Source of the DNA: a virus | Virus record (IMG/VR): IMGVR_UViG_3300032331_003094 | Coordinates: 18,213-82,212 of that record | Length of the DNA stretch: 64,000 bases | Reading direction: 5' to 3' (one strand) | In this document: in pieces, positions 1-64,000 of the stretch | Layout: the number at the start of each line of letters is the position of its first letter | Position numbering within the stretch: position 1 is the stretch's first letter | Translations under genes and position numbers: made by a program | Notes under the pieces: model-generated | What the model saw: only the letters and a program-made list of their open reading frames with translations | The model's database searches: none | Told to the model about the DNA's origin: nothing

Positions 1-198
1 GTCATTATCATGTAATGAGGCGCAGGCAATCTCATATCCACGACGCCAACGTGTCCAAGCTGATTCACGATCTAGTACTGAAATTGATCCTGGGACACCG
101 CCCTTGGAAAACTCAGTGCTAATTGTTTGTACACGAAAAGGATTTGGGTCTTGTGTTCGACCAAAAGATCCAAATACATCGCCTCCTCTGGGCGTCAT
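1..198 (-). CDS. N-terminal part of a hypothetical (probably virion) protein, runs off the window
   Basis: ATG at 198, open frame MTPRGGDVFGSFGRTQDPNPF... to the window edge, directly after the stop of 202..981. Confidence 0.6.
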   Translation of the reverse strand, partial: MTPRGGDVFGSFGRTQDPNPFRVQTISTEFSKGGVPGSISVLDRESAWTRWRRGYEIACASLHDND

Positions 199-201
199 TT
201 T

Positions 202-981
202 TTAGTAGAAACCGCCTTGTGCATATACATGTACACCTGGGATGTAACCAGAGGAGTTGGGACCATCAGGGAATACACCAACGTAAATGCGGTCGCCACG
301 CTCCAGGTAAATACCTTTATTGCGTAGTGGTGCGGTAGTACCCAAGCCACTGGTGTTACCTGCAGCAGGCATTGGCACAGAAACGACGGGCATTACGTCA
401 GAGCAATCAACACTCTGAGTATTAGCTGGGACTGTTTTAGCGAACAGTAAACGATAGTCGCCACTGCCGGGGATGGGTGTGGTGGTATTACGTGTTTGGT
501 AGAAGGCAAATGTTACGGGTTGTTGATAGCCGTAACCAACACCAAGAAAATTAAAGCCACTAGAGAGGCCGCCGGAATAATTAAGTGCGCCAAGTTTACC
601 CGTAATGGTTGCCGAACCAGTGTAAGTATAATAACCAACGCCACTTGCAGTGCCGGTATTCATGGCGCCCGTAGTAGTAATCGAAACAATCTGTCCGCTT
701 ACCAGGGATACCGCATTGCCTGACGTGGTGGTGTCAAGGGTGTAGTCCGCTGCACGGTAAGCATCATTACGGACAATAGTAATTGAATCAACCACGCCGC
801 CACTATTATTATCTTCGCTTAATGCAGCGTCCATATCCACCAGGATGGAAGGAGCTTGTCCACCTTGTACAAATAAAGTATTGACGGATGCGCTGCCGAC
901 AGTTTGGGTTGTAACTCGGACCGAATCAAATAATGGCCGATCAGTTAACAAGGGTTGCTTGTTTGTACTAGTTGACGACAA
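202..981 (-). CDS. Putative virion structural protein (T/G/S-rich)
   Basis: 259 aa ORF in the structural module; TATAAT 22 nt upstream. Confidence 0.6.
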   Translation of the reverse strand: MSSTSTNKQPLLTDRPLFDSVRVTTQTVGSASVNTLFVQGGQAPSILVDMDAALSEDNNSGGVVDSITIVRNDAYRAADYTLDTTTSGNAVSLVSGQIVSITTTGAMNTGTASGVGYYTYTGSATITGKLGALNYSGGLSSGFNFLGVGYGYQQPVTFAFYQTRNTTTPIPGSGDYRLLFAKTVPANTQSVDCSDVMPVVSVPMPAAGNTSGLGTTAPLRNKGIYLERGDRIYVGVFPDGPNSSGYIPGVHVYAQGGFY

Positions 982-1023
982 TGTCTTTACGCGGTTTTTT
1001 TCATTATAGCGGAATTATTATTT

Positions 1024-1290
1024 TTACTGAGCAAAGCTTGCTAGGTTGCCAAATGGCGTATTTGGTAAATTCACTTCTGCTTGAAATAATGCTTCAGGAT
1101 TGTTTTGCAGAGCTAAAAACCTCTGAAACATGTCAGATTGTGGTTCATTGGCTGAGTCGTCTTTCATCTTATTTAATAAAGCAATGCGTTTTTTAAGTGT
1201 ATAAACAGGGTTCGGCACCACATTGCCATAGAGATATTGACTGGCTTCACTGGGTGAATAAGAGTCTAGATAATCGATACGTGAAGACAT
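1024..1290 (-). CDS. Hypothetical protein
   Basis: 88 aa ORF, co-oriented and tightly packed. Confidence 0.6.
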   Translation of the reverse strand: MSSRIDYLDSYSPSEASQYLYGNVVPNPVYTLKKRIALLNKMKDDSANEPQSDMFQRFLALQNNPEALFQAEVNLPNTPFGNLASFAQ

Positions 1291-1301
1291 TATTAAATTC
1301 C

Positions 1302-2030
1302 TCAGGCAATAGGTGACGAGCCAAGTCCAGACAAAATCCCCTCAGGGAATAAACTTTCAATTGCGCTACGTTTGTATTCATCTAGTAAACTTTGTGCAAT
1401 TGTCTGAGACGTAGACGGCTGTGTAACATCTTGTCCCAGTGCAGCCGATAATGTTTCGCCTACACCTGGCTGCTGTTCACCAGGTAAGGCAGATTGTAGC
1501 TGACCGGGCATAAGCTGTTTCCACCATTGCTTAGTTGGTGGTCTCTTAGTTTCATTGAAGAAAGTGTTTTCACTAAGGTCGGGTTTCGCACCATACTGCC
1601 TTAGTTGTTGCGGCGTTAAAAACCGTCTTTCTCCTTGAACAACAGCAGGAATTAAATTTGTCCCGTACTTAAGCAAATTACCTGTATCTTGTAGATACTT
1701 TGTACTACGAAAATCGGTGACACCACCAAGTTGGCTGGCAACATTTGCTAATTCTTGTTGGCCTTCTGGCGTGCTGTAATAAGCTTGTGCCTTAGCAATA
1801 CCAGGATTTTTGGGATTAAAACCGCCACCTTGAAGAACAGCATATTGACCAGGATTAAGCCAGCTGCCACTAGATCCAAATACTGGATTATGAAAACGAT
1901 TAATTAAAGACGCCAGGGTTCCTGGCTTGACGCCACGTTGCGGATCATATGCTTCCCGCGAGCCCACATCAAATAGTTTGGGGAGAAGCGTAGAGGTTAC
2001 GCCAAACATTGATGGGAGTTGTGGTGCCAT
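1302..2030 (-). CDS. Putative virion-associated cell-wall hydrolase (SleB/Hydrolase_2-like)
   Basis: Motif order REA...LASLINR...PGQY...GGVTDFRS...ENTFF resembles SleB-type hydrolases. Confidence 0.45.
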   Translation of the reverse strand: MAPQLPSMFGVTSTLLPKLFDVGSREAYDPQRGVKPGTLASLINRFHNPVFGSSGSWLNPGQYAVLQGGGFNPKNPGIAKAQAYYSTPEGQQELANVASQLGGVTDFRSTKYLQDTGNLLKYGTNLIPAVVQGERRFLTPQQLRQYGAKPDLSENTFFNETKRPPTKQWWKQLMPGQLQSALPGEQQPGVGETLSAALGQDVTQPSTSQTIAQSLLDEYKRSAIESLFPEGILSGLGSSPIA

Positions 2031-2267
2031 ACTGATGGTCTCCTTATGCTCCTACCCAGTTTGAATCAGCTTTGAGACCAGGGACAAAAACGGTTTGGCA
2101 TGCAAGCACAAGCGTTAATTTGGTCAGGATGCTTTTAACAAACTTAGGGCAAAGAATCATTGGTTTAATGCGGGAACACTGGCCTCCATGAATACAGAAG
2201 TATTCGTTATCCAGTAGGTGGACTTACCCACTGATGTGGTGCCAAGTAACTTTAGTTTACCAAAGGT

Positions 2268-3275
2268 TTATTTGAGGCCTTGTTGCATGTATGCTTGCCG
2301 CAGGAATGCACTATCTTTGGCTACCTTGGCAAAGTCTGGTGCCGAGAAAAGCTGTTGGCCATACGATGCTTTGATCATACCTTCAGATAAAGGTTGTTGT
2401 ACGGCACCAGGATTGAAGACTTGGGGTGTTGTGGACACCATGCCAACACCTGGGATGGGAGTACCAAATGTCTGTTGGTAGTCCATGGTCATCGGTGTTG
2501 AGACCGCGCTAGTGGCATCAAATTGATTTGTGGGCATTGGTAAACCACCTAAGGGAGAACCGCCTGCATTAGACATGCCAGGAGCGGTGCGTGATTCTGC
2601 GTACCCCATTTGACCGGACTTAAGTTTAGCGGCCAGTAACGGATTAGTTTGCGCCCAGATTTCTAAACCAATGCGTTGTTTTTCAGCAGGGCTAGCGGCA
2701 GTGTTGTACTGCTTGGTTAAGTCAGCAACTTGATATTTTTGAAATAAAGGATTTTGTGCGGTTTGTTGAGCAATACGAGCTTTTTCTACTTCGTAATTAC
2801 GATCTAAAACTGCATTATCTCTTGTATTTTTTTGTGGAAAATATTTACTAACTGCTTGAGCACTTTGCACTAAATCTGCGCCCGTAACAGGTTGGTTTGG
2901 ATTAAATCCAGGGGGGTTGTATTGCTCCAGCCTTGTGCCACCTGCTGCTGTTGGTAAAGGGTTATGTCCACCTAAAAGCGAATTCATAAAACGCCCTGGA
3001 GCCGAAAGTGTTTCACCAACACGATCAGTAAAGAGTTGCCCTTGAGGAGTTTTGCGGAATCCGGTCCAGGCTTCGGCACCAGCTTGAATTACAGGTGCTA
3101 AGACACTTGCGGTACCAAGACTGCCCAGAATACTACCAACTCCTCCAATACGGCTTACTGGTCTATTTGGAATTGCCCTTCCTGCAGGGCCAGACTGTGC
3201 TCTTAGTTGTTCCATGCGAATATCGTATGGCGTGGGAGCATTTCGACCGAATGTTACATTAGCCATTACCGCCAA
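2268..3275 (-). CDS. Putative internal virion protein
   Basis: 335 aa low-complexity G/A/Q-rich ORF in the structural module. Confidence 0.55.
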   Translation of the reverse strand: MAVMANVTFGRNAPTPYDIRMEQLRAQSGPAGRAIPNRPVSRIGGVGSILGSLGTASVLAPVIQAGAEAWTGFRKTPQGQLFTDRVGETLSAPGRFMNSLLGGHNPLPTAAGGTRLEQYNPPGFNPNQPVTGADLVQSAQAVSKYFPQKNTRDNAVLDRNYEVEKARIAQQTAQNPLFQKYQVADLTKQYNTAASPAEKQRIGLEIWAQTNPLLAAKLKSGQMGYAESRTAPGMSNAGGSPLGGLPMPTNQFDATSAVSTPMTMDYQQTFGTPIPGVGMVSTTPQVFNPGAVQQPLSEGMIKASYGQQLFSAPDFAKVAKDSAFLRQAYMQQGLK

Positions 3276-3727
3276 ACCTCATGAAGATAGATACGTGATC
3301 CGACTGCTGTGTCGGCTGGCCCAGGTAAGGCCTGGATAAATTCAGCACCAGAGCGTTCATACCGATAACGCGCCTGGTATTCGTCTTTGTAGTTAGGTAC
3401 AAACAAGATACTGGCCAGACGATTGGTTTCGTACAAATAAATTTGATTCCAAACCTTTAATGCTTCTGCAGCATTGCTGGAACGGATTGTGCGATCAACG
3501 TCACCAATGATGCTTTCCAACCTGGTATTAGGGTTAGAAGCAACCTCTGTTTTCTTTTCGGCCGTATCACAACGACCGATTTGAATAACAATCTTGTCGT
3601 AGAAGTACGAATCTGGGACGGTGTTTAATGCTTCTTCGAGCCGACTGTAATCGCCAGCTGGCACAGAAACAGTAAAGTACCCCAGGTGGTACCTGACCCT
3701 GCTTTTATCGAAGTCAGATAACTGCAC
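3266..3727 (-). CDS. Putative head completion / head-tail connector protein
   Basis: 153 aa helical ORF (MQLSDFDKSRVRYHLGY) downstream of capsid genes; function by position only. Confidence 0.45.
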   Translation of the reverse strand: MQLSDFDKSRVRYHLGYFTVSVPAGDYSRLEEALNTVPDSYFYDKIVIQIGRCDTAEKKTEVASNPNTRLESIIGDVDRTIRSSNAAEALKVWNQIYLYETNRLASILFVPNYKDEYQARYRYERSGAEFIQALPGPADTAVGSRIYLHEVWR

Positions 3728-3766
3728 TAACTTAAGACATTATTTTCAATTATAAGAGTTAGAAAC

Positions 3767-4474
3767 TCAACCCCAGATAGCCTTTGTATATTCTTCCGGC
3801 AAACCTGTTGGTGTTTGTAATCCGGCACCTGGATTTAAAGCTTGGTTCAATAAAGAAGCAGTGACTTGCTCCTTCATTGCATCCAAGAAAGATTGAGGTT
3901 TTTTTGCTCGCTCTCTTGATTCCGCATTGTATTGTGTGCCATATAAAAATGCTTCAAGTAAATCTTGGGTTCTTTGATTTGCTTGATCGTAATTTTGTGG
4001 TGCATTAATTGGGGGTGTTTGACTTGCAGTGGCGCCCCCCAAAGATGCTAGGTGGCCAAGACCAATTTCATATTTGTTATCACCGGTTTTAAATGTACCA
4101 AGATTTCCGAATCCTCCTTGATTGGCAAGGGGTGTATAAGCCCCCTCTCCCACATATTTCAACTGTGTGCCAGCTGGCAATGCAAGATCTTCTCCTTGGT
4201 GAAAAGTACTCGCACCAGCAGTTGGCGCAGAACGTCCACCAAATCCAGACGTGACTTGAATACCAGACTGTGGGTTGACTACAATTTTTCCAGATGCGTC
4301 TTTGATGAATGCAGGAATTTCCCCTTCACCAACACGTAATCCCATAAGGGGACTACGAATTGTACTTGGATTAATGTATTGATTTGTTGCTAAATCTTTA
4401 ACGTACAAATGTGCATGGGGACCAGTAGCTGTCCCTGTTTGACCAACTGTACCTAAGAATGTTTTTGTTGCCAT
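3767..4474 (-). CDS. M23 family metallopeptidase, circularly permuted
   Basis: GTVGQTGTATGPHAH (HxH) at N-terminus, then VTSGFG.R..P...FHQGEDLA (HxxxD), GGFGN and GHL. Confidence 0.75.
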   Translation of the reverse strand: MATKTFLGTVGQTGTATGPHAHLYVKDLATNQYINPSTIRSPLMGLRVGEGEIPAFIKDASGKIVVNPQSGIQVTSGFGGRSAPTAGASTFHQGEDLALPAGTQLKYVGEGAYTPLANQGGFGNLGTFKTGDNKYEIGLGHLASLGGATASQTPPINAPQNYDQANQRTQDLLEAFLYGTQYNAESRERAKKPQSFLDAMKEQVTASLLNQALNPGAGLQTPTGLPEEYTKAIWG

Positions 4475-4504
4475 GTTCCTTTACCCTTATCTGTATTTTA
4501 AAAT

Positions 4505-4528
4505 AAAAAACCCCGCATTTCTGCGGGG
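4505..4528 (-). terminator. Rho-independent terminator
   Basis: Minus strand CCCCGCA-GAAA-TGCGGGG followed by a T run, after the HhH gene. Confidence 0.85.
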
Positions 4529-4551
4529 CAATAAAGGAGATGAGTTGGTAA

Positions 4552-4962
4552 CTAAACCCTGATCAAGTTAGCTGCCATAACGGCATCCCAATCAACACGT
4601 TTAATCCTTTTAAGCTGCTCAAGATTGTTAAACCTTTCACCCGATAATGACATCTGGAGATCTTTAATCTCACGGGCAGTCTTAAGACCAATTCCCTTAA
4701 TATGATCTGCGATCATCTGCGGAGTGGCACTATTGATATTTAAACGAGTATCGGGCGGAAAAACACGAGGTTCTTCTTTTGATGCTTTGTCCTTTACTTG
4801 AAGTGTTTGGACTTTTTTAGTCGCTACTTCATCAGGATTTAATTCAGATTTGTAAGCGGTAAAAAGGCGACCATCTTGGTCTTCGACCATGAACCAGTCG
4901 CCATTATCAAACTCGCTAACAATTTTGACGCGTGCGCCAGTTTTTTTGTGCTGATAAAGCAT
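4552..4962 (-). CDS. Helix-hairpin-helix (ComEA-like) DNA-binding protein
   Basis: RLNINSAT...IKGIGLKTAREI...FNNLEQLKRIKRV. Confidence 0.75.
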   Translation of the reverse strand: MLYQHKKTGARVKIVSEFDNGDWFMVEDQDGRLFTAYKSELNPDEVATKKVQTLQVKDKASKEEPRVFPPDTRLNINSATPQMIADHIKGIGLKTAREIKDLQMSLSGERFNNLEQLKRIKRVDWDAVMAANLIRV

Positions 4963-4999
4963 AGGTACCAGGAGTTATCTGGTACCTACTTTAGCCTAA

Positions 5000-5830
5000 T
5001 CAGCCGCTAGTGACGGTACGACCGGTCAGATATCCATCGATATCTTCATAGCCAGGAGCATCATCCGGACGGATGTAGCACACTTCGACAACCAGGTAGC
5101 CAGTGCGGCCAGCAGCCACGTCAGCATCCGAGATGTACACACCACCAGAGGCAGTGGTGGCGTTAGCGGAACCCTTGGCAAACACGCCGAGAAGGGTGGA
5201 AGCAGTGGCTTGGTAATAAACGTTGGTATTGGTAACGCCAGTAGCGCCGGTAGCGGTAAGGAAAGGATCAGTACCGAAGGCTTGGCTACCACCAGAGAAG
5301 TAAATCTTGGTGGATGCATCACCAGAGACCGTGGAGGTCAGGTTGGCCTGAATCACGTTTTCGCCAACGCCAGAAGCAGCAGTACCGGTGGCGGCAACAG
5401 CAGTACCGGTGTTGCGACCGAAGGAGATCACGTTACCAGTAGAAGCATAAACACCAGAGGCGGCACGGCCATCCCAACCAGAAGCCACGGAAATCGCAGC
5501 GCGATACACGTAGGCAGCTTGGGTGGAGTTACCAGAGATCACCATACCGGTGATATCGGTGCGGGTGTCGTCATTCCGATAGGGGGAAGGAACGATCACG
5601 CTCATGTACTGACCGCTGGCGGTAGCGGAGCCAGATGCCCAGGTGATGGGCACATAACCACGTTGTTGGAAATAACGATAGCCAGGAACAGCCAACACAG
5701 AAGTGGGGCCTGCTTTGGAGGCGTTATAGCTGGTACCACCTTGAGCAGTGGTATCAATATTTTTGTACCAACCGTTCAGGGGCTCTGCCCAGTTACCTGG
5801 GTAGATTTTTTTAGCAGACAAGTAAGTCAT
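5000..5830 (-). CDS. Putative head decoration / minor capsid protein
   Basis: 276 aa A/G/T-rich ORF right after the major capsid gene, AGGAG RBS, capsid-like codon bias. Confidence 0.6.
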   Translation of the reverse strand: MTYLSAKKIYPGNWAEPLNGWYKNIDTTAQGGTSYNASKAGPTSVLAVPGYRYFQQRGYVPITWASGSATASGQYMSVIVPSPYRNDDTRTDITGMVISGNSTQAAYVYRAAISVASGWDGRAASGVYASTGNVISFGRNTGTAVAATGTAASGVGENVIQANLTSTVSGDASTKIYFSGGSQAFGTDPFLTATGATGVTNTNVYYQATASTLLGVFAKGSANATTASGGVYISDADVAAGRTGYLVVEVCYIRPDDAPGYEDIDGYLTGRTVTSG

Positions 5831-5861
5831 CTATTTCTCCTTGAGATTTTATTTATGGTTA

Positions 5862-8742
5862 TCAAACGATGCCGTCATCTTGGATGAAGCTAAAGCCGGT
5901 GGTAACGAAATCTTTGTTCAGGATTTCAAAACCAGCGTACAATTGCCAAATCAGGATGATGAAGCGGCTGAAGTCATCGTTGTTGTTGATCAACACCTGG
6001 GCGTTAGGACCGCCGATGCCGACGCCGATGGCTTGGGGACCGAAGAAGTAACCTTGAGCAACTTCTTGGGTGGAGTAGTTGGAACCACCGTCAAAAGATG
6101 CACTCAGGGTCTTGGTGGGGAAGTTGGTCGATTCGAAGAACTTCACACCTTCAAACTGCACGCCGGTAGGCATAACAGGTTCACCAGCCAGGAAATAACC
6201 TTGGCCAGCTTGGGGACCCATGTAGAAGCTGGAGTTGTTGGGCATCGCAGGGTTGCCCATGTACATCCCCTGACCGGGATTACCAGCGTAACGAGCGATC
6301 TCACGGAAGTCAGGATCACGCCGCAGGTGCAGCATGAAAGTAGGATCGCAGATGCAACGATACAGACCATCGGAATAGGTCGGCACGTTACGCTTGCGCA
6401 AGTCTTTAACAACGTTCAGTAAGTCAGTACGGACTTGGAACTGTTGAACTTGAGCACCATATTCAGTGGAAGTGTAGGAAACACGACCGGAAGAATCTTT
6501 AGCTTTGTTACCAGCGAAGTAGTAACCACCTTGGGTGGTAGAAGCTTGGCCATTGGCTTCAGCTTTGGACAGTTCGTCAATGAAGACGCGGTCACGCCAC
6601 CGACGATAGTCATCCAGCAGGGTGAGGCTACCGATGGACTGGTGGAACATATTCAGGTTACCGGTATCCAGCAGCAGACGCTGGGCGGTAATCAGGGTTT
6701 CACGAGCAATCTTGAAGGTCGAAGGCTGGGTCGGATCGCCCGGGTCCGCAGGACCGGTGTATTCCTTAAGCACCACCAGGACTTTCTCCTTGGTGATGTT
6801 ACGGCTATTGGCGGTACCGATGGTTTGGTCGGCAATACGCTCGCGGCTATCCTTCGTACCAGGGGTTCCCCAGAACTTGTACAGGTGTTATCCCAAAGGC
6901 TCTTTATCCTTTGGTTCTTACGGTTTATCATCCCGTAAGTTCAGACTATATCATCAAACAATTACTGATTGTTTGTCCTGCGCTCGTGCCCTCTTATCGT
7001 CTTCATCTGCAAAAGCAATGTTAAGACTCGCTGCGTATGTTTCAGAATTTTTAGTTCTGTTTTTATAACGCAGGGTCACTTTATTTTGTAACGTTGAGTG
7101 CATGTGGGGCTTTAGTAACGTTACAAAATCAGGCATCTCTCCACTTAATATTCTTAAACGATAGTGCGCTCTATCTAAATAGAGTTTTGGATTTACGTTG
7201 GCAATATCATGAATCCAAGAGGCAATTATTTTTGCTTCTTGTTCCATGCAGTAAGTAGCAAGTAGGCCAACATTGTTGGAACTAACCACGCAACCGTCAT
7301 CCATCCAAAAAACAGCTAACGCTTCCAGTCCTAAATCACATAAGTAATCTTTGGAAAAAAGTTTTTTACCTTTTGGATAAAACTGTTCCCTCAATGGAAC
7401 CAGTAATTTACTGGTAACCATAGACTGGCAAGAATAATAAGTTTTCAAGGTGCGCTTATCGTAAACCTCTCTTGAATTTACTTTTCCGTTTGTACCAAGT
7501 TCTTGATTAATTTTGGTCATTTTCCACTCTAAAAACTGTTTTTGTTTTTGAGAGTGTGTAAAAGATAAGTAACAAGTGTTCTTACCTTTTGGATAACCTA
7601 AACACCCGTCGCCAAGAGTACAGGCTTTGGAAAAGGAGAGGCTCACTGTGTGACCAAGGGTAGTCGTTGGACCTTCCGACCATTTCTGGGCGGCTTGGCT
7701 GCTGATTGCCCAATGCTAACGCATCGAAGGGTTTCCAGCAATTCACAGGATTTAAAGACCGCTACAAACTCAACGGTCTAATTGAACGGTTTGACCAGGC
7801 TGGCGGGTGAAGTCGTGGACAACCACGGGCTCTACTGCCATTTCGGCAATGTAGGCGGGGTGGGGACGATAGAGTTCCGCACCCAAGATTTTTGGAAAAT
7901 CGTTCTCCTGGTCTCTAGTTTCTTAGAGGGGTGGACTATCTCTTCATCCCTGTGGGATGCCGGACGCTAAATCTGGTATTACGTAACAAGTGCGTGTTAC
8001 ACCCAGTAGTCTCTGCACGTTCCAATCACGGTCTTGATTGGCTTCGCTCAGGATTACCCTCGGCTTTACGTTAGGGCTTCCCTGAATTCATCCGGTTTGC
8101 ACTCATCAATTGCTCGATGAGGTGACAACGTTGAGCGTTCAGTTGAGGCATGCTATGCTTTGGAAAAATGTTGATAAACAACATGGAACCAAAACTTGTA
8201 CCTGGGTTTGGTAACCTTTACTTAACGGAAGACGGTCGAGCTTTCAAGAAGAAACTTAATGAACAGGATCAAGAAGAACTTGAAGAACTTCCTATTAGTT
8301 CGACCAGTGTTTATGACAGGGTTTCAGTTCTTGTAGATGGAAGAAAGAAACGCTTTCACTTACACGTGTTAATGGCAATTGCTTTTCTTGGGTTAGACCT
8401 AAGAGCCCATGGCAATCATAATTTTTCTCTTCAGGTAAATCATTTAGATAACAACAAGCGAAATAATCGACTTGATAATCTGGAAATCGTTACCAAACAA
8501 GAGAACTTAACGAAGGCTTGGGAATCTGGTTGTTACCAAAATAATGGTTTTGCCAGTAAAGGGAAACCGAAGAAGTCTTTAAGAAAGTTTTCTTCGGAAG
8601 ACGTGATGCAAATTAAAGCTTTGAAGGAGGCTGGGCTTTCATATCGAAAGATTGCCGAAAAGTTCAACTGCAATCACGGAGCTATTTACCAAATCCTAAA
8701 AGGGCATACCTACCAGGATCTGAACTAGCTATCAATAAACAC
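5862..8742 (-). CDS. Major capsid protein, spliced: join(8742..8731, 7904..7773, 6881..5862), 387 aa
   Basis: GGAGG RBS, GTG start; exons join in frame as MFID|NDFPKILGAELYRPH...VQLDR|YKFWGTPGTKDSRE...VLKEYTGP; lies after portal and scaffold; highly expressed codon bias. Confidence 0.9.
6882..7772 (-). mobile_element. Group I intron 2 of the capsid gene (IA-like, 891 nt)
   Basis: 5' exon ends U (GACCGU); IGS UUGUAGCGGUC pairs both exons; P GAAUUGCUGGAAA, Q AAUCAGCAGC, R CAACGACUAC, S GAUAUAGUC; P3 UCCUGUG/CGCAGGA; terminal G at 6882. Confidence 0.92.
6954..7646 (-). CDS. Intron-encoded LAGLIDADG homing endonuclease (two-motif, I-SceI-like)
   Basis: ACTLGDGCL and LAVFWMDDG motifs; AT-rich; inserted between P7 and P3' and overlapping P3'/P8/S. 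Confidence 0.88.
   Translation of the reverse strand: MSLSFSKACTLGDGCLGYPKGKNTCYLSFTHSQKQKQFLEWKMTKINQELGTNGKVNSREVYDKRTLKTYYSCQSMVTSKLLVPLREQFYPKGKKLFSKDYLCDLGLEALAVFWMDDGCVVSSNNVGLLATYCMEQEAKIIASWIHDIANVNPKLYLDRAHYRLRILSGEMPDFVTLLKPHMHSTLQNKVTLRYKNRTKNSETYAASLNIAFADEDDKRARAQDKQSVIV
8131..8159 (+). promoter_or_regulatory. Putative sigma70-type promoter for the antisense HNH gene
   Basis: TTGAGC-17 nt-TATGCT, 23 nt before ATG 8183. Confidence 0.5.
8183..8728 (+). CDS. Intron-encoded HNH homing endonuclease with C-terminal HTH, antisense to the host gene
   Basis: FHLHVLMAIAF...VNHLDNNKRNNRLDNLEIVTKQEN; AGLSYRKIAEKFNC HTH; the ORF track starts at 8150 but 8183 is the more likely start. Confidence 0.88.
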   Translation: MEPKLVPGFGNLYLTEDGRAFKKKLNEQDQEELEELPISSTSVYDRVSVLVDGRKKRFHLHVLMAIAFLGLDLRAHGNHNFSLQVNHLDNNKRNNRLDNLEIVTKQENLTKAWESGCYQNNGFASKGKPKKSLRKFSSEDVMQIKALKEAGLSYRKIAEKFNCNHGAIYQILKGHTYQDLN

Positions 8743-8895
8743 TTTGGTTTATCCTCCAGTGTCTTGTTTTTATTCGGGTGAAAGAACGGACCGAAGTCCT
8801 TTCTTATCTAAAATTTTAGCAGTTGATAATTTATGTGTGAATACATACTAAAAACCAGGCAGTAAATAAATACCACCTGGTTTAAAGTTTGAATA

Positions 8896-9918
8896 TCACT
8901 CCATTACAAACAGTTTGTTTGCAACGGTTCCGGGTTGAGCTTGATTCAGAACACGCCAGGCGTTCTGGGGATCACGGTTCATCACTTCACTGAAACTACC
9001 CCAGAAGTTTTCGGGTTGCTGGGGGCCAGCAGCGTTGGGGGGAGCCGGAAGATTGGCAATACCACCATTGATGGGCTGAGTGCGATAACCACGGGATTCG
9101 AGGTCGGCTTCGCTTTCGTACACGGGGTACGGACCTTCAGGACCAAAGAAACGCAGCGTGTAATCGCTGAGAACATCAGGATTGGTCAGGATTTCGTTAT
9201 AAGCCAGATTCTCTTGGTGCTCATTGACCGAGAAGCTGGCAAAACGTGCCATCACATCATTGGCTTGGGTGCCCCAGGCCACTGCGCTATCCAGCATCCC
9301 TTCAAGTTGAAGGGCGTAATTATTTAGAATTGCCGGAGCTTCTACCCCGAACGCGTCGAACACCTGACGGCTTTCGTTGCTCAGGTTGTAGTAATCCGCG
9401 ATTGCCCGGTCCGTTGCCAGGGCTTGCTCCTCCGACGAAAGCGTCGAAGAGGTTTGGGAATAGCTGGGAGAGTATGCCGGGTTGAGATATGAGGTCGGCA
9501 TCCCCGATTGTTGCGTAGCTGGGGCGCTTGGAGTCCCAAAGTTGGCCGGGGCGTACTGAGGAGTCGTCGTCGACGGTTGACCCTGGAAGGGGGATTGGAC
9601 TGGTGAGCTCAGCAGGCCCACTACCTTGTTGAACGCCGATTCCCAAGGGTTGCTCACTGGTGCTTCCGCTGGCGCCGCCACCGAATAGTTCGGTTGGGAT
9701 TGGGGGGCGTACTGAATAGGGGCGGATTGGTAGCTGGTAGTCGCTTGAGGTATCGCTTGGGGGTAGCTGGTACCCACCTGATACGCCACCGGAGCCGCCT
9801 GCTGGTAGCTCGGGGCTGGTGCTGCCACTGGTGCCGGAGCTGCCATCACGTAGCTGCTGGGTGCTACTGACGGTGCTTGGCTCGTCTGTGGGGTCGATTG
9901 GACGGTAGCGTCCTGCAT
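8896..9918 (-). CDS. Putative capsid scaffolding protein
   Basis: P/Q/A/S-rich N-terminus, between portal and major capsid, AAGGAG RBS. Confidence 0.7.
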   Translation of the reverse strand: MQDATVQSTPQTSQAPSVAPSSYVMAAPAPVAAPAPSYQQAAPVAYQVGTSYPQAIPQATTSYQSAPIQYAPQSQPNYSVAAPAEAPVSNPWESAFNKVVGLLSSPVQSPFQGQPSTTTPQYAPANFGTPSAPATQQSGMPTSYLNPAYSPSYSQTSSTLSSEEQALATDRAIADYYNLSNESRQVFDAFGVEAPAILNNYALQLEGMLDSAVAWGTQANDVMARFASFSVNEHQENLAYNEILTNPDVLSDYTLRFFGPEGPYPVYESEADLESRGYRTQPINGGIANLPAPPNAAGPQQPENFWGSFSEVMNRDPQNAWRVLNQAQPGTVANKLFVME

Positions 9919-11668
9919 AACTCATCTCCTTTTGTAATGCTTCTAAGGTTCGATACAGATAGGGTGTAAGGTCCAGCCTTGGATCTGCAGCCATCGGAAG
10001 ATCCGGTGACTCTGGGTGGGGGGTCTGCATCATTCCACCCACCAGGCGAGCAAACTGCGAGAACGCATTCTGCAATTCGCCTACCATCCTGAACGGGAAA
10101 CCGCTTAACATAGCGGCTCGTTCTTCATCCGTCTTAGACGGAAATAAGAACTTCAGTGCTTCAATGCTATCAACACCTAATTCTTGTAGGTTTCTTACAA
10201 CGATAGAGTTGTTTAAAACGTCTTGAGTTGACTCTTCATAAACAGGTCCAGTCCAACGCCACAAGACGGTTAAGTCCCCATCGGGAATAAGGCCTGTTAC
10301 TCCGGGGGGAATAATTTTTGTCTGCATGCAGGCCATCATGATTTGCTTGACCCTTTCGTCAAAACCAATCATTGCTTGCTTGTACAAATCATTTTCTTCT
10401 GGCGGTGCATCTTCTGGCGGTTCAATTGGTTCTTCCAGGCCGGATGCTTTGGCTAAGGTTGCGCGGAACAAACGTTCCTCTTGGAAAATAATTAACTCAA
10501 GACAACGTGCAATACCGTAAGAATAAATGGCAGTTGCTTTTTTCTTTGCTGTGGCTGATACACGACCAAATAATGATTTGTATTCAGTTGCAGTTACGCC
10601 AGCTGAAATGGATAGTTCATCGACACCACCAAGAGCTGTACGAATCTCTTCTCGAAATTGGCGAGCAAATGCGTTTTGATCACCAGTGATAGCATCTGGA
10701 ACAATGTAACCAACACGGTCGTTTGGCTCCAGGTTTGCAATAACGCGTGGTACACGAATCTGACCATCGATTCCGCGACCGATTGGATCTTGTTTAAATG
10801 TTGACCTACTTAAAGAAGACAAGCTGCCAAACCCTGAGTTGGCTGCAATCGATGGACGTTGAACTGTAGTGTCTGCCCCGGACTCCATAAGGTCTGTTTT
10901 GGGACGAGATGAAAGAAGGGTTGGATTACCAAAGAACTGAACGTTTTTGCGCATGGTGCGAACCAATTCGTCGTGCACGACGATGTGGCTGGCCATGGCG
11001 TCAAATTCGCCAGTACCTTCAGTTGAAAACCCTTTGGGGTTGTTAAAGATTTCAACGCAAGGAATAAAGCCCAAGCTGTTTTTAAATGTTTTGGTTTTAC
11101 CAAGGGCTGTATAGTTTGGTAAATCAAACGACATCTCACTTTCCGAGTGAGTTTCTTCAATGGTACGTCGTTTAATTGAAAGCCTAATAAAACGTTTGGC
11201 GCCTTGGCTGCCAAGTGTTGCAGTCCCGGTAAGATTGGAAACATTTACATTGTCACCAAAGCCATTACCTTGTTTGACTTTATAGCTGTAGATGATTACA
11301 ACTTCATCTAACTCACCATCTACGTTGTAGTAGCTGCGATATTCGTGACTACGGAAGTAATACAGGCGGTAATTTGATTTGGTTGGACGAATATAAAAAA
11401 TGCCTTTGCCGTCACATAGGAAATAATCCCAGATTGAATCCAGGCGCACATCAAGTTGGTTATATTTGATTACACGGTCGAGAAAGTCTTTGCGCTGGTT
11501 GCCAAAGTTATCTTGAGTTGGAAAAAATTCCACACCTTGACGAATCCCAAACATTTTCATTTGGGAAAGATGTGACCCCACAATCATGGTGTCAACATGA
11601 GAACTAGGATCTTTCTCGACTGCCGCGTCGATAATTTCTTTTAAACGCGCCTTGGTATCAACAGCCAT
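9320..11668 (-). CDS. Portal protein (C-terminal 200 codons overlap the scaffold gene)
   Basis: Large ORF between TerL and scaffold/capsid; LGFIPCVEIFN motif typical of portals. Confidence 0.75.
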   Translation of the reverse strand: MAVDTKARLKEIIDAAVEKDPSSHVDTMIVGSHLSQMKMFGIRQGVEFFPTQDNFGNQRKDFLDRVIKYNQLDVRLDSIWDYFLCDGKGIFYIRPTKSNYRLYYFRSHEYRSYYNVDGELDEVVIIYSYKVKQGNGFGDNVNVSNLTGTATLGSQGAKRFIRLSIKRRTIEETHSESEMSFDLPNYTALGKTKTFKNSLGFIPCVEIFNNPKGFSTEGTGEFDAMASHIVVHDELVRTMRKNVQFFGNPTLLSSRPKTDLMESGADTTVQRPSIAANSGFGSLSSLSRSTFKQDPIGRGIDGQIRVPRVIANLEPNDRVGYIVPDAITGDQNAFARQFREEIRTALGGVDELSISAGVTATEYKSLFGRVSATAKKKATAIYSYGIARCLELIIFQEERLFRATLAKASGLEEPIEPPEDAPPEENDLYKQAMIGFDERVKQIMMACMQTKIIPPGVTGLIPDGDLTVLWRWTGPVYEESTQDVLNNSIVVRNLQELGVDSIEALKFLFPSKTDEERAAMLSGFPFRMVGELQNAFSQFARLVGGMMQTPHPESPDLPMAADPRLDLTPYLYRTLEALQKEMSYAGRYRPIDPTDEPSTVSSTQQLRDGSSGTSGSTSPELPAGGSGGVSGGYQLPPSDTSSDYQLPIRPYSVRPPIPTELFGGGASGSTSEQPLGIGVQQGSGPAELTSPIPLPGSTVDDDSSVRPGQLWDSKRPSYATIGDADLISQPGILSQLFPNLFDAFVGGASPGNGPGNRGLLQPEQRKPSGVRRVRGRSSGNSK

Positions 11669-11810
11669 TAATCTTTAACCTGTTCTTTTTGAATCTTAGC
11701 AGCTTTGCGTTCCTTTCTATGTTTTAACCAGGTGCGAAAAAAAGCCAATTCACCAAACGTATACAGCCAGGGCTTCTTTAGTGCTTCTTTAACTAATTTT
11801 CTTTTTTTGG

Positions 11811-12170
11811 TCATGACACAATTTTATTTTGGAAACCAGCAGGAACAGCTTGACCTAATTGTGGTCCAGCATAAAAACCAGCGTTACCCATAGGCGCCAT
11901 ACCTGGAAGCCCCTGAACCAAGGGAAGTTGGGGACCTGCACCAGGCATCAAGCCGCGTTTGATAAGCTCTTCGTTGAGTTGCTGGTTTTGTTGCGTACCA
12001 CCTTGGTACAAACGCTGAAGTTGTTCGCCCGAACGCTTGCCCAATGGACCTTGTCCTTGTGGAATATCAAAACTAGGGCCACCAGCAATTAAAGGACTGT
12101 AGCCAACAGAAGGAAAAAAGCCAGGGTTACCAGGGGCGCCTGGTACGTTTGCTGCTCCGCCGTAATACAT
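11811..12170 (-). CDS. Hypothetical G/P-rich protein
   Basis: 119 aa ORF with TAAAAT 22 nt upstream. Confidence 0.6.
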   Translation of the reverse strand: MYYGGAANVPGAPGNPGFFPSVGYSPLIAGGPSFDIPQGQGPLGKRSGEQLQRLYQGGTQQNQQLNEELIKRGLMPGAGPQLPLVQGLPGMAPMGNAGFYAGPQLGQAVPAGFQNKIVS

Positions 12171-12194
12171 TTTATTATTTCCGTTCTTTTTATT

Positions 12195-12377
12195 TTACTC
12201 CTCTAATACCACATACCCAGCAGGATCATTTAATTTGCTGAGAATAAATCCTTCGCCTTTTACTTTCCAATCAAGGACATCACCTTCATGCCAACCAAGA
12301 TCTTCAAGTACTTCTTCGGGAAGAATGATAAACGATTCACCGTTTTCGTCTTCTTGGACTTCGAGAACGTAACTCAT
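12195..12377 (-). CDS. Small AbrB/SpoVT-like protein
   Basis: IILPEEVLEDLGWHEGDVLDW pattern. Confidence 0.65.
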   Translation of the reverse strand: MSYVLEVQEDENGESFIILPEEVLEDLGWHEGDVLDWKVKGEGFILSKLNDPAGYVVLEE

Positions 12378-12382
12378 GAAAC

Positions 12383-12652
12383 TTAAAGTTTTTCAATAAG
12401 TTTATCAAGCTTTGCATTAATCTGCTTAAAGTTGTCGTGCATTTGTTGTAATTCCCTAAGGAAGTCAACTTTTAATACGTACTCCAATGGCATTCGATTA
12501 ATCTGCTCTTGGAGGTTGTCAACCTTTCTTTCGTTTTCTAGAATGCGGTCGTATAACGCATGCAGACGATCCTGATGACGACCCCAAAAGTTAGCCGAAA
12601 GTGGTGACACGGAAGTAGATGTATTTTCTTTTATTTTACGATTAGTAATCAA
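12383..12652 (-). CDS. Hypothetical coiled-coil protein (true start may be GTG 12610)
   Basis: Heptad-rich; MPLEYVLKVDFLRE. Confidence 0.55.
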   Translation of the reverse strand: MITNRKIKENTSTSVSPLSANFWGRHQDRLHALYDRILENERKVDNLQEQINRMPLEYVLKVDFLRELQQMHDNFKQINAKLDKLIEKL

Positions 12653-14168
12653 GATGTAAATTGCCTTTTCTCATAAGGCCTGTCACAAGCCATACTAATG
12701 CATCGACCGTATCGTCATGACCACTTACGCCGAAGTTTGTGAGTTCCTCGAAGAGATTTGTGAAGTTTCGGAAACGATTAAAGATAATTTTTCGATCTTC
12801 AAACATACCAATGATACCCCGGAACCGTGCGAGCTTGTCAGCACGGAACCCTTTGACTGGGTGCCAAATCAAATTGTAGAGACCTTCGTCATTCAGGCAA
12901 ACCCGCTTAAAGTCAGCTTCGAGGGAGGCTTGGTACTGGACGGCTTCTGACCAAACATCACATGTTGAGTAAGTAGGGAAATAATTTTTGTTTTCATCTT
13001 GTCCAATAATGGACCAATCATTAAGCAATTCTTTAAGAGCATCTAGTTTTTCCAGGTTCCCCATGACGCGAATACGTCGATAATCAATAATATGGATACG
13101 ATCTTCAATCCGACCACCCAGTACAAACACCGTGTAATCATTCTTTTCTTTAATGCCAGCAGACAGGTCAACACCAATCCCCAAGGCATCAAATTCTGTT
13201 GCAATTTCTGCCTTGACAATAAGTTCTGGCGCCAATGAAAGTTCATTTTGCCTGACAATTTGATTCATGTACTGAAAGGAAAAAGCAATGGGTGCTTGCC
13301 TTTTCTTTTCTTTCAGGTACTCTAGCGACCACATATCGGGCCAGTACGATTCCTCCTCACCGGTCTTCGGATCGTTTTGAATTGCTGACAAAACAATTTG
13401 AGTCCAGTTGTTCTGTTCGTTGAATGTGGTGGCGTGAATGTCATCGTGCCTGAATCGGGTACCAAGACAAATCGCCCTGGCACCCTCAAACATCGTTGGT
13501 GCAATCACCGCATTCCAGTTATCCTGCATTGTCTTACGAATGTCAGGATTGCCAATATCAGCAGCAGACTTAATAGCGTCATCGATCATTACCAGGTGCG
13601 AACGTTTAGAGGTCACTGAACCTTTAAGGCCAGCGGCGCAGAGGGTAAATTGTTCATCACCTGTTACATCAATACCAGCAAATTTATGATCAATAGACCA
13701 ATACTCATTACTGGTAACGTTTTTAAGAAGACGTACTTTGGGAAATACTTCTTGATATCGCTTGCTTTCAATAATGCGTTTAATGGTTGCTGATTTAGAA
13801 CGTGCAATATCAACCGTATAGGAAAGATAAAGAATCTGCAGTGGAAGCTTGGCTTCAGTGTGAATGCCAATTGCCCATGCCGTCAGCAAACCCAAGACTG
13901 TTGATTTGGCCGACCCACGAGGGGCAAGTAAGTCTACGTTGGGACCTGCAATTTTAATTAGACATTGACTATCTTCACCCGTTACAAAGTGACGATGCCA
14001 TTGTTTATGGTGTTCAGCAGGAGGTTTATCCGCTACATAATCACAAAAATATCCAAAGTCTTCACGTGCAAGTTTTGCTTGCTCGTAATTTTTAACCTCT
14101 TTGACTTGATGATTTTTTGCCGCCGCACGTGCATTACGCCGATACGCGAGATGAACGTAAGAAGGCAT
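12642..14168 (-). CDS. terL: Terminase large subunit
   Basis: Walker A LAPRGSAKST, Walker B VMIDD, LGTRF coupling motif, nuclease IGVDLS and HDDTVDA. Confidence 0.92.
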   Translation of the reverse strand: MPSYVHLAYRRNARAAAKNHQVKEVKNYEQAKLAREDFGYFCDYVADKPPAEHHKQWHRHFVTGEDSQCLIKIAGPNVDLLAPRGSAKSTVLGLLTAWAIGIHTEAKLPLQILYLSYTVDIARSKSATIKRIIESKRYQEVFPKVRLLKNVTSNEYWSIDHKFAGIDVTGDEQFTLCAAGLKGSVTSKRSHLVMIDDAIKSAADIGNPDIRKTMQDNWNAVIAPTMFEGARAICLGTRFRHDDIHATTFNEQNNWTQIVLSAIQNDPKTGEEESYWPDMWSLEYLKEKKRQAPIAFSFQYMNQIVRQNELSLAPELIVKAEIATEFDALGIGVDLSAGIKEKNDYTVFVLGGRIEDRIHIIDYRRIRVMGNLEKLDALKELLNDWSIIGQDENKNYFPTYSTCDVWSEAVQYQASLEADFKRVCLNDEGLYNLIWHPVKGFRADKLARFRGIIGMFEDRKIIFNRFRNFTNLFEELTNFGVSGHDDTVDALVWLVTGLMRKGNLHLDY

Positions 14169-14357
14169 GAGTTAGTACCAGGTATTACTGAATACTAACT
14201 CATTTCTTTTTCTTTTGTTTTTGTTGTTGATATTGACGTGCTTTATCCAAGGCAGCTTTCCGCTTGTCTTGATCAGACATCTCGGTACCATCTTCGTTTG
14301 TTGCCTCTTTCTTTTTGAAATGAGCAACGAGTGCCGGTGGCATTTTGGAATCAGACA

Positions 14358-14840
14358 TCAATCAAATTCGCGGCTTGCGTATCCACCACCCATGGTAATT
14401 CCTTTGCGGCGTGGTCGACCTTGTTGATTCCCTTGGGCAGCACCAGTGGATGCCATGCGTTGTTGATCTGTCGGTGCACCGCGTCCACCAAATTGTTGTG
14501 CCATTTCACCAGGGGTTTCCGATTGTTGCGGACGTGCACCAGGGATGCCTACCCCACCGGAACGCTGCATATAAGTTTCATATGCCTGAGAATATTGATC
14601 GTCTGGTGAAGTACCCGCTGCCTGTAAGTTAGGGGCCGGGCTGCCAGTGGAAGTTTGTGCTGGTTGATTAAGAAAAGATGGTTCTGGACGATTGGGGGTC
14701 GTTCCAGGTTGTGCTTGCGCTGCTTGTGTTGCAGGCACATTAGCAACTGCTTGCTTTTGTTGATTTAATGCATTTTGATAAAAACCAGATCCACCTGCGC
14801 CAGGTGCACCGGATGTTGGTCGTTGAGCAGTAGCACCCAT
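14358..14840 (-). CDS. Hypothetical Q/G/A-rich protein
   Basis: 160 aa ORF, co-oriented. Confidence 0.55.
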   Translation of the reverse strand: MGATAQRPTSGAPGAGGSGFYQNALNQQKQAVANVPATQAAQAQPGTTPNRPEPSFLNQPAQTSTGSPAPNLQAAGTSPDDQYSQAYETYMQRSGGVGIPGARPQQSETPGEMAQQFGGRGAPTDQQRMASTGAAQGNQQGRPRRKGITMGGGYASREFD

Positions 14841-14853
14841 GGTGAATACCTAA

Positions 14854-15009
14854 TTACTTTTTCTTTTTATTTTGCATTTCCCGCAGACGAGCCATTTTGT
14901 CTTTGGGGCTCTCCTTGGGGGGAACTGCTTTGCCAGCAGCTGGCTTACCTTTGGGGGGCACAGCTTTACCGGCAGCGGGCTTGCCTTTGGGGGGAACTGG
15001 AGCGGGCAT
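14854..15009 (-). CDS. Small basic protein with 12-aa tandem repeat (GKPAAGKAVPPK)
   Basis: ATG at 15009; 36-bp tandem repeat at about 14916..14998. Confidence 0.65.
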   Translation of the reverse strand: MPAPVPPKGKPAAGKAVPPKGKPAAGKAVPPKESPKDKMARLREMQNKKKK

Positions 15010-15056
15010 GATATTTATGCTGTTGTTCTTATTATACGAGAAGTGCTGCTTTATTT

Positions 15057-15641
15057 TTATTCTTCTAATTGCATACGAGACCAAACGCTCATCGATGCTT
15101 CTTGTAAAGGTGATTCAATTGGATCATCTTTAAAAATAAACATTAACTCACGAATGGCGCGATCAGCACCAGCCATTAAAAGACCTTTGCGATCTTTGTT
15201 GGAAGTAAACTGTTCAACCTGTGCAATTGTGCCACGCAATTCTTTTTGCATGCTGGCAATACGAGCAACGCCTGCGTCTCGCTTGACGGAACAGTTTTCA
15301 ATATCTTCACGCAATTTTCGAATATCTTCTTGCATTTCTGCAATTTCAAGAAGAAGAATCTTGCGGTGATCTGGTTTTTTGTAATTGGCTTTAATCCATT
15401 CTTCACACGAAACAATGCTCCCTGTATAACCAAGAAACTTGGCATACAGAAAACATTCAATTATGGAGTAATTATCTTCGGAAAATGAACAAAAAGACTC
15501 TTGGGTAGCGGAGTCAAGATTATCGATCCAGGTATCAAACAGCTCAATACTTATAAGCTTGTTGTGCCTGTCGATAGTCTCGGGCTTCGTCGCTTTCGCT
15601 GTATTTTTGCTTTTGGGCGGCAAGAGCTTCTTGTTGAGCAC
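15057..15641 (-). CDS. Helical protein, candidate terminase small subunit
   Basis: Coiled-coil ORF upstream of terL; function by position only. Confidence 0.35.
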   Translation of the reverse strand: MLNKKLLPPKSKNTAKATKPETIDRHNKLISIELFDTWIDNLDSATQESFCSFSEDNYSIIECFLYAKFLGYTGSIVSCEEWIKANYKKPDHRKILLLEIAEMQEDIRKLREDIENCSVKRDAGVARIASMQKELRGTIAQVEQFTSNKDRKGLLMAGADRAIRELMFIFKDDPIESPLQEASMSVWSRMQLEE

Positions 15642-15807
15642 GGGTGTCCTCTAGTTTTTTCTTGGAATATTCGTAGGCAACACCTGCGGCTTTTTTATAC
15701 GTTTCTAAAGGAAACGCAGCTGCTGCGTCAGCGGAAGAAGTATCTCCAAACGGATCAGCTTCTTGCCAAGCCCCAGAATCGTCTTTATAGCCCCAGGTAG
15801 TTGCCAC
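15544..15807 (-). CDS. Hypothetical virion protein
   Basis: 87 aa ORF. Confidence 0.55.
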   Translation of the reverse strand: MATTWGYKDDSGAWQEADPFGDTSSADAAAAFPLETYKKAAGVAYEYSKKKLEDTRAQQEALAAQKQKYSESDEARDYRQAQQAYKY

Positions 15808-15822
15808 GGTTATTACCTAATT

Positions 15823-16059
15823 CTAGAAGTTGCTCATCATTTGAGCAAGGCCTTGTGCATAGATGTTGGGACGAGCCGAAACATCCTTGGCTTGCTGTTG
15901 ACGAATTTTAGATTGTTCTAAACGGCCCAGGAGAGTTTGGAAATCGCCCAGTGAAGCGGCACCCATGCCACCATACTGTTGCTGGAACTGTTGTTTATCA
16001 ATAATGGCCTTATCTTCGGCAGACATGCCTTGATAAATGGGATCGTCTCTGTAAGCCAT
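15823..16059 (-). CDS. Hypothetical virion protein
   Basis: 78 aa Q-rich ORF, TATAAT upstream. Confidence 0.6.
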   Translation of the reverse strand: MAYRDDPIYQGMSAEDKAIIDKQQFQQQYGGMGAASLGDFQTLLGRLEQSKIRQQQAKDVSARPNIYAQGLAQMMSNF

Positions 16060-16103
16060 GTTAATTCTTTAAACGAACTTTTTAAATTATAGCAAGGTTA
16101 GTT

Positions 16104-17000
16104 TTAGGACCAGAACCCTGCTGTCAAGTTGGATAACAATTGTCCTTGTGTGCCAATACGTGCGACTTCTTTGCTGCCTTCATTTTTAATTTTTTGGGTA
16201 TCTTTATCAATTTGACCTTGAAGATTTGTCAAGCCAGCATTAAACATAAAGTCGCGGTTCTGACGCATCCTTGCTTGAAAGTCTTCAATTTCTTTAGTTG
16301 TACCAGTAAATGAACTGGGACCTTTTGCTAATTCAATATTGGTTGCATTTTTAAGATCACCAGCATATGTCGGATCATACTCTGAGCCGTACTTGAATGT
16401 ACGAACATCTCTTGCTAATCCTTTTTCGTCCGTTTCAGTTGTTTTTGCCCCATACATTGTGTCAAGATAATTATCTAAGTAACTTTTATTAAATTTTTTA
16501 TTGTATTCATCACTGCCTTTAAGCGAACTAGCAAGATCAGATAACTTATATCCGGCATCTTTTTGTAAGTTGGTAAATTTAGTCAGTTCTTCTGCGGTTG
16601 CTTCACGTCCCAAAACATCTTTATAAGCCTGTCCAGCAAGAAGTAAGTTTCTTTGTGGGGCCTTAGTAGTTTCTTCACCCTCTAAAGTATTGAGATCGGT
16701 TTGAATTTTGGTATTTTGCGTTTCATCTTTATCTAAGCTATACTGTGTTCGATAATCTTCAAGTCCTTTTTTAGCTGTATTGTAATCAATAAGGCCGGAA
16801 GTGTATTGATTTAAGATATTTTGCTTGTGTCCTTCATAGCCAGAAATACCAGTATTTCTAAGGCCAGTCATCCTGGTTTGCTCTGCTGTACGCTCTGCCT
16901 CCTCTTGCGCTTGAACTTTTTGCGCATGTGATGTCATGAACGCAAAATATGCCTTCTCTTCTGCACTGGGTTCAGGAAATTTAATACTACCTTTTCCCAT
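16104..17000 (-). CDS. Putative internal virion protein
   Basis: 298 aa, GGAG RBS. Confidence 0.6.
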   Translation of the reverse strand: MGKGSIKFPEPSAEEKAYFAFMTSHAQKVQAQEEAERTAEQTRMTGLRNTGISGYEGHKQNILNQYTSGLIDYNTAKKGLEDYRTQYSLDKDETQNTKIQTDLNTLEGEETTKAPQRNLLLAGQAYKDVLGREATAEELTKFTNLQKDAGYKLSDLASSLKGSDEYNKKFNKSYLDNYLDTMYGAKTTETDEKGLARDVRTFKYGSEYDPTYAGDLKNATNIELAKGPSSFTGTTKEIEDFQARMRQNRDFMFNAGLTNLQGQIDKDTQKIKNEGSKEVARIGTQGQLLSNLTAGFWS

Positions 17001-17048
17001 GATTATTCTCCTAGTTGTTTACAAATTTGAACATTTATTTCTTTTATT

Positions 17049-17630
17049 TTAACCGAATGAAGTTGTTGCATAGCTTGGCATGCGTCCATAAGAATATGGA
17101 TTTTCTTGGATTGGGCCAAACATTGCATCTGTACGGGCTCTTTGTTCAGAAAGTGTTCTGTTTAATTGATCTGCATTTTGTTGCCAACGAAGTTTTTGTG
17201 CGCCAGGGGACAATGCATCTGCAATACCCGTCTGCCGTTCTTGGGAAGCAAGTTGTATTTTCCGAGGTTCCAAGAAAGCAAGTTGGTAATCAGCTGCTTT
17301 TTTTTGTAAATCTGCTTGGAATTGACTTCCGCCTGTTGCGGCCCACACACCACTGAAACCATTTAATGCTGCTGCTCTTCCTTGTTGTTGAGCATTAATA
17401 GCCGCAGCTTGAATCTGTGCATTGGCTTGTGAGTTAGCACCAAATGCAGAACCAATTCCACCAATAGCAGAAAGACCAGCTGACAGTAGTATGTCGTCAA
17501 TCCCAAAAGCCATATTTTTTTTACCGCTATTAGAAGTATTAGAACTATTATACTGTGTAGTTTGATTCCAATCATATGGATTGGCATAAACATTACCAAA
17601 ACCAAAAGTTGGCAGGTTAGAGCCAGCCAT
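17049..17630 (-). CDS. Putative DNA ejection/pilot-like internal virion protein
   Basis: GA-rich hydrophobic segment LSAGLSAIGGIGSAFG followed by Q/A helix. Confidence 0.5.
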   Translation of the reverse strand: MAGSNLPTFGFGNVYANPYDWNQTTQYNSSNTSNSGKKNMAFGIDDILLSAGLSAIGGIGSAFGANSQANAQIQAAAINAQQQGRAAALNGFSGVWAATGGSQFQADLQKKAADYQLAFLEPRKIQLASQERQTGIADALSPGAQKLRWQQNADQLNRTLSEQRARTDAMFGPIQENPYSYGRMPSYATTSFG

Positions 17631-17632
17631 TA

Positions 17633-18151
17633 TTAAATGTTGTAATACTGCCTACTTGGAATAGTTGAAGCAATTTGTGATAAACCAGCACTAGACCTGG
17701 CACCCTCTGCAAATCCACCAGCGAGCATATTGGCAATGACAGTGGGATCTTGATATTTAGTTAAGCCCCGTTCAATGCCTGTTTGAAGGGCAGTCAAGCC
17801 ACGATTAATTAAGTTATATTTCATTTGTTGATCGCCTTGCGTTTTGTAAAACGCGGCGGCATCTTCTAAGTTTTGCTTACGTTCGGCTGCTCTGGCTTCT
17901 GGTGTATTTTGTTCATATTGATTTAATGCAATTTGTAAAAAGGCTGCTCCTGAGGGATCTCTCTTGGCAATTTCTTCAAAAGCTTGAGGACTTAATAAGC
18001 CTGAAAACTTACCAGCAATAGGAGTGCTTTGAATGCCACCCCCCAAAATATTAGAGGATCCTTCGGCAGGTACATAACTGTATGCGCCCCTAGTGTTAAA
18101 GCTTGTTCCAGCTCCTGGGGTAAAGTTTTTATTTAAATCAGAAATCGGCAT
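17633..18151 (-). CDS. Putative internal virion protein
   Basis: 172 aa ORF, tightly packed. Confidence 0.55.
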   Translation of the reverse strand: MPISDLNKNFTPGAGTSFNTRGAYSYVPAEGSSNILGGGIQSTPIAGKFSGLLSPQAFEEIAKRDPSGAAFLQIALNQYEQNTPEARAAERKQNLEDAAAFYKTQGDQQMKYNLINRGLTALQTGIERGLTKYQDPTVIANMLAGGFAEGARSSAGLSQIASTIPSRQYYNI

Positions 18152-18153
18152 GA

Positions 18154-19023
18154 TCAGATACCGCGAACGCCACCGGTTTGTAATACGGAAGCAGCATAAG
18201 GATTAGAAGTCAAGATGTCACGGGTAGTAGCACCAGCTTGTTGTTGGGCGCCCGACGCTAATTGACCAGCAATGATCTGTTGGTTTAATTGACCCATTAA
18301 CTGAGCATTTTGTTGATTCAGTTGCATTTGACGAGTCTTATCTGCGTCTTTATATTTTTGTAAAATTTGATAATTTTGAGTTAGATACTGACCAGGGATG
18401 TTAACTCCCATTTCCCTAGCCATTTGTAAATATTGTGCTTGTGCTTTGTCAGAAACCGTGCCGGGTTCAGCCCCTGTACCAGCAGCTTGTCCTGATTCAC
18501 GTTGTGCACCCGCTACGGCACTCACGACACCTTGCGTAGCAGCTTGAGCACCACCAATAAGTTGATTACCCAATGCAGAAACACCTTTACCTAACTGACT
18601 GGCGATTGGAGCGGCAAGTAAACCACCTGCGAGTTGTACGGCGCCACGTACCAAGGGTCCACCAGGGACCATTGCACTTAAGTTTTGAATTCCTTTACCA
18701 CCTAAAGCAGTAAGGCCAAGGGTTGCTAACCCGGCCATAGGATCTGTTGGAAATTGTTGAAGGGCGGCTGCAGCGCCAGGACCATAGCGAGCGGTTCTAG
18801 ATGCTAAGGTACGTGCGCCACCAGGGATTCCTTCAGCTGTTTGAGTTAGGTTTGAAACATTTTGAAGCAGCCCATCAAACGGACCAGCAGGATTAACAGG
18901 CGAAACAATATCAGCTACTGTACGATTTCTAGGATCAAGAACAGTATTTTTTGCACTAATACGATCAATAGGAGATGATGGTCCCATCATCGGATCTACT
19001 GGAAAAGCGTAAGAACCTGCCAT
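18154..19023 (-). CDS. Putative internal virion protein (G/A-rich)
   Basis: 289 aa with glycine-zipper-like segments. Confidence 0.55.
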   Translation of the reverse strand: MAGSYAFPVDPMMGPSSPIDRISAKNTVLDPRNRTVADIVSPVNPAGPFDGLLQNVSNLTQTAEGIPGGARTLASRTARYGPGAAAALQQFPTDPMAGLATLGLTALGGKGIQNLSAMVPGGPLVRGAVQLAGGLLAAPIASQLGKGVSALGNQLIGGAQAATQGVVSAVAGAQRESGQAAGTGAEPGTVSDKAQAQYLQMAREMGVNIPGQYLTQNYQILQKYKDADKTRQMQLNQQNAQLMGQLNQQIIAGQLASGAQQQAGATTRDILTSNPYAASVLQTGGVRGI

Positions 19024-19053
19024 GTTTTTGGTCTTCTATATGATTTAATTTTA

Positions 19054-20073
19054 TCAGCCTATATTTTGTTGTGTTGGATCCAAGGGAACTGTACTGTATT
19101 GTTCTTGATAGTCATGTAGATCAGGAAGCCTAGGGCGGTTAGCCATCGCAATAACTTCGTTCACCACATTACCAATTGCAGCGCCGCCAACAGAACCTGC
19201 AAGCCCTGCCAAGATAGTGCGATTAGGGCTAACGCCACGCCTGCCTGCCATGGCAAGTCCAGTCGCTGCACCAGCTGTTGCAGCAGCCGATGGGATGGTA
19301 ATAGGAAAACCAAGGAGACGTGCTTCCGGCACACCTTGAAGATTTTCTGTGGTTGCTTTTAAAACACCAAGATTTAATAAACCTTTATCTTGGTAATAAG
19401 TTCGCATAAAATTACCGTACCTTTGAGGTGTTAAATCAGGAATATCTTGTTTTGCTGTCTCGTATTTAAGTGGTTGTCCTTGACGTTGTAAAAAGAAACG
19501 CTCAAACAATTCTTCCGCAGGTTGGGTAGTTTCACGACGATCTTCTGAACCAGGTTCTGCATACTGTTGAGCAAAACCCTTTGGCCTAAACAACTCACCT
19601 GGATTGGTAATATCATAAATACCCATTGATGCAGCAACAGGTGTCATCGTTGCAAGACCTAACAAACCCTTCTGGGTTGGTGTCATTTGTGAAACCTGTT
19701 CACCAACTTTGCCTGCTTTAGCAATTAATTGTTGAGAAATAGCTAGTGGGTTATTGTATTTCCACCAATAACGACGAGATTGATCAGTACCAAGATCAGT
19801 GATTACCCTGGCGGCATAAGCTCCAGCAAACTCTGCGGGATTGGCTTTAGCCGTAATTGGCTCGCGCCCAGGTTGTTGAACGGGTCTGGGAACACCATCT
19901 ACATCTTGAATGACTTTTTTACCAGAAGCTCCTGCTGTCAATGCTTTATTAAATGCTGGATTAAAAATACTATGTACAGCGGTATCACCCGCTTCTTGCA
20001 TAATTTGTTCACCAGTTTTATAACCTCTTTTTAAAGCTTGGCCAAACTCAATAATGCTTTGTGGTAATTGCAT
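19054..20073 (-). CDS. Putative internal virion protein
   Basis: 339 aa with C-terminal glycine-zipper-like helices. Confidence 0.55.
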   Translation of the reverse strand: MQLPQSIIEFGQALKRGYKTGEQIMQEAGDTAVHSIFNPAFNKALTAGASGKKVIQDVDGVPRPVQQPGREPITAKANPAEFAGAYAARVITDLGTDQSRRYWWKYNNPLAISQQLIAKAGKVGEQVSQMTPTQKGLLGLATMTPVAASMGIYDITNPGELFRPKGFAQQYAEPGSEDRRETTQPAEELFERFFLQRQGQPLKYETAKQDIPDLTPQRYGNFMRTYYQDKGLLNLGVLKATTENLQGVPEARLLGFPITIPSAAATAGAATGLAMAGRRGVSPNRTILAGLAGSVGGAAIGNVVNEVIAMANRPRLPDLHDYQEQYSTVPLDPTQQNIG

Positions 20074-20693
20074 TAGATCACACCCCGTCCATAACCATAG
20101 GGATCAGCCATATTTGCCATTAACGTGCTTGGATCAATCGTTTGTTCTAATCCTTGCATTTGGAATTGAGTACCAGGGGACAAGGCTTGTGCTTGCAAAC
20201 CATTAACCAGTTCCCGTTGCAATGCTTGTTGTTGCATTGAAACAGTTTGATCTATGTCTTCTTGTTGTTTTTGAATTAAAGAATTTTGAATCATTGGCAT
20301 TGCTGCCAGGCTGGAAATAATGGGCGAGACGCCTTGAACAAGTCCTTGAGCCCTTGATGGCATAAATTCTGGCCTGGTAACTGTCTTTCCATCTTGTTGA
20401 TATGACAGTGTCCCCATCCTTCCAGGGGAAAGCCTACCTGCAAGCTTCATGCCACCGTAATTGATGCCAAGATCCATTGCACCAGCGGCAAGGGAGGTCA
20501 TTGGATCGACACCACCAAGCATGTTAAACCCAGCTACCATAATGGCACCAGGTACTGAACTGCCCAAAAGAGATTTATTAATGGCTTGTTTTTCTGCTTG
20601 CTGGGCAGCAGAAAGCATACCGGTTTGGCCCAAGCGTCCTGCAAGGTTTCTAAGACTACTTCCTAATCCTTTTGTAGCAGCGTTGGGTGCCAT
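20073..20693 (-). CDS. Putative internal virion protein
   Basis: 206 aa, stop/start overlap with next gene. Confidence 0.55.
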   Translation of the reverse strand: MAPNAATKGLGSSLRNLAGRLGQTGMLSAAQQAEKQAINKSLLGSSVPGAIMVAGFNMLGGVDPMTSLAAGAMDLGINYGGMKLAGRLSPGRMGTLSYQQDGKTVTRPEFMPSRAQGLVQGVSPIISSLAAMPMIQNSLIQKQQEDIDQTVSMQQQALQRELVNGLQAQALSPGTQFQMQGLEQTIDPSTLMANMADPYGYGRGVI

Positions 20694-20729
20694 ATATCAA
20701 CACTTTTCTTTAATTATATTTCAGATAAC

Positions 20730-21332
20730 CTAAGCATTTTGTGATTTAAACACTTCTTTTGGGTCTTCGGTATTAAGTTCTTTTTCGAGTATTGGTTTTT
20801 TAGATTTAGAAAGAAGACCGGCGACAGAAGGTTGTGGATCAACTGTATCTTCTGCTTGCGATTGTGCCATTTGCATGATGTATCCATGTGGATCGGGGTT
20901 GGATGCTTTGGGCATAGGACTTTTTGCTCTTTTACCAGGGGGTATGGTAGGGCTGATTTTGTACGCATCCAACCAAATAGGATTGAAATCTGGGTTTTCC
21001 TGTGGTTTATGTTCAGTGTTTGGCTGTCCTGTTTTAAAGTCATAATCGGTATGACGCACAAAACGACCAAGGCCAATAAATAACTGTGCTTCTAAAGGCG
21101 CATCTGGATCTACTGAACCTAGATGAGCATTCAACGTGCGCTTACGGGCTTGAACGCGATTAAGAATGTCAGACGTATTAAAACGTCCTGGGTCCCAAGG
21201 ATACTGACCTCCTATGCCAGAATTTGCATCAACTCTAAATTGATCAGAAAATGTTGTTTTTGTTTTGTTTTTGGGATCTTTAACAGCGCCAATATATTTG
21301 TTTAAATCAAGACGATCATCTGTGCCTTGCAT
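20730..21332 (-). CDS. Hypothetical protein
   Basis: 200 aa ORF. Confidence 0.6.
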   Translation of the reverse strand: MQGTDDRLDLNKYIGAVKDPKNKTKTTFSDQFRVDANSGIGGQYPWDPGRFNTSDILNRVQARKRTLNAHLGSVDPDAPLEAQLFIGLGRFVRHTDYDFKTGQPNTEHKPQENPDFNPIWLDAYKISPTIPPGKRAKSPMPKASNPDPHGYIMQMAQSQAEDTVDPQPSVAGLLSKSKKPILEKELNTEDPKEVFKSQNA

Positions 21333-21551
21333 TTAGCTTTCACCTTTTTTCTTCTTATGTAATCCTACAAGTGTTTGACGCAAGCGTGCTTGTTTAACAG
21401 TTTTATCATCATATTTTTCTGGATCAGCAAGAACATTTTCTTGTAATTGAGCAGAAGTAATACCTTTCTTTTTAGCTTTAGCCGTAAAGGCACCTTCTTT
21501 CATATCCATGTCTTGGATCCATTTCTTATCTTTTTTCTTATCGTTTGCCAT
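21333..21551 (-). CDS. Small basic hypothetical protein
   Basis: KKWIQ...KEGAFTAKAKKKG...KQARLRQTL, a common small phage protein pattern. Confidence 0.65.
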   Translation of the reverse strand: MANDKKKDKKWIQDMDMKEGAFTAKAKKKGITSAQLQENVLADPEKYDDKTVKQARLRQTLVGLHKKKKGES

Positions 21552-21553
21552 GA

Positions 21554-24523
21554 TTAAAACAACGTCGGTTGAATTCGCACTTGAGAAGTTAACGGTGTTG
21601 TTCGCCCTCTTTGAAGTTTACTCATGTAAGCTTCAAGTTGTTGAGCGGCTACATCTGCTGGAGTAGTGCGAACCCTAGCAGCAGCTGTAGTTGAAGGAAC
21701 AATATCAGAAGGAAGATTTAACTGGATAGACGGTTGAGGACTAGCTTCTTTTGGAAAGTTAATACGCACCGGCCTAGCCAAAACACTAGATGGATATGGT
21801 CCCATATTAGCTTGTGGATATTTTACACGGCCCAGACGTATGTCTTCAGTGAGGCGTGAAGGTGTGGTTTGTACACGAGGCGTAAAGAATGCAACGCCAG
21901 TGCCTTCAGCAACGGCTTGGCTGGCGTCTTCGAACTGCATTGGGTCTGCACCACTCAAACCAAGTTGACGATGCAAGCCTGGCAGCTGTTGCGTTGGATA
22001 ACCTGCACCTTCTACCCAGTTACGCCCATAGCGTCCATAGTTAAGTGGATCTTGAGTTTTCTTTTGAATTTCCCCAGTATATGGTGAACCATAAATTTTG
22101 CGTTCAGCAGTGACATTAGTTACATCACCAACAAATTGATGTTTAGCTGAAGGATCTTGGAGAACAGGTAAATCAATTTTTTGTGTATCTAATAAGTGTT
22201 GATGTAGTTGATCAGCAACGTAACCAGTATGGTGATATGCCTCACCAAGTTTGTTGGGATCTGTTGCATCACGACGAACGGCAACAGCTTTATTTACAGT
22301 TTGTCCATTTGAATAACGTTGTTCAATAACTTCATAACCATGGTCTGCCAGATAATTTAAGTCTCCTTCATTACCGGTATTAGCCAAATAATCCAACTTG
22401 GTTTGACCCAGGTTGTTCCATTTGGATGAAGCTACTTCTGCAGCGTTTTGAATCGCAGCAATGTCAACCGTTGTTGGTTTTAAACCTTCAGAGGTACGCT
22501 CCATAAGCGGACCATAAACTGGTTTTGATACAACAAAATCCTGGCCTTGGTGTGTGACCAAGTCACCAACCATGTAAGGTTGAATGCTTAAAGTCTGACT
22601 ACCAGGCTGATGTGCGCCTTCTGCTGGTAAATATTTAATTTGATCTAAACGATTAACAGGAAAGTTTTCAGTTTGTGTTTTAACAACCGGCACCATTTGG
22701 CCGTTTTCTTTAATGTGAATTTGAATATCGGGACGTTTGCCAGCAACGGCAGGACCTGTTAAGAAATGTGGAGTTGCTTCTGGAAGCTCATAGCCACCAA
22801 TAAGTTTTGTACTCGTAACTGGCTCGGTAACTAAAGTAAATGGATTTTCAGGATCAGTAGTGCCCTCAACTCCGGTGCTTTGTTCACCAAGTAGATTAGA
22901 ACGTGGAAATAAAACACCTTCTTTAGTGCGTTCTTGACGAACAGAAGCAGCAGGAATACCTTTAGCTTCTTGTACCTCACCAGGCATAAACGTTGTGCCG
23001 GTATTAGTTTGTTCTTTAAATCCTAAAGTTTCAACAAGCGGTTGGCCAAGGTTTTCTTGTAAGATAGTTGGCGAAACATCTTGCATGCCAAGCGCTTTTC
23101 CATGTTTGTAAAGATAAAGTCCAGTTCCAGCTTTATCCCAGTCTTCATCAATTTGTTGTTCTAAACCTTTACGTTCCATAAAGGTCATATTTGAATGCAT
23201 ACGCTCTGGATCTAATCCATAACGTTTAACATCTTCTGCCGTAACGGTTGTATTGCGTGGATGTAAAAATCCAGATTCAGGATTTGTTTTAATTAACTGC
23301 CCTTCTGAATAATAACCTTCTGCTGAATTTGCATCCCAATGAGGAATAAAATGATTAAAAAGTAAATTTTCATATTCTGGATTATTTACTTCACGAATAC
23401 CAGTAACAGTACCGGCAGTGCCAAGACGTTGTTCTAAAAACTTTTGCGCGACCTCAGGACCTGCTTGTTCTTGTAAACGACGTGCAGCAAAATTTTCAAA
23501 GTCAGTTGGACCCATTTGACCATAGGTCCGCATCTCCATAGTTGGATTAACTCCTGCAGTGGTACCTAATAAATGCCGTACTTTTTCAGTTGGAACATTA
23601 GGGTTTAATAGCAATTGAGCTTCACCAGGAGAAGCACTGCCTGCTGCCATGATGCGATCACGCACTTCAGTATTGGTTAAGCCGTAACTAGAAGGAAGGG
23701 CACTTTCTGCATATGAAATTCCCCTTGTTCTACCAGGGACTTGAATAAGTCCTGTAAGATCTTCTGCGGTATAAACTTTGGCTGGATTTCTAACAGCTTG
23801 TAATGCTTGTGAACGTTGGCCTAATTGCTCCAACATTTCTTCATGTGCCCACATCATATGTGCGGCATCTTGAAGATTTTTATTGCGTGCAGTAATAACT
23901 GATGCATCTTTACTAAATGCACCAAAACCACTCAAGTCAACTTGTGGGTTACGACGCAATTGTTGCACTGTATGTTGTGTAACTTGATCTTCTGCCGCAC
24001 CAAGAGCATTTAATGTTTGGCTTGTATGTAATGATTGTTGTGCATTGTGAAAATCAACTAATGTTGTTGTTTGCTTACTTAAATCAACAGTTGAAGGTTT
24101 AACAGCTGCTTCTGTAAACCAAGGAGCACTTGGGATATAACGTGAACTTGGCGGTTGGGGAACACTGCTTTGTCCCAAAGGATCCGCCATGGGTGCAGCA
24201 GCTGCCACACGACGTGCGTTTTGTACAGCTTGCTGTGGAATTTCTTCTGCTGCTACCTTTGCTGCGGCTTGACCTGCGCCACGCCCACGCATGGCACGCA
24301 CTAGAGCTGGAGCACCAAAATATGTACCAGTACCTATGCCTGCAAGTAGAGCTGCACCACCCAAGAAATCGAGTAACCCAGGTCCCTGCTTAGGTGCTTG
24401 TAAGCGATTTTGTTGAAATGCCAGGACTTCCGGGGCTTGTTTAGCGCGATCTTCTGGTGTATCCGCAACCGGTGCCCCTGTTGCACGGCTATAAGCGTAA
24501 AAATCAGCAGGTGACAGGGGCAT
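21554..24523 (-). CDS. Large putative internal virion protein with N-terminal hydrophobic helix
   Basis: 989 aa ORF; LLDFLGGAALLAGIGTGTYFGA. Confidence 0.65.
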   Translation of the reverse strand: MPLSPADFYAYSRATGAPVADTPEDRAKQAPEVLAFQQNRLQAPKQGPGLLDFLGGAALLAGIGTGTYFGAPALVRAMRGRGAGQAAAKVAAEEIPQQAVQNARRVAAAAPMADPLGQSSVPQPPSSRYIPSAPWFTEAAVKPSTVDLSKQTTTLVDFHNAQQSLHTSQTLNALGAAEDQVTQHTVQQLRRNPQVDLSGFGAFSKDASVITARNKNLQDAAHMMWAHEEMLEQLGQRSQALQAVRNPAKVYTAEDLTGLIQVPGRTRGISYAESALPSSYGLTNTEVRDRIMAAGSASPGEAQLLLNPNVPTEKVRHLLGTTAGVNPTMEMRTYGQMGPTDFENFAARRLQEQAGPEVAQKFLEQRLGTAGTVTGIREVNNPEYENLLFNHFIPHWDANSAEGYYSEGQLIKTNPESGFLHPRNTTVTAEDVKRYGLDPERMHSNMTFMERKGLEQQIDEDWDKAGTGLYLYKHGKALGMQDVSPTILQENLGQPLVETLGFKEQTNTGTTFMPGEVQEAKGIPAASVRQERTKEGVLFPRSNLLGEQSTGVEGTTDPENPFTLVTEPVTSTKLIGGYELPEATPHFLTGPAVAGKRPDIQIHIKENGQMVPVVKTQTENFPVNRLDQIKYLPAEGAHQPGSQTLSIQPYMVGDLVTHQGQDFVVSKPVYGPLMERTSEGLKPTTVDIAAIQNAAEVASSKWNNLGQTKLDYLANTGNEGDLNYLADHGYEVIEQRYSNGQTVNKAVAVRRDATDPNKLGEAYHHTGYVADQLHQHLLDTQKIDLPVLQDPSAKHQFVGDVTNVTAERKIYGSPYTGEIQKKTQDPLNYGRYGRNWVEGAGYPTQQLPGLHRQLGLSGADPMQFEDASQAVAEGTGVAFFTPRVQTTPSRLTEDIRLGRVKYPQANMGPYPSSVLARPVRINFPKEASPQPSIQLNLPSDIVPSTTAAARVRTTPADVAAQQLEAYMSKLQRGRTTPLTSQVRIQPTLF

Positions 24524-24633
24524 TGGACTTTATTGTAACTATTTAGCTCTTCATTACATTTTATACGGGATAATTTTTAAAAATACGGGTTGTATAGTAG
24601 GTAAATGCCCGATGTTTAGTAAAACATCAAGAA

Positions 24634-24858
24634 ATGGACGTACAACAACGCATTAATAAAGTTCAAGGCCTCCAGGCTGTCAAAGATCAAGCCATGAAGA
24701 TGGCTGATGAAGGAGCTGGCGCCCTTGAAGTGCGGCACTTTGTGAATGAAGGGGCCAAACGTGTGGCGTATGAACACCCAGACGAGGAAGCATTCCACAA
24801 AGCAGCCAGGGCAACACTGGCTTACAAGCAACAAAAAGAACAAGGATTAACTTTTTGA
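24634..24858 (+). CDS. Hypothetical protein
   Basis: 74 aa ORF with its own terminator. Confidence 0.65.
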   Translation: MDVQQRINKVQGLQAVKDQAMKMADEGAGALEVRHFVNEGAKRVAYEHPDEEAFHKAARATLAYKQQKEQGLTF

Positions 24859-24884
24859 CCGTAATTAGGAAATATTGGTAAATT

Positions 24885-24910
24885 ACCGGGGATTACACCC
24901 CGGTTTTTTT
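24885..24910 (+). terminator. Rho-independent terminator
   Basis: ACCGGGG-ATTACA-CCCCGGT followed by a T run. Confidence 0.85.
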
Positions 24911-25372
24911 GTGTAAATTCTTGGGCTAAGTGGGGTAAATACGTACAAAAATTAACTTTTACTTGAAAGTAAGGTTTTTGTACTTATAAAAGGGGTCAAT
25001 ATATCCCCAAATGGGGTAGAAAATTACCTGACGCTTCTCCACACACCCACCCGACATTAAATGTGGGGAGAAAAAAAGAAAGGTGTAAGGGGTTGAATTT
25101 TTGAGGGTCTGGGTGTTGGCGGCGAACACCCCTGCGGTGTGAGCCGAACCCCTAAGTTACGGGCGATACGGATTCGTATCACGCCGTAGCCTAAGCCCCG
25201 GTCCACCTAACATACCCTAATGTCAGCAAACGCTAACAATTGGGTAGCAATTGGTGCTCCGCCCGTCACAGCGGCGCGGTACAGAACGGTGGCTTTTATA
25301 GCACAGGGAGTTTACGGGGGATGCGCATCCGTTATCACGCATACATTCCACACTAACCGAAGGTTACTTTCA

Positions 25373-25681
25373 ATGGCTATGCGTAAGTTCCTGGCTGACA
25401 AACTCCTGTCATTAGCTACAGCTATTGAACAGGACACAAGCAAGGAGAAGGTTCAGGCTGCAGTGATAGTTGGCCGACGCAAGTTGGCTGACTGGATCCA
25501 GCCTGAGACAAGAACAGTTACTGGTGAACAACTCTTTAAGTTCATGGGTACCTTTAGCAACAAGGACTTAGCTGATGCACAAACTATTGCTGAGCACGCT
25601 CACAAAGACTTAGGCAGAAGCTACAACCAGACATTGGTTGACGTGTTGCTTGAGATGCGTAAAGCAGAACTTGCAAGTTGA
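25373..25681 (+). CDS. Early protein, paralogue A
   Basis: C-terminal QLFKFMGTFSNKDLADAQTIAEH... duplicated in the next gene. Confidence 0.7.
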   Translation: MAMRKFLADKLLSLATAIEQDTSKEKVQAAVIVGRRKLADWIQPETRTVTGEQLFKFMGTFSNKDLADAQTIAEHAHKDLGRSYNQTLVDVLLEMRKAELAS

Positions 25682-25722
25682 TCCGTACAAGCGGGTGACC
25701 AGGTGCAAACCCTGGTCCAACT
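25676..25722 (+). repeat. Three-way-junction element, copy 1
   Basis: AGTTG..CCG-TACAAG-CGG..GACCAGG-TGCAAAC-CCTGGTC-CAACT. Confidence 0.7.
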
Positions 25723-25763
25723 ATTGCCTACAGCGGAGATGGGCACCGCACAGCTCAAGTTCA

Positions 25764-25979
25764 ATGCAGCTTACGTACGATCAACTCTTTAAGTTTATGG
25801 GAACATTCAGTAACCAAGATTTAAATGATGCACAGACTATTGCTGAACATGTTTACCAAAGGTTAGGCAAAAGTTATAACCAATGTTTGGTTAACGTTTT
25901 GGTTGAGATGCGTATGCATCAAGATTCAGAAACGTATGATTCAGCGCCTGAATTAACTTGGCCTGAACTTTACAACTGA
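25764..25979 (+). CDS. Early protein, paralogue B
   Basis: MQLTYDQLFKFMGTFSNQDLNDAQTIAEH. Confidence 0.7.
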   Translation: MQLTYDQLFKFMGTFSNQDLNDAQTIAEHVYQRLGKSYNQCLVNVLVEMRMHQDSETYDSAPELTWPELYN

Positions 25980-26022
25980 GTCCGTTAAAGCGGCATGCCT
26001 GGGTGCAAACCCCAGGCTCAGT
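25975..26022 (+). repeat. Three-way-junction element, copy 2
   Basis: ACTGA..CCG-TTAAAG-CGG..GCCTGGG-TGCAAAC-CCCAGGC-TCAGT. Confidence 0.7.
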
Positions 26023-26056
26023 ATTGCCACACGCTGAGTGTGGCTTAATTCAAATC

Positions 26057-26257
26057 ATGTCACTTATTAAGAACGCATACGTATGTGTTGTGAATGGTGA
26101 ACCAGAACTATTCGAGACGCAGGCAGAAGCTATAGAACATGCTGCGGAACTTAGTTTCCAATGGCATAATTCAACAGCTGATGTACCTGCTCCACGACTG
26201 GCAGTCATGTCAGTTAATGGCTGGTTACAATTACAATCACAACTAGCACTCGTCTGA
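26057..26257 (+). CDS. Small early protein
   Basis: ATG after an A/T-rich leader; stop embedded in the following repeat. Confidence 0.6.
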   Translation: MSLIKNAYVCVVNGEPELFETQAEAIEHAAELSFQWHNSTADVPAPRLAVMSVNGWLQLQSQLALV

Positions 26258-26304
26258 TGTTTGCCCGGAGGACTTCGGTCCTCCCTGCAGACTTCACTGT
26301 CTGC
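26256..26304 (+). repeat. 49-bp perfect direct repeat, copy 1
   Basis: GATGTTTGCCCGGAGGACTTCGGTCCTCCCTGCAGACTTCACTGTCTGC. Confidence 0.95.
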
Positions 26305-26328
26305 GCTCAACTCAACTCAGTTCTAATC

Positions 26329-26586
26329 ATGAACGTTGCACAAGTTGAACATCTGTTAACCCACGATGCCAGACTGTTGGCTCGCAGGGATTCCAGTGCC
26401 GAGCTGCCTTGTATTGATTGGAACATCGAAGAGCGGCGTCAAGCTGCTCTCGAATTGTTCTATCAGTTTCAAGACGGCATGGCCAAGTTTGAAGACCTGT
26501 TGCCAATCTGTGGACTGCTTCAGAAGAAGGTTGACATCAACCGGATTGCTCTGAAGTGGGAACAGGAATATGGCATCGATGAGTGA
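26329..26586 (+). CDS. Small early protein
   Basis: MNVAQVEHLLTHDARLLARRD... Confidence 0.65.
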   Translation: MNVAQVEHLLTHDARLLARRDSSAELPCIDWNIEERRQAALELFYQFQDGMAKFEDLLPICGLLQKKVDINRIALKWEQEYGIDE

Positions 26587-26738
26587 TGGATAACGCATAC
26601 ACTGTTTGGCGCGTGTGGCATGACCAGTCAGTGATTGAGCTAATAGCTCGAACACGGACTGAAGCATTAGTCGCAGGCGCCGAACTACTCAACAAGAAGA
26701 TTGTTGATTTAAACGTGGTGCGAATCTACGACTGGTAG
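26586..26738 (+). CDS. Small early protein (50 aa, below the ORF-track cutoff)
   Basis: TGATG overlap; MDNAYTVWRVWHDQSVIELIARTRTEALVAGAELL... Confidence 0.55.
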   Translation: MDNAYTVWRVWHDQSVIELIARTRTEALVAGAELLNKKIVDLNVVRIYDW

Positions 26739-26786
26739 ATGTTTGCCCGGAGGACTTCGGTCCTCCCTGCAGACTTCACTGTCTGC
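26738..26786 (+). repeat. 49-bp perfect direct repeat, copy 2
   Basis: Identical to 26256..26304. Confidence 0.95.
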
Positions 26787-26831
26787 CGTGGTACGTATGT
26801 ACTACGCCATTAACTCAACTCAGTACTAACC

Positions 26832-27221
26832 ATGACTGATCTTAAGAAGCTCCCTGACTTTCAGCATGTCACCTTCCATGGACGCATTGCTTACATGGAG
26901 AAAGCCGTGCATGAAGGCCAAGAATTCTTGGCAGTAACACTCATGCATACCATTAGTGAGAACACGGATGTCCGTGTGAAGTTCACTAATAGCAACGGTT
27001 TGCTGACTGCATTTATCAATGGCAACCTTGTCATTGGTCAGGAGCTGACCATTGGCGGAACTATCAAAGGCATTCGTTCTTTCTACATGAAAGACGATGT
27101 CCTCACTCCGCTCAAGAATCCAGAGTTCAATGTGCGTGTCATCAATTATGCCTTTGGTGCCAAGCCAAAGGCTGAACCTAAGATGGCACAAGTCACATTA
27201 GAAGAAGCTCTGGTTGCCTGA
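26832..27221 (+). CDS. Putative OB-fold (SSB-like) protein
   Basis: FQHVTFHGRI...LVIGQELTIGGTI pattern. Confidence 0.45.
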   Translation: MTDLKKLPDFQHVTFHGRIAYMEKAVHEGQEFLAVTLMHTISENTDVRVKFTNSNGLLTAFINGNLVIGQELTIGGTIKGIRSFYMKDDVLTPLKNPEFNVRVINYAFGAKPKAEPKMAQVTLEEALVA

Positions 27222-27332
27222 CGCCTGCACTTAACCCTGCCGTGTGATACGAATTCGTATTGCGCGGTGGGTTTTCTGCAGGCCTCAACACTGAGGTCTG
27301 TAACATAACTTAACATCACTCAGGAGGATTCA

Positions 27333-27542
27333 ATGAAACGCATCGTGTCACTTGGCAACAACCGTTACATCCACATGGATTCCTACCGTGGGACCACAGG
27401 GCCTTATCCGTTGGAACCATTCATTGTTGGATTCATTGTTGTTGCCATCAGTGCTATCACGGTTGGTGCATTACTTGGTACTGACATTACCAAAGCACCA
27501 ACTGTGCACATTCCATTCACTAAACCTGTTGCTGGTCACTAA
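27333..27542 (+). CDS. Small membrane protein
   Basis: AGGAGG RBS; one hydrophobic helix. Confidence 0.65.
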   Translation: MKRIVSLGNNRYIHMDSYRGTTGPYPLEPFIVGFIVVAISAITVGALLGTDITKAPTVHIPFTKPVAGH

Positions 27543-28048
27543 TCACATGAATCAATTCGTTGCACTAATCACTGATGCAACCGGGTCTTATGCCACGGTT
27601 GTAGTCTCAGCTAATACCTGGAGTAATGCCGTCAACCAACTCGAAGATGTTGGTTGTGAGGTGATTGAAAATCAATCAGAAGATTATGAAGGGTATTGGG
27701 ATGAGGATTTGAAAGACGATGGTGTCCTTACGATTAATGAATTGTTAAGCAATTCAGACTTCGTGGCACACCCTTGACATCGCTTGTATACTGATCACGC
27801 AACCACAACTTAACTCACATGCTAGTCACTGATCAACTTGATTTCAGCAGCCCTGATCATGTAACGATATGTTCTAAGCATGATCGGTTGACTATCTACA
27901 TCCATGGCAACACTTCATCTGTGCGATTGACTTATCAATTGCAACAGGAAGACAATGGATGTACTCCCCCATTCCCCTTGCAGCAAACGTAGCTGAAGCT
28001 AGTAGGGGTATGGGGTACCAAGGTGTAAGTAATTCTTACACGTTGAAT

Positions 28049-28076
28049 GGACCTGAGCATGTCCTTAAACTGCTCA
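28049..28076 (+). promoter_or_regulatory. Pseudoknot-like element, copy 1 (others at 30292, 34543, 37962, 39071, 43357)
   Basis: GGAC-C-TGAGCA-T-GTCC-TTAAAC-TGCTCA. Confidence 0.75.
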
Positions 28077-28370
28077 ACACATAACCTATGTGTTATCAAC
28101 AATCTTAATAAGTGACAGTTATTGAGATTACAACTATCCCATTGCAATTCAACCATGACTTACTCACAGCCAGAACTTGATCGCATCGAAAGTCAAGCCA
28201 CTGCTGATTACTTGGATGTAATGGCAGACTTGGCCTATGAGATGGCTAATGCATTACGTGAAGAATACGAGGATGATCACTATGAAGAAGCAGCAGGTTA
28301 ACTACGATACCGTCACAGTTATTGTGGCGGTTGTTTACATACTATTCACACTACTCATCCAGGCAATCCA

Positions 28371-28727
28371 ATGGCTCTCTCAACTGAACAACAACTCATT
28401 GCTCAAGCAATCGGCTACGAACCAATCACTGGTGAAGAAGCTGAACAACAGTTCGAACCAGAAGTTAACTACGATCCAAAAGACGGAGGTGTCCCAAAGC
28501 CTGGTAGCATCTACCAGAACAAGCGTGGGACCTACCGTTATTACTGGAAGCCAAGCGGCGGTAACTACACCGCCAAAGACAAAGTTGAACTCGAAGGTTG
28601 GTACGACATCCCGTGCCTCGAAGACCTCGAAGAGTGGAGCTTCGACTCGTACGCGTTCACGCCAGGTGAAGACGAAGTCGAACCAGACCATCCCGACTCT
28701 TGGCTTCGGTTGCTCTACTTGATTTGA
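28371..28727 (+). CDS. Acidic early protein
   Basis: 118 aa; ends TPGEDEVEPDHPDSWLRLLYLI. Confidence 0.65.
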   Translation: MALSTEQQLIAQAIGYEPITGEEAEQQFEPEVNYDPKDGGVPKPGSIYQNKRGTYRYYWKPSGGNYTAKDKVELEGWYDIPCLEDLEEWSFDSYAFTPGEDEVEPDHPDSWLRLLYLI

Positions 28728-28893
28728 TTAAATATCGGGGGAAGATCGGATAACTTCCGATTATGTACCAGGGATCTGACAAATAAGTATTGTCCATCCC
28801 CCCAAACCCCCGCAACAGCCACTACCAGGAATAATCTTCTATATATAGAAGTTATTTCTTTAATTACACTTCAATCATTCACCAACTAATCAC

Positions 28894-29145
28894 ATGACTA
28901 CTGCTGAATTACCTGATGATCTTAATGACTATTACAAGGATAAAGCTAGAGATTTACCAACACGTAAACGTAATAGTGTTGATGACTTGATGCATGTATT
29001 GGACTGTGCAGTCATCGATGCCTTAAACCATGGTGGTTCTAATGAAGCAATCCATGAGGCATTCGAAGCTGTGATCAATCATCCAGACAGCACCTGGTCA
29101 AGGGATGTCCTTAGCTATCGCATACGTCAAGTCCACTATCACTAA
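28894..29145 (+). CDS. Hypothetical protein
   Basis: 83 aa ORF after an A/C-rich leader. Confidence 0.6.
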   Translation: MTTAELPDDLNDYYKDKARDLPTRKRNSVDDLMHVLDCAVIDALNHGGSNEAIHEAFEAVINHPDSTWSRDVLSYRIRQVHYH

Positions 29146-29401
29146 CGTATACGGCAAGGTTAAGAACAGGTTGAGCATGGGATTGGTTCACATTAGAACC
29201 TTGGTCTGGTGCGGCCAGACATCCCATGCTTGATCCATCAACCTGAATGATGGAACCCAAAGTAAACGCAATCATTGACGAGGATGATTGCACCAGTGGC
29301 CACTGGGTCTTGCAAGACTCGGTCATCGTAACATTTGTTACATGCTCATGGCCACTGCTTGACAACACTGTTAAACTAACCACGCACTCACATTCAAATC
29401 A

Positions 29402-29620
29402 ATGTCCAAACTTAATGACGCACCTAAGCCACGCATCCCTGATGCCGTGGATCAACGCAGGCTTGAAGCTATGCAATTAGTTGCAAAGATGAAAGAGTCT
29501 GCCGATAAGCACGGCATTGGATTTGTTGGTGGATTTATTACACCAGACGGAGAGAAGTTTGTTATGACCAATATGGATGACACTGATACCAAAGCACTCA
29601 TGCCGGAGGATCTTAAATGA
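29402..29620 (+). CDS. Hypothetical protein
   Basis: 72 aa, ATGA overlap with next gene. Confidence 0.65.
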   Translation: MSKLNDAPKPRIPDAVDQRRLEAMQLVAKMKESADKHGIGFVGGFITPDGEKFVMTNMDDTDTKALMPEDLK

Positions 29621-29814
29621 CTAAGAAATCTATTGTTAACTTTGATAAAACAATCTGTGGTATCAACATCACAGAACGTGGTATCAAATCGTTTACCAAA
29701 TCAATCAAGCTTGGACCGTTTCAACTAACGTTGAACGCCCGTGACTCCGGTATCCGTGGATCGATTTCGATCCCGGGCACTGGGTTGTCCAAGCGCAACA
29801 TTCGACTATTCTGA
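29617..29814 (+). CDS. DUF4236-like small basic protein
   Basis: SIKLGPFQLTLN...SISIPGTGLS. Confidence 0.55.
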   Translation: MTKKSIVNFDKTICGINITERGIKSFTKSIKLGPFQLTLNARDSGIRGSISIPGTGLSKRNIRLF

Positions 29815-30025
29815 ACTAACTCACATGAACTCAACTGAATTCCGCAACATGATCATGGTCATGGACCAGTATGGTGGCTCGTTTGTGTCATCAATTGCAC
29901 AAGCTTTGCGCTTTGCAGATCCGGTCAATCGTCAACGGTTGATCGATGCATTCCCAGATCTTGTTGCAAAGTATGGTCCTAATACCAAGTTCACACAAAT
30001 CAAACAACCTGTGGAGGTTTAACTT

Positions 30026-30286
30026 ATGTCCGTACTAGCCGTTCACGACTTTCGTATAGCAGATGACTATTGCACAGTTGAAGCAGTGGTTGAAGATGCA
30101 GTTCTACTCCATCTCCCAATGGACTATGAACCTGCTGAATTTGGCCCTGGACTTTGTACAGCAAAGTTTAGTGTGGATCCAAAAGAATCAATCCCTGTTA
30201 ATGAAGCTGACTTCTGTAGCTATCTTGATTCACTCAATCTCGATTGGCGACTGGTCGAAGCTGATAACTCCGATCTAGACAATTGA
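30026..30286 (+). CDS. Acidic hypothetical protein
   Basis: GGAGG RBS, 86 aa. Confidence 0.65.
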   Translation: MSVLAVHDFRIADDYCTVEAVVEDAVLLHLPMDYEPAEFGPGLCTAKFSVDPKESIPVNEADFCSYLDSLNLDWRLVEADNSDLDN

Positions 30287-30346
30287 TTAACCGTCCTGAG
30301 CATGACGTTAAACTGCTCAACACTACTAACTCACTACGAATTTACT

Positions 30347-32173
30347 ATGCAGTTTCAGCTACCTACTAACTTGCAGATTGAGTTACTAGCTTACGATCCA
30401 ACGCTGAAGAAGTTGGCTCGCACTAATAACTCAAAGACCAAATCAACTAAGTCTAAGTTTCCACTGGGTCAACCTATTGACATCATCCCACAAGATGTGT
30501 TGCGCACATCGTTAGTGCAAGATGCCATTGATGCAATCAACAGTTGCCCAGTGCCACAACGTGTACATGAATTCAAACGCATGAATGGTTTTGCAAAGAC
30601 CATGACATGCGCTGTGTTGTATCACTATGAATCTTGTTGGTATGCCGCATGGCTGCCACCCAAGGGACAGGAACAGGATTATGTTTATGGTTATAGCTTT
30701 GCATACAAAGATAACAAGACTTCAAGGAACATGGTTCCATTCAAAGTTACAACTACGGAAGATACACAGATTGTTAAGTATGGTAGATCTGATTTTATTA
30801 CATACTCACGACTTGTAACCAAGCAAAATATCATTGATGGGAACAGCGGTCACAATTGGGTTTTGCCAAGTATTACTTGGGGCAAAGGTCAAGGCATTCG
30901 TGAAGTTATTCGACGCTTTGAAGAATCACTAAAGGAAACCATCCCTGTATGGGATGATGCCCGTGGTGGTATGTTTGCCAGGCTTAAGAATTCAAACTTT
31001 GTTTCATTACTTGAACTGGAAAACATCATTGATAAAGAGTTGAAGGATACATGGAAGCCATCAGTTGATAATTTGTTTCACATCATTGATGAGTCTGTAT
31101 TGTTTCCTAGTGATTATCATTATGGTGTTTATAGAAGCTACAAATGTATTCGTCACATCATTGACAAACCATTTTTTCGTAGATGGATTCAAACAAAGTG
31201 TGATGAAACCATAGAACGCTTGAGTGATAATGACAATCGCTCAGAGCGTTACGTTAAACAACCATGGAATCAAATTAAGCATTTGTTTCGCATGATGTTG
31301 TACATAAATAATATCTGGCCTGATTGTCCTATTGATTATTATCAAACACACATTGACAATCTATTGGCTATATATAATTTGCATTCCAATACAGATAACA
31401 CGCGTGTATCTACGTGGTTAAACAAGCATATGCCTGTTGCATCTTTCTTTACGATTGTAGAAAAAGTTGTAACAAATCCAGATAAAAGACTTGGTACTTG
31501 TACCACAGATTCTATGACTGGACTTAATCAATACTATATTTCAGATTGGGTTGATACTGTAAACATGCTTTGTGATATATTGGCTGACAAAGAATCTAAG
31601 AATGAAACGTTAGCGCCACCAAAACGGTGGAGACTAACTGAGTTTCATGATTACATCCAAGGTGAAGCTTGGAAGGTTAAACATGTCAACAATGCATTAC
31701 CTCAGGATTTGTTCCCTGAACCTATCAAGGTACAAGTTGAACATACAGAAAAAGTAAATGCAACGTCAACATCTGACAAAATGATTTACAACATTAACGA
31801 CAATTTAAATTATGGTAGACCAATCCTTGATCTTATAGATGGTCATTATAAAACAACACCAGTTAACTATACATTTTTCCAACCTATTGATACCCATCAA
31901 CTGGCGGCATGGGGCCAGGCTGTACGCAACTGCGTTGGTAATGCATCCAACTATGCAGATGGTGTACGCAAGAAGAAACATTTCATTGTCTTAGCAATGC
32001 TTGACAACAAGCCAACGTTTACTATCCAATTGGAAGTCGACATGGGCATGATGTCCGTCAAACAGATTGTTGGCATATCAAATGCCAGGCTTACCAGTGA
32101 CCAAAAAGATTCCTACACCAAAGCTTTTTCGCAAGCGTTGAAGCTTCAAGAATCTAAGCTACAATCTGCGTAG
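30347..32173 (+). CDS. PcfJ-like domain protein
   Basis: LTEFHD...QLAAWGQAVRNCVG..Y...FTIQL...VKQIVGISN. Confidence 0.7.
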   Translation: MQFQLPTNLQIELLAYDPTLKKLARTNNSKTKSTKSKFPLGQPIDIIPQDVLRTSLVQDAIDAINSCPVPQRVHEFKRMNGFAKTMTCAVLYHYESCWYAAWLPPKGQEQDYVYGYSFAYKDNKTSRNMVPFKVTTTEDTQIVKYGRSDFITYSRLVTKQNIIDGNSGHNWVLPSITWGKGQGIREVIRRFEESLKETIPVWDDARGGMFARLKNSNFVSLLELENIIDKELKDTWKPSVDNLFHIIDESVLFPSDYHYGVYRSYKCIRHIIDKPFFRRWIQTKCDETIERLSDNDNRSERYVKQPWNQIKHLFRMMLYINNIWPDCPIDYYQTHIDNLLAIYNLHSNTDNTRVSTWLNKHMPVASFFTIVEKVVTNPDKRLGTCTTDSMTGLNQYYISDWVDTVNMLCDILADKESKNETLAPPKRWRLTEFHDYIQGEAWKVKHVNNALPQDLFPEPIKVQVEHTEKVNATSTSDKMIYNINDNLNYGRPILDLIDGHYKTTPVNYTFFQPIDTHQLAAWGQAVRNCVGNASNYADGVRKKKHFIVLAMLDNKPTFTIQLEVDMGMMSVKQIVGISNARLTSDQKDSYTKAFSQALKLQESKLQSA

Positions 32174-32223
32174 TCCCCACAGACTTGCCAGCCTTAGCCT
32201 CGTAACTAGGGCTGGCACCAATC

Positions 32224-32442
32224 ATGACTGACTACACTGATGAGCAACTACTTGCTATGGCCATGGCCAATCTTGGTGAGTACATTCATGACAACTCACC
32301 GCATTACGTTTTAATGCAAAATGATCCTCGCAACGAGGATGACTACGATAGTTGGCAGTACGGAATGGAAGTATTGCCTCATGATCACACTTGGCAACAC
32401 ACATCTATTGATGTGAGTGTAAGTCCAAGTGAGCCCGAGTAG
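32224..32442 (+). CDS. Small acidic protein
   Basis: 72 aa; 3' end overlaps the tRNA. Confidence 0.55.
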   Translation: MTDYTDEQLLAMAMANLGEYIHDNSPHYVLMQNDPRNEDDYDSWQYGMEVLPHDHTWQHTSIDVSVSPSEPE

Positions 32443-32508
32443 CCCAGCGGAAGAGGCAAACGACTTAAAATCGTTCCAGCGTGAGTTCGAATCTCACCTC
32501 GGGTACCA
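32433..32508 (+). tRNA. trnL: tRNA-Leu(UAA), CCA encoded, short variable loop
   Basis: Acceptor GCCCGAG/CTCGGGT, anticodon arm AACGA-CTTAAAA-TCGTT, T arm GTGAG-TTCGAAT-CTCAC, ACCA end. Confidence 0.92.
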
Positions 32509-32530
32509 ATTTTAAAACACAAATCAAATC

Positions 32531-32833
32531 ATGTATTACGCTTTGCCAACCTATTGTCCAGAACATCCCGCAGATCCATTTACTCCTAAAGCAAGTGGTG
32601 CTGTAAAAACAACAAGAGAACAAAGAATGTATGTATATCGACAACGTAAGAAAGGTAAAACATACAAAGAATTAGCTAGCAAGGTTAGCCTTACTACTCA
32701 AGGAGCAATTAATGTATGTAAAAGAATAGATCGAAAAATTGAATGGTTAAAACATGCAATAAGAAATGAATACAAAGCAGCTAAAAGATTGAACCTTAGT
32801 ATATGGGAATATAGAAAAGCTTATACACAATAA
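32531..32833 (+). CDS. HTH DNA-binding protein
   Basis: RKKGKTYKELASKVSLTTQGAINVCKR. Confidence 0.6.
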   Translation: MYYALPTYCPEHPADPFTPKASGAVKTTREQRMYVYRQRKKGKTYKELASKVSLTTQGAINVCKRIDRKIEWLKHAIRNEYKAAKRLNLSIWEYRKAYTQ

Positions 32834-32896
32834 ATAACTGGGCATTGTTTACATGTAAGTCCCAGCTTTAACAACAACTAACACACATTTAATTCA

Positions 32897-33259
32897 ATGG
32901 AAATTCTTGCTTGTTTCAAACATCTAATTCCAACTGTACATGCTTATCAAGATGATGAGCAACGTTACAACCTGGGTGCTACATGGACTGCTGCCGATGG
33001 CTTGCAGGATTACCACAACATCGAACTTAAGTACGTTCGTAACTCAGAACGTCTTGCTCTCCAAGGTGATCCACAACCTGATGGCAGCTGGAAGTATGTA
33101 GAAGCTAATGGCACCGTTCATACCATCACGGCTGAACGCGCCAATAACTTCATGAAGACAACCAGTGACCATGCTACGCTGATGTGTCAGATGCTGGACC
33201 GCCTGCAACAAGCAGGAATCACCGGTCCAACAGTTGACACCCAAGCGTCGGCTGCTTAA
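32897..33259 (+). CDS. Hypothetical protein
   Basis: 120 aa ORF followed by a terminator. Confidence 0.65.
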   Translation: MEILACFKHLIPTVHAYQDDEQRYNLGATWTAADGLQDYHNIELKYVRNSERLALQGDPQPDGSWKYVEANGTVHTITAERANNFMKTTSDHATLMCQMLDRLQQAGITGPTVDTQASAA

Positions 33260-33280
33260 ACTACCAACGGAATGTCTGCG

Positions 33281-33306
33281 GAGCCTGGCGCAAGCTGGGC
33301 TCTTTT
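33281..33306 (+). terminator. Rho-independent terminator
   Basis: GAGCCTGGC-GCAA-GCTGGGCTC followed by a T run. Confidence 0.7.
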
Positions 33307-33309
33307 CTT

Positions 33310-33648
33310 ATGACTAACACTGATCAAACCAATCAAGTTGACCAAGCTGTTGTGGATGAAGTTGTAAGACGGATTCCAGAACATACTTGGGATGATGTTA
33401 AAGCAACATTGATTACACACATTGTGGATTCAATGCCAAGTGACGTTATGCTTCGGCTGACTAATGATCCGGAAGGATTTGAAGAAGCTGAAAACATTTT
33501 GTATAACTACTATGAAGATCCTAAGCGTCATTGGAATTTAATCAATGATGCATTCCAATTGTTTGGTGATGAATATGTCTTAGTGCTACTTGATTCAATG
33601 CAACTTGACAAAATTCAAAATGCAAACACTGACTCTCAATTGCCCTGA
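33310..33648 (+). CDS. Acidic hypothetical protein
   Basis: 112 aa ORF. Confidence 0.6.
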   Translation: MTNTDQTNQVDQAVVDEVVRRIPEHTWDDVKATLITHIVDSMPSDVMLRLTNDPEGFEEAENILYNYYEDPKRHWNLINDAFQLFGDEYVLVLLDSMQLDKIQNANTDSQLP

Positions 33649-34102
33649 CTGTAACAAAATCAATCCATTACTTCTTGAATCACGAATGACAGTTCGTGGT
33701 GTAAGACGTAGGCGTTATGAATGTAAAGGGTGTCGTCATCGTTGGACTTTGTTTACCAAAGAAAACGAGGGGCGCCCTTACAAACCAAATGGATGGGATG
33801 TCTACAAGGGAAGGATGGATGAATGGCGTTCATTATCAAGAACGCAAGCTAAAGCAATAATATTATCTAATAAACCACAACGTGAACTTGCTGAAGATTA
33901 TGGTATCTCACGTCAAGCAATTTCATTAATTCAAACCGGTAGGATCTATAAAGATATTTATGAAGAAATACATCCACCGCGCACAGGTCCAATGATTTAT
34001 TGTGCCAGTTGTACACACTGGAGTCGTGATCGTTGTGGTTTTGAATTTCCAGATGCTGGTGATACCTTTGCCACTGAGTGTTCTGTTTACCAATCTAAAT
34101 AA
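33620..34102 (+). CDS. NrdR-like Zn-ribbon + HTH protein
   Basis: CPDC...ESR...RRRRYECKGCRHRWT; QRELAEDYGISRQAISLI; C-terminal Cys cluster. Confidence 0.65.
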   Translation: MQTLTLNCPDCNKINPLLLESRMTVRGVRRRRYECKGCRHRWTLFTKENEGRPYKPNGWDVYKGRMDEWRSLSRTQAKAIILSNKPQRELAEDYGISRQAISLIQTGRIYKDIYEEIHPPRTGPMIYCASCTHWSRDRCGFEFPDAGDTFATECSVYQSK

Positions 34103-34104
34103 CA

Positions 34105-34407
34105 ATGAATTATGAACGGCTTGCTGTGATGAAACGCGTTAACAAAACGTTTCGTGAAACGGAACTATTGAATGAACCACCTGTCGTTCATCCCTTAATT
34201 GAAAAAGTTGCACGCGCTATTAGCGATTGGCAATCTGAACGAGACTGGTTGTTTCATACCGACCAGGCTATTCGTGTTATCGAAACCATTGCCGAACAAC
34301 TTGGCAAAGAAGGTTATGATATGCCACAAGATTATTTGCGTCGTGCAATTTGGAAAGAAGAACCCAAGCCCAGGCAATCAGGCATAAAGGGTGGGGCCAC
34401 ACCGTGA
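34105..34407 (+). CDS. Hypothetical protein
   Basis: 100 aa ORF. Confidence 0.55.
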   Translation: MNYERLAVMKRVNKTFRETELLNEPPVVHPLIEKVARAISDWQSERDWLFHTDQAIRVIETIAEQLGKEGYDMPQDYLRRAIWKEEPKPRQSGIKGGATP

Positions 34408-34596
34408 TCAGTGGCATGGCCCTTCAGTTACCAATCAGAGGAGACAGCAAAAACTCTGATTCCCTTGGATAATGAGGCTGACGCTGTCCTTCTTCGCCTC
34501 ATTAATACTGTAATACAAATAGCTATTCCCGTACGGGATTATGGACCTGAGATGTCCTAAAACTCATTCATTAATTTAACTTATCATTCAACTCAA

Positions 34597-35379
34597 ATGA
34601 AATTACTCAAGTTTTCAACTGGCAATGCCAAGCTTGTTAAACGTTTAATCTTTTCGTTGCCAGCTGGATATTCATGTCCACATGCTGGCGTTTGTAAAAC
34701 ATTTGCAGATCGAACCACTGGTGAAATTACTGATCTACCTCAACGCAATGGGACTATTGCTCCTGAGTTTCGTTGTTTTGCAGCCATGTCAGAAGTTAGA
34801 CCTAATGTGCGGGAAGCTCGTTGGCATAACTGGGACTTGCTGCGTGAAGTAATCTACTCAACTGATTCCGATACCAAAAAACAATTACAAGCTTTAACAG
34901 AACTTATTGAACTATCCATTGCTGTACAACCTGCCAGGGACTTGGTTCGTATTCATGAATCAGGTGATTACTGGACTGAGTTGTACATGCATGCATGGGC
35001 CAATGCTGCCAGAAACTACAGCCGTATGACGTTTTACAGTTTCACCAAATCTTTAGGTATGTGGTACAACTTGCGCAAGGTTCTGCCAAAGAACATGTAT
35101 CTAACTGCATCATATGGCGGTGTGCTTGACGCAATGATTACCAAATATCCCAGGACATTCAAACGTTCTGCTCGTGTTGTGTACACAGAACAAGAAGCAG
35201 CTGACCTTGGTCTTGAGATTGATCACGATGACAGTCACTGCTTGGGTGACAAGCCATTTGCACTATTGGTGCATGGCAGCCAACGTGCTGATTCTGCTGC
35301 ATCCAAGGCGTTGTCTCAACGCAAGAAGGAAGGTGGATTTGTTGGATACAACAAAGCAAACCAAAAGGTTGCGTTGTGA
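34597..35379 (+). CDS. GP88-family protein
   Basis: GNAKL...FSLPAGYSCP...C...CFA...VRIHESGD...FYSFTK...LTASYGG. Confidence 0.7.
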   Translation: MKLLKFSTGNAKLVKRLIFSLPAGYSCPHAGVCKTFADRTTGEITDLPQRNGTIAPEFRCFAAMSEVRPNVREARWHNWDLLREVIYSTDSDTKKQLQALTELIELSIAVQPARDLVRIHESGDYWTELYMHAWANAARNYSRMTFYSFTKSLGMWYNLRKVLPKNMYLTASYGGVLDAMITKYPRTFKRSARVVYTEQEAADLGLEIDHDDSHCLGDKPFALLVHGSQRADSAASKALSQRKKEGGFVGYNKANQKVAL

Positions 35380-35628
35380 ATTAAATGCAGTAGCATTTGA
35401 CCGTCTTCCACAAGATTATGTCTTACGTTATTGCAACCTATAAAGATGGTCGGCCATATGCTGTTCAAGCATGTGGCCAAACCAATTCATTCCAGCTTGT
35501 TGCGTTAGACTCTGACGTAGCATTAAACAAGATTTTTTCACATCCCTACAGGGCTGGTGCATTTCAAATCTTGTCATGGATTGAAAAGAATGACCACGAA
35601 CTTGCTAGTGAAGAACTCGATGTTTACG

Positions 35629-37452
35629 ATGAAGCCAAATTCCGCAAATGAATCTTGGCTTACATTCGACATCGAGACCGATGGACTGTATGATCAAGCC
35701 ACCAAAATTCATTGCATTGTTATTTATGATGTCAACCGCCAACTCACTTCTAGCTACGGGCCTGATCGCATTGGGGATGCTATTGAGCATCTGCGTAGTG
35801 CTGATGTTCTTATTGGCCACAACATTCTCTTTTACGACATCCCTGTAATTCAAAAATTAACGCAAGCAATTTTTAATGCACGTGTTATTGACACGCTCAT
35901 TTGTACCAGATTGATCTGGCCCAAAGAATTACTCTATGAACTTGACACTGAACAATATCCGCAGGTTCCATCGAAGCTACGTGGTTCTGCCGGACTCAAA
36001 GCATGGGGCTATCGACTGGCTGACAACAAAATTGAATTCAAAGACTTCTCAGAATATTCCCAAGAAATGTTGGACTACTGCATCCAAGATGTGGAAGTCA
36101 CCAAAAAATTATGGGAACACATTGTTAAACAAAACTATGCACAGCCGTCGCTTAAGCTGGAGCATGACTTTGCTTTTGCAATTAATCGGCAAATTAGATC
36201 AGGTGTTCCTTTTGATTTGGATGCAGCTCTTGATCTGGTGGATGATCTCCGAGCAAAACAAACAGAACTTGAAACACAATTAAAAGAATTGTTCCCACCA
36301 ATTAAACAAGAGGAATGGTTTACACCCAAAGTAAATAATACTAAGCGTGGCTATGTCAAGGGTGTGCCATTTCGCAAGGTAATTGTCGAAGAGTTTAATC
36401 CTGGATCCAGGCAACAAATTGCTGATCGTTTACGCAACAAGTATGGATGGACTCCAGAAAAAACAACTGAAAAAGGCAATCCAGTTCTTGATGATGATGT
36501 ACTTGAAAAGTTACCGTATCCCGAAGCCAAAACGTTAGCAGAGTATATGCTAATTAAGAAACGTCTTGGACAAATTGCTGAAGGAAACAATGCTTGGACA
36601 AAGCTTGTTAATAATAATGATCTCCGTATGCACGGTGACGTTGTTACAAATGGTTGCATTACAGGCCGTTGCGCACATCGAAACCCCAACATGGGTCAAG
36701 TGCCCGCAGGATACTCGCCCTATGGAAAAGAATGCCGCTCGTTGTTCCATGCTCCTAACGGCTGGGACCTTATTGGTATTGACGCTAAAGCATTGGAGCT
36801 TCGTTGCCTCGCTGGATATCTTGCTTACTGGGATAATGGGGAATATGCTTCTCTTGTTATTAATCCTGAAGTAGATATTCATACCTATAACCAACAACAG
36901 TTTGGTGTGGAAACCAGGGACATCAGCAAACGTTTGTTGTATGGAATGTTGTATGGCTGTGGTGCAGTTAAGGCTGGAACAATTATTGATCCTAATGAAA
37001 AGGATGAATATAAACTTAAAACCTTGGGGCGTAATGCTATTGATGGTTTTATGAAAGGTGTGCCAGCACTTAAGAAATTAAAACAACAAATTGATGAAGC
37101 AATTAGTGAACGCAATTACCTCATTGGTTTAGATCGACGTGCATTGCATTGCCGTTCTGCATTTAAAGGATTGAATGTTTTGTTGCAATCAGCTGGTGCC
37201 ATCATCATGAAGCAAGTCGTTGTAACCATTCATAACAACATTGAACAAAACCTTGGTTTGGTTTACGGCAAGGATTGGGAACAGCTTTTGATGGTTCATG
37301 ATGAAATAGAAATTGCATGTTATCCCGCATACACTGAGGCGGTTAAAGAACAAGCTATTATGGCTTTCCCCCAAGCTCAACAAGCTTTTAACTTCCGTTG
37401 TGAAATTGAAGGTGATGCAAAAGTTGGTTTTAATTGGTATGAGGTACACTAA
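35629..37452 (+). CDS. polA: DNA polymerase family A (T7-like) with 3'-5' exonuclease
   Basis: FDIETDG, IGHNI, DYCIQDV, TGRCAH.NPN, GIDAKALELR, SKRLLYGMLYG, MVHDE. Confidence 0.95.
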   Translation: MKPNSANESWLTFDIETDGLYDQATKIHCIVIYDVNRQLTSSYGPDRIGDAIEHLRSADVLIGHNILFYDIPVIQKLTQAIFNARVIDTLICTRLIWPKELLYELDTEQYPQVPSKLRGSAGLKAWGYRLADNKIEFKDFSEYSQEMLDYCIQDVEVTKKLWEHIVKQNYAQPSLKLEHDFAFAINRQIRSGVPFDLDAALDLVDDLRAKQTELETQLKELFPPIKQEEWFTPKVNNTKRGYVKGVPFRKVIVEEFNPGSRQQIADRLRNKYGWTPEKTTEKGNPVLDDDVLEKLPYPEAKTLAEYMLIKKRLGQIAEGNNAWTKLVNNNDLRMHGDVVTNGCITGRCAHRNPNMGQVPAGYSPYGKECRSLFHAPNGWDLIGIDAKALELRCLAGYLAYWDNGEYASLVINPEVDIHTYNQQQFGVETRDISKRLLYGMLYGCGAVKAGTIIDPNEKDEYKLKTLGRNAIDGFMKGVPALKKLKQQIDEAISERNYLIGLDRRALHCRSAFKGLNVLLQSAGAIIMKQVVVTIHNNIEQNLGLVYGKDWEQLLMVHDEIEIACYPAYTEAVKEQAIMAFPQAQQAFNFRCEIEGDAKVGFNWYEVH

Positions 37453-37959
37453 ATGGATTTTTTAAAATTAAAACCAATACCAAGCAAAAATGAATTGCAA
37501 GTTTTATTAAGATATGAAACAGAAACCGGGTTTTTATTTTGGAAAAAAACTAATAAAAGAGCCGGCAGTATGCCTAAATGTACTGATCTTAAACATTGTC
37601 AATACAGAAGAATAACGGTGTCTCGCGTTGGATATGTAGAACACAGAATTATTTATCAATTGCATTATGGTGACTTAACAACGCAAGATGCAATTGATCA
37701 TATTGATAGAGATAAAACAAATAACAAAATTGAAAACCTTAGAAAAGCTGATGTTTATTTAAACAATCAAAATCAAGGAGATAGAAAAAACAATACATCT
37801 GGATACAAAGGTGTTTCATGGTCAAAACAACGTCAACAATGGCGTGCCACAATAACCGTAAAGAATAAACATAAACACATTGGATTTTTTATTTGTAAAG
37901 AAAAAGCTTATGCGGCGTACTTGGATGCTCGCGTCAAGTACTATGGATTTGCTTGTTGA
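37453..37959 (+). CDS. Free-standing HNH-AP2 homing endonuclease
   Basis: EHRIIY...IDHIDRDKTNNKIENLR...NTSGYKGVSW...WRATI; AT-rich. Confidence 0.88.
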   Translation: MDFLKLKPIPSKNELQVLLRYETETGFLFWKKTNKRAGSMPKCTDLKHCQYRRITVSRVGYVEHRIIYQLHYGDLTTQDAIDHIDRDKTNNKIENLRKADVYLNNQNQGDRKNNTSGYKGVSWSKQRQQWRATITVKNKHKHIGFFICKEKAYAAYLDARVKYYGFAC

Positions 37960-38008
37960 CTCGTCCCAAGTAAGACGTTAAACTGCTTTCCACCAACCAT
38001 CGGAACCA

Positions 38009-38815
38009 ATGAACTTTGTGACGGTGTGTGCCCAGGCGACTGAGGTACCACGTGAGGTTTATACCTCAGCTACTTCCACGGCATTACGCTGTAATCTTTT
38101 GTTACCTCCTGTAGGTAATAAAGCACCAACCCCAATTGAAATCAATGTGTATGGCAAAAGTACAGAACGTTTTCAACGCACCACTAAAGGAGAACTTCTG
38201 TACATTCACGGCGCCAAGCTACGTTACGACCTGGAATCCAGGACGCATTCGTTACATGGAGGAATTATTACTCCGGTTACGGAAGCATTCCCAATCTTTA
38301 ATACAGTCATCCTTGCAGGACGTTGCGTTAAAGACATCGACAAAGATGATGCTCGCGCCTTTAAAACCATGGCGAATGGGTTGATGAGTTGCAGCCAAAC
38401 ACTCTCAGTTAATACTGGGCGTAATCAAGCTGACTTGTTTAACTTCTACGCACTTAATTCCGTAGAAGATAAATTAAATAATGCCGAACTTTTGGTTAAC
38501 TTTACCAGGAAGGGTACTGGCCTTACCTTGCAAGGTCGGTTAATTACTGATGCCTGGGTTGATAAGGAGACCAAGGAAAAACGGACATCAACCAAGATTC
38601 AGTTGACATCTATGACCTTGGCACCCAAGGCATCAACCCCTGCAGCACCAGAGATCAAGCCACACACAACTGTTGCAAATCATGAAGTTGCTGGGTTGTG
38701 GGGCGGTAAGACCGCCGATGATGTAGCAGAACCCTGGGGGTTAAACGTAGGTAGCAACCTGCCTGAACTCCCAGGTCAATTTGATCACAACGATTTAACC
38801 AACGCACCTTTTTAA
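38009..38815 (+). CDS. ssb: Single-stranded DNA-binding protein with two OB folds
   Basis: FNTVILAGR...RKGTGLTLQGRLITDAWVDKET; acidic tail ending APF. Confidence 0.75.
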   Translation: MNFVTVCAQATEVPREVYTSATSTALRCNLLLPPVGNKAPTPIEINVYGKSTERFQRTTKGELLYIHGAKLRYDLESRTHSLHGGIITPVTEAFPIFNTVILAGRCVKDIDKDDARAFKTMANGLMSCSQTLSVNTGRNQADLFNFYALNSVEDKLNNAELLVNFTRKGTGLTLQGRLITDAWVDKETKEKRTSTKIQLTSMTLAPKASTPAAPEIKPHTTVANHEVAGLWGGKTADDVAEPWGLNVGSNLPELPGQFDHNDLTNAPF

Positions 38816-38819
38816 AATC

Positions 38820-39062
38820 ATGACACTCACAACAAAAATTATTGATCCAACGCTTACGTTGGAGGATGCAATTGCCTATGAGTTTTTCATGGACAATTTG
38901 CCAAACATAATAGGTGATTCACTGGGGAATCTTGAAGCTACGGAGGAAGAAATTGATCAAATAGTTGATGGCATTAGTTTGTTGGCTTTAATGTCTTACA
39001 GGATTGCACAACGTTTTGAATGTGCACGCGAAGCAATGAAAATAGTTAATGAAAAAAATTAA
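38820..39062 (+). CDS. Hypothetical protein
   Basis: 80 aa ORF. Confidence 0.55.
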   Translation: MTLTTKIIDPTLTLEDAIAYEFFMDNLPNIIGDSLGNLEATEEEIDQIVDGISLLALMSYRIAQRFECAREAMKIVNEKN

Positions 39063-39110
39063 TTAGTAATGGACCTGGGATGTCCATAAACTCATCCGTA
39101 CTTAACCTAA

Positions 39111-40184
39111 ATGATCATGAGCGACACACTCATCGACTCTGTTACTGACACCCCACCTTCTCTGAGCACCCTTAAGAAAATGACCGTTAAGAAAACCTCC
39201 GCACTTGCAACACGTGGACTTGATTCATTCCGGATGTTTCAATCCAAAGAATTCGTCTCTGGATACCAAAACCTTGTCACAATCCAACCACTCAACAAAT
39301 CAAAAACACGAGGTTGGTTCGTACGGAAGTCAGACCTGGATACTTGCGGATGGAGCGCAAGTGAAGATCAGTTTGCTAAAGGTTCAGTTATCTGGAACTA
39401 CAAGCAGACTTTTGGTATGGCTCCCAACACTTCAATTGAAGAGGGGCTTAATTTCACTGAGCCTCGTTTGCAAATCCTTTTACGTTCTCCCCTCATGGTT
39501 GAGGAAACCACAGGGATGAGGCAGACGATTGGCACCTTTGAAAATCCCGATGTCAAAGAACTTTGGGAAGCTGACAAGATTGCATCTGATCTTGCCAACA
39601 GCAAAGGTGAAATGTACAAACGCAAGTACAGCGTGCGTACCAAGTACCTGGTCTACATTTTGACCCAGGACAACAAACGTGCCCACAAGATCCCCATGGT
39701 TCTAACTTTGAAAGGATTGAACGGTACGGATGTTTCCGAAAAGGTTAAGATGTATGAAAAGGAAATGTCCAAGTGCTTGAGCAAAGCACTGGATGCTGAA
39801 GTTCCTTTGTCCTTTAATGAAAAGTTCTACGCCACTACCGTTTTTGCTCCGATACTTGCCAATGAAATGCGCGGCGCCAACAACGTTGAGATCTGCGCAA
39901 TTGAATCTTTTGACATCCCTGATTACAACGACCAAGAATCTGCGATTGAATCCCTGAGTCGCTTGTCGATTCCTGATGAAGATCGTGAATCAACTTGGAA
40001 GTTCCAGGACTTGTTTGGAGATTACATCAACCAGCATGCTCGGCAAGATGCTGAGAAGCTTGGTGGTGCATACGGTATCAAGTCCGGTGTAGAAATTCTT
40101 CCTGCATCCAGGGGAGTTTCGGAACTTGAAGTGAAGGCATTGCCTGCACGCGATGAACTGACCGGAGAGGACACTTCGTTCTGA
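39111..40184 (+). CDS. Conserved hypothetical protein (possibly DUF5895-like)
   Basis: 357 aa ORF next to ssb, highly expressed codon bias; family call from memory. Confidence 0.55.
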   Translation: MIMSDTLIDSVTDTPPSLSTLKKMTVKKTSALATRGLDSFRMFQSKEFVSGYQNLVTIQPLNKSKTRGWFVRKSDLDTCGWSASEDQFAKGSVIWNYKQTFGMAPNTSIEEGLNFTEPRLQILLRSPLMVEETTGMRQTIGTFENPDVKELWEADKIASDLANSKGEMYKRKYSVRTKYLVYILTQDNKRAHKIPMVLTLKGLNGTDVSEKVKMYEKEMSKCLSKALDAEVPLSFNEKFYATTVFAPILANEMRGANNVEICAIESFDIPDYNDQESAIESLSRLSIPDEDRESTWKFQDLFGDYINQHARQDAEKLGGAYGIKSGVEILPASRGVSELEVKALPARDELTGEDTSF

Positions 40185-40205
40185 TCCGTTTAGTACGTTA
40201 AGATT

Positions 40206-40230
40206 AGGCCCTGCATCAGCGGGGCCTTTT
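40206..40230 (+). terminator. Rho-independent terminator
   Basis: AGGCCCTGC-ATCA-GCGGGGCCT followed by a T run. Confidence 0.75.
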
Positions 40231-40280
40231 GTTTGGCATCATCGTGTTTTATTGGATTGTCTTTATTCTCCAGGGTTTGC

Positions 40281-40541
40281 CTATTCTTTTTTTGGTAACT
40301 CTGGGTTTCCTAATTGCTCGCCTTCTACTACCACATTGTTAAAACAAAACATGTCTTGAACTAAACCACGAATGATTCCCTGACGTTGTGTTGCAATGGT
40401 CGCCAACAAAGTTGCCATCTCTTGCAACTGACTAACTGAATTACATTCTTTAATGGATCGATTTATTTTCTCTTGCCAAAACTTATCATCGAGCGTTGGT
40501 TCGATTTGAAACTTGGTAAGTGGAACGTATTTGATTTCCAT
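40281..40541 (-). CDS. Hypothetical protein
   Basis: 86 aa with TAAAAT 21 nt upstream. Confidence 0.6.
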   Translation of the reverse strand: MEIKYVPLTKFQIEPTLDDKFWQEKINRSIKECNSVSQLQEMATLLATIATQRQGIIRGLVQDMFCFNNVVVEGEQLGNPELPKKE

Positions 40542-40619
40542 TTGTTTAAAACCGTTAACTTATTTTACTGTTACAGTCAAATCTTAACTTGAATTTCACA
40601 TTGTATTCACAAACACACT

Positions 40620-40820
40620 ATGGACAATGCTGAGAAGTCTGCGCTAAAAACAGGTGGCATCTTTGGTGCCATCACCGCCCTTGCAGTTGCTCCCTTTGCT
40701 ACGCCTGTCATTTGGGCAGCTGTGGCATATGGAACCTACAGGGTTGCACGCAACGCCTATCGCAATGCTAAACTCGATGAGGCCCCCAGGGGCAAGCCGG
40801 ATGACAACCTCTTTATCTGA
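40620..40820 (+). CDS. Small membrane protein
   Basis: Hydrophobic GA-rich helix. Confidence 0.6.
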   Translation: MDNAEKSALKTGGIFGAITALAVAPFATPVIWAAVAYGTYRVARNAYRNAKLDEAPRGKPDDNLFI

Positions 40821-40856
40821 GGTTAAACTTCCTCAACTCAACTTAAAACAAAATCA

Positions 40857-41804
40857 ATGTCGAACCAAACGCAAACCAGTCTCACTACAACGCAAGCTTC
40901 TATTTATTCTCGGACTAACATCCGCCGCGCCTTCTCGGACTTTGACGACACTGATGTCGCCGGTATTTATCTCCGAGATGATTCTTGCGTCGTGGCTTAC
41001 CATCATGGTGGTGAACTTAGTTACCCACGGGAAGTAATCAAGACTGCTTTCCAGAACTATACTTATCGTCTCAAAGATTTCTTTTCGTATCTTGGTCCCA
41101 ATTATCGTGGCCCTAGTGTATGGCATAACAATGCTTACATTATGTTTAAGGGCTGGCACTACAACCACCAACTCGGACACCTGACTTCCAATGCCGTACT
41201 CCAAAAAGAATGGGCAGACAAGTTTATCCACCTCACAGACGCCAACAAACTCACAGCTTTACTGCAATCGGATCAAACCGATATTGGGCATCTGGTGGCG
41301 CCGGACGGGATTCGGATTCCGAACGGGCCCGTTGACTTGGAGTCTGACTTGGGGGATGAGACCACAAGCGTATCGCCCGTCAATACTGAACCTTATTGCT
41401 CATGTGGGTCCTTTCAGCGTCAGCTTCTTAATGTTTCAAGTTTTCAGGAGGAGATCCAAGGATTCAAACCCTGGTGCATCCACCTGACTTGGTTTCATAA
41501 GTATCGGGAACTACTGGTTAAACGCGCCCAGGTGCGTAATGAAGCGCGGGGTGGTGCACCTATGAACTGTGTGGCATGGTGGTATGCACCGCCATCTGAT
41601 CACAGCAGTGACGGACGGTTTGTTTTGTTGTATACCAAGTATGGATCCATGGCTCCTCTTAGCCATTGGCGTACGTACAAACCTCAAGAAACCTTTACCC
41701 AACACAATGCATGGGATTTGTTTTTCAATATGATGGAAGCTGGTTACGTTCCGTTTCCTGGTAGTTCACTTCCACAACTTGCTAATGCAACCAAAAAGAA
41801 ATGA
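40857..41804 (+). CDS. SWIM zinc-finger protein
   Basis: YCSCGSF...WCIHL. Confidence 0.65.
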   Translation: MSNQTQTSLTTTQASIYSRTNIRRAFSDFDDTDVAGIYLRDDSCVVAYHHGGELSYPREVIKTAFQNYTYRLKDFFSYLGPNYRGPSVWHNNAYIMFKGWHYNHQLGHLTSNAVLQKEWADKFIHLTDANKLTALLQSDQTDIGHLVAPDGIRIPNGPVDLESDLGDETTSVSPVNTEPYCSCGSFQRQLLNVSSFQEEIQGFKPWCIHLTWFHKYRELLVKRAQVRNEARGGAPMNCVAWWYAPPSDHSSDGRFVLLYTKYGSMAPLSHWRTYKPQETFTQHNAWDLFFNMMEAGYVPFPGSSLPQLANATKKK

Positions 41805-43364
41805 CTAAGACACAACTATTTGTTATCGATCCTCACCCTGCCATTCCACCTTCTGATCAACTAAAAGAATGGGAAGACAAATGGTTTGATGAGGCAGAAC
41901 ATCCTGATGTCCTGTTGATCCAAGCATTTCAAGCAGGCGCCGACCAGGAGCTGGAGGCGTGTTGTGAGTGGCTGGTTAGCGAAGGATGGTTCAAATACGA
42001 ACACAAGGTTGTGGAAGATCTCCGCGCTGCCCGCCGCCCCACGCCGCCAAGTTTGAAGGAGCAGGCGCTGACTGCGCTTTACGCTATTGCAACAGGTGCT
42101 AATGACACTCGTGAGCAACACCAAGACTTCGACACCATCCGCCGCGCACTGGAGGCATTGCCCAATGACTGACTTCCGCGCCCTGTGCGAAGAGCTTAAC
42201 GGGCTACTGGAATACATTTCTGATATAAGTCCCCATCTTTGTGAAGACGAAATTAACAACCTGACAAACAGCGCACGCGCCGCCCTGGCTGAGCAGCCGG
42301 TAGGGCCCACGGATGAAGAGCTGTGGGAGGCATGGGGGTGTTTCGAGCACGAGCCTTTCAGCAAGGGGGACACCATTATGCAGTTGCGTGAGTTCCTTGC
42401 CCGCTGGGGGCAGTCATGACTGATCTCTCCCCCGCCGCGCAGGCAGTGTTGGATGCTGCTGCTGACGTTTATTGGGACTGGTCCGACATGTCGCCTGCGT
42501 CTTCCTCGACAATTGCCGCCGCTGTTCTGCGAGCTGTTGTACACGGTGATTACATTACCTCCGAGGCAATCCTCGCCATCGCCGCCGAGCTGGAGGAACT
42601 CGATGACTGACTCCCCCGCTTATGTAAATATACTTGTGCCTCCTGCCTACGCGGGGTGTTGGCAACTCACTGATACCTACCGCATTTCAGTAACTAAAAA
42701 ACCCAACGCCTTTCACCGTTTTATGACAACTTTGTTACTTGGCTGGGAGTGGGTTGATGGCTGACCTAACTCCACGCCAGCAACTAATTGAAGAACTCAA
42801 CGAAAAACTTAGTGACGCTTTTCAGAGTGACTTTGAGCACGGTGTCAAAGCTCTTAACATTGCTGCTGCTGAAGAATTCCATCAAAAGTATCCAGCTTTA
42901 GTTGAAGTACTTGAGTGGATTGCATTTCTTTTTTACGAGGAACTTCCAATTGACTAACCTCTCCCCCGCCGCGCAGGCGGTGCGTGACGCATTTGACATT
43001 GCCAGTATTGATACTGCGATCTTTGGTGACCCAGACCGGCGCCTTGCTGCCGCTCTGCGAGCTGCTGCGGATCAACTTAGTTTTCAACTTCCATTTGAAG
43101 ATTCACGCTGTGTAGCAGTTCTTGATCTTCTCGCCATCGCCGCTGAGCTAGAGGGTGCTAATGACTAAAGTACTAATTCCATTTGACAAAATGACTATTA
43201 CTTACACAGAAGAACAAGACGATGGTGCATGCATCACATTTAATTGGGATGAGACAGACCCTGATCTTGCTTATTGGACATCCATGTCAGAAGATGAACA
43301 GCGTAGTTTTGTGTTGACTTCTTTACGAGATAGTCTTAAAGAACAACTTGATGAAGCGTCCTAG
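41801..43364 (+). other. Run of seven small overlapping ORFs (starts 41801, 42165, 42416, 42603, 42757, 42950, 43161), including two LSPAAQAV...LAIAAELE paralogues
   Basis: ORF track; shared 20-bp CTCTCCCCCGCCGCGCAGGC at 42425 and 42959; GC-rich patches. Confidence 0.7.
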
Positions 43365-43534
43365 GAACGACGTTAAACTTCCCATCCAACACAAAACAAA
43401 CTCATGTTTCATTTCATTGCATCTGTCGTTGTTCCTCAACTTACCAACACATTAAGGGACCTTGCCCTGGCAGCATGCGCAGCATTGCTGACATGGGCTA
43501 TCAACAAAGTTCAATCCCAATTCATCTGAACGCA

Positions 43535-44248
43535 ATGACTCAAATCACTCACGTCAAACTTCAAGACCTAAACGTCTTAAAGCTTTACGAACACTATGGT
43601 GCCCTGGAACGCAGTCTTCCTCTTCTTACTCCTGAATCTCAAGAGCTGGCCAAAGCAGAACTTGAAACTTGCGCCAACATACGGTCTGAAAAAATTGATC
43701 GTATTTATTACGCCATGGCGTCACATGAAGATGCGTTGGCACGCATCAAACAAGAAGGGGAGCTGATCACCCAGGCTAAGCGGCACCACGAATCTCAACT
43801 CAAGCAACTCAAAGGGTTGTTGAATTGGTTGCGGCGGTCTGCTCCGCTGCAAACCAACAAGATTACTGGCCGTAACTACGAGTTTGTTCTGGTCAAGAAG
43901 AAAGATCTTACTGTTGAGATCAGTTCCAATCTAGAAGATTGGGACGAGGGGGAACAAAACCAATTCTGCATCCAGCAGGAAACCACCACCACAAAACAAA
44001 CTGTGGTACGTTCTATGGATGGTACGGTTCTTGAAGAAAGGACTGAACCCAAAATTACAACCGAAACTCTTCCCTCTCTAAATGCCCTCCGCAATGCGTA
44101 TCAAGCCGGTCAGCACCTCCCCAGCGGAGTCAAAATCTTCCAAGAGTACAGCATCCGTAGTAAACGTATCTACACCGACAAGCCATTGGATCTGGAAGCA
44201 TCCGAATATTTCGGAAACGTTTTACCAGAAGTTGGAACCCCCGACTGA
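43535..44248 (+). CDS. Siphovirus Gp157 / Gam-like coiled-coil protein
   Basis: SEKIDRIYY...ARIKQEGELITQAKRHHESQLKQLKGLL...LPSGVKI. Confidence 0.6.
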   Translation: MTQITHVKLQDLNVLKLYEHYGALERSLPLLTPESQELAKAELETCANIRSEKIDRIYYAMASHEDALARIKQEGELITQAKRHHESQLKQLKGLLNWLRRSAPLQTNKITGRNYEFVLVKKKDLTVEISSNLEDWDEGEQNQFCIQQETTTTKQTVVRSMDGTVLEERTEPKITTETLPSLNALRNAYQAGQHLPSGVKIFQEYSIRSKRIYTDKPLDLEASEYFGNVLPEVGTPD

Positions 44249-44527
44249 CCTGGAAGATGCACACATCCGCATGAGTTGTCATCAACATTCAATTGATGAC
44301 TTCCAGCTGCAAATTGAGATGTGTGAAATTGAAATGTCCATGCTGTGCGATGGGGAGGCAGTGCTTCCCTATCAATCAGAAAAGATGGATGAGCTGGAGC
44401 AAAAGAAACTAAAGCTTTTTGCTGGCAAACGGTTCCATCAGAATGCACGTCATGCGTACTGGTATTACACCGTTAAAGCGGAAAAATAATTAACGTACAA
44501 TAAAGAATAAGTACGTTAACGGGTGTC

Positions 44528-44797
44528 ATGTCTGCTAAAGAAGATAAGCTGGTTGAAATACTGGCTGGCTTCACAGCAGATGGGACACCCCTTTCTGCTA
44601 TTACCGGTAGTAAAAAAGAATGGCAGGTGACCATCCTTACGGCTGCCATGCTTGCTAATGAGAACTTGGCATCAAGCATGCATGCGGAAGAAATGGTAGA
44701 CGCTGCAATCAACTACAGCAACATCATCGAAGAACGGCTTGGTTATTACCAGCAGAATCAAGTTCATAACCTGGAGAGGTTAATGAACAATGGATGA
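44528..44797 (+). CDS. Hypothetical protein
   Basis: 89 aa; TACAAT 26 nt upstream. Confidence 0.65.
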   Translation: MSAKEDKLVEILAGFTADGTPLSAITGSKKEWQVTILTAAMLANENLASSMHAEEMVDAAINYSNIIEERLGYYQQNQVHNLERLMNNG

Positions 44798-45179
44798 CAT
44801 GAGCTTTGGGCAGCGCGTTGCGGATCGCGTTGCTAGTACCGTTGGCTCTTGGCCTTTTATTATTGGTCAGTCATTGCTTCTTTGCTTTTGGATTACATGG
44901 AATACCCATGCACCAAAGCGATATAAATTTGATCCGGCACCATTTATCCTAATGAATTTGGTGTTGTCGACCCAGGCTGCATTTGCAACTCCGTTGATTC
45001 TGATGTCGCAAAAACGACAATCAGAAATTGATCGGCAACGTGATATTGAAACGCATGCTCACGCCAGAAATACACTGGTTGGTACTGTGCAAATCATTGA
45101 AGAGTTGGAAGCATTAGAAGAAAAACTTCACATGATGGAATCTGAAATCAATATGGTTGAAGAGTTGAGGGACAATTAA
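44790..45179 (+). CDS. DUF1003 membrane protein
   Basis: FGQRVADRVA..VGSWPFI...FDPAPFILMNLVLS.QAAFATPLILMSQ.RQ. Confidence 0.88.
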   Translation: MDDMSFGQRVADRVASTVGSWPFIIGQSLLLCFWITWNTHAPKRYKFDPAPFILMNLVLSTQAAFATPLILMSQKRQSEIDRQRDIETHAHARNTLVGTVQIIEELEALEEKLHMMESEINMVEELRDN

Positions 45180-45214
45180 AACCTGCTAAGGTACTGAGGT
45201 CCTTCTGTATAAAA

Positions 45215-46415
45215 ATGGATCCAGTCATTGTGCCTAAGTTGACCGTATCATTTGCAGTAGACCTTGATCTTGAATACGATTCATACCAAGGTCGCACACC
45301 TAGTGATGTTGCCCTTGCCTTGCAAGACACGTTGGATGATTTGTTGTTTGAGGCAAGTCCTAACGTAGTTGGCGTCTACACCAGCATTACTGCAATCAAT
45401 AACAATGACTGATCTATCTACGGAAGAACTGATTAAAAAACTTAATACAACCGGAGCTTTTGATACCGATTGGCTCAAGGATCAGCTTCAGAATTGGGAT
45501 GTTGTTGAGCAACAAAAACGTGCTGATTTTATGGAGCACATCTACCAGTGCTATCAACCTGGTAACAGTTGCTATACCGGGTTATGGGAGCGGTTCTGCT
45601 TGACGGAAGCGGGTCCTTACTGCAGAGAAAAATATTTTGATATGCAGAAAGCCGTTCGTATGTTTGAAGAAGGAAAACTTCAGGCTGAACCAATGGTTTG
45701 ATTTTGACCTATACTTGGGGGCACACCACGCAAGTGGGGTCGCCCCTTTTTTAATGACTACTCAATTCCCAGAGGATCCCTTGACTCATATTGAATCATG
45801 GCAAGCCAAGTTAAAAGAACACAAAAAACAATGTGGAGTTGCTGAGATGAATGAACCAGGAGTGACTAAAGATTCACGCGAAACTTTGCATGACACCAGT
45901 AATGCAACAGATACAATCAAAGACTGGCGTACTTTTTGGTCTGAGGTATTAGATGAGTCCAACTGGGAGTCGGACCTAGCCTGTGTTAACGATTTATCTT
46001 ATGATAAACAAGAAACTGTCAGTGATTTTGCAGATACTATTTGCTGTGCATTAGAAAAAATGAGCGGCAAAGAAGTCTTTGAATGTTTTGCTAAAGCTGC
46101 TCAAGAACATTTTGAATACACACAAAAAGAATACGAAAAGGCTTGTGAATTAATGGATGAAATCAAATGAAAAAACCATATCCAGCCTGGGTCTGTAACG
46201 ACTGTGGTACCAAGTTTGGCGCCTGGTATGAAGATGGTGAATACCTGGGACCGTCTCATCACAATGCCACATATCATTACGATACCTGTGATGTGTGTGG
46301 TACGCATGAAGTCCCTTGCACTGAGCCAAGGGACTATGGCCACTTGCGTTCCGATTGGGAACTACTGTGCCGCAATGGCAAACGTAACAACCGCAGCTGT
46401 GCCGCCACTCTCTGA
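45215..46415 (+). other. Four small hypothetical ORFs (45215, 45405, about 45754, 46167); the last has a CxxC...CxxC Zn ribbon
   Basis: ORF track; terminator-like hairpin at 45717..45752. Confidence 0.55.
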
Positions 46416-46703
46416 CACAAAGACTGGTTGAATGTTTTTCAATGGGGTATTCTGTAACCCATAGAAATACGTGCCATTACCAGTGATCGTTTGACCCGTA
46501 ATCACTGGTGCAAAGTTGGTGCCATCAACAGAACCATCTAAGCGCACTACAACGTTGGTGTTAATGCTGGTAACCGTTACCAACATTGAATAGTTAAGGG
46601 GGGCAGAACGGTTTGGAAAATCAACCGTATATGAAAGCCCACTGCCTGGTGCCGTCAAACCTGTCGATGTAACGTACAGATTTTTCTGCAAATAATATGC
46701 CAC
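46362..46703 (-). CDS. Putative virion structural protein
   Basis: T/V/G-rich beta protein with LDGSVDGTNF. Confidence 0.6.
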   Translation of the reverse strand: MAYYLQKNLYVTSTGLTAPGSGLSYTVDFPNRSAPLNYSMLVTVTSINTNVVVRLDGSVDGTNFAPVITGQTITGNGTYFYGLQNTPLKNIQPVFVSESGGTAAVVTFAIAAQ

Positions 46704-46769
46704 TGTTGTAATACTTGTTTGTACTTATTTTAACAGGAGTAGAATAAATAAAACGGTTAAAAGAATACA

Positions 46770-48080
46770 GTGCCTAACTACAGAGACCCGCAACGTAAAT
46801 CAAATTTGTATCCTGTTGTCAAGGTTCAAACTTGTAGTGGGCAACCACTAGAAGTTACTACTACTAGTGGATATGTAACTTATGTTCAACCAGCAGGTGT
46901 AGCTGCTGATGCTTTTGGTCGGTTGCGTGTTGTTAATCCTCTAACTTTATTTGATTCAAGCCATCGTTACCACGACAATGGTTTGTGGACTACATCTAGT
47001 GGTACTGGTGGTACTACATCATTTGATGCTAATGCTGGCCTGGTCACAATGAATGTGACTACCACATCTGGTTCTGAAGTGATTAGGGAAACAACTAAGT
47101 GTTTCTCTTACCAGCCAGGGAAGTCACTGCTGACAATGTCGACATTCGTGATGAATGCGGCAAAAACCGGTCTTCGGCAACGCGTTGGTTATTACGGTGC
47201 CAGCAATGGCATGTACCTGGAGCTAAGTGGTACAACCTTATCGTTTGTTGAACGCAGTTCATCGACTGGTTCATTAGTTGAAACTAAGGTTGCTCAGGCC
47301 AACTGGAACGTTGATAAATTAGATGGCACTGGTAGCTCTGGAATAACCTTGGATATGACCAAGGCTCAAATCCTGTGGATGGATATTGAGTGGCTTGGCC
47401 TAGGTACTGTGCGTCTTGGATTTGTAATCAATGGTGTATTCATTCACTGTCATTCATTCCATCATGCAAACTTTATCACTTCAACCTATATCACTACAGC
47501 TTCTTTGCCTTTGCGTTATGAGATTACTAACACTGCAACGACTGCAAGCAGCAGCACGCTGAAACAAGTTTGTTCTACCGTATTGTCGGAAGGCGGATAT
47601 GAACTGCGTGGGCTCCAGCAATCAATTGGCACTTCAATTACATCACCATATAGCTTAACTACTGGTGGTACTTTTTATCCGGTGGTTTCACTTCGTCTTA
47701 AAGCGACCGCATTAGATGCCATTGTTATTCTTACTGCTCTTTCCTTGCTTGGTGTTAGCAGCACTAACTATATTTGGCGCGTGGTTGCCAGTGCCACAAC
47801 TACCGGTGGTTCTTGGGTAAGTGCTGGTAGCCTTTCTAGTGTTGAATACAATTTAACTGGAACCGCCACATCAGGAGGAAGAGTTCTTGCGCAAGGATAT
47901 TTTGCTTCTAGTAACCAAACCACTGCCACTATTGACATTCTTAAGGAAGCCTTGTTCAAATTTCAATTAGAACGAGATGGTTTAACAAGCACACCATATG
48001 AACTAAGCCTTGTTATCAGTGCAGCTGCTGGCACATCTACCGCCCATGCTTCTATGGACTGGGAAGAAATCTCCAGGTAA
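46770..48080 (+). CDS. Putative virion structural protein
   Basis: DAFGRLRV..P.TLFDS, YQPGKS, IEWLGLGTVRLG; S/T-rich. Confidence 0.7.
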   Translation: MPNYRDPQRKSNLYPVVKVQTCSGQPLEVTTTSGYVTYVQPAGVAADAFGRLRVVNPLTLFDSSHRYHDNGLWTTSSGTGGTTSFDANAGLVTMNVTTTSGSEVIRETTKCFSYQPGKSLLTMSTFVMNAAKTGLRQRVGYYGASNGMYLELSGTTLSFVERSSSTGSLVETKVAQANWNVDKLDGTGSSGITLDMTKAQILWMDIEWLGLGTVRLGFVINGVFIHCHSFHHANFITSTYITTASLPLRYEITNTATTASSSTLKQVCSTVLSEGGYELRGLQQSIGTSITSPYSLTTGGTFYPVVSLRLKATALDAIVILTALSLLGVSSTNYIWRVVASATTTGGSWVSAGSLSSVEYNLTGTATSGGRVLAQGYFASSNQTTATIDILKEALFKFQLERDGLTSTPYELSLVISAAAGTSTAHASMDWEEISR

Positions 48081-48114
48081 GTTTTGTTAGACTTGATAAA
48101 CAAGGTATTTGATT

Positions 48115-48666
48115 ATGTTTAGTCCTGCTCCTCAACCTGCAGCTGCCCCTCAACCTGAAGTGCAGTTGCCACAACCCCAGGACAAACCAAAGGTTCCTGC
48201 AAAAGCTAAATCTCCTGGCGGTGATATTGGTTCTTTCATCCAGCAGCTGATTGCACTGTCGTCTTATGTTAAGGAACTTGAGACGCAGTCCCATTTGATT
48301 CACCTCAACTATGAGGGGTCAAACTTCTTGGGTGTTCATGCATTCCTTAAAGATCAATACGAAGCACACCTGGAACAATTTGATACCCTCGCTGAGTTTG
48401 TTCGCAGCATGGATTATCTGATGCCCATGTGCAACACCGGTCTTCGGGACTTGATGCCACCAGTGCATGAAGTTAGTTCCTACAAAGGTAACGACATGTT
48501 GTCGGTCTATTACAAAAACCTTGAGGAGCTTGGCATGAAGGCTAAGAAATTAGAGCCTATTGCACAGAAGGTTGGTGCTATTGATATTGCCAACTACATG
48601 GCCGACCTTGTTGGTATGGCATTTAAAGCTGCTTGGTTTGTTAAGGCAACTTTAAGGAACAGCTAA
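48115..48666 (+). CDS. Dps / ferritin-like protein
   Basis: HLIHLNYEGSNFLGVHAFLKDQY...FDTLAEFVR...KAAWFV. Confidence 0.8.
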   Translation: MFSPAPQPAAAPQPEVQLPQPQDKPKVPAKAKSPGGDIGSFIQQLIALSSYVKELETQSHLIHLNYEGSNFLGVHAFLKDQYEAHLEQFDTLAEFVRSMDYLMPMCNTGLRDLMPPVHEVSSYKGNDMLSVYYKNLEELGMKAKKLEPIAQKVGAIDIANYMADLVGMAFKAAWFVKATLRNS

Positions 48667-49910
48667 TGGACAACTCTTGGTTTGGTAAATTTTTAAATAA
48701 GGTTGGCCAGACCTATGGTCAAGTAGATAAAAATGTTTTTGGTGGGTTATTGCCTGGGGGTGCTGCTACGCCTATTGGAAGCATTATGCCGCGTTACCAA
48801 CAAGGTACGATAGTACCAGGCTTTCAAGATAAATCTCCTACAAGTCGTCTTGTATCTGCAATACCATCTGCATTAAATGTAGTAGCAAATCCAGTCGGGA
48901 CTCTTGGCCTTACAGCTGCTGCTAAACAATGGCCAAATTTAATTAATGTTTCGGGAAATGAAAATACTAGGCCTGCATTTGTACCAGGTCCTAATGCATT
49001 TTTAAAATTACCAAAAGGATTTAAACCAACAATTGGAGCGGATCCGGTCACATTAAAAACTTCTGAGTTAATTGATTCTGCTGCTTCTGGTGTAGCTGCT
49101 GCTCAACCATTCATTTCGAGCACACTTAATAACGCTCCTCAATTTGTACAACAAGGTGTTGAGTCCGGGTTAAATAAACTTCCTATTAGTGCAAATTTAT
49201 TTTTACGTTATTACACTGGATTAAAGGATAAAGGGTTAGAGCTACCTAAAGATTTTACTAATCAAATTTCAACTGGCATTGGGCAATCTCAAAAAAACCT
49301 TCCATACACAAAACAAATAGTTAGTTCTAATATTAAAGAACTTTCATCTGAATTAAATAATATTAATGACGCTTTAAAATCGGGGCAAAACTATGAAATA
49401 AAGCAGATGGGCCCGCTGGGTCCGGGGATGTCAATGGGAGTTGGCAAATCAATTGGTGGATCTGCTCTTCAAAGTTTTAGAAACCGAATTAATAATCAAC
49501 TTGCTGAAGCAAAATCAAATCAAAATACTTTAAATCAAGGAGGGATACCTGTAATTCCTTATGGTACTGGATCAAATAATCCAATGAGTTCTATATCAAC
49601 TTCATTAGGGAGAGCTGTTTTTTATCCTAAGCCTGGTGGTGGTTATGGTACAAATGAAACTTATGATTTTTTCTACGGAAATGCAGATAAAAAAACAGGG
49701 CCAGATGTTTTATTTACCCCCACGGGGGACAGAATAAGATTAGATTTTAGCAACTCACAAGCAATGGCACAGGCTGTTGCAGGATCTTTATTAAATCCGG
49801 GCTTCACATCTGACGCAACAATGGCAGCTCCTACAAATTTTGGACGTGCAATTGTATCTAAATTGCCTGAGCTTGGTTACAAATATAATATTAATATTCC
49901 AGCACGTTAA
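48666..49910 (+). CDS. Hypothetical, possibly internal virion protein
   Basis: 414 aa G/P/N-rich, AT-rich DNA. Confidence 0.6.
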   Translation: MDNSWFGKFLNKVGQTYGQVDKNVFGGLLPGGAATPIGSIMPRYQQGTIVPGFQDKSPTSRLVSAIPSALNVVANPVGTLGLTAAAKQWPNLINVSGNENTRPAFVPGPNAFLKLPKGFKPTIGADPVTLKTSELIDSAASGVAAAQPFISSTLNNAPQFVQQGVESGLNKLPISANLFLRYYTGLKDKGLELPKDFTNQISTGIGQSQKNLPYTKQIVSSNIKELSSELNNINDALKSGQNYEIKQMGPLGPGMSMGVGKSIGGSALQSFRNRINNQLAEAKSNQNTLNQGGIPVIPYGTGSNNPMSSISTSLGRAVFYPKPGGGYGTNETYDFFYGNADKKTGPDVLFTPTGDRIRLDFSNSQAMAQAVAGSLLNPGFTSDATMAAPTNFGRAIVSKLPELGYKYNINIPAR

Positions 49911-50161
49911 TCTACCCAGTGCTCTAGCCTGTGGCAGTTGCAGCACAGCGGAATACATTTCTCAATTTCTTCTTGGATACGGCGCCAGCTGTATCCATGA
50001 TTGACCATTTTAGATACGTTTAAATCCTTGTCACCTACATGGTGAAACTCAAGGACTCGATGGTCGGATAACTCACAGTGGTCGCAACTTAAAGTTTTTT
50101 TGTACGCAAGAAACCGCTGACGATTCTTTTCGATACGTTTACGATTTTGGGTCCAGGTCAT
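49907..50161 (-). CDS. Small Zn-binding HNH endonuclease
   Basis: CDHC...LEFHH...KCIPLCCNCHRLEH. Confidence 0.8.
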   Translation of the reverse strand: MTWTQNRKRIEKNRQRFLAYKKTLSCDHCELSDHRVLEFHHVGDKDLNVSKMVNHGYSWRRIQEEIEKCIPLCCNCHRLEHWVD

Positions 50162-50328
50162 TTAAAAATATTTTGGGACCTCCTTCTAGGCTATCTGCCT
50201 AACGAGTATCCCCGGCCCGATACTAATACATAACGGGTGCACAGTTAGTATAACAAAAAACCCCGGTTCAAGCCAGGGTAAGTAAACAATCCATACCCGC
50301 CCCTTCGAGGGGTGGACAGTTAATTTTA

Positions 50329-50493
50329 CTATTTCTTTTTATTTTTGGATTGGGAATCCTTTAATGCTTTGGCGGTTGGTGCACCCTTAGCACCAGGCTT
50401 ACGCATCTTTTCGCCACTACCTTTTTCAATCCGTTCGCGCTTGGCACGGATGTTGTCCCACAATCCGGGATCACCTGGTTTCTTTTGAGGCAT
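50329..50493 (-). CDS. Small basic protein (54 aa, below the ORF-track cutoff)
   Basis: GLWDNIRAKRERIEKGSGEKMRKPGAKGAPT. Confidence 0.65.
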   Translation of the reverse strand: MPQKKPGDPGLWDNIRAKRERIEKGSGEKMRKPGAKGAPTAKALKDSQSKNKKK

Positions 50494-50624
50494 TGGCTTG
50501 GTTACGTTCTTTTAAAATTTTAGCCCACTTACATGGAGTTGTTTCAATAAGAATCATCTCTGCTTTTGTGGGCCTTGGCATCCAGCTTTGTAGAGACTCC
50601 AGGAATCCTTGGAGGCGTTCTTCA

Positions 50625-50837
50625 TCAGAAGGTAAATGTCTGTCCCTTTTCTTCTGGTGGTTTTCCAAGTCTTTCCATAATGCTATCCATACATTCTAAA
50701 GATTCAAGACGCATGAGAATATCTGCAATCGTATTGATTGTGATTGGATGTTCAGCGCGTGCAGCAAATGCCAATGCATCACGCAATGCATCGGTTGCTT
50801 GCTTGACTGATTCTTTGACCTGATTAGAAAGGGCCAT
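50625..50837 (-). CDS. Hypothetical protein
   Basis: MALSNQVKESVKQATDALRDALAFAARAEHP. Confidence 0.6.
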   Translation of the reverse strand: MALSNQVKESVKQATDALRDALAFAARAEHPITINTIADILMRLESLECMDSIMERLGKPPEEKGQTFTF

Positions 50838-50976
50838 TTCAGATTGTTTGGGTGTTCTCAGTATAGGGCTGACAATTAACATCTGTATCCTGTAGGCTAC
50901 ACTTATTGTGACATGAGGGTGTTCAGGGTATTCGCTATTTGCGGATAGAGAATACCCTATAAATCTGTAGTGTTTA

Positions 50977-51576
50977 CTAGAGTTCTTGCCAGATCCAACC
51001 GACTTGGTAGTCGTCAAAATACGGTTCAATATCCAGGGATTCCATTAATTCATAGATGAGGCGCCCCTTGCCAAGGCGTTGACCGTTAGGTGTTTTGATG
51101 TTGTCATCCACTACGATCAAGGTACCATCCTTGATGCAGTTCTTAGCTGCAAACAATTCCTTTAAATGGTGAGAGGCTGGGGCCCAGTCGTTGTTCCAAT
51201 CTTGGATGTTGTAAGAATCCAAGTAGAGAAGATCAACTTTACCGTCTAGGGTGCCAAGGAATTCAACTGAGTCGGATTCATAGACTTCAGTAAAGACGGT
51301 ATTGGCCTGGGCAAGTTTGCATGCCTTGGGATCAATGTCCACAGACAGGACGCTGCCGCCGTGGTAATCCACGAACATATCAAACAAAAGCGTGGAGCAG
51401 CCATCGCCTTCGTAATTGTTTTCCTCTCGGTAGGTACCGGTCTCTACAATGATTGGATTCTTGCGGTCGGATAGGAAATCAAAAATTTTTTGAAATCCTT
51501 CTTTGCGATTATTAAGGCGGGGCTTGATGCCAGAGAAGTATTCTTCCCAGGATGCCGGAGGATTAGCTAGTCTCAT
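50977..51576 (-). CDS. Class I SAM-dependent methyltransferase (Methyltransf_24-like)
   Basis: IVETGT, LSVDID, SDSVEFL, DLLYLDS, LIVVDDN. Confidence 0.8.
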   Translation of the reverse strand: MRLANPPASWEEYFSGIKPRLNNRKEGFQKIFDFLSDRKNPIIVETGTYREENNYEGDGCSTLLFDMFVDYHGGSVLSVDIDPKACKLAQANTVFTEVYESDSVEFLGTLDGKVDLLYLDSYNIQDWNNDWAPASHHLKELFAAKNCIKDGTLIVVDDNIKTPNGQRLGKGRLIYELMESLDIEPYFDDYQVGWIWQEL

Positions 51577-51853
51577 GTCAGGAAATGCTCACAGATCAAT
51601 ACGGATGTAGTCCAGGCCCTCGGCCTTGAGTTGTGCCTCATGTTCATCTGCGGCATTCTCGTCGTAATCATCAAATGCCATCTTGTTGAAGCCATCAGGG
51701 GTTTGTTCCCCGTAGTAAAAACGTACTAGTTTACAAGACATCCAGCAAGCATGGGTAGTTATGCACCAAGAATAGCAAGATTGTTTTACTTAGTGCTAAA
51801 TCTACGGTCTGTTGACATATGTATTAGAGTGTAAACAATATACAAAACCTGTA

Positions 51854-52657
51854 ATGGTTTACGACATGCGCGACCTTAACCGGTCGGCTGCCAGGATTAC
51901 ACTCAACGGGAAGCGGCATTACACTACACCGCTTGAAACGGGACCTGCACCTTCCGTTACCACAATCCTTTCGGAAACTGCATCAGAAGCCAACAAGAAA
52001 AAGTTGGAGATGTGGTCCAAGGCAAACCCTGGTGTTAAAGAGGCTGCTGCTGAGCGGGGTACAGCTATCCACTACGGGATGGAACAGTACCTAAAAGGGA
52101 ATAAAACCCCTGAGATCCATGAAGATTACGCAAACTTTTGGGCGGGTATGCCGTCGATATTGGACCAATTCACGGAGGTCCTTTGGGCGGAATCGCCGGT
52201 ACTTGACCGTTTTAATTTTACTGTTGGTGCCGATGACGTGGCTCGCGTGTGGGGTTGCGATGATGAAGGGCGGGCATGGGCTGGCGCTCCTGACATCATT
52301 GGGGTGGTTAATAACAAGCTCACTCTTGCTGATTTGAAAACCAGCGTCAAACCCTATAGTCGCAACTGGCCTAAGAACCTGGAGAAAGGTTCGCCTGAAT
52401 GGCGAGATCTGTTAGGGGGGCATATGAAATTTAAAAAAACCTTGAAGCAACTTGCAGCATATGACATTGGGATTGAACAGACCCTTGGGATGACGGTCCA
52501 GCAAGCAGCCATCTTGGTCTCTACCCCCCTACGCACTCAGATCTTTAAGATCTCCAGGAGGTTCCTTGATTCGTTGCGGAATGACTGGTATGCAATTGTT
52601 GAGGAATATTACAAACAGATTGAGAACTGTAACGTATATGATCCGGATTTGATTTAA
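51854..52657 (+). CDS. PD-(D/E)XK exonuclease
   Basis: PSVTTILS, AAERGTAIH, AGAPD, ADLKTS, QLAAY. Confidence 0.88.
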   Translation: MVYDMRDLNRSAARITLNGKRHYTTPLETGPAPSVTTILSETASEANKKKLEMWSKANPGVKEAAAERGTAIHYGMEQYLKGNKTPEIHEDYANFWAGMPSILDQFTEVLWAESPVLDRFNFTVGADDVARVWGCDDEGRAWAGAPDIIGVVNNKLTLADLKTSVKPYSRNWPKNLEKGSPEWRDLLGGHMKFKKTLKQLAAYDIGIEQTLGMTVQQAAILVSTPLRTQIFKISRRFLDSLRNDWYAIVEEYYKQIENCNVYDPDLI

Positions 52658-52772
52658 AGCTAGTCGTGGACTGGGTTTTGAGTCTCATTGGTCCCATAAA
52701 TTTTAAAAATTTTAGAGTAATTTGATGGGTAAATCGGCGTAGGATAGATAAAGTCTCGGCCGCCACCCCCGT

Positions 52773-52964
52773 ATGATGGACATTTACATCAGTGTTGGGG
52801 AGTGGATCAATAGCCTACAAAGCCATATGAAAATGGCTGTGGATGGCACTTGTTTTCACTTGCCTACCCCCATGCACCTACATGCGTTTTGGCTTGTGAA
52901 GGATAGCTGTTTTCCTGATCGAAACTTTAAAGTGTTAGTAGAAACCACGGACGTAGCCAAATGA
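52773..52964 (+). CDS. Hypothetical protein
   Basis: 63 aa, ATGA overlap with the primase gene. Confidence 0.55.
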   Translation: MMDIYISVGEWINSLQSHMKMAVDGTCFHLPTPMHLHAFWLVKDSCFPDRNFKVLVETTDVAK

Positions 52965-55609
52965 CCAGCAAAAATCAACAGGCCTTGAAGCCGGGGCAGA
53001 TTCGGCTCGACTTCATTTCAATGGATTGGCCACTGACACCTCTTGGTGCCAGGAAAGATCCCTACGTCCAGGGCTGGCAGATCAAACCGTTTAGCGTTAA
53101 GGAAATTGAAGAGGAAATTGTAAGTGGTGACTGCAAGGCTGTTGGTCTGATCAGTGGTCCGTGCTTCAACAATCCCTATGGGTTGGTATGGGTTGACGTT
53201 GATGGCCTAAGCGTCTACCCCTTGGTCAAGCAGCTGGCTGAAGAAACTGACTTCGATAAAGCCTTACCACCAACGCTGACGATTTGTAGTGGGAAGGCGG
53301 GACGCGAAAGGAAACTTTACAAATTAGCCAGGGATAAGCATAAGCATTTCGTTCGTAATAAGTACACCTGGCATGGGGAGGGCAATAAAGAGAAACTTGA
53401 AATTCTCTGGGCTAAGCACCAGGGTGTTCTCATGGGTTTGCATCCTGAGACTGATGGTTACTACACCGCAGAAGGCCAAGGTTTTGAGTGGGTTGATAAC
53501 CTGCCCGAACTCCCGGACTGGATATTGAATGGCATCATTAACAAAAATGTAAAGCAGGGGATTCCGGCGACGGAAGTTACCCGCATGGTTGGTCCGCATT
53601 TTGCGGTGCAAGCTGAAATTAACTTGGCTCGTGACATGCAACTGGCACAGGAAGCCATGTGGTCACTGCCTGTTGATGCCTGTGATGACTACGACATCTG
53701 GATCACAATTGGTCAGTCGCTTCACTCATTGGATGAATCCCTTCTTGATACTTGGGATGAATGGTCCAAGCAATCAGATAAGTACAGGGATGGTGAATGC
53801 CATAAGCGTTGGCTTTCCTTTAGTAAAGGTGGCGGTCGCGGTATGGGTTCATTGATGCACATCGCCAAGGAACATGGCTTTAAACCTTCCCAGGAATATC
53901 GCGCCATGAACGTTGATGATGAAACCCTTGATCATGCATCTCAGTTACTTGAACAACTTGAAGAGGAATTTGAAATGAATCCAGAAGTGTTGGAAGCTCA
54001 GGCCCCTGCATTGGAACATAAATCCAAGTCGTCGCGGCAATGGAAGGCATCACGGTCTGCAGCAAGGCAGCAGGAATCAGACAAAGAAAAAGGCGTGAAA
54101 AATCCAAAGGCCAGCACCATTACGGAAATGTTGCTGCAAATGTACCAGGGGCGCCTGGTCTTTAGTCAACCCCATGGACAGTTCTTTGCCTATGAGCTAG
54201 AAGCCAAGGGTCTCTGGTCACCGATGACCAAGATTGAAATGTTGGGTGACATCCGTGCCAGGTTCATCAGCCTGGGGGATTTCATACCGAATGGCTTTAG
54301 TAATAACCTGATTAATGATGTGTTCGCTCAGCTGCAATCCGTCGTCATCTTTGATGATTGGTACGAAGGTTCGGACTACTTACTGTTTACGAATGGTGTC
54401 TTGAATATTGAGACGCGTGAACTACTTCCCTTCAAGAGGGATATGTACTTCACCCAGCAAATGCCCTATGCCTATGATCCGCACGCAACATGTGATGACC
54501 TTATTAAATGGCTGAAGCATACGCAGCACGATAGCTGGGAACGTACGCAAGTATTAAGGGCTTGGCTGCGGGCAACCCTATTGGGGCGTTATGAACTACA
54601 AAAGTTTGTTGAGATTGTCGGCCCAGGGAAATCTGGGAAGTCGACCTATGCAAACCTGGCAGTCGCATTGGTAGGACGCAGTAATACATATAGCACTGAC
54701 TTTGAGAATCTGGAGAAGAATCGTTTTGAAGCAGCTGCTTACCTCGGTAAAAAACTATTGTTGTTCCAAGATGCTGATCGTTGGGGTGGCTCCGTATCAA
54801 AACTGAAGGCTATTACCGGTAACGATTGGATTCGTAGTGAACGCAAGTTTCAAGGCGAAAATCTTGACCCCTTCCAATACCACGGGGTTGTGATGATCAC
54901 AGCTAATGAAGCTATCCAATCAACTGACTACACCTCTGGATTGGCACGTCGGCGTCTCACTATTCCATTCGACCGGCCCTTCACTGGTAGCCAAGCAGAA
55001 CAGAAGGAGTTGATCGCCTTTAATTCCAAGGGGGAACCGCGTGGTGAATTTGCACCGATGTTGCCTGGTTTGGTGAATTGGCTCCTGGATATGGATGAAA
55101 ACACCATGCGTCAATACCTCATGGAAACCAGTGAGAAGGTGAAGTTCTTCCAGAAGTATGAGAAGATGCAAAACCTGCGTTCCAACCCAATCTTAGATTG
55201 GATGGAACACAAAATTATTTATGACCTTGGCGTCAGTTCTGCTATCGGTTTCCTTAAGAATGCACCTATGGGTTCATCCAACTTGTACTCCAACCATGAC
55301 AAATGGTTGTACGCAAGTTATGCCCAGTTCTGTCGGGAGTGTGGCGTTAACGTCATGTCGCGTGGACGATTTGAACCCCTACTGCTAGACATCTGTACAC
55401 ACCAATTAAAACTTAAGGTGTTCTCCAGGCGGAATACCAGGGGGTTGCGGATCTTTAATGTAATGATTCGTGAGTCCAGTCCTAAGTATGAAGGGTGGCC
55501 TTCCATCATTGAAGTCGCATCTGATAAGCAGCAATACAAAGAGTTTTATGGTATGGAATTAACTGCAGATAACAGTCTTACAATAGAGGATCAAGTTGAT
55601 ACTGAATGA
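52961..55609 (+). CDS. Primase-helicase (Prim-Pol + PriCT-2 + D5_N + SF3 helicase)
   Basis: VWVDVD; DYDIWITIGQSLH..WDEWSKQSDKY; LLFTNGVL; GPGKSGKST; LKAITGND; ITANE; LARRR. Confidence 0.92.
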   Translation: MTSKNQQALKPGQIRLDFISMDWPLTPLGARKDPYVQGWQIKPFSVKEIEEEIVSGDCKAVGLISGPCFNNPYGLVWVDVDGLSVYPLVKQLAEETDFDKALPPTLTICSGKAGRERKLYKLARDKHKHFVRNKYTWHGEGNKEKLEILWAKHQGVLMGLHPETDGYYTAEGQGFEWVDNLPELPDWILNGIINKNVKQGIPATEVTRMVGPHFAVQAEINLARDMQLAQEAMWSLPVDACDDYDIWITIGQSLHSLDESLLDTWDEWSKQSDKYRDGECHKRWLSFSKGGGRGMGSLMHIAKEHGFKPSQEYRAMNVDDETLDHASQLLEQLEEEFEMNPEVLEAQAPALEHKSKSSRQWKASRSAARQQESDKEKGVKNPKASTITEMLLQMYQGRLVFSQPHGQFFAYELEAKGLWSPMTKIEMLGDIRARFISLGDFIPNGFSNNLINDVFAQLQSVVIFDDWYEGSDYLLFTNGVLNIETRELLPFKRDMYFTQQMPYAYDPHATCDDLIKWLKHTQHDSWERTQVLRAWLRATLLGRYELQKFVEIVGPGKSGKSTYANLAVALVGRSNTYSTDFENLEKNRFEAAAYLGKKLLLFQDADRWGGSVSKLKAITGNDWIRSERKFQGENLDPFQYHGVVMITANEAIQSTDYTSGLARRRLTIPFDRPFTGSQAEQKELIAFNSKGEPRGEFAPMLPGLVNWLLDMDENTMRQYLMETSEKVKFFQKYEKMQNLRSNPILDWMEHKIIYDLGVSSAIGFLKNAPMGSSNLYSNHDKWLYASYAQFCRECGVNVMSRGRFEPLLLDICTHQLKLKVFSRRNTRGLRIFNVMIRESSPKYEGWPSIIEVASDKQQYKEFYGMELTADNSLTIEDQVDTE

Positions 55610-55962
55610 TGAGCAATGGTCGACACCTGATTTTGGATTTGTATGATTGCAATCCCAAAATTCTTGATGACTATGATCAACTTGAATGGTACCTGCAAAT
55701 GGCATTGTCCATGGCGGGTGCCAAGGTGTTGAGGATGATTGGTGAAAAATTTGAACCGCAAGGTGTAACCCTGCTGGCATTATTGGCAGAATCCCATGCC
55801 AGTATTCATTCGTGGCCAGAGCTTGGATATGCGGCAGTTGATCTCTATACCTGTGGTGATACAACGAAAACTCACAAAGCCGCTGAGTTTCTGAAGAAAA
55901 AATTACAGTCCAAAACTGTAGAAGAAAAGGAAATTGTACGGTCCATTACTCCGCCTAATTAG
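55606..55962 (+). CDS. speD: S-adenosylmethionine decarboxylase-like proenzyme
   Basis: GRHLILDLY, FEPQGVT, LAE|SHASIHSWPE, DLYTCG. Confidence 0.92.
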   Translation: MMSNGRHLILDLYDCNPKILDDYDQLEWYLQMALSMAGAKVLRMIGEKFEPQGVTLLALLAESHASIHSWPELGYAAVDLYTCGDTTKTHKAAEFLKKKLQSKTVEEKEIVRSITPPN

Positions 55963-55993
55963 GTATAGTTAAACGGAAAAGATCCGATTAACT

Positions 55994-57265
55994 ATGACTA
56001 AAAAACCAAAACTTCTTTGGTGTGGAGACTTGGTTGCCAAGACTGGGTTTAGCCGTGTCAGTGACGCGTTGCTTCCACGCCTACGGGACAAGTACGAAAT
56101 TGTTGTTATGGCTTCTAACTGGCATGGGGACCCCTGCCCAGACCAAAAGCTATACAAAATGTATCCTGCAAGTAACCGCTTCCAACAAGCGCCATTTGGC
56201 GAAGAACGTATTCGTGAAATTGTTGAGCTTGAAAAGCCTGATCTTATTTGTTCTTTGAATGATCCATGGATTGTTTCAGAGCAATATAGTCGAATTGAAG
56301 ATTTGCATAAGCAGGGTCGATTCCGTTTTGCTGGCTATCTCACCATGGATAGCTATAACTGGACTGGTGGTATCCATTCGCACATTAATGATTGGGATGC
56401 ATTAATTGCTTTTACTGAATTTGGTGCTCACGAATTTATTAAAGCGGGCGTTAACAGGGCTGTAGCGGTCATCCCCCACGGATTAGATCCAGATAGGTTC
56501 TACCCCATTGACAAAAAAGAAGCACGTAAACGCCTTAATTTAAAAGAAGATATTTTTGTGGTGCTGAACGCAAACCGTAATCAGTTTCGGAAACGACAGG
56601 ATATTACAATTGCGGCTTTTGCAAAATTTGCAAAGAATCGTCCAGATGCTCAGTTGTATATGCACTGCGGATTGAAAGATCAAGGTTGGGATTTGCTGCC
56701 TTTATTTGCCAGGGAAATGCAAAAACATGGACTTGATCCAAACGGTCGCATTATTTTAACTAATAACAACCAGGGGCCGCCTGATGTTTCTGTAGAAACT
56801 TTAAATCTGATTTACAACAGCGCCGATATTGGCGTCAATACATGCAAGGGAGGTGGATTTGAGTTGGTTAATTTTGAAAACGCCGCGTGTCAAGTGGCGC
56901 AAGTCGTGCCTGACCATACAAGCACAAAAGAAATTTTTCAGGGATATGGGCAACTGATCCGTTGTGATCACATTGATGTTGATACCAATTTCTCCAGGGA
57001 GCTTCCTTGCCCCTCCAGTGATCACCTCGCAGAGATTTTTTCTGATCTTTACGAAAACCGTGAAAAGCTAGATGCCACTGCAGAGCTTTGCTACCAACGT
57101 GTACTAGATCCCTGCTTTAGTTGGGACAATATCGCCGCCCAGTTTAATGGTGTTTTCGAAGATATGTTAAATGGGATTGATCATACAATAGAAGAGGAGC
57201 CTGCACCTAAAGAGAAAAAGAAGAAAAAAGAAAAACGTGAGAAGCGTCTGGTGGGTGCTGTATAG
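55994..57265 (+). CDS. Glycosyltransferase family 4 (GT-B)
   Basis: TGFSRV, IPHGLD, NRNQFRKR, YNSADIGVNTCKGGGFELVNFE. Confidence 0.85.
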   Translation: MTKKPKLLWCGDLVAKTGFSRVSDALLPRLRDKYEIVVMASNWHGDPCPDQKLYKMYPASNRFQQAPFGEERIREIVELEKPDLICSLNDPWIVSEQYSRIEDLHKQGRFRFAGYLTMDSYNWTGGIHSHINDWDALIAFTEFGAHEFIKAGVNRAVAVIPHGLDPDRFYPIDKKEARKRLNLKEDIFVVLNANRNQFRKRQDITIAAFAKFAKNRPDAQLYMHCGLKDQGWDLLPLFAREMQKHGLDPNGRIILTNNNQGPPDVSVETLNLIYNSADIGVNTCKGGGFELVNFENAACQVAQVVPDHTSTKEIFQGYGQLIRCDHIDVDTNFSRELPCPSSDHLAEIFSDLYENREKLDATAELCYQRVLDPCFSWDNIAAQFNGVFEDMLNGIDHTIEEEPAPKEKKKKKEKREKRLVGAV

Positions 57266-57288
57266 TTCCGGCGGACAGAAAGCCCATG

Positions 57289-57316
57289 ACCCCTGCCGCA
57301 AGGTGGGGGTTTTTTA
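57289..57316 (+). terminator. Rho-independent terminator
   Basis: ACCCCTGCC-GCAA-GGTGGGGGT followed by a T run. Confidence 0.85.
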
Positions 57317-57391
57317 TTGCCAGGGGTGTCTCAAGTTTGGACTCATTTGAGATTGGGGTGGGGCGGAGAGCAGAGCTGTGCAGACATAAAC

Positions 57392-57737
57392 GTACAGTAC
57401 AAGTACTTTTATTTTCTATAGAGCAACTTTACAGTTTGGGCAAAAGTGTACGGTTTAGTAGTACAGATGTTTTGGAATTGGGCTGCCAGGGGAGTACAGG
57501 TGTATTGGTTTGGGGGTTTTGGGTGCTCATTGTGAGTCTTAAATGAGATTAGGGTGAGATTGCTGGTTGTCTCATAGAGGGATGCTTCGGCTGCCTCCGG
57601 GGGGAAGGGGGGGGGCTCATGTCTCAAGCTAAGTCTTGATGAGACGTACTGGAAACATCTTATTCATGAACGAAATCGTACACTTTGGTCAAAAGTGTAA
57701 AGTTGCTCTATAGAAAATAAAAGTATAGGTATTGTAC
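57392..57737. repeat. Long inverted repeat (perfect 30-bp cores 57404..57433 / 57696..57725), candidate replication origin
   Basis: TACTTTTATTTTCTATAGAGCAACTTTACA and its reverse complement, in a non-coding gap. Confidence 0.85.
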
Positions 57738-57798
57738 ATTTAACTCTGCATCGCCCTGCAAAAAGTGTGGTACTGTACGTTTGCAATGGTTGGTTCCC

Positions 57799-58137
57799 AT
57801 GCCACGGACCTACAGGCCCATGCCTCCCCTCTGGTACGTCCAGCAGAAGCTCAAGCTCTCTGATCGGTATCCCAGCGGCCTTGAGTGGGCCGAAACAACC
57901 AAGCGCCATGAAAAGGGTCAAATGGCGGGAAGGCTCGACCATGCGGGCACCCATTACACCGTCAGCCTGGGCGGCGAGAGGTTTGTGACCCACCGGCTGA
58001 TGTACTACTTGAAAACGGGAGACGACCCGGGTAGTTCAGATGTACTACTAAAGAGCGATGGAACATTTGAGCTTTACCAGCGGAGGGCAGTCCCCTCTCG
58101 CAGGCGTCGCAACAATCGCAAACAAGACTCACTCTGA
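57799..58137 (+). CDS. Degenerate HNH-endonuclease-like protein
   Basis: GQMAG...YTVSLGGERFVTHRLMYYLKTG but no H-N-N core. Confidence 0.55.
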   Translation: MPRTYRPMPPLWYVQQKLKLSDRYPSGLEWAETTKRHEKGQMAGRLDHAGTHYTVSLGGERFVTHRLMYYLKTGDDPGSSDVLLKSDGTFELYQRRAVPSRRRRNNRKQDSL

Positions 58138-58139
58138 GA

Positions 58140-58811
58140 ATGGCTAACTTAATTCCCGACCCCAACGCAACTTTTCGCTACATCAATCTCATTGATAATC
58201 TCAGTGAGTCTCAACTAAAAGAAAAAGGTTATTACCTTGGTTACCCATGCCCCCATGGTCATGTCATTCGGGACTCCACGGGTCATTGGTGCTACCACTG
58301 TGCCAACAAGATCCTTTCCAATGTCTGTGGTTTTGATGTCAACTACATGCACTTGGCATACAAATCAAAGTACGCAGGCCTCTGGAAGAAAGTTCAAATC
58401 GGGTTCCCAGAGGACTGTTGGCCTATCGCATCGCCAACCGGCACCTCACCCAAGAGAATTTGTTTGCCTTCCTATAGGTCAGAACACAGCAGACAACGTG
58501 TTGAAAACGTCAATGTTCACAAGGCTTTGTATCAGTGTGCCTGGGGGGATGTCGGTTCTTTAATCGTTACCAGGACATGCGGTAACACGAAGTGTGGCAA
58601 CCCACTGCACATGGTGTCCAGCTGGAATCGGGTGACGCCACCCCAGAAGATTCACCCATTTGATGTTGAATTTAAAGCTGAGAAGTTAATGTTGTATGCC
58701 CGTCAAATTAATACAGGCAGAAGCATACAACCTATTGTTGAAAGGGAGTACAAACATACCATTACGCATCCCTTGGATGTTAAGGAAGTGCCCGATTATG
58801 ATGAAGGGTGA
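58140..58811 (+). CDS. Zn-ribbon + His-Cys-box-like protein
   Basis: CPHGH...CYHC; DCW; VHKALY...TCGNTKCGNPLH. Confidence 0.6.
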   Translation: MANLIPDPNATFRYINLIDNLSESQLKEKGYYLGYPCPHGHVIRDSTGHWCYHCANKILSNVCGFDVNYMHLAYKSKYAGLWKKVQIGFPEDCWPIASPTGTSPKRICLPSYRSEHSRQRVENVNVHKALYQCAWGDVGSLIVTRTCGNTKCGNPLHMVSSWNRVTPPQKIHPFDVEFKAEKLMLYARQINTGRSIQPIVEREYKHTITHPLDVKEVPDYDEG

Positions 58812-58832
58812 TAACTATTAAGTAGATAAATA

Positions 58833-59750
58833 ATGCGTAACGGAACTGCCCAACGTCAACGCACTAAAGATAACCCACTAAACCTTGGTTCATTTGACCA
58901 AACGTCTTTGCGTTATCTGAGGGGAACCTTGGGTCCTGTATCAAAACCTATCGGGCGTGCCGACACTTGGGACACGTCTAATGGTGGATATGGCGGTGGT
59001 ACATACAACCATTGGTTTGTGATTAACCTATTGAGAAATGCATGGTTAATAACTGCCAAAGGACCGCCGCGTCCTAAGTATATTCAAGTGGCAGCGTACG
59101 ATTTAAATCAAAATCCAATTCAAGAACGTGCAATTTTTGATGCAGATAGCATTCCGGAATTAGTACAAGGAGAAGTTTATTACCCGTACGTTGGGCATGT
59201 AATGAATGCCCAATCAAATTTATATAATAATTTCAACCCCAACCGCCTTGATAAAGGTGATGATCGATACTTTGTATTGCCCCCAGGGTCTTACTTGTTA
59301 TGTGTATCAACAACACGTAATGAACCCCTTGCCTATGAACTGGGTTTGGTTATTGAAATCGAAGACCTAGAACCCGAGTTGTTACTGGAAACGGGCGGCA
59401 CAAATAAGTTTATTTATGAGAATGAACTAAGCACAGGTAATACGGTTACCATTGGACCTACGTTTAGTATCAACTACACATTGCCTTCTGGCTTTAATGC
59501 ATACACCAGTATTTTGGCCACAATTAATTCAAGCGCTACAGTTACAATACCTGATGATTCAACATGGCTTATTAGTGATGCATCTTTAACGGGTCCAGAA
59601 GATTTTATCTTATGTGACTTGACTCAAAACTATACGGGCGAAGATCAACACATGCATTCATTAGATGAATGGCAAACGGCTTGGCAACGGGAGCATCAAC
59701 AAGATAACCGCTTCCCAGACGTATTCCTCCCGCTGGTAACCACCCAATGA
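58833..59750 (+). CDS. Hypothetical, probably virion protein
   Basis: 305 aa ORF. Confidence 0.6.
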   Translation: MRNGTAQRQRTKDNPLNLGSFDQTSLRYLRGTLGPVSKPIGRADTWDTSNGGYGGGTYNHWFVINLLRNAWLITAKGPPRPKYIQVAAYDLNQNPIQERAIFDADSIPELVQGEVYYPYVGHVMNAQSNLYNNFNPNRLDKGDDRYFVLPPGSYLLCVSTTRNEPLAYELGLVIEIEDLEPELLLETGGTNKFIYENELSTGNTVTIGPTFSINYTLPSGFNAYTSILATINSSATVTIPDDSTWLISDASLTGPEDFILCDLTQNYTGEDQHMHSLDEWQTAWQREHQQDNRFPDVFLPLVTTQ

Positions 59751-59890
59751 TGTATTTTTACAATTGGTTAGTGTGTAAGCTATTTAAACGCTGTCATCTT
59801 GAAATATACACGACACCAGCAGAAGCGTTTAAGCGCTATTGTGATGAGAATCCCTGGGAGAAGGGATGCAAAATTCATGACAACTAATGA

Positions 59891-60322
59891 ATGACTTTCC
59901 GAATCAAAAAAAGAAAAAAAGTATTTACAAAGAATATTGGGAGGGGGTATCTCCTGAAAATGCATTTGATTCCGTGGATTGTCACAACAAAAGGATGTGT
60001 GTGGCTTGCCGGTTTAGCTGTGGCCAAAAGCAACCGACAGATCAACGATTGGATGAACAGACGAAGACGGTCCAGGGTCCGCCGTCTGGCTACGTCTTTG
60101 ACCGGTAAGATTGGTAACGGCGTCCAGGCTATTGCAATCCGTCAAGTTCGTAAGTGGGTTGATGAATTACCAAAGGGTCATTCATTGACAATGCGTTGTG
60201 AGTCTGCGTTACCTGAAAAACAATTTCGAGTGTGGAAGAAATGGTTTAAAACACATGAGGATATTAATTGGGAAATATCAGAAGAACACAAATCTTTTTT
60301 CTTTTACAAAAACCGCTGGTAA
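59891..60322 (+). CDS. Basic hypothetical protein
   Basis: 143 aa ORF. Confidence 0.55.
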   Translation: MTFRIKKRKKVFTKNIGRGYLLKMHLIPWIVTTKGCVWLAGLAVAKSNRQINDWMNRRRRSRVRRLATSLTGKIGNGVQAIAIRQVRKWVDELPKGHSLTMRCESALPEKQFRVWKKWFKTHEDINWEISEEHKSFFFYKNRW

Positions 60323-60348
60323 AATAAAGAAAACTACCTGGTTTAATC

Positions 60349-60510
60349 ATGGACATTTCTAAGTATGTTGAGACGGCTCTTACAATTCATGCAGCAGCTA
60401 GTGCAATTACTGCACTGACACCCACCCCTAAAGATGATAGTGCTGTTCGTAGGGCGTATCGCGTAATCGAATTACTTGCTTTGGTTACCAGCCGTACCAA
60501 GCAACGCTGA
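60349..60510 (+). CDS. Small holin-like protein (53 aa)
   Basis: AAASAITALTPTPKDD motif; convergent with the endolysin. Confidence 0.55.
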   Translation: MDISKYVETALTIHAAASAITALTPTPKDDSAVRRAYRVIELLALVTSRTKQR

Positions 60511-60514
60511 TTGC

Positions 60515-61609
60515 TTAAGCAATAATGCACCAGCCAGATTTTGGGCCTTCGACTAACCATCGGGGCTCAAAATTTTTGTAGCTGTAATGCAGTTTTTTAC
60601 CGTTGGTGGAATCATAGGTTCCAGATGTTAAGTTGCAGTCGCCCCAGGGATCATGCACCCAATAGCCCTCGGAATTGTATCCGATGATACAAAGATAGTG
60701 GCCACCGCCCTGTGGATTTTGGGCGGTGCCATGATGAAGAAATCCAGCTGGAACTGGTTTGCCTGAATCAATTTGTTTTTTAATTAGATCACGATTGCCG
60801 TTTTTAATGAATTTGGCATTCAAACCATAGTGTTTTAGGGCAGACAGCTGAGCGTTACTATCAGTGCTGTCGCCAAAGCTGAAGACAGTATGAAGGTACT
60901 CATCGTCACCGGAAATGGAGGTGGGGACGAGAAACTTTAACATCATTGCACAGCTTGAACTGAAGCATGTGCGGGAAGCATCACGATAATTGTCCCGCTG
61001 ACTCATGTAGATCACGGGGAGTGGATTTTGCTTTGGTATTGGTGCGCCCCCTGGCCTTTGTAATTTTTGATCCATGATCTGGATCAGTTTTGTTGCATAG
61101 CCAGGGTCCGTTGCATACCCCTGTGTGACTAGTGCTTGCGCACATTCGTTTCGATTATTGGTATTATTAACACCTTTGTAAACACCAAAGTCCTTGTACC
61201 AGTGGCTTACGAGGTAGTCAACACAGGCTTGAAGCCCTGGGAAATCAATGAACCCAGCATTGATTGTGATCCATTTACCATCAACAAACTCTTTGGTATC
61301 TACGTTGGTACCACTACCTTTAAGACCAAAGTAATTATTTTTACCAGAGGTAGCAGTACCACCGGCACTTTCTAGTTGCCACTGGGCAGCAACAACTTCT
61401 GGGAATTTGGCACCAGATTGTTTTGCTGCTTGTAGAACACCGTCCCATGTATTGGAAGGTTCTTTAGCTGCAGGATCTGCTTGACGATATTTAACAGCAA
61501 AAGACTCCAGGACATCAGGAGGAATCTGAGCCTGGAGCCATTTTAATGCGTTTGTTTGATGCGGAAGTTCTTTGTAAAACGTCGCTGCATCACATAAGTT
61601 AATTGACAT
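60515..61609 (-). CDS. Endolysin: GH73 glucosaminidase + C39-like cysteine peptidase
   Basis: AAQWQLES, NNYFGLKG, GYATDPGY; SQRDN..RTCFSSSCAM, GGHY..IIGY, VHDPWG. Confidence 0.88.
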   Translation of the reverse strand: MSINLCDAATFYKELPHQTNALKWLQAQIPPDVLESFAVKYRQADPAAKEPSNTWDGVLQAAKQSGAKFPEVVAAQWQLESAGGTATSGKNNYFGLKGSGTNVDTKEFVDGKWITINAGFIDFPGLQACVDYLVSHWYKDFGVYKGVNNTNNRNECAQALVTQGYATDPGYATKLIQIMDQKLQRPGGAPIPKQNPLPVIYMSQRDNYRDASRTCFSSSCAMMLKFLVPTSISGDDEYLHTVFSFGDSTDSNAQLSALKHYGLNAKFIKNGNRDLIKKQIDSGKPVPAGFLHHGTAQNPQGGGHYLCIIGYNSEGYWVHDPWGDCNLTSGTYDSTNGKKLHYSYKNFEPRWLVEGPKSGWCIIA

Positions 61610-61646
61610 GGACCTAAGTTTTTAATTTACTTTAGGTCCAGTCTAT

Positions 61647-61826
61647 TCATTCAACTACTTCAGGTGTCACTTCAGTTGCTTCCGGCTCTTCCGATTCAAA
61701 TTCAAGGGTGTCAATAAGACCACCAATCATATTTGCCGCAAAGGCGATGAGATTACCGTCGCCAGAAGCGCGAGCAGAACCAAACGAATTCACGGCGGAG
61801 ATAAGCTCAGACTTTTTGCAGGCCAT
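61647..61826 (-). CDS. Small hypothetical protein (59 aa)
   Basis: MACKKSELISAVNSFGSARASGD...; TATACT upstream. Confidence 0.55.
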   Translation of the reverse strand: MACKKSELISAVNSFGSARASGDGNLIAFAANMIGGLIDTLEFESEEPEATEVTPEVVE

Positions 61827-61861
61827 GGTAAATAAACGACTTCAAAAAGTATAGCAACTAA

Positions 61862-62185
61862 TTACCAAGGAGTGCCAGAGGCTGAGGTGGAATGTAATTT
61901 TTGTTGAATTTGATTGTGTAATGATTCTTCAATAGAAACAACCTGGTCCACACCAAGGGCAGACAGTACCCAGCCAATAACCGTTTCTTTGGTTAATTGA
62001 TCGAAAGGTGTGAAGGAAGAAGGGTCGGGGTCACCAAGACCAATGCTGCCGTATGCACCGGCAGATTCACCATCTTCTTCTAGGTTTGCTGTCCAATGTA
62101 CCGTATAAACAGCACCGTCAGGGCATGTGTTGCCATCAGGAAGATGACGTTCCATGTTGACAATATCCCAAGTGGTGTTAGCCAT
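61862..62185 (-). CDS. Tail-fibre-associated protein
   Basis: W.I..MER...VYTVHW...FTPFDQLTKETVIGWV...GTPW; follows the fibre gene. Confidence 0.7.
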   Translation of the reverse strand: MANTTWDIVNMERHLPDGNTCPDGAVYTVHWTANLEEDGESAGAYGSIGLGDPDPSSFTPFDQLTKETVIGWVLSALGVDQVVSIEESLHNQIQQKLHSTSASGTPW

Positions 62186-62231
62186 AATTAAAAAGTTTTT
62201 TATATTCTACCAGGGATGTTAGTGAAGGTGT

Positions 62232-63998
62232 CTACGCGGACTCAAGGGCTGCAACTTTGGCTTCGAGGGTTTCGATGCGCTCCATTGCTTCTTGCAGAGC
62301 TTTGACTGCTTTCATGTACAGTACCGAATAATTGACTCTTTTGGTTACGGTACCAAGCTCAACTCCATCTTTATCAAGGTCGGGAGACTCGTTAACTAAA
62401 CCAGGAGAAACAAGTTCAACCTCTTGAGCAATAAGGCCAATTTGTGTATGTGTTTGGCCTTTTTTTAAATTGTAGTTACGAACTTGAAGCGCTTTTAAAT
62501 CATTCCATTGAGATTTGGCATCAACAATATTTTCTTTCAATTTAATGTCAGAAATTGCACCGTAACTGTTATTAGTATTGGCAACATTGCCATTGGCATA
62601 AACAATAAAAGTTCGAACTAAATTAATTGCGCCAATAAAATGTGTACCAGTTGCACCTGTTGCAAAATCAGACGTAAATCCTTCGACAGCACCGCCTAAA
62701 TTCGTGTTAGTTGCTTGTATTGTTAATCCATTTTGATCACTACGGAAGAAATGTTGTGAGTTTGTAGCGCGACTTCCTCCGCCAGCATCGGTGTACACCC
62801 CGGTGTTACTGGCTTTTACGTATCCACCACTCGTAATCCTCATCCGCTCCAATGGACTGGCCGAGCCAGATGGCGTAGTAAAAAATTCTAGACGACCTGG
62901 CATATTATTTGAACCAGGTGTTCCATCTACTCGAGCATGAAATTGCGCTGCGGGAATAGCATCAGTTCCATCTGAACCACGGAATTGTAGGCCTCCTAAG
63001 TAGTCATCACTTTGCACAATTGTCTGAGTTCCTAAAGTTGAACTTCTGGATTTTGCTAGGAATATAAACGGCCCGTTAGCAGAATTTTCATATCTTTGAA
63101 AATCTCCTACATCCAACTTTGTTTGTACTGAAAAGCCAGATGCAGAAGTACTTATTTGAAGTGGAGCATTGCTGCTGGTTGTAGACGTGCCAATTAAGAG
63201 CCTGCCGGAGCTGTCAATCCTCATCCGCTCCGTAGGACTAGCCGCGCCGTCTGGCGTAGTCCAGAACACTAGGCGGCCTGGCATGTCGTTGACGCCGGGG
63301 GTGCCGTCTACCTGACAAAGGATATACGCGGCTTGACTGTCTACGTCAGTTCCGTCTGCCCCGCCAAAAATTAAACCCCCTAAATCATCACCGGAAGCGA
63401 CTATTGTATTAGATCCAATGGTTGCGCCTCGGCTTTTGCCAAAATGTAAATAAGAACTGTAAACATCATTGCTGTTTCTACAAGAGCTAAAGCCTGTTGT
63501 GCTAAAGGAAGTGCCTTCGACTTGCACTACTGATTGCTGAGTGGCAACGCTGCGACTACTAGACGTGCCAACTAAAAGTTTTCCATCTGATGTCAGGCGG
63601 GCTTTTTCGCTGAGACTACTTGCTGAATTGGTTAGGAAAAGCAGCGCGCCTTTAGAGTCAGTTCCAAAATTGGTATAAGTGCCTTGAACCGCAGCAGAAG
63701 CGCCAACAAGATCACCGCCAATGCTTCCGTCAAAGACTAATTGGGTGGTTCCATTAGAAACAACACCTAGACCGATTGAACCGTTGGTGGTTAATTTATA
63801 GTTTGGGCTCGTAGTGCCAATCCCTACGTTGCCTGACGGATTAACAACAAGACGAGCAGTTTGCGAACCCGCTGCGGCATCTCCTGTGTAAAAGTAATGC
63901 CCACCAACGTTGCCAGTGCCTTGGGAAAAGTAACCAATGCCACCAGCGCCAGCGGCATTAGTGGTGCCATTCCACCGAGCAATACCGACGTTAAATGC
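62232..63998 (-). CDS. Tail fibre with C-terminal S74 intramolecular chaperone; 5' end beyond the window
   Basis: Frame open to the window edge; repeats ERMRIDSSG / GNVGIGT; ISDIKLKENI...GLIAQEVE...VNYS. Confidence 0.9.
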   Translation of the reverse strand, partial: AFNVGIARWNGTTNAAGAGGIGYFSQGTGNVGGHYFYTGDAAAGSQTARLVVNPSGNVGIGTTSPNYKLTTNGSIGLGVVSNGTTQLVFDGSIGGDLVGASAAVQGTYTNFGTDSKGALLFLTNSASSLSEKARLTSDGKLLVGTSSSRSVATQQSVVQVEGTSFSTTGFSSCRNSNDVYSSYLHFGKSRGATIGSNTIVASGDDLGGLIFGGADGTDVDSQAAYILCQVDGTPGVNDMPGRLVFWTTPDGAASPTERMRIDSSGRLLIGTSTTSSNAPLQISTSASGFSVQTKLDVGDFQRYENSANGPFIFLAKSRSSTLGTQTIVQSDDYLGGLQFRGSDGTDAIPAAQFHARVDGTPGSNNMPGRLEFFTTPSGSASPLERMRITSGGYVKASNTGVYTDAGGGSRATNSQHFFRSDQNGLTIQATNTNLGGAVEGFTSDFATGATGTHFIGAINLVRTFIVYANGNVANTNNSYGAISDIKLKENIVDAKSQWNDLKALQVRNYNLKKGQTHTQIGLIAQEVELVSPGLVNESPDLDKDGVELGTVTKRVNYSVLYMKAVKALQEAMERIETLEAKVAALESA

Positions 63999-64000
63999 GG

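Follow-up and report, generated by a model that had tools for sequence, protein, structure and literature searches.

Two mobile phage-type (IA) group I introns very probably split the major capsid gene of a freshwater cyanophage

How is the major capsid protein of a freshwater cyanophage encoded at a locus where the annotated open reading frame (5862..6776) spans only 304 amino acids? We addressed this question in the window, a stretch of 64,000 nucleotides taken from a complete, 82 kb genome of an S-EIV1-like cyanophage with direct terminal repeats. The original prediction regarded this frame as merely the distal part of a third exon, which it is, and placed ahead of it a second exon, a first exon of 12 nt and two group I introns. 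Homologues, a covariance model, base-pair covariation and population data uphold this layout, and the features are compiled in Table 1. On the combined evidence, the capsid gene is very probably split by two mobile introns of the phage IA type.

Table 1. Features of the split capsid gene and its introns, numbered along the window
Feature	Positions	Strand	Description or basis
Promoter-like site	8813..8841	-	TTCACA-17-TG-TAAAAT, 5' of the capsid gene; consensus scan, 10/12 matches
Shine-Dalgarno sequence of capsid gene	8753..8757	-	GGAGG; direct sequence reading
Exon 1	8731..8742	-	12 nt, GTG TTT ATT GAT; GTG start and 3 codons (V/M-F-I-D)
Intron 1	7905..8730	-	Group I (subgroup IA-like), 826 nt; RF00028; stretch missing exactly from intronless loci
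P1 5' strand of intron 1	8728..8734	-	UGAU|AGC, cut after U8731; pairs with GUUGUCA 8129..8123
HNH homing endonuclease gene	8183..8728	+	181 aa from conserved ATG; antisense to capsid mRNA
Internal guide sequence of intron 1	8123..8129	-	GUUGUCA; invariant in 17 sequences
Intron 1 ribozyme core	7912..8155	-	cmscan alignment, RNAalifold, pair counts
Intron 1 P2	8120..8103	-
Intron 1 P3	8095..8089/7966..7960	-
Intron 1 P7	8011..8007/7938..7934	-
Exon 2	7773..7904	-	44 codons (NDFPK...QLDR); translation; identical to homologue residues 5-48
Intron 2	6882..7772	-	Group I (subgroup IA-like, no P2), 891 nt; RF00028 on 5' half; covariation; missing from most relatives
Internal guide sequence of intron 2	7757..7767	-	UUGUA 7767..7763 and GCGGUC 7762..7757
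LAGLIDADG homing endonuclease gene	6954..7646	-	230 aa, GTG start; Pfam, phrog_11023
3' part of intron 2 ribozyme	6882..6982	-	Alignment A3 and pair counts
Exon 3	5862..6881	-	339 codons and stop; begins TAC AAG; translation

A scripted join of the three exons yields 387 amino acids followed by a stop codon. As judged from profile matching and structure prediction, this product is an HK97-fold major capsid protein. It matches the major head protein family phrog_1357 (E 3.7e-16), and a Foldseek search with its AlphaFold model (pLDDT 79) recovers cyanophage and HK97-type capsid structures at E 1e-12 to 1e-8, the top matches being the capsids of phages P-SCSP1u, Pan3, GP4 and HK97 with a probability of 1.00. 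A portal-like gene and one further ORF reside upstream. The Pfam search returned no family for the capsid protein, and the PDB sequence search returned nothing relevant for this protein or for the LAGLIDADG protein encoded within intron 2.

The joined N-terminus, VFIDNDFPK...LDRYKFWG, is that of hundreds of uninterrupted homologues, including the S-EIV1 protein, which begin with either VFID or MFID. As intronless homologues of 387 residues start VFIDNDFPKILGAELYRPHPAYIAEMAVEPVVVHDFTRQPGQTVQLDRYKFWGTPG, the protein sequence confirms both junctions exactly, and the comparison of the spliced protein with intronless forms came out as the original prediction had anticipated. Exon 3 is 85-97% identical to hundreds of homologues. 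The same junctions are seen in DNA, where exon 1 abuts exon 2 and exon 2 abuts exon 3 in most related loci. Specifically, most of 80 related IMG/VR loci carry the three exons without a gap, and the surplus DNA of the remainder coincides exactly with 8730..7905 or 7772..6882. The in-frame stop reported close behind each 5' splice site is also present: AGC TAG directly follows exon 1, and TGA directly follows the 44 codons of exon 2. The GGAGG of the capsid gene is kept in relatives with and without introns. The promoter-like site is only a lead, because the regional count of such sites equals the shuffle expectation. Truncation by automatic annotation, which had been foreseen, is found among the relatives, for which gene callers gave 362- and 377-aa versions; in the S-EIV1 record the capsid locus is annotated as two unrelated small CDS. 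Another capsid sequence (P0124), which diverges beyond residue 213, is an example of truncated or chimeric fragments.

The stretches between the exons carry the P3-P8 core helices, the P3/P7 pseudoknot and J8/7 of group I ribozymes, and the matches of the introns to RF00028 (Intron_gpI; gathering score 50 bits) lie far beyond chance. P7 and J8/7 are invariant and agree with the consensus GAUGA.GAUAGUC. Intron 1 matches the full model (positions 1-253) at 8155..7912 with 88.2 bits (E 3.6e-21), and its core also contains P4-P6, P7.1/7.2, P8, P9 and a terminal G (G7905). Among 17 sequences of intron 1, 99% of the cells are paired, and nine pairs are changed on both sides, compared with 4.6±1.2 after shuffling (0/500); slid partners give at most one such change. 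The P7.1/P7.2 element, a 38-nt double hairpin (alignment columns 152-185), contains three covarying pairs. The assignment to subgroup IA is purely architectural for both introns.

Guide sequences complementary to both flanking exons, as well as the U and G at the intron boundaries, had been described for the two introns and are seen in both. In intron 1, GUCA of the guide pairs with UGAU of exon 1 to give P1, and GUU pairs with AAC of exon 2 to give P10. The U8731·G8126 pair at the 5' splice site is clearest in the ORF-less forms of the intron (L019, L034 and L075). The P1 drawn by cmscan (8151..8122) contains three non-standard pairs, and we adopted instead the long-range P1 to which the ORF-less forms point. 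A reading of 8184..8158 (ATGTTGTTTATCAAC...CCAAAG) as a remnant of a homing site, or as an alternative first exon, was also rejected. Its local-alignment score was equalled or bettered in 24 of 500 shuffles of the intron, which is within chance, the best exon-junction match in the same test lies elsewhere (about 8497..8482), and the ORF-less introns place the true P1 at 8129..8123.

For intron 2, the covariance search suggested with the original prediction gave a result below the gathering score (39.4 bits at 7782..7502; E 8.8e-8 in the 3.7-kb region and 1.5e-6 in the whole window), so that of the two introns only the first is recognised at threshold. The low score is attributable to the model, which cannot span the 640 nt of ORF sequence inserted between P7 and P3', and ORF-less relatives that share the P3-P4 core of intron 2 score 99-115 bits. 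Its membership of group I consequently rests on the splice-site U·G pair, the terminal G with P10, and the core helices. P1 is formed by GCGGUC (7762..7757) with GACCGU of exon 2 (7778..7773) and includes U7773·G7762, and P10 is formed by the guide UUGUA with UACAA of exon 3. P3' (CGCAGGA, 6982..6976) is invariant and makes seven perfect pairs; it is followed by P8 (6975..6955), P7' (UAGUC, 6948..6944, in J8/7), P9 (6939..6917), P9.1 (6914..6893) and the terminal G6882. In eight sequences 98.4% of the cells are paired, and 12 pairs are changed on both sides, compared with 4.9±1.5 after shuffling (0/500). Three of these 12 covarying pairs belong to P10 and track the first codons of exon 3 (UACAA/UUGUA here vs UAUCG/CGAUA in the related locus L098). 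P6a has one non-standard pair in the lineage of the window. An alternative P3' at GACGGG (about 7607) was rejected because that stretch varies at synonymous positions.

Each intron contains a homing endonuclease gene, a feature that the earlier reading of this DNA had omitted. The HNH gene of intron 1 sits in the loop of an extended P1 stem (GUUCAG 8725..8720/CUGAAC 8142..8137). Its product is recognised by Pfam HNH_3 (31.7 bits, cut-off 24.8 bits), by HTH_38 and by phrog_59 (E 1.6e-28), and its sole relative in the PDB is I-HmuI (1U3E; E 1.8e-4, residues 43-176). The ORF is intact in 12 of 12 full-length HNH-bearing loci examined and is missing from the 256-278-nt forms of the intron. Expression of this gene would presumably proceed from a transcript antisense to the capsid mRNA; a promoter scan found no sigma-70-like site for it, the total number of matches being the shuffle expectation. 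In intron 2, the LAGLIDADG gene is inserted between P7 (7665..7661) and P3' (6982..6976), at the place of the IA extra helices, and runs on through P3' and P8 to a stop codon in J8/7. Its protein matches Pfam LAGLIDADG_2 with 78.7 bits (cut-off 25 bits) over profile positions 9-168 of 168. Purifying selection acts on both genes, with dN/dS values of 0.10 for the HNH gene (nine sequences) and 0.11 for the LAGLIDADG gene (28 pairs).

The number of capsid introns varies among related phages: some have no intron, others one of the two, both of them, or three. In one relative, the capsid gene contains three RF00028 matches. The intron-1 family comprises 78 distinct sequences, all at one capsid site. 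The HNH gene is present in 52 of them; another 13 (258-278 nt) lack an ORF, and the remaining sequences are truncated where their contigs end. Exon sequence changes with intron 2: the codon preceding it is CGU in nine of nine distinct intron-bearing alleles, whereas the 116 intronless alleles at this site have CGC in 108 cases and CGU in three. Presence or absence at a fixed site, together with exon changes linked to the intron, suggests from sequence comparison that these introns are mobile by homing. In mixed infections, the endonucleases would cleave or nick capsid alleles that lack the intron, which would then be copied into them, and such homing would account for relatives with none, one, both or three introns.

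Within one infection, the capsid pre-mRNA would be transcribed through both introns. Each intron would fold, bind guanosine in P7 and excise itself by two transesterifications. The 5' exon would be held by P1 (UGAU/GUCA in intron 1 and GACCGU/GCGGUC in intron 2), with a U·G wobble at the cut, and the 3' exon by P10 (AAC/GUU and UACAA/UUGUA, respectively). Ligation of the exons would restore the reading frame of 387 codons. Ribosomes on unspliced RNA would be kept off the ribozyme cores by the two stops, of which one comes after the first 3 nt of intron 1 and the other is the very first codon of intron 2.

Metatranscriptome contigs from two runs of one study (X16 and X20) join 7904 exactly to 8731 and skip 826 nt. 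These joints have 30 letters on the shorter side and were placed at 90% likeness; given these short flanks, this level of likeness and how common intronless relatives are, they are indistinguishable from transcripts or DNA of intronless phages. A DNA contig from the source sample (X1) joins across intron 2 and thus represents an intronless relative that co-occurs there. Because intronless relatives are common, also as DNA in the source sample, differences in depth between exons and introns are likewise uninformative. Another joint in X16, from 8166 to 7903 with five extra letters, is a misplaced sequence related to the stretch that precedes the HNH start (cf. L048).

Both stretches could be true group I introns of which at least one splices itself inefficiently, such that a protein helper, either a LAGLIDADG maturase or an RNA chaperone of the host or phage, gates capsid synthesis. 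In the HNH form of intron 1, the P1 strands are about 600 nt apart and the exon side of P1 has only 4 bp, so autonomous folding of this intron might be slow or need help. The LAGLIDADG ORF overlaps P3' and P8, and overlap of an ORF with core helices is an arrangement known for maturase-type proteins; the score of intron 2 under the Rfam threshold points in the same direction. However, the core helices are conserved in full, with covariation, the HNH-bearing form of intron 1 occurs alongside ORF-less forms that share its core, and self-splicing in vitro is known for phage IA introns, td and nrdB among them. We consider dependence on a helper rather unlikely.

We hold it to be improbable, too, that splicing of intron 1 acts as a kinetic gate on capsid synthesis, with antisense transcription of the HNH gene as a second layer of RNA-RNA control. 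The UGAU of exon 1 (8734..8731), 6-9 nt past the first base of the start codon, falls inside the footprint of an initiating ribosome, which would make initiation and P1 formation mutually exclusive. If this were true, the introns would not be neutral passengers and would set the timing and amount of capsid protein. The suggestion in the original prediction that splicing could limit or time the assembly of capsids finds no support in these data.

That the gene is broken, with at least one inactive intron in a defective or transient genome sustained by co-infecting intronless relatives, is very unlikely. Such relatives do occur in the same DNA sample, as the X1 contig demonstrates. Nevertheless, the two-intron layout recurs in independent contigs (L034, L075, L083, L090 and L093), and conservation of the cores (94% identity or near invariance) greatly exceeds that of the synonymous sites in the embedded ORFs, where changes have reached saturation (dS about 1). 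None of the core pairs is broken in the window alone, and the splice-site U is kept; moreover, a complete genome with direct terminal repeats is unlikely to be a dead fragment. Chimeric assembly from the reads of different phages, for which the many close relatives in the source metagenome might be invoked, is extremely unlikely: X1 contigs agree with the window letter for letter over the entire intron 2 with both exon borders (6813..7929) and from 8137 to 8735, a span that takes in the HNH gene and reaches the 5' splice site, and more than 50 independent IMG/VR contigs have identical junctions.

The two mobile self-splicing introns that we favour would mean that a cyanophage lineage widespread in freshwater and polar settings needs two RNA splicing events to make its most abundant virion protein. 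As a consequence, gene callers mis-annotate such alleles, and surveys that use the capsid gene as a marker miss or truncate them. Public metagenomes contain a full series at two fixed sites, from no intron, through an intron without or with its endonuclease gene, to two or three introns. The hundreds of sequences in this series offer a natural system for the homing cycle, for exon co-conversion (CGC/CGU) and for loss of endonuclease genes.

The introns of T4 (td, nrdB and sunY) and of Twort orf142 are IA introns with extra helices between P7 and P3', as in the introns described here. Their endonuclease ORFs occupy loops of peripheral helices, in-frame stops follow the 5' splice site closely, presence varies among relatives, and Twort orf142 holds three introns in one gene. 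The T4 introns reside in genes of nucleotide metabolism and have ORFs in the sense orientation, unlike the capsid gene with its antisense HNH gene. I-HmuI of Bacillus phage SPO1 resembles the intron 1 protein in that a C-terminal helix-turn-helix comes after the HNH motif, a likeness drawn from sequences of low similarity; the I-HmuI gene has the sense orientation and lies in a DNA polymerase intron, whereas the HNH gene here is antisense and lies in a capsid gene. Among cyanophages, group I introns in psbA, some with endonuclease ORFs, are mentioned for phages such as S-PM2 and S-CBWM1 in one report (PMC8557907). Those introns interrupt a photosynthesis gene derived from the host, in another phage lineage, in contrast to the virion gene considered here.

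The rarity that the original prediction implied for an intron-split capsid gene was overstated, as spliced introns in such genes have been published for mycobacteriophage LittleE (PMC3706429) and crAss-like phages (PMC7886860). In crAss-like phages, major capsid genes occur in up to five fragments, and the introns between them code for endonuclease domains (Yutin et al., 2021; PMC7886860). Those introns were recognised against uninterrupted relatives, as here, but they belong to gut Bacteroidetes phages and were found through protein domains rather than ribozyme structure, and that report describes no 12-nt exon. For gp13 of LittleE, RT-PCR and N-terminal protein sequencing show splicing of the major capsid intron, whose type is unclear according to the authors, with group I the most likely (Pope et al., 2013; PMC3706429). 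Like the present introns, it interrupts a capsid gene, is about 820 nt long, is preceded by U and ends with G, carries a homing endonuclease ORF on the opposite strand and has intronless relatives; an ORF-less copy exists elsewhere, which recalls the ORF-less forms found here (PMC3706429). LittleE has one intron with an antisense LAGLIDADG gene and a first exon that is not tiny, whereas the present gene has two introns, an antisense HNH gene and a 12-nt exon. LittleE is also an actinobacteriophage rather than a cyanophage, and the two were compared by their features. Capsid-gene introns are therefore already known, and the present locus is a well-supported further example, which extends them from actinobacteriophages and crAss-like phages to cyanophages.

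The capsid reading frame is distributed over three exons on the minus strand (see table); the mechanically listed 304-aa ORF (5862..6776) covers no more than the distal stretch of the exon 3 frame. When joined by script, the exons give 387 codons plus a stop, and the resulting protein is identical to its closest uninterrupted homologue at 373 of 385 positions. With exon 3 alone as the query, 794 proteins were retrieved, and the best of them are mostly 387 aa long with the N-terminus V/MFIDNDFPKILGAELYRPHPAYIAEMAVEPVVVHDFTRQPGQTVQLDRYKFWGTPG, which is what the three exons encode when joined, no residue being gained or missing. Both the three-exon join and the N-terminus of the spliced protein in the original prediction are therefore borne out by uninterrupted homologues. 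The only cultured relative, Synechococcus phage S-EIV1 (85% capsid identity), carries an uninterrupted 383-codon ORF with a GTG start and the same N-terminus. This intact ORF is unannotated in the GenBank record (KJ410740.1), where two small, unrelated CDS, one on the minus strand and a short one on the plus strand, occupy the region 60784-62010 instead.

The distances between leader and exon 2 and between exon 2 and exon 3 were surveyed in 80 related IMG/VR loci. Most of these are intronless at the first site, and there exon 2 lies 12 nt from the leader. The spacing grows to 12 + 826 nt in twelve loci and to 12 + 256-276 nt in three others, and five further loci start within intron 1. Exons 2 and 3 abut (gap 0) in all loci but two, which have 890-891 nt between them. 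Intronless DNA reads ...GTGTTTATTGATAACGATTTTCC... at the first junction and ...GACCGC|TACAAG... at the second. Because the exons abut directly in these loci, both intron boundaries are fixed to the nucleotide; a 1-nt ambiguity at intron 1 was settled by the U/G rule.

Features of the interrupted capsid gene, in window coordinates
Feature	Position	Strand	Basis
Shine-Dalgarno GGAGG	8757..8753	-	sequence read directly
Exon 1, GTG TTT ATT GAT, then AGC TAG	8742..8731	-	sequence read directly
HNH ORF, 181 aa from conserved ATG	8183 to 8728	+ (antisense to capsid gene)	
Exon 2, open stretch of 44 codons, NDFPK...QLDR, then TGA	7904..7773	-	translation
Intron 2 P1, GACCGU/GCGGUC	U7773·G7762	-	8-sequence alignment
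Intron 2 P10, UACAA/UUGUA	6881..6877 with 7767..7763	-	8-sequence alignment
Intron 2 P3, UCCUGUG/CGCAGGA	7750..7744 with 6982..6976	-	8-sequence alignment
Intron 2 P4-P6		-	8-sequence alignment
Intron 2 P7, GACUA/UAGUC	7665..7661 with 6948..6944	-	8-sequence alignment
LAGLIDADG ORF	7646..6954	-	Pfam, 78.7 bits
Intron 2 P8	6975..6955	-	8-sequence alignment
Intron 2 J8/7, AUGAUAUAGUC		-	8-sequence alignment
Intron 2 P9 and P9.1	6939..6917 and 6914..6893	-	8-sequence alignment
Intron 2 terminal G	6882	-	8-sequence alignment	-	8-sequence alignment
Exon 3, 339-codon frame YKFWGTPG...	6881 to stop at 5862	-	translation

Intron 1 spans 8730..7905. Within it, 8155..7912 matches the Rfam group I model over the model's whole length (88.2 bits), and the true 5′ end of the ribozyme is seen in the 256-276-nt ORF-less forms of three related loci (L019, L034 and L075). 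In P1, the exon-intron sequence UGAU|AGC is paired to GUUGUCA (8129..8123), which is invariant; the helix includes U8731·G8126, and the guide GUU is able to form P10 with AAC at the start of exon 2. Beyond P1 lies a stem GUUCAG/CUGAAC (8725..8720 with 8142..8137), which in L034 is GCUCAG/CUGAGC, a compensatory change. Among 17 aligned cores, which are 94% identical, RNAalifold recovers P2 with a GNRA loop, P3, P4, P5, P6/6a, P8 and P9, together with the double hairpin between P7 and P3′ that is a hallmark of subgroup IA. With P7 added as a pseudoknot, standard pairs occupy 99% of cells, and 9 pairs show changes on both sides, compared with 4.6±1.2 in shuffled alignments (0 of 500 reach 9) and at most one once partners are slid by 1-3 columns.

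For intron 2 (7772..6882) the Rfam group I match (39.4 bits) extends from P1 as far as P7 and is lost beyond, and the structure was derived from a full-length alignment of eight sequences at the same capsid site. P2 is absent from this structure, in which 98.4% of cells are paired and 12 pairs are changed on both sides, compared with 4.9±1.5 in shuffles (0/500) and no more than 2 after sliding. P10 (UACAA/UUGUA versus UAUCG/CGAUA) accounts for three of the 12; its guide changes jointly with the opening codons of exon 3. ORF-less copies of the same P3-P4 core in other phage genes score 99-115 bits, and the low score of intron 2 is therefore an effect of its insert. Another phage has one such copy (99 bits; L084:5573-5784, with the same sequence in L086) in a ribonucleotide-reductase-like gene (...NPCGEITLRPSQFCNL|). 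This core family is common to unrelated genes.

Each intron carries an endonuclease gene. In intron 1, the terminal loop of the extended P1 holds ~570 nt that code, antisense to the capsid gene, for an HNH endonuclease. Its stop codon lies within P1 sequence, and 2 nt separate it from the 5′ splice site; the sole structurally solved relative of the protein is I-HmuI of Bacillus phage SPO1. The LAGLIDADG ORF of intron 2 is placed between P7 and P3′, continues through P3′ and P8, and ends in J8/7. The HNH ORF is intact in 9 sequences (dN/dS ~0.10) and the LAGLIDADG ORF in 8 (~0.11). Synonymous divergence of both is near saturation, and the ribozyme cores are almost invariant.

The intron 1 family comprises 78 distinct sequences, all at one capsid site, of which 52 contain the HNH gene and 13 are ORF-less. 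A few bases of the loop that houses the HNH gene survive in intron 1 of L019, pointing to deletion as the route by which the gene was lost there. Both introns also occur together in L034, L075, L083 and L090, and a related phage contig (L093:1516-3270) has three RF00028 matches inside the capsid gene, two at the sites occupied in the window and a third (2908-3270, 66.6 bits) ~110 nt into exon 3. A 330-aa capsid fragment of a relative (P0124) is family-like for 213 residues and then continues as unrelated sequence, a hint that the capsid gene of a more distant lineage is interrupted at yet a further site. Among distinct sequences of the fetched loci, the last codon of exon 2 is CGU in 9/9 intron-2 alleles (window base 7773), and in the 116 intronless alleles it is CGC in 108, CGG in 3, AGG in 2 and CGU in 3. 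This nearly perfect link between a synonymous codon choice and the intron is expected with a required splice-site U·G pair, with exon co-conversion at homing, or with both. CGC alleles might escape the LAGLIDADG enzyme.

Some public metatranscriptome contigs run from exon 1 into exon 2 with exactly 826 nt left out. Given flanks of only 30 nt and the abundance of intronless relatives, these joints cannot be assigned to the window genotype. One RNA contig from a metatranscriptome run (X20) joins the terminal G7905 to C8137, a position 27-28 nt into the ORF-less form of intron 1 (depth 2.9, with 65 and 96 letters on the two sides). Such a junction has the topology expected of a truncated group I intron circle, and the sequence attacked (UGAA|CGC) is similar to that at the 5′ splice site (UGAU|AGC); as a single contig of low depth, this is an unconfirmed hint.

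A Pfam search of the capsid protein matched no family. The full-length homologue falls in PHROG 1357, annotated 'major head protein' (E 3.7e-16), and an AlphaFold model built from 30 diverse relatives (pLDDT 79, pTM 0.78) returned phage capsids as top Foldseek matches (E 1e-12 to 1e-8, probability 1.00), among them cyanophages P-SCSP1u and Pan3, Ralstonia phage GP4 and HK97. The parent record is 82,212 bp with direct terminal repeats and is rated complete. Directly upstream of the capsid gene are a portal-like gene (phrog_20475, phrog_64) and a second ORF that lacks a family match. The portal-like ORF (9320..11668) overlaps this 340-aa ORF (8896..9918), a 'scaffold' by position only, by ~600 nt in a different frame (9320-9918). 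Between the latter and the capsid gene, the stretch 8813-8885 holds a hairpin and T run (ACCAGGTGG...CCTGGTTTTT) followed by a promoter-like site with an extended -10. The capsid gene may be transcribed from a start site of its own. A consensus scan gave no support for a separate promoter of the HNH gene. Elsewhere, a tRNA gene resides at 32433-32505 on the plus strand (Rfam, 57 bits).

From structure, conservation and the precedent of phage LittleE, we infer that both introns splice and home; the proposal that splicing times capsid assembly is pure speculation. The LittleE capsid intron, which is ~820 nt long with a bottom-strand LAGLIDADG ORF, splices in vivo (PMC3706429). Major capsid protein genes of crAss-like phages are found in up to five pieces (PMC7886860), and jumbo gut phages carry ~18 group I introns per genome (PMC12880540). 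A literature search with incomplete journal coverage found no paper reporting introns in S-EIV1-like phages. As capsid-gene introns are already published, those described here are a further case of a known phenomenon. They are unusually well documented, with a very short first exon, genes that hold two to three introns and rich natural polymorphism.

Follow-up and report, generated by a model that had tools for sequence, protein, structure and literature searches.

We found that the major capsid gene of an uncultivated freshwater cyanophage is probably interrupted after its fourth codon by a mobile group I intron, into whose P1/P1a terminal loop an I-HmuI-like HNH homing endonuclease gene with its own promoter has been inserted backwards, a reading to which we give a probability of roughly 0.8. 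The stretch of DNA analysed, here called the window, comprises 64,000 nt (positions 18,213 to 82,212 of IMG/VR record IMGVR_UViG_3300032331_003094) and comes from a phage related to the freshwater Synechococcus phage S-EIV1. On its minus strand lies the major capsid gene, interrupted by two group I introns, the first of which is the subject of this work (Table 1). At the sequence level, we could confirm intron 1, the exon layout, the distal IGS and the inverted HNH-HTH gene in the P1 loop, whereas the reading of how these parts are expressed and what they do for the phage is graded below.

Table 1. Features of the split capsid locus, in window coordinates and ordered by position.
Feature	Coordinates	Strand	Basis or remark
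Capsid exon 3, 339 codons + stop	5862..6881	-	Homology with S-EIV1; PHROG 1357, major head protein
Group I intron 2, 891 nt	6882..7772	-	Rfam 39.4 bits at 7782..7502; junctions from S-EIV1
LAGLIDADG_2 gene, sense strand, in intron 2	7646..6954	-	Pfam LAGLIDADG_2, 78.7 bits
Capsid exon 2, 44 codons, begins AAC GAT TTT	7773..7904	-	Homology with S-EIV1
Group I intron 1, 826 nt, omega-G at 7905	7905..8730	-	Rfam RF00028; junctions from intronless alleles
Ribozyme core P2 to P9, extra hairpin between P7 and P3'	7905..8122	-	Rfam alignment
IGS, CGUUGUCA	8123..8130	-	Adjoins P2 on its 5' side; covaries with exon 1; shared by ORF-less introns
Candidate HNH promoter, TTGAGC-17-TATGCT	8131..8159 (-35 8131-8136, -10 8154-8159)	+	8/12 match; abuts IGS
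P1a 3' strand, CUGAAC	8137..8142	-	Covariation
Inverted repeat TGTTG-N5-CAACA, overlaps A of HNH ATG	8169..8183	+	TGTT and ACAA invariant in 14 copies, two clades
HNH-HTH homing endonuclease gene, 181 codons + TAG	8183..8728	+	Pfam, PHROG 59, I-HmuI match
P1a 5' strand, GUUCAG, antisense of last two HNH codons CTG AAC	8720..8725	-	Covariation
CTAG palindrome	8725..8728	both	TAG stops HNH; UAG ends M-F-I-D-S* on unspliced capsid RNA
P1 5' strand, UGAU|AGC	8728..8734	-	Pairs GUUGUCA (8129..8123) of IGS, U.G at splice site
Capsid exon 1, GTG TTT ATT GAT (M F I D), 12 nt	8731..8742	-	Homology: S-EIV1 and 48 intronless metagenomic alleles
Capsid RBS, GGAGGA	8752..8757	-	Sequence reading; conserved in S-EIV1 and related loci
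Promoter-like site of capsid gene, TTCACA, 17-nt spacer, TAAAAT, TG before -10	8813..8841	-	10/12 match

The initial annotation had described a capsid gene split by a group I intron behind a short first exon, and both the ribozyme core and the junctions bear this out. The full Rfam model RF00028 matches the minus strand at 8155..7912 with 88.2 bits (cut-off 50), and alignment to S-EIV1, whose capsid gene has no introns and begins GTG TTC ATT GAT ACC GAC TTT (MFIDTDFPKILG), puts the 5' splice site at 8731|8730, with G7905 as the last base before the 3' splice site. Joined, exons 1, 2 and 3 make 1164 nt and 387 amino acids with zero internal stops, and the spliced product is identical to the S-EIV1 capsid protein at 334 of 387 positions (86%; 83.9% for the 304-residue ORF of exon 3 at 5862..6776). 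The last base of exon 1 is the U of the splice-site U.G pair; at the other end the intron terminates in CCAGGAG, and the junction CAGGAG|AACGA is kept in both clades that carry the HNH intron. The core itself is 95-97% identical among copies of the window's clade (clade 1) and 75-81% identical in the second. Intron 2 is also found in two related loci (L082 and L038), and there is no third intron in the genome. The reference S-EIV1 record itself lacks a correct capsid annotation.

Contigs from RNA libraries (three runs from two studies) omit exactly the 826 nt of intron 1; with a similarity to the window of only about 90%, they may derive from intronless relatives, which could yield the same joint. 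One such contig links G7905 to C8137, as expected of a truncated intron circle. These data are unstranded contigs that carry no strand, starts or levels, with five runs matching only 5-6% of sampled words and four of these compared with the window, and the near lack of coverage over the HNH body in three runs recorded as RNA (contigs only) is uninformative either way.

As initially annotated, the gap between the 5' splice site and the IGS is filled by an inverted HNH-HTH gene. Its plus-strand ORF matches Pfam HNH_3 above the cut-off (31.7 bits against 24.8) and HTH_38 slightly below it (26.2 against 27), the I-HmuI structure 1U3E aligns with the protein through the C-terminal region to residue 176 (E = 2e-4), and the stop codon at 8726-8728 finishes 2 nt from the splice site, as had also been noted. 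On the opposite strand the longest ORF across 8183..8728 has 46 amino acids, and translation from exon 1 meets a UAG after one intron codon. In-frame ATGs upstream, at 8150 and 8169, are not conserved; a start at 8150 was rejected, four loci (L062, L055, L041 and L058) having no start codon there, and the sole start common to all copies is 8183 (ATG, or GTG in that place). One could speculate that the inverted repeat overlapping this start acts as an operator or as a translational hairpin. The genome holds no other copy of the HNH gene.

The gene is intact in all 39 copies that we examined, 14 from the window's clade and 25 from the second, and each of them keeps the motif LQV(N/D)H..DN.KRNN..(D/E)NL. 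In the window's clade the median pairwise dN/dS is 0.10 and, judged by these comparisons, an ORF so regularly intact at so low a ratio is far beyond chance. The capsids of the two HNH-bearing clades are just 62-67% identical, and the HNH gene has diverged as rapidly as its host gene (dS > 1), so that recent horizontal spread is not shown directly.

This gene separates the two strands of P1. The IGS lies at 8130..8123, about 600 nt from the 5' splice site, as the initial annotation had proposed, and this placement is supported here by a compensatory exon/IGS change: position -4 of P1 is a U-A pair in the window's clade and a C-G pair in the second. A P10 is possible between CGUU (8130..8127) and the AACG at the start of exon 2. 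P1a, a helix of 6 bp, closes the loop of about 575 nt between the 5' splice site and the IGS, and occurs among the relatives in five variants, every one fully paired. The proposal of a long-range clamp that uses the complement of the final HNH codons is upheld for GUUCAG/CUGAAC by these compensatory changes; its suggested extension by AGC/GCU falls away, being conserved neither in L007 and L038 nor in the second clade, and AGC instead pairs with the IGS as ordinary P1. Also discarded was the local 'P1' that Rfam draws at 8155..8118, which contains several non-pairs and is an artefact of a forced model.

An alternative IGS close to the 5' splice site, which would have undone the long-loop arrangement, is contradicted both by the exon/IGS compensatory change and by relatives whose intron lacks the ORF. 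The initial annotation had called for comparison with such relatives; two of them (L082 and L038) use the same IGS as the window, with a P1a loop of 10 nt. Both also carry the CTAG that supplies the HNH stop in the window, and CTGG takes its place in the ORF-deleted L024, a deletion derivative that retains a remnant of the HNH 3' end.

In 64 related loci that span the insertion site, the HNH intron is present 13 times and an ORF-less intron three times, and the other 48 have no intron; extra HNH loci came from a related-loci search that started from a 61%-identical HNH homologue. On well-supported branches of the capsid tree, these states require at least nine events of gain or loss, and a 5' flank variant rarely seen in intronless alleles is shared by the intron-bearing ones. 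Such a patchy distribution would be as for a mobile element, although recombination elsewhere in the capsid region could account for part of the patchiness.

The HNH gene is the sole plus-strand gene within 1..24523, a 24-kb minus-strand block, and being alone on its strand it must have its own promoter. The initial annotation had named TTGAGC-17-TATGCT: the hexamers and the 17-nt spacer are indeed present next to the IGS, but a match of 8/12 left the site uncalled by a promoter scan with a threshold of 9/12 (sites of 9/12 are expected 3.6 times by chance in the 3 kb examined). Nearly all copies of the two clades keep TAnnnT while its middle three bases vary freely, a pattern that argues for function. 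The TTGA of the candidate -35 is likewise conserved in both clades, with L007 bearing the HNH gene without it; because this -35 belongs to the native intron as well, it may be the ribozyme that keeps it conserved. We consider it plausible, on these grounds, that the site drives HNH. On the other strand, the TGCTAAAAT portion of the promoter-like site of the capsid gene is also found upstream of the S-EIV1 capsid gene, and with 10/12 matches and an extended -10, against 8/12, the capsid promoter looks the stronger of the two.

The two promoters converge at a distance of about 640 bp, so the HNH and capsid RNAs would be complementary over some 560-640 nt, P1, exon 1 and the RBS included. The HNH stop, exon 1 and the RBS all fall within 32 nt and thus leave no room for a terminator before exon 1, in agreement with the initial annotation, and the scan called no plus-strand terminator between 8728 and 9298. 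Folding gives plus-strand hairpins at about 8783-8806 and 8852-8887, candidate RNA ends that both come without a clean U tract.

Putting these observations together, we propose that the HNH gene landed inverted in the terminal loop of the P1/P1a hairpin, and that the ribozyme forms P1 across about 600 nt with the help of the conserved P1a clamp. Sequence and covariation show that the antisense of the 5' strand of P1a serves as the last two HNH codons, with the stop supplied by the adjoining CTAG. Transcribed from its own promoter, probably the one beside the IGS, the gene would yield an enzyme that, judging from its family and from the patchy distribution, probably nicks or cuts intronless capsid alleles in mixed infections, with repair copying the intron into them. 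Inversion of the gene would spare the ribozyme from ribosomes, and the likeliest outcome of the RNA overlap would be that strong capsid transcription and abundant intron RNA restrict HNH expression.

It is possible, though less likely than not, that convergent capsid transcription, the pre-mRNA and the excised intron silence HNH, with the enzyme made before or outside the capsid burst. The excised intron carries the entire complement of the HNH mRNA and the stronger of the converging promoters, by consensus, is that of the capsid gene, but promoter strengths are guessed here from consensus matches and the silencing is something we infer. Tight restriction is usual for phage intron endonucleases, and is reportedly the case for I-TevI. 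Silencing of HNH by capsid transcription is at least as likely as the opposite effect, in which HNH blocks the capsid gene.

We regard it as unlikely that the gene is retained mainly as a weapon that cuts the capsid gene of co-infecting relatives, or for some other benefit to the phage, and not for homing itself. Strong purifying selection across a deep divergence (dS > 1, dN/dS 0.1) points to a persistence longer than expected from the usual homing cycle of gain, decay and loss, and an intron endonuclease of PhiPA3 mediates competition among co-infecting phages (PMC11620839). Yet the patchiness and the ORF-less and ORF-deleted alleles suit an ordinary homing cycle, and the two roles are not mutually exclusive.

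Somewhat less credible still is the opposite polarity, put forward in the initial annotation, by which the HNH mRNA is a cis-antisense regulator: by pairing with exon 1, the RBS and the 5' strand of P1, it would prevent splicing or translation of the capsid message for as long as homing is unfinished. A transcript long enough to contain the HNH stop codon must cross exon 1 and almost certainly the RBS, the two hairpins given above being the first on the plus strand; moreover, the 5' splice site is made about 600 nt ahead of its IGS and is exposed meanwhile, and in cyanophage S-PM2 a homing endonuclease gene and the intron of psbA are connected through an antisense RNA (Millard 2010, cited in PMC5931967). 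Against this, the HNH promoter is the weaker by consensus, so that the antisense RNA is probably far scarcer than its target, ORF-less and intronless relatives make capsid without it, and nothing ties its timing to homing. A block of capsid splicing or translation by the HNH mRNA is unsupported by the sequence or by public RNA data. Equally doubtful is a two-way switch in the P1 helix, in which the HNH mRNA, made early, would cover exon 1, the RBS and the 5' splice site and so hold capsid production back while homing proceeds, capsid transcription and excised intron would later shut HNH off, and the conserved inverted repeat at 8169..8183 could act as an operator for self-repression through the HTH.

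That the long P1 loop has killed the ribozyme, so that the capsid gene is defective or the layout an assembly artefact, is extremely improbable: P1 can be expected to form more slowly with 575 nt inserted ahead of the IGS, but the same arrangement, in which P1, P1a and the core are intact and compensatory changes are seen, recurs in 39 independently assembled sequences from the two clades, some of them complete genomes with terminal repeats, and the window holds no second copy of the capsid gene.

[quoted passage not shown] Alleles of every kind (intronless, with an ORF-less intron, with the ORF, and with the ORF deleted) are available in related uncultivated phages. With them one can directly test how a mobile intron lives and what a P1 loop of 600 nt costs when it sits in the phage gene with the highest expression. 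Unannotated split capsid genes occur in two widespread freshwater cyanophage clades, which matters for the automated annotation of viral metagenomes.

Among known systems, I-HmuI is an HNH nicking endonuclease whose gene has the sense orientation within an intron of the DNA polymerase gene of the Bacillus phage SPO1. Its structure (PDB 1U3E) is the best solved-structure match of the HNH protein, at low identity and with 174 amino acids compared to 181 in the window. Backward endonuclease genes are already known from the capsid intron of mycobacteriophage LittleE and from nuclear rDNA introns; an inverted endonuclease gene in the P1 of a phage or bacterial group I intron did not turn up in our literature search, which had incomplete coverage and so does not prove that none exists. 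The precedent named in the initial annotation, the polymerase introns of T7-like phages, does not hold in the sole case examined, Pf-WMP3: this too is a cyanophage group I intron that encodes an HNH nicking endonuclease, but its ORF is in the sense orientation, beginning in P6a with its RBS drawn in P6b of the intron RNA (PMC3428280).

The closest phage parallel in host gene is LittleE, where splicing of the major capsid intron was demonstrated by RT-PCR (Pope et al. 2013, PMC3706429). As in the window, the intron is of group I type, and the endonuclease gene that it carries, gp14, is on the strand opposite to the capsid gene. Unlike the window's HNH, gp14 is LAGLIDADG/I-CreI-like with an HNH-related tail and sits 3' of the ribozyme core instead of in P1 (in L130, core at 2859-3062 on the plus strand, gp14 at 3065-3598 on the minus strand), and the intron is not at the start of the gene; PMC3706429 describes no promoter, clamp helix or antisense overlap with an RBS.

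In the nuclear rDNA introns Dir.S956-2 of Didymium and Dsq.L2066 of Diderma, as in the window, the endonuclease gene is inverted in a peripheral loop, P1 is among the listed insertion sites, and antisense interference with the host transcript is discussed openly (PMC9548176, PMC3679873); in Didymium the antisense gene is expressed from an internal promoter on the other strand (PMC9548176). These systems differ in being eukaryotic, with His-Cys box enzymes and an rRNA host gene, and in relying on RNA polymerases I and II, spliceosomal introns and polyadenylation, with nucleolus and nucleoplasm kept separate, whereas a phage has no such compartments.

For antisense RNA, the nearest comparison is S-PM2, likewise a cyanophage with a group I intron tied to a homing endonuclease gene through a cis-antisense transcript. 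There, an effect of the antisense RNA CfrI on splicing or mRNA stability of the intron-bearing psbA, whose endonuclease is F-CphI, is suggested (Millard 2010 and Zeng 2009, cited in PMC5931967), F-CphI is free-standing outside the intron on the psbA strand, and CfrI is non-coding; in the window, by contrast, the HNH mRNA itself would be the antisense RNA.

The window comes from an uncultivated virus of 82,212 bp with direct terminal repeats. The matches to its capsid gene, its portal gene and the genes around them are in S-EIV1 (KJ410740), a polar freshwater cyanophage infecting Synechococcus; the 304-aa ORF at 5862..6776, most of capsid exon 3, has 83.9% protein identity to S-EIV1. From 1 to 24,523 all credible genes lie on the minus strand, an HNH ORF being the sole exception. 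The S-EIV1 capsid gene is intronless (L001 5752..6903, reading GTG-MFIDTDFPKILGAELYRP...QTVQLDRYKFWG), and we set exon and intron borders by matching the window to it. The joined exons form 1164 nt and 387 codons free of internal stops, 334 of the 387 identical to S-EIV1, and thus the splice sites and four-codon first exon of the initial annotation are correct. The record KJ410740 leaves this 383-aa major capsid ORF (5752-6903) unannotated; in its place stand a hypothetical protein on the minus strand and a short fragment on the plus strand. Upstream of the capsid, a 782-aa portal-like ORF and a 340-aa ORF overlap by 599 nt in different frames (9320-9918), as also in S-EIV1 (L001 2430..4733 and 4180..5157).

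Coordinates of the split capsid gene, its introns and candidate control elements in the window
Feature	Coordinates	Strand	Remarks
Capsid exon 1	8742..8731	minus	GTG TTT ATT GAT; S-EIV1 match
Intron 1	8730..7905	minus	826 nt
Group I core	8155..7912	minus	complete; 88.2 bits (Rfam)
Internal guide sequence (IGS)	8130..8123		CGUUGUCA
HNH ORF	8183-8728	plus	181 codons; TAG stop 8726-8728
Capsid exon 2	7904..7773	minus	S-EIV1 match
Intron 2	7772..6882	minus	891 nt
Second group I core	7782..7502		weaker; 39.4 bits (Rfam)
LAGLIDADG_2 gene	7646..6954	sense	in intron 2, after second core
Capsid exon 3	6881..5862	minus	S-EIV1 match
Candidate HNH promoter	8131-8136, 8154-8159	plus	TTGAGC, 17-nt spacer, TATGCT; 8/12
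Inverted repeat	8169..8183		TGTTG-N5-CAACA
Capsid promoter-like site	8841..8813	minus	TTCACA-17-TAAAAT, upstream TG

Intron 2 is shared with two relatives (L082 and L038), and two others (L070 and L040) carry a different insertion of ~993 nt at its site. For intron 1, the inverted HNH gene initially placed in the P1 loop is confirmed by junctions, relatives and covariation. The IGS occupies its usual position immediately 5' of P2, the 5' splice site lies 600 nt upstream of it, and the plus-strand ORF fills the gap, beginning at the only start codon common to all relatives and ending 2 nt from the splice site. Its product scores above the cut-off for Pfam HNH_3 and just under it for HTH_38, matches PHROG 59 (HNH endonuclease) and can be aligned to I-HmuI, a nicking endonuclease of solved structure, along a span that takes in both the HNH motif and the C-terminal DNA-binding part; the genome holds no paralogue. 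The 5' strand of P1a, the 6-bp clamp helix closing the long P1 loop, is complementary to the last two HNH codons (CTG AAC), and the TAG stop is supplied by a CTAG palindrome (8725-8728) already present in ORF-less introns. On the minus strand the palindrome reads as an in-frame UAG two codons into the intron (M-F-I-D-S*), so unspliced capsid RNA is translated no further. The capsid strand has no open 'mirror' frame across the HNH gene: the longest minus-strand ORF over 8183..8728 is of 46 aa.

The capsid has at least 597 relatives in IMG/VR, and the comparison drew on 80 of them. Among the 64 loci that reach across insertion site 1, the intron is missing from 48, present with the HNH gene (826 nt) in 13 and present but ORF-less in 3. 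P1 of the ORF-less L082 and L038 reads UUGAU↓AGCUAGUUCAG, a 10-nt loop, then CUGAACGCUC.ACGUUGUCA; since GUUCAG/CUGAAC is present there, P1a belongs to the native ribozyme, and the HNH gene occupies the terminal loop of this helix. Intron 1 of L024 (1824-2099) has a 28-nt P1a loop starting GUCCUGGUA (also GTCCTGGTA), with CTAG changed to CTGG; because the loop retains part of the 3' end of HNH, L024 is a natural deletion derivative of the endonuclease gene.

Through HNH homologues of 52-64% identity we reached 25 further loci, which form a second clade. Each has an intact HNH gene that runs backwards and adjoins a group I core 75-81% identical; the insertion site in the capsid gene is unchanged, and that gene shares just 62-67% identity with the window's. 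P1a occurs in five forms in the two clades, each fully paired (GUUCAG/CUGAAC, GCUCAG/CUGAGC, ACUCAG/CUGAGU, GCUUAG/CUAAGC and GCUCCAC/GUGGAGC), and the HNH C-terminal residues track these changes (LN*, LS*, WS*); an additional AGC/GCU pairing initially proposed beside P1a is not conserved across the compared loci. P1 covaries as well: the base at exon position -4 changes together with the IGS (AUUGAU with GUUGUCA versus AUCGAU with GUUGUCG), and therefore the distal IGS, not an alternative one, is under selection.

The 11 distinct HNH copies of the window's clade align without gaps, with a median pairwise dN/dS of 0.10 (range 0.07-0.18; dS >1 in many pairs), and the ribozyme core is 95-97% identical compared to 78-88% for the HNH region. 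On the capsid exon-3 tree the HNH intron requires at least nine gains or losses on well-supported branches, and capsids that are almost the same, such as L019 and L020, can differ in the introns they contain. Intron-bearing alleles have a common 5' flank: upstream of the start codon (window 8743-8760), 15 of the 16 complete ones carry GGAGGATAAACCAA and L007 the near-identical GGAGGATAAGCCAA, and most intronless alleles carry GGAGGATAAAACAA (...AAAACAA...). This sharing resembles the outcome of co-conversion during homing. The junction ATTGAT↓AACGA is preserved exactly in many intronless alleles; in three with an AAACC flank GAC replaces GAT, possibly a target-site escape. There is good support for reading intron 1 as mobile, with an inverted HNH gene lodged in its P1 loop.

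The hexamers of the promoter initially assigned to the HNH gene are present and adjoin the IGS, at a consensus match of only 8/12 that the promoter scan left uncalled; chance predicts ~3.6 sites at 9/12 or better in this 3 kb. At the -10 place almost all copies in the two clades keep TAnnnT, with free variation in its three middle bases (TGC, CAG, GGC, TCA, GGA, ATT, CTT, TAC, TAG, TGT); a -10 hexamer explains this pattern better than coding sequence does. TTGA is near-invariant among HNH-bearing introns and missing from two ORF-less ones, although these bases also belong to the ribozyme and are missing from L007 despite its HNH gene. We saw no other plausible transcription source for HNH, and from sequence the candidate promoter is plausible. 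The inverted repeat, between the -10 hexamer and the HNH ATG and overlapping its A, could be an operator or a hairpin hiding the start codon; its TGTT and ACAA are the same in all 14 copies compared, which come from two clades.

The capsid promoter-like site is the better consensus match and faces the other strand, so the two candidates converge. Any HNH mRNA would have to cover exon 1 and almost certainly the capsid ribosome-binding site; the nearest plus-strand hairpins past HNH lie at ~8783-8806 and ~8852-8887. The second hairpin (AAACCAGG...CCTGGTTT) separates the capsid promoter from the gene upstream, whose stop is at 8896; read on the minus strand it runs into a stretch of T and is likely a terminator, and on the plus strand it precedes TTTAAAGTTTG. 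Public RNA libraries offer unstranded contigs ~90% like the window. Contigs from three runs in two studies skip intron 1 exactly (826 nt), a joint that relatives or DNA carry-over could also give; in run X20 a single contig of depth 2.9 links C8137, immediately beyond P1a, to the final intron base G7905, as a truncated circular intron would, although the same two sources could account for it. In run X16 an odd joint connects 8166 to 7903 through an intervening CTTGT. That HNH antisense RNA times capsid expression is speculative; it is no less probable that the effect runs the other way, with capsid transcription limiting HNH.

Nuclear rDNA group I introns are well established as carriers of inverted endonuclease genes; the genes can sit in P1, among other places, and in either direction, and antisense interference has been discussed for them (PMC3679873, PMC9548176). 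The LittleE capsid intron splices and carries gp14 on the bottom strand (PMC3706429), but we located gp14 3' of the ribozyme core, unlike the P1-loop HNH here; the T7-like Pf-WMP3 has a sense-strand intron ORF in P6a (PMC3428280). An HNH homologue of 36% identity on an unrelated 99-kb viral contig (L110:3001-4089) lies just upstream of a same-strand group I core, a sense or free-standing arrangement in contrast to the inverted one of the window. In cyanophage S-PM2, according to a work cited in PMC5931967, the psbA intron and endonuclease gene are linked through antisense RNA. The inverted arrangement itself is already known; what is new here is the enzyme family and the insertion site.

Follow-up and report, generated by a model that had tools for sequence, protein, structure and literature searches.

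The replication module of this phage contains six copies of a compact, constitutively folded H-type RNA pseudoknot, which lie between genes within long phage mRNAs. Judged by its sequence, the core of this knot is that of coremin, an Xrn1-resistant motif of plant RNA viruses. The preferred reading, to which we give a probability of about 0.4, is that the knot may act as a mechanical roadblock which keeps 5'-to-3' decay from reaching the downstream cistron. This lake cyanophage is not alone in having the element, which is also widespread among phages and prophages unrelated to it.

Pseudoknots in the window

The window is the whole stretch of 64,000 nucleotides that was analyzed. Six sites on its + strand had been proposed as pseudoknots in an earlier note, and all six prove genuine: They represent one compact H-type RNA pseudoknot and score 37–54 bits in a covariance model (CM) built from these same six copies (Table 1). 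They are intergenic, and the downstream genes are those which had been named: PcfJ-like, GP88, SSB, DUF5895 (the 357-aa protein) and Gp157-like. Two details had to be corrected. The copy at 43357 ends at 43384, not at 43382, and a supposed remnant at 40818 has no covariance model match: At the orthologous junction of 63 related contigs, a knot is present in 0 of 55 distinct upstream sequences. The model finds no further copies in the 64-kb window, where the next best match has 12.6 bits. The core GWCSWWAAAC occurs nine times in the window, compared to 2.2 expected occurrences, and the three extra matches look like chance.

Table 1. Pseudoknots and adjoining features in the window. S1 and S2, stems 1 and 2; L1 and L3, loops 1 and 3.
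Feature	Position	Strand	Sequence or parts	Basis	Neighbouring genes
Pseudoknot copy 1	28049..28076	+	S1 GGAC 28049-52/GUCC 28061-64; L1 C 28053; S2 UGAGCA 28054-59/UGCUCA 28071-76; junction U 28060; L3 UUAAAC 28065-70	CM 53.9 bits, sequence	upstream ORF ends 56 nt 5' of knot
Hairpin, 7 bp	28077..28093	+	ACACAUA-ACC-UAUGUGU; abuts copy 1	read from sequence	
Pseudoknot copy 2	30292..30319	+	CGUC-C-UGAGCA-U-GACG-UUAAAC-UGCUCA	CM 50.7 bits	TGA stop exactly 5 nt 5' of S1; ATG of PcfJ-like gene (Pfam PcfJ) at 30347
Leader between copy 2 and start codon	30320..30346	+	example of a G-poor, SD-less leader		
Pseudoknot copy 3, 7-nt-loop class	34543..34570	+	S1 34543-46/34554-57; L1 C 34547; S2 A52-U64, G51-C65, bulge 34566-67, A50-U68, G49-C69, U48-A70 (last digits of 345xx)	CM 37.3 bits	GP88 gene ATG at 34597
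Pseudoknot copy 4	37962..37989	+	CGUC-C-(C)AAGUA-A-GACG-UUAAAC-UGCUU; S2 of 5 bp including one U-G	CM 44.2 bits	HNH gene stop 2 nt 5' of S1; SSB gene ATG at 38009
Pseudoknot copy 5, 7-nt-loop class	39071..39098	+	S2 A80-U92, G79-C93, bulge 39094-95, G78-C96, G77-C97, U76-G98 (last digits of 390xx)	CM 39.7 bits	upstream stop 8 nt 5' of S1; DUF5895 gene ATG at 39111 or 39117
Pseudoknot copy 6	43357..43384	+	CGUC-C-UAGGAA-C-GACG-UUAAAC-UUCCCA; S2 of 4 contiguous bp, one mismatch and one bp	CM 43.8 bits	ATG 25 nt after AAAC (43404); Gp157-like ORF start 43475

Fold and covariation

The element has 28 bases: a 4-bp stem 1, a loop 1 of one nucleotide which is always C, a variable stem 2 of 5–6 bp and a loop 3, UUAAAC, which probably lies in the minor groove of stem 1. 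Compensatory changes had been noticed in both stems of the six copies, and the relatives bear them out far more strongly than six copies can. Among relatives, 119 distinct sequences give 99.8% pairing in stem 1, with six pair types at the outer pair, and 89.8% pairing in stem 2, with compensatory changes in four of its six pairs. None of 500 shuffles reached the covariation score. Because both stems covary and G-U outnumber A-C by 82 to 13, it is the sense-strand RNA that folds. The argument for an RNA structure rather than a DNA site also stands: G-U pairs are tolerated, loop lengths fit the geometry of an A-form pseudoknot, and no promoter is conserved upstream.

The stem 2 initially assigned to two copies does not hold. 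The register UGAG/CUCA (34543) or UGGG/CUCA (39071), which uses the C of AAAC, lacks compensatory changes and is disrupted in some relatives. In the bulged register given in Table 1, an invariant A pairs with the U after AAAC, with a 2-nt bulge. Throughout the 7-nt-loop class this register is 99.1% paired, and three of its five pairs covary.

A pattern search specifying only stem 1 and loop 3 gave 105 viral matches, 87 of which have at least five contiguous stem 2 pairs, while about 0.7% would be expected. A scan blind to loop 3 has a + strand excess only with WWAAAC loops. In the phage set, selected with a pattern that demanded AAAC, the invariant nucleotides are the C4-G13 pair (present in 183/184 standard copies), C5, A19-A21, C22 and U23, and U17 and U18 are variable. 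The conservation of AAAC is found independently in the covariance model matches and in the loop-3-blind scan. The invariant nucleotides are grouped at the helical junction and in loop 3, and the junction nucleotide itself is U (72%), C (17%) or A (11%).

Distribution

In 80 related S-EIV1-like viral contigs the covariance model detects 270 copies, and every one is on the gene strand. The cultured Synechococcus phage S-EIVl has seven. The view that the element recurs within the replication module and is conserved throughout the phage lineage is supported. The fold is present in hundreds of phages. The motif also appears in CRISPR spacers and in unrelated phages and prophages of many phyla, including Firmicutes and Saccharibacteria, whose gene sets differ. 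For example, in Enterococcus and Finegoldia prophages the knot is found 5' of the scaffold and major capsid genes.

Position between genes

A new feature is that spacing has limits on both sides: The stop codon lies at least about 5 nt upstream and the next ATG at least about 19 nt downstream. Of 264 unique copies, 110 have the stop at exactly 5 nt, and the distances have a sharply defined minimum; the same is seen across 25 unrelated upstream gene families. On the other side, the ATG comes no closer to the knot than about 19 nt, or 25 nt counted from AAAC, and above this floor the distance is gene-specific: 25–28 nt after AAAC for SSB and DUF5895, 33–35 nt for PcfJ-like genes and 39–41 nt for GP88. 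In Firmicutes prophages the distance to the ATG is 45–77 nt, with a normal SD. Ribosomes on either side therefore leave the knot folded. Copies in S-EIV1-like phages are followed by 21 gene families and preceded by 78, so that the knot travels with the downstream gene.

The leader that follows each copy had been described as unstructured and A/C-rich, to which we can add that it is G-poor (12% G, compared to a 22% background) and SD-less, with SD-like words in only 17 of 215 leaders. Knotless junctions of the same module have the same G-poor ACUCAAC leaders.

Possible functions

We infer that the knot may be a direction-dependent mechanical roadblock, working like coremin. Cleavage upstream in the long phage mRNA would open 5'-to-3' decay, perhaps by the exonuclease RNase J and possibly also by a 5'-end-dependent RNase E, and this decay would halt at the knot. 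The downstream cistron would then be left as a stable, translatable mRNA with the knot as its cap; the genes so protected would include SSB, GP88, DUF5895, Gp157-like and PcfJ-like. The knot lies as near its neighbours as ribosomes allow, so that flanking translation never melts it. Cyanobacteria possess RNase J. Purified bacterial RNase J1 is stopped by a viral xrRNA (PMC5760640). Three mechanisms had been suggested in the earlier note, and the block to a 5' exonuclease (RNase J) is the best supported, through the likeness to the Xrn1-resistant coremin motif (PMC6546385, PMC10321173); nothing specific speaks for antitermination or for an SSB operator.

Some observations speak against a roadblock. 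RNase J is not above the cut-off in two of five diverse motif-carrying genomes (a complete Zixibacteria chromosome and a Bacteroidetes MAG), which rules it out as the universal target. A terminator directly follows the knot in some contigs from Firmicutes and giant-virus bins, which suits a 3'-end role as well. Besides, a roadblock in the five of six window copies without hp2, the second hairpin of coremin, rests on the longer stem 2 making up for it.

The knot might also handle ribosomes, an explanation that we consider unlikely. As an insulator, it would prevent ribosomes that have terminated or read through from slipping on into the following cistron, and it may in addition be a platform or standby structure aiding 30S loading on the SD-less, G-poor leader; each headed gene would be initiated independently. 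With a stop exactly 5 nt upstream, a ribosome that has this stop in its A site meets stem 1 at the mRNA entrance, the position of the ribosomal helicase. In vitro, coremin is a block to scanning ribosomes and a stimulator of -1 frameshifting (PMC10520033; PMC10321173). The short ATG distances of SSB and DUF5895 and the leaders without SD would also agree with this role, but the distance depends on the gene, so the knot is not a fixed positioning device, Firmicutes prophages combine longer distances with an SD, and the leaders of knotless junctions need no knot.

A protector of the 3' end, which would shield the upstream cistron from 3'-to-5' exonucleases after nearby downstream cleavage or termination, is distinctly unlikely, as is a put-like antitermination signal. 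The knot is always close behind a stop codon, in several phyla, and engineered small pseudoknots are in use as RNA 3' end protectors. In Selenomonadaceae and a giant-virus-bin contig, a terminator hairpin with a U-tract lies within 0–10 nt, and one contig has three tandem knot-terminator units; in the window, on the other hand, five of the six copies have no following U-tract or terminator. Nor does this role agree with the linkage to a conserved downstream gene while the upstream one varies, or with the fact that known xrRNA-type folds are directional against 5'-to-3' enzymes. Terminators do occur downstream of knots in the window (33280, 40206). An operon with six or more antitermination sites would have no precedent.

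Since the core is near-identical in phages of many phyla, a phage-specific protein partner is disfavoured: It would not hold nucleotides identical across phyla. An operator for a trans-acting protein which co-regulates replication and recombination genes is thus very unlikely. On this view, binding would start at the knot and extend along the unstructured leader, and the protein would be the phage SSB, as with gp32 in T4, or another one that binds RNA. In the T4/T2 gene 32 leader, a pseudoknot whose long stem 2 is spanned by a loop 1 of 1 nt is followed by an unstructured stretch, a layout that resembles what is found here before SSB and other replication genes; the phage SSB also bears an extra 96-aa N-terminal region. 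Nevertheless, the same core stands before capsid genes and in phages and prophages of Firmicutes, Saccharibacteria and others, and its invariant positions are those expected of a self-contained tertiary fold.

A DNA-level signal, with TAAACT as the -10 box of a phage middle promoter or with a hairpin promoter or ssDNA signal, is already largely refuted and hardly credible: TAAACT fits TAnnnT, TTGACT or TTGAAT lies 17 bp upstream at 37962 and 28049, a consensus promoter scan flags 37956-37984 and the sites split the module into gene blocks, but only the stop codon is conserved upstream of stem 1, promoter-like sites are rarer than in shuffled sequence, a start after TAAACT would leave out half of two covarying stems, the G-U excess excludes the template strand and a double-stranded cruciform, and a 1-nt loop over a 6-bp stem suits A-form RNA. 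A sigma-70-type or phage-polymerase promoter was rejected on the same lack of upstream conservation, on the G-U excess and because the genome has no Pfam match to T7-like RNA polymerase (PF00940) or sigma-70 region 2 (PF04542).

Comparison with known RNA elements

The luteoviral -1 frameshift pseudoknots (BWYV type) are also compact and H-type. Their loop 1 is short, and its C may lie in the major groove of stem 2; the junction nucleotide is extruded, and the minor groove of stem 1 takes up an A-rich loop. In all this they resemble the phage knot, which has a longer stem 2 and neither a slippery heptamer 5–9 nt upstream nor a -1 frame extension. A -1 frameshift stimulator was rejected: A stop, not a slippery site, lies 5 nt upstream, and there is no consistent frame extension. 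At least 60 codons after the stop are open in 9/91 cases in frame 0 and in 23/91 in the -1/+2 frame, which matches a downstream gene that just happens to be in one of the frames.

The preQ1-I aptamer is an H-type knot of about 34 nt, whose A-rich 3' loop ends in ..AAAC and is followed by the stem 2 strand, as in the phage knot. The Rfam model (RF00522) gives no match even at E<=10, and a preQ1-I riboswitch was rejected, as the junction (ligand-pairing) nucleotide is variable and a base pair fills the ligand site. The phage knot also differs in having no expression platform and six or more copies per genome, before unrelated genes. The T4/T2 gene 32 operator is likewise a pseudoknot in a phage leader, with a loop 1 of 1 nt, before the gene of an ssDNA-binding protein, but it serves the autoregulation of a single gene and differs in sequence, whereas the phage knot precedes many genes, across phyla. 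GP20-b RNA (RF03003), a candidate cis-regulatory RNA, precedes structural genes of phages (GP20/scaffold), a position that the knot occupies in the Enterococcus and Finegoldia prophages. It was rejected: Its model misses the knot loci, and its best scores, 17–19 bits against a gathering threshold of 36.2, lie elsewhere in the genomes.

The closest relative is coremin (xrRNA-C), found with its Watson-Crick variant xrRNA-WCC in beny-, cucumo- and other eukaryotic RNA viruses (PMC6546385; PMC10520033; PMC10321173). A comparison with the luteoviral frameshifters has been drawn before; ordinary frameshifter pseudoknots do not stall Xrn1, and coremin itself needs hp2 for Xrn1 resistance (PMC10321173). 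Among the window copies, an hp2-like hairpin is only found in copy 1, where it is a positional analogue of coremin hp2 (PMC6546385); the other five run into G-poor unstructured leaders, and hp2 is absent from most phage copies. Coremin lies in the 3' UTRs of RNA viruses, whereas the phage knot lies between genes of dsDNA phage operons. The coremin loop, YGAD or YGNNAD, is only partly matched: Y (C5) and the penultimate A are invariant, but position 2 is U or C instead of G, and the last position is C in 17%. The phage loop is also longer (7–8 nt, compared to 4–6 nt) and wholly engaged in a regular Watson-Crick stem 2 of 5–6 bp, while coremin has 2–3 mostly non-canonical pairs.

The likeness lies in the core. 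Both are small pseudoknots between a hairpin loop and a spacer, as described for coremin (PMC10321173). The published coremin motif is GUCCGAAGACGUUAAACUAC (PMC10520033), and the phage consensus is CGUCC-N7-GACGUUAAACU. Stem 1 has the same GUC/GAC. Coremin requires a 5' hairpin of 3–5 bp with a loop-closing C-G pair (U-A is tolerated, G-C is not) and a pyrimidine at loop nucleotide 5 (PMC6546385); the phage knot has a 4-bp stem closed by C4-G13, with a pyrimidine first in the loop. In coremin mutagenesis U13 and U14 are tolerant, while A15-A17, C18 and U19 are essential (PMC6546385). At these positions, phage conservation follows this map, with two tolerant U's and a fixed AAA, C and U in an identical UUAAACU. 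In the coremin spacer, UUAAACUAC, A20 is essential as well; the equivalents of A20 and C21 vary in the phage knot because they are part of Watson-Crick stem 2 pairs. The earlier note had not recognized a named family, which is right as far as Rfam is concerned, where there is no match, but the literature does have a named relative in coremin, whose published PK18 and WCC variants still work with such pairing (PMC10321173).

Detection in the phage genome and its relatives

The earlier note had described six compact H-type pseudoknots (here, knots 1 to 6; 28 bases each), together with a possible remnant at 40818. The six sites are in the sequence as described. A covariance model built from these copies, in which stem 2 is the helix modelled, finds exactly the same six sites in the window, with scores of 37-54 bits; the next match has 12.6 bits. 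The remnant, on the other hand, has to be dropped: it gives no model match, and the orthologous junction, followed through 63 related contigs with 55 distinct upstream sequences, consists of a simple G-poor leader and no knot. The observation is real and stronger than first stated; the structure has been corrected in two points, and one site has been rejected.

The IMG/VR record which holds the window is complete (82,212 bp, with direct terminal repeats). Among the deposited phages searched, only Synechococcus phage S-EIVl is related to it at the DNA level, with 81% identity over 1 kb; this phage is in culture together with its host, Synechococcus PCCC-A2c. The DUF5895 protein (357 aa) is also encoded by 80 related uncultured contigs, with 76-89% identity. 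The covariance model gives 270 matches in these contigs, all of them on the gene strand, and seven in S-EIVl, all on the strand of the replication module, where the knots directly precede genes for SSB, DUF5895-like, GP88-like and PcfJ-like proteins. A generic pseudoknot scanner is unspecific without loop 3: With it, each strand has about 600 matches in the 82-kb genome and about 565 in the relatives. When the relatives are scanned for structure only, blind to loop 3, the excess of plus strand candidates corresponds entirely to WWAAAC loops.

Structural genes occupy the minus strand from 1 to 24.5 kb, while the early and replication arm occupies the plus strand from 25.2 to about 60 kb. Three strong terminator-like hairpins split the latter into units, and the knots are found inside these units, not at their starts. 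The stop codon of the HNH-AP2 gene is only 2 nt from knot 4, the nearest of the five cleanly called stops in the window. Knot 6 is overlapped by a doubtful GTG ORF; the ATG found 25 nt after it, the usual distance, begins an ORF of just 41 codons, which runs into the first part of the Gp157-like ORF in a different frame. The features mentioned here and below are listed in the table.

Coordinates of the pseudoknots and of other features. Positions without a prefix are those of the window; L-numbers are motif-bearing loci recovered from other genomes or contigs.
Feature	Location	Strand	Remarks
Knot 1	28049	+	
Knot 2	30292	+	
Knot 3	34543	+	7-nt-loop class
Knot 4	37962	+	
Knot 5	39071	+	7-nt-loop class
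Knot 6	43357	+	
Group I intron	7912-8155	-	Rfam match, 88 bits; structural arm
Strong intrinsic-terminator-like hairpins with U-tracts	27236-27271, 33280-33303, 40206-40227	+	
tRNA-Leu(UAA) gene	32433-32508	+	Replication module, between small ORFs
HNH-AP2 endonuclease gene	37453-37959	+	Directly 3' of family A DNA polymerase gene
41-codon ORF after knot 6	43404-43529	+	
Gp157-like ORF	43475-44248	+	
Knot against 5' end of Rfam DUF2800 RNA (140 bits)	L144:1598-1787	-	After 64-aa ORF; Clostridia-type mobile element
Whole knot copies as CRISPR spacers	L098:1788-1829, L152:5130-5171		Bradymonadales MAG, Calditrichia MAG
Knot as last codons and stop of 23-26-aa ORF	L101:6070-6189, L131:7190-7306, L115:245-361, L102:2200-2315, L107:6955-7050		Five anaerobe genomes
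Three tandem units, 74-75 nt apart	L297:4620-4840		Contig binned as giant-virus MAG
Contigs with one identical knot context	L220, L237, L243, L251, L259, L266, L270, L277, L281, L284, L286 (and L100)		

RNA fold

Both stems covary, in agreement with the claim that the knots are RNA structures rather than DNA sites. In 119 distinct sequences stem 1 is paired in 99.8% of cases, though the model did not treat it as paired. Its outer pair may be C-G, G-C, U-A, A-U, G-U or U-G, and its third pair U-A or A-U. Stem 2 is paired in 89.8%, with compensatory changes in four of its six pairs. None of 500 shuffles and no slid register came near these values. G-U cells outnumber A-C cells by 82 to 13, so it is the sense strand which folds, not its complement nor a double-stranded cruciform. 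The geometry is classical for A-form RNA: a loop 1 of one nucleotide spans the 6 bp of stem 2, and loop 3, of 6 nt, runs along the 4 bp of stem 1.

As an independent check, we have used the pattern CGTCC-N7-GACGTTAAACT, which places no constraint on stem 2. It has 105 matches in viral contigs, 87 of them with 5-6 contiguous stem 2 pairs (less than 1% is expected by chance).

The 7-nt-loop class requires a different stem 2 from the one first described. The original register, UGAG or UGGG with CUCA through the C of AAAC, shows no compensatory changes and fails in some of the 23 distinct sequences. In the alternative register, the invariant A pairs with the U after AAAC, followed by a G-C pair, a 2-nt bulge and three further pairs: This bulged form is paired in 99.1% and has three covarying pairs. 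Both loop classes thus share one architecture.

Position between stop and start codons

Upstream of stem 1, the aligned copies have only the stop codon conserved. Of 264 unique copies, 110 have a stop triplet exactly 5 nt 5' of stem 1; at other offsets the number is about 15. Distances based on ORFs have a sharp lower limit: they are 5 nt in 108 cases, 6 in 13 and 7 in 5, and almost none are shorter. The 5-nt spacing is found with 25 different upstream protein families. The mRNA entrance of the ribosome is at about +11 from the P site; with the stop in the A site and a 5-nt spacer, the first pair of stem 1 therefore lies just outside this entrance. Stop-codon read-through or a frameshift fusion has been rejected, as the frames past the stop are not consistently open.

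On the downstream side, the ATG always keeps at least about 25 nt from AAAC, or 19 nt from stem 2. The distances from AAAC to ATG form clusters: 25-28 nt for SSB and DUF5895, 33-35 for PcfJ-like and 39-41 for GP88. The leader between knot and ATG has 12% G and no Shine-Dalgarno (SD) sequence. This spacing reads as the closest packing of two ribosome footprints round a structure that must stay folded. The genes adjoining knots belong to 21 families on the downstream side and 78 on the upstream side, and the knot reads as belonging to the downstream gene.

Knot-free junctions in 25220-44000 (for example 26800-26831, 28860-28893 and 40830-40856) share this G-poor leader, in which ACUCAAC-like words are repeated and an SD is missing. 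Beyond about 44 kb, the leaders of genes are rich in purines and SD-like. Two styles of translation start are thus present in the genome.

Distribution in other genomes

Full knots with a covarying stem 2 are found by the same pattern and covariance model in many settings outside the S-EIV1-like lineage. They are present in Enterococcus, Finegoldia, Lachnospiraceae, Selenomonadaceae, Saccharibacteria, Anaerolineales and other genomes. Prophages of Enterococcus and Finegoldia carry it with the minor-head gene on one side and the genes for scaffold and major capsid on the other; in Saccharibacteria, it is 6-7 nt downstream of a stop. In Lachnospiraceae-type elements it follows a small ORF by 5-9 nt and adjoins the Rfam DUF2800 RNA. 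L096 and L145 have the same ORF upstream as L144 (64-65 aa), but the DUF2800 RNA has no match there. One identical context, CATTT-CGTCCTTGATATGACGTTAAAC-TGTCAG.., is found in at least 11 viral contigs plus a Ruminococcus MAG; these viral contigs have none in common with the S-EIV1-like set.

Two CRISPR spacers consist of whole knot copies. In L098 the array comprises 42 repeats, each of 37 nt, next to Cas1, Cas2, Cas4 and Cas6. Capture of stable RNA fragments by RT-Cas1 has been rejected: The L098 Cas1 is ordinary, with no reverse transcriptase. All that can be read from these spacers is the presence of the motif in phages of those hosts. In five anaerobe genomes the knot ends a 23-26-aa ORF with a conserved AHCx(D/E)GC motif and a C-terminus ..SRA(RR)*, near ArsR-like and AhpD-like genes. 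Translation of this ORF would melt its knot.

Possible function

We tentatively favour, with a probability of about 0.4, the reading of the knot as a mechanical roadblock to 5'-to-3' decay, which would stabilise the cistron downstream. The earlier note had suggested a phage-wide RNA regulon, with a 5' exonuclease block as one candidate role; its interpretation is partly supported. The bacterial enzyme RNase J1 is blocked in vitro by a flaviviral xrRNA (PMC5760640), so folds of this kind can be effective against enzymes of bacteria. Against a roadblock, the Xrn1 resistance of coremin (xrRNA-C), a plant-virus RNA motif, depends on its second, downstream hairpin, hp2 (PMC10321173), and of five diverse genomes with the motif, two have no RNase J match above the cut-off. 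Under stricter filters only 3 of 151 Bacilli genomes have the motif, too few for RNase J-positive and -negative classes to be compared.

The knot could instead act on ribosomes, as a translational insulator. Coremin promotes -1 frameshifting and blocks scanning ribosomes (PMC10520033; PMC10321173); we consider the insulator reading unlikely for the phage element. In some contexts the knot is directly before a terminator, which also speaks against a roadblock; a 3'-end or termination role is improbable. An operator recognised by a protein, which the earlier note had also considered, is very improbable. A DNA signal is hardly credible, and a promoter or DNA hairpin has been rejected: TAAACT resembles a -10 box, and two of the sites have a hexamer similar to a -35 box 17 bp upstream of it, but upstream conservation is missing apart from the stop codon, covariation is on the RNA strand, and a Pfam search of the genome gave no T7-like polymerase and no sigma-70 region 2 match.

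Taken further, the roadblock reading leads to a broader and more doubtful proposal: The element might be the first RNA in the prokaryotic world to resist exoribonucleases. It would be a coremin-type knot in minimal form, present in dsDNA phages of many bacterial phyla and some cellular operons, and would halt 5'-to-3' decay and punctuate polycistronic mRNAs into stable units. A core of about 15 nt would then be common to plant RNA viruses and bacteriophages, of independent or shared origin. To our knowledge, exonuclease-stopping structured RNAs are known only from eukaryotic viruses. If the proposal is true, it would account for an uncatalogued motif that recurs in hundreds of phage genomes, and the abundant, naturally varied sequence set could serve for working out the coremin fold. 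The spacing rules (at least 5 nt after the stop, at least about 19 nt before the start) would define a portable, ribosome-compatible mRNA-stabilising part, a 28-nt stabiliser for synthetic biology. If the knot acts against bacterial RNase J or RNase E, phages would have a general, protein-free means of setting relative gene lifetimes within one operon.

Comparison with known RNA families

The earlier note had suggested an Rfam search. In the window, no family matches the knots at gathering scores or at E<=10, and in 18+5 loci from other phyla none matches except the adjacent DUF2800 RNA. GP20-b (RF03003) has been rejected, as a direct search with RF03003 gave no match at the knot loci, and so has the preQ1-I riboswitch, as the junction base of the knot is not conserved and the riboswitch model gives no match. 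Our literature search found no paper linking coremin or xrRNAs to phages.

The element is a phage RNA that is widespread and uncatalogued; judging from its sequence, it appears to be a novel form of the coremin-type knot. Coremin, with the motif GUCCGAAGACGUUAAACUAC (PMC10520033), is a small pseudoknot formed by its loop with the spacer (PMC10321173), described as structurally unsolved in papers of 2019 and 2023 (PMC6546385, PMC10520033, PMC10321173). According to its mutational map, two U's tolerate changes and AAA, C and U do not; the motif also needs the C-G closing pair and a pyrimidine as loop nucleotide 5 (PMC6546385). The phage element differs in its longer loop, in its regular stem 2 of 5-6 bp, and in that most copies have no second hairpin. 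The tandem units of L297 have a coremin-hp2-like layout which doubles as a terminator: In units 1 and 2 a CCCC/GGGG hairpin and a U-tract come immediately after the knot; the third knot has no such hairpin. The phage element and coremin have GUCC and GACGUUAAACU in common, and the variable and invariant positions of the phage element largely follow the published coremin mutational map.
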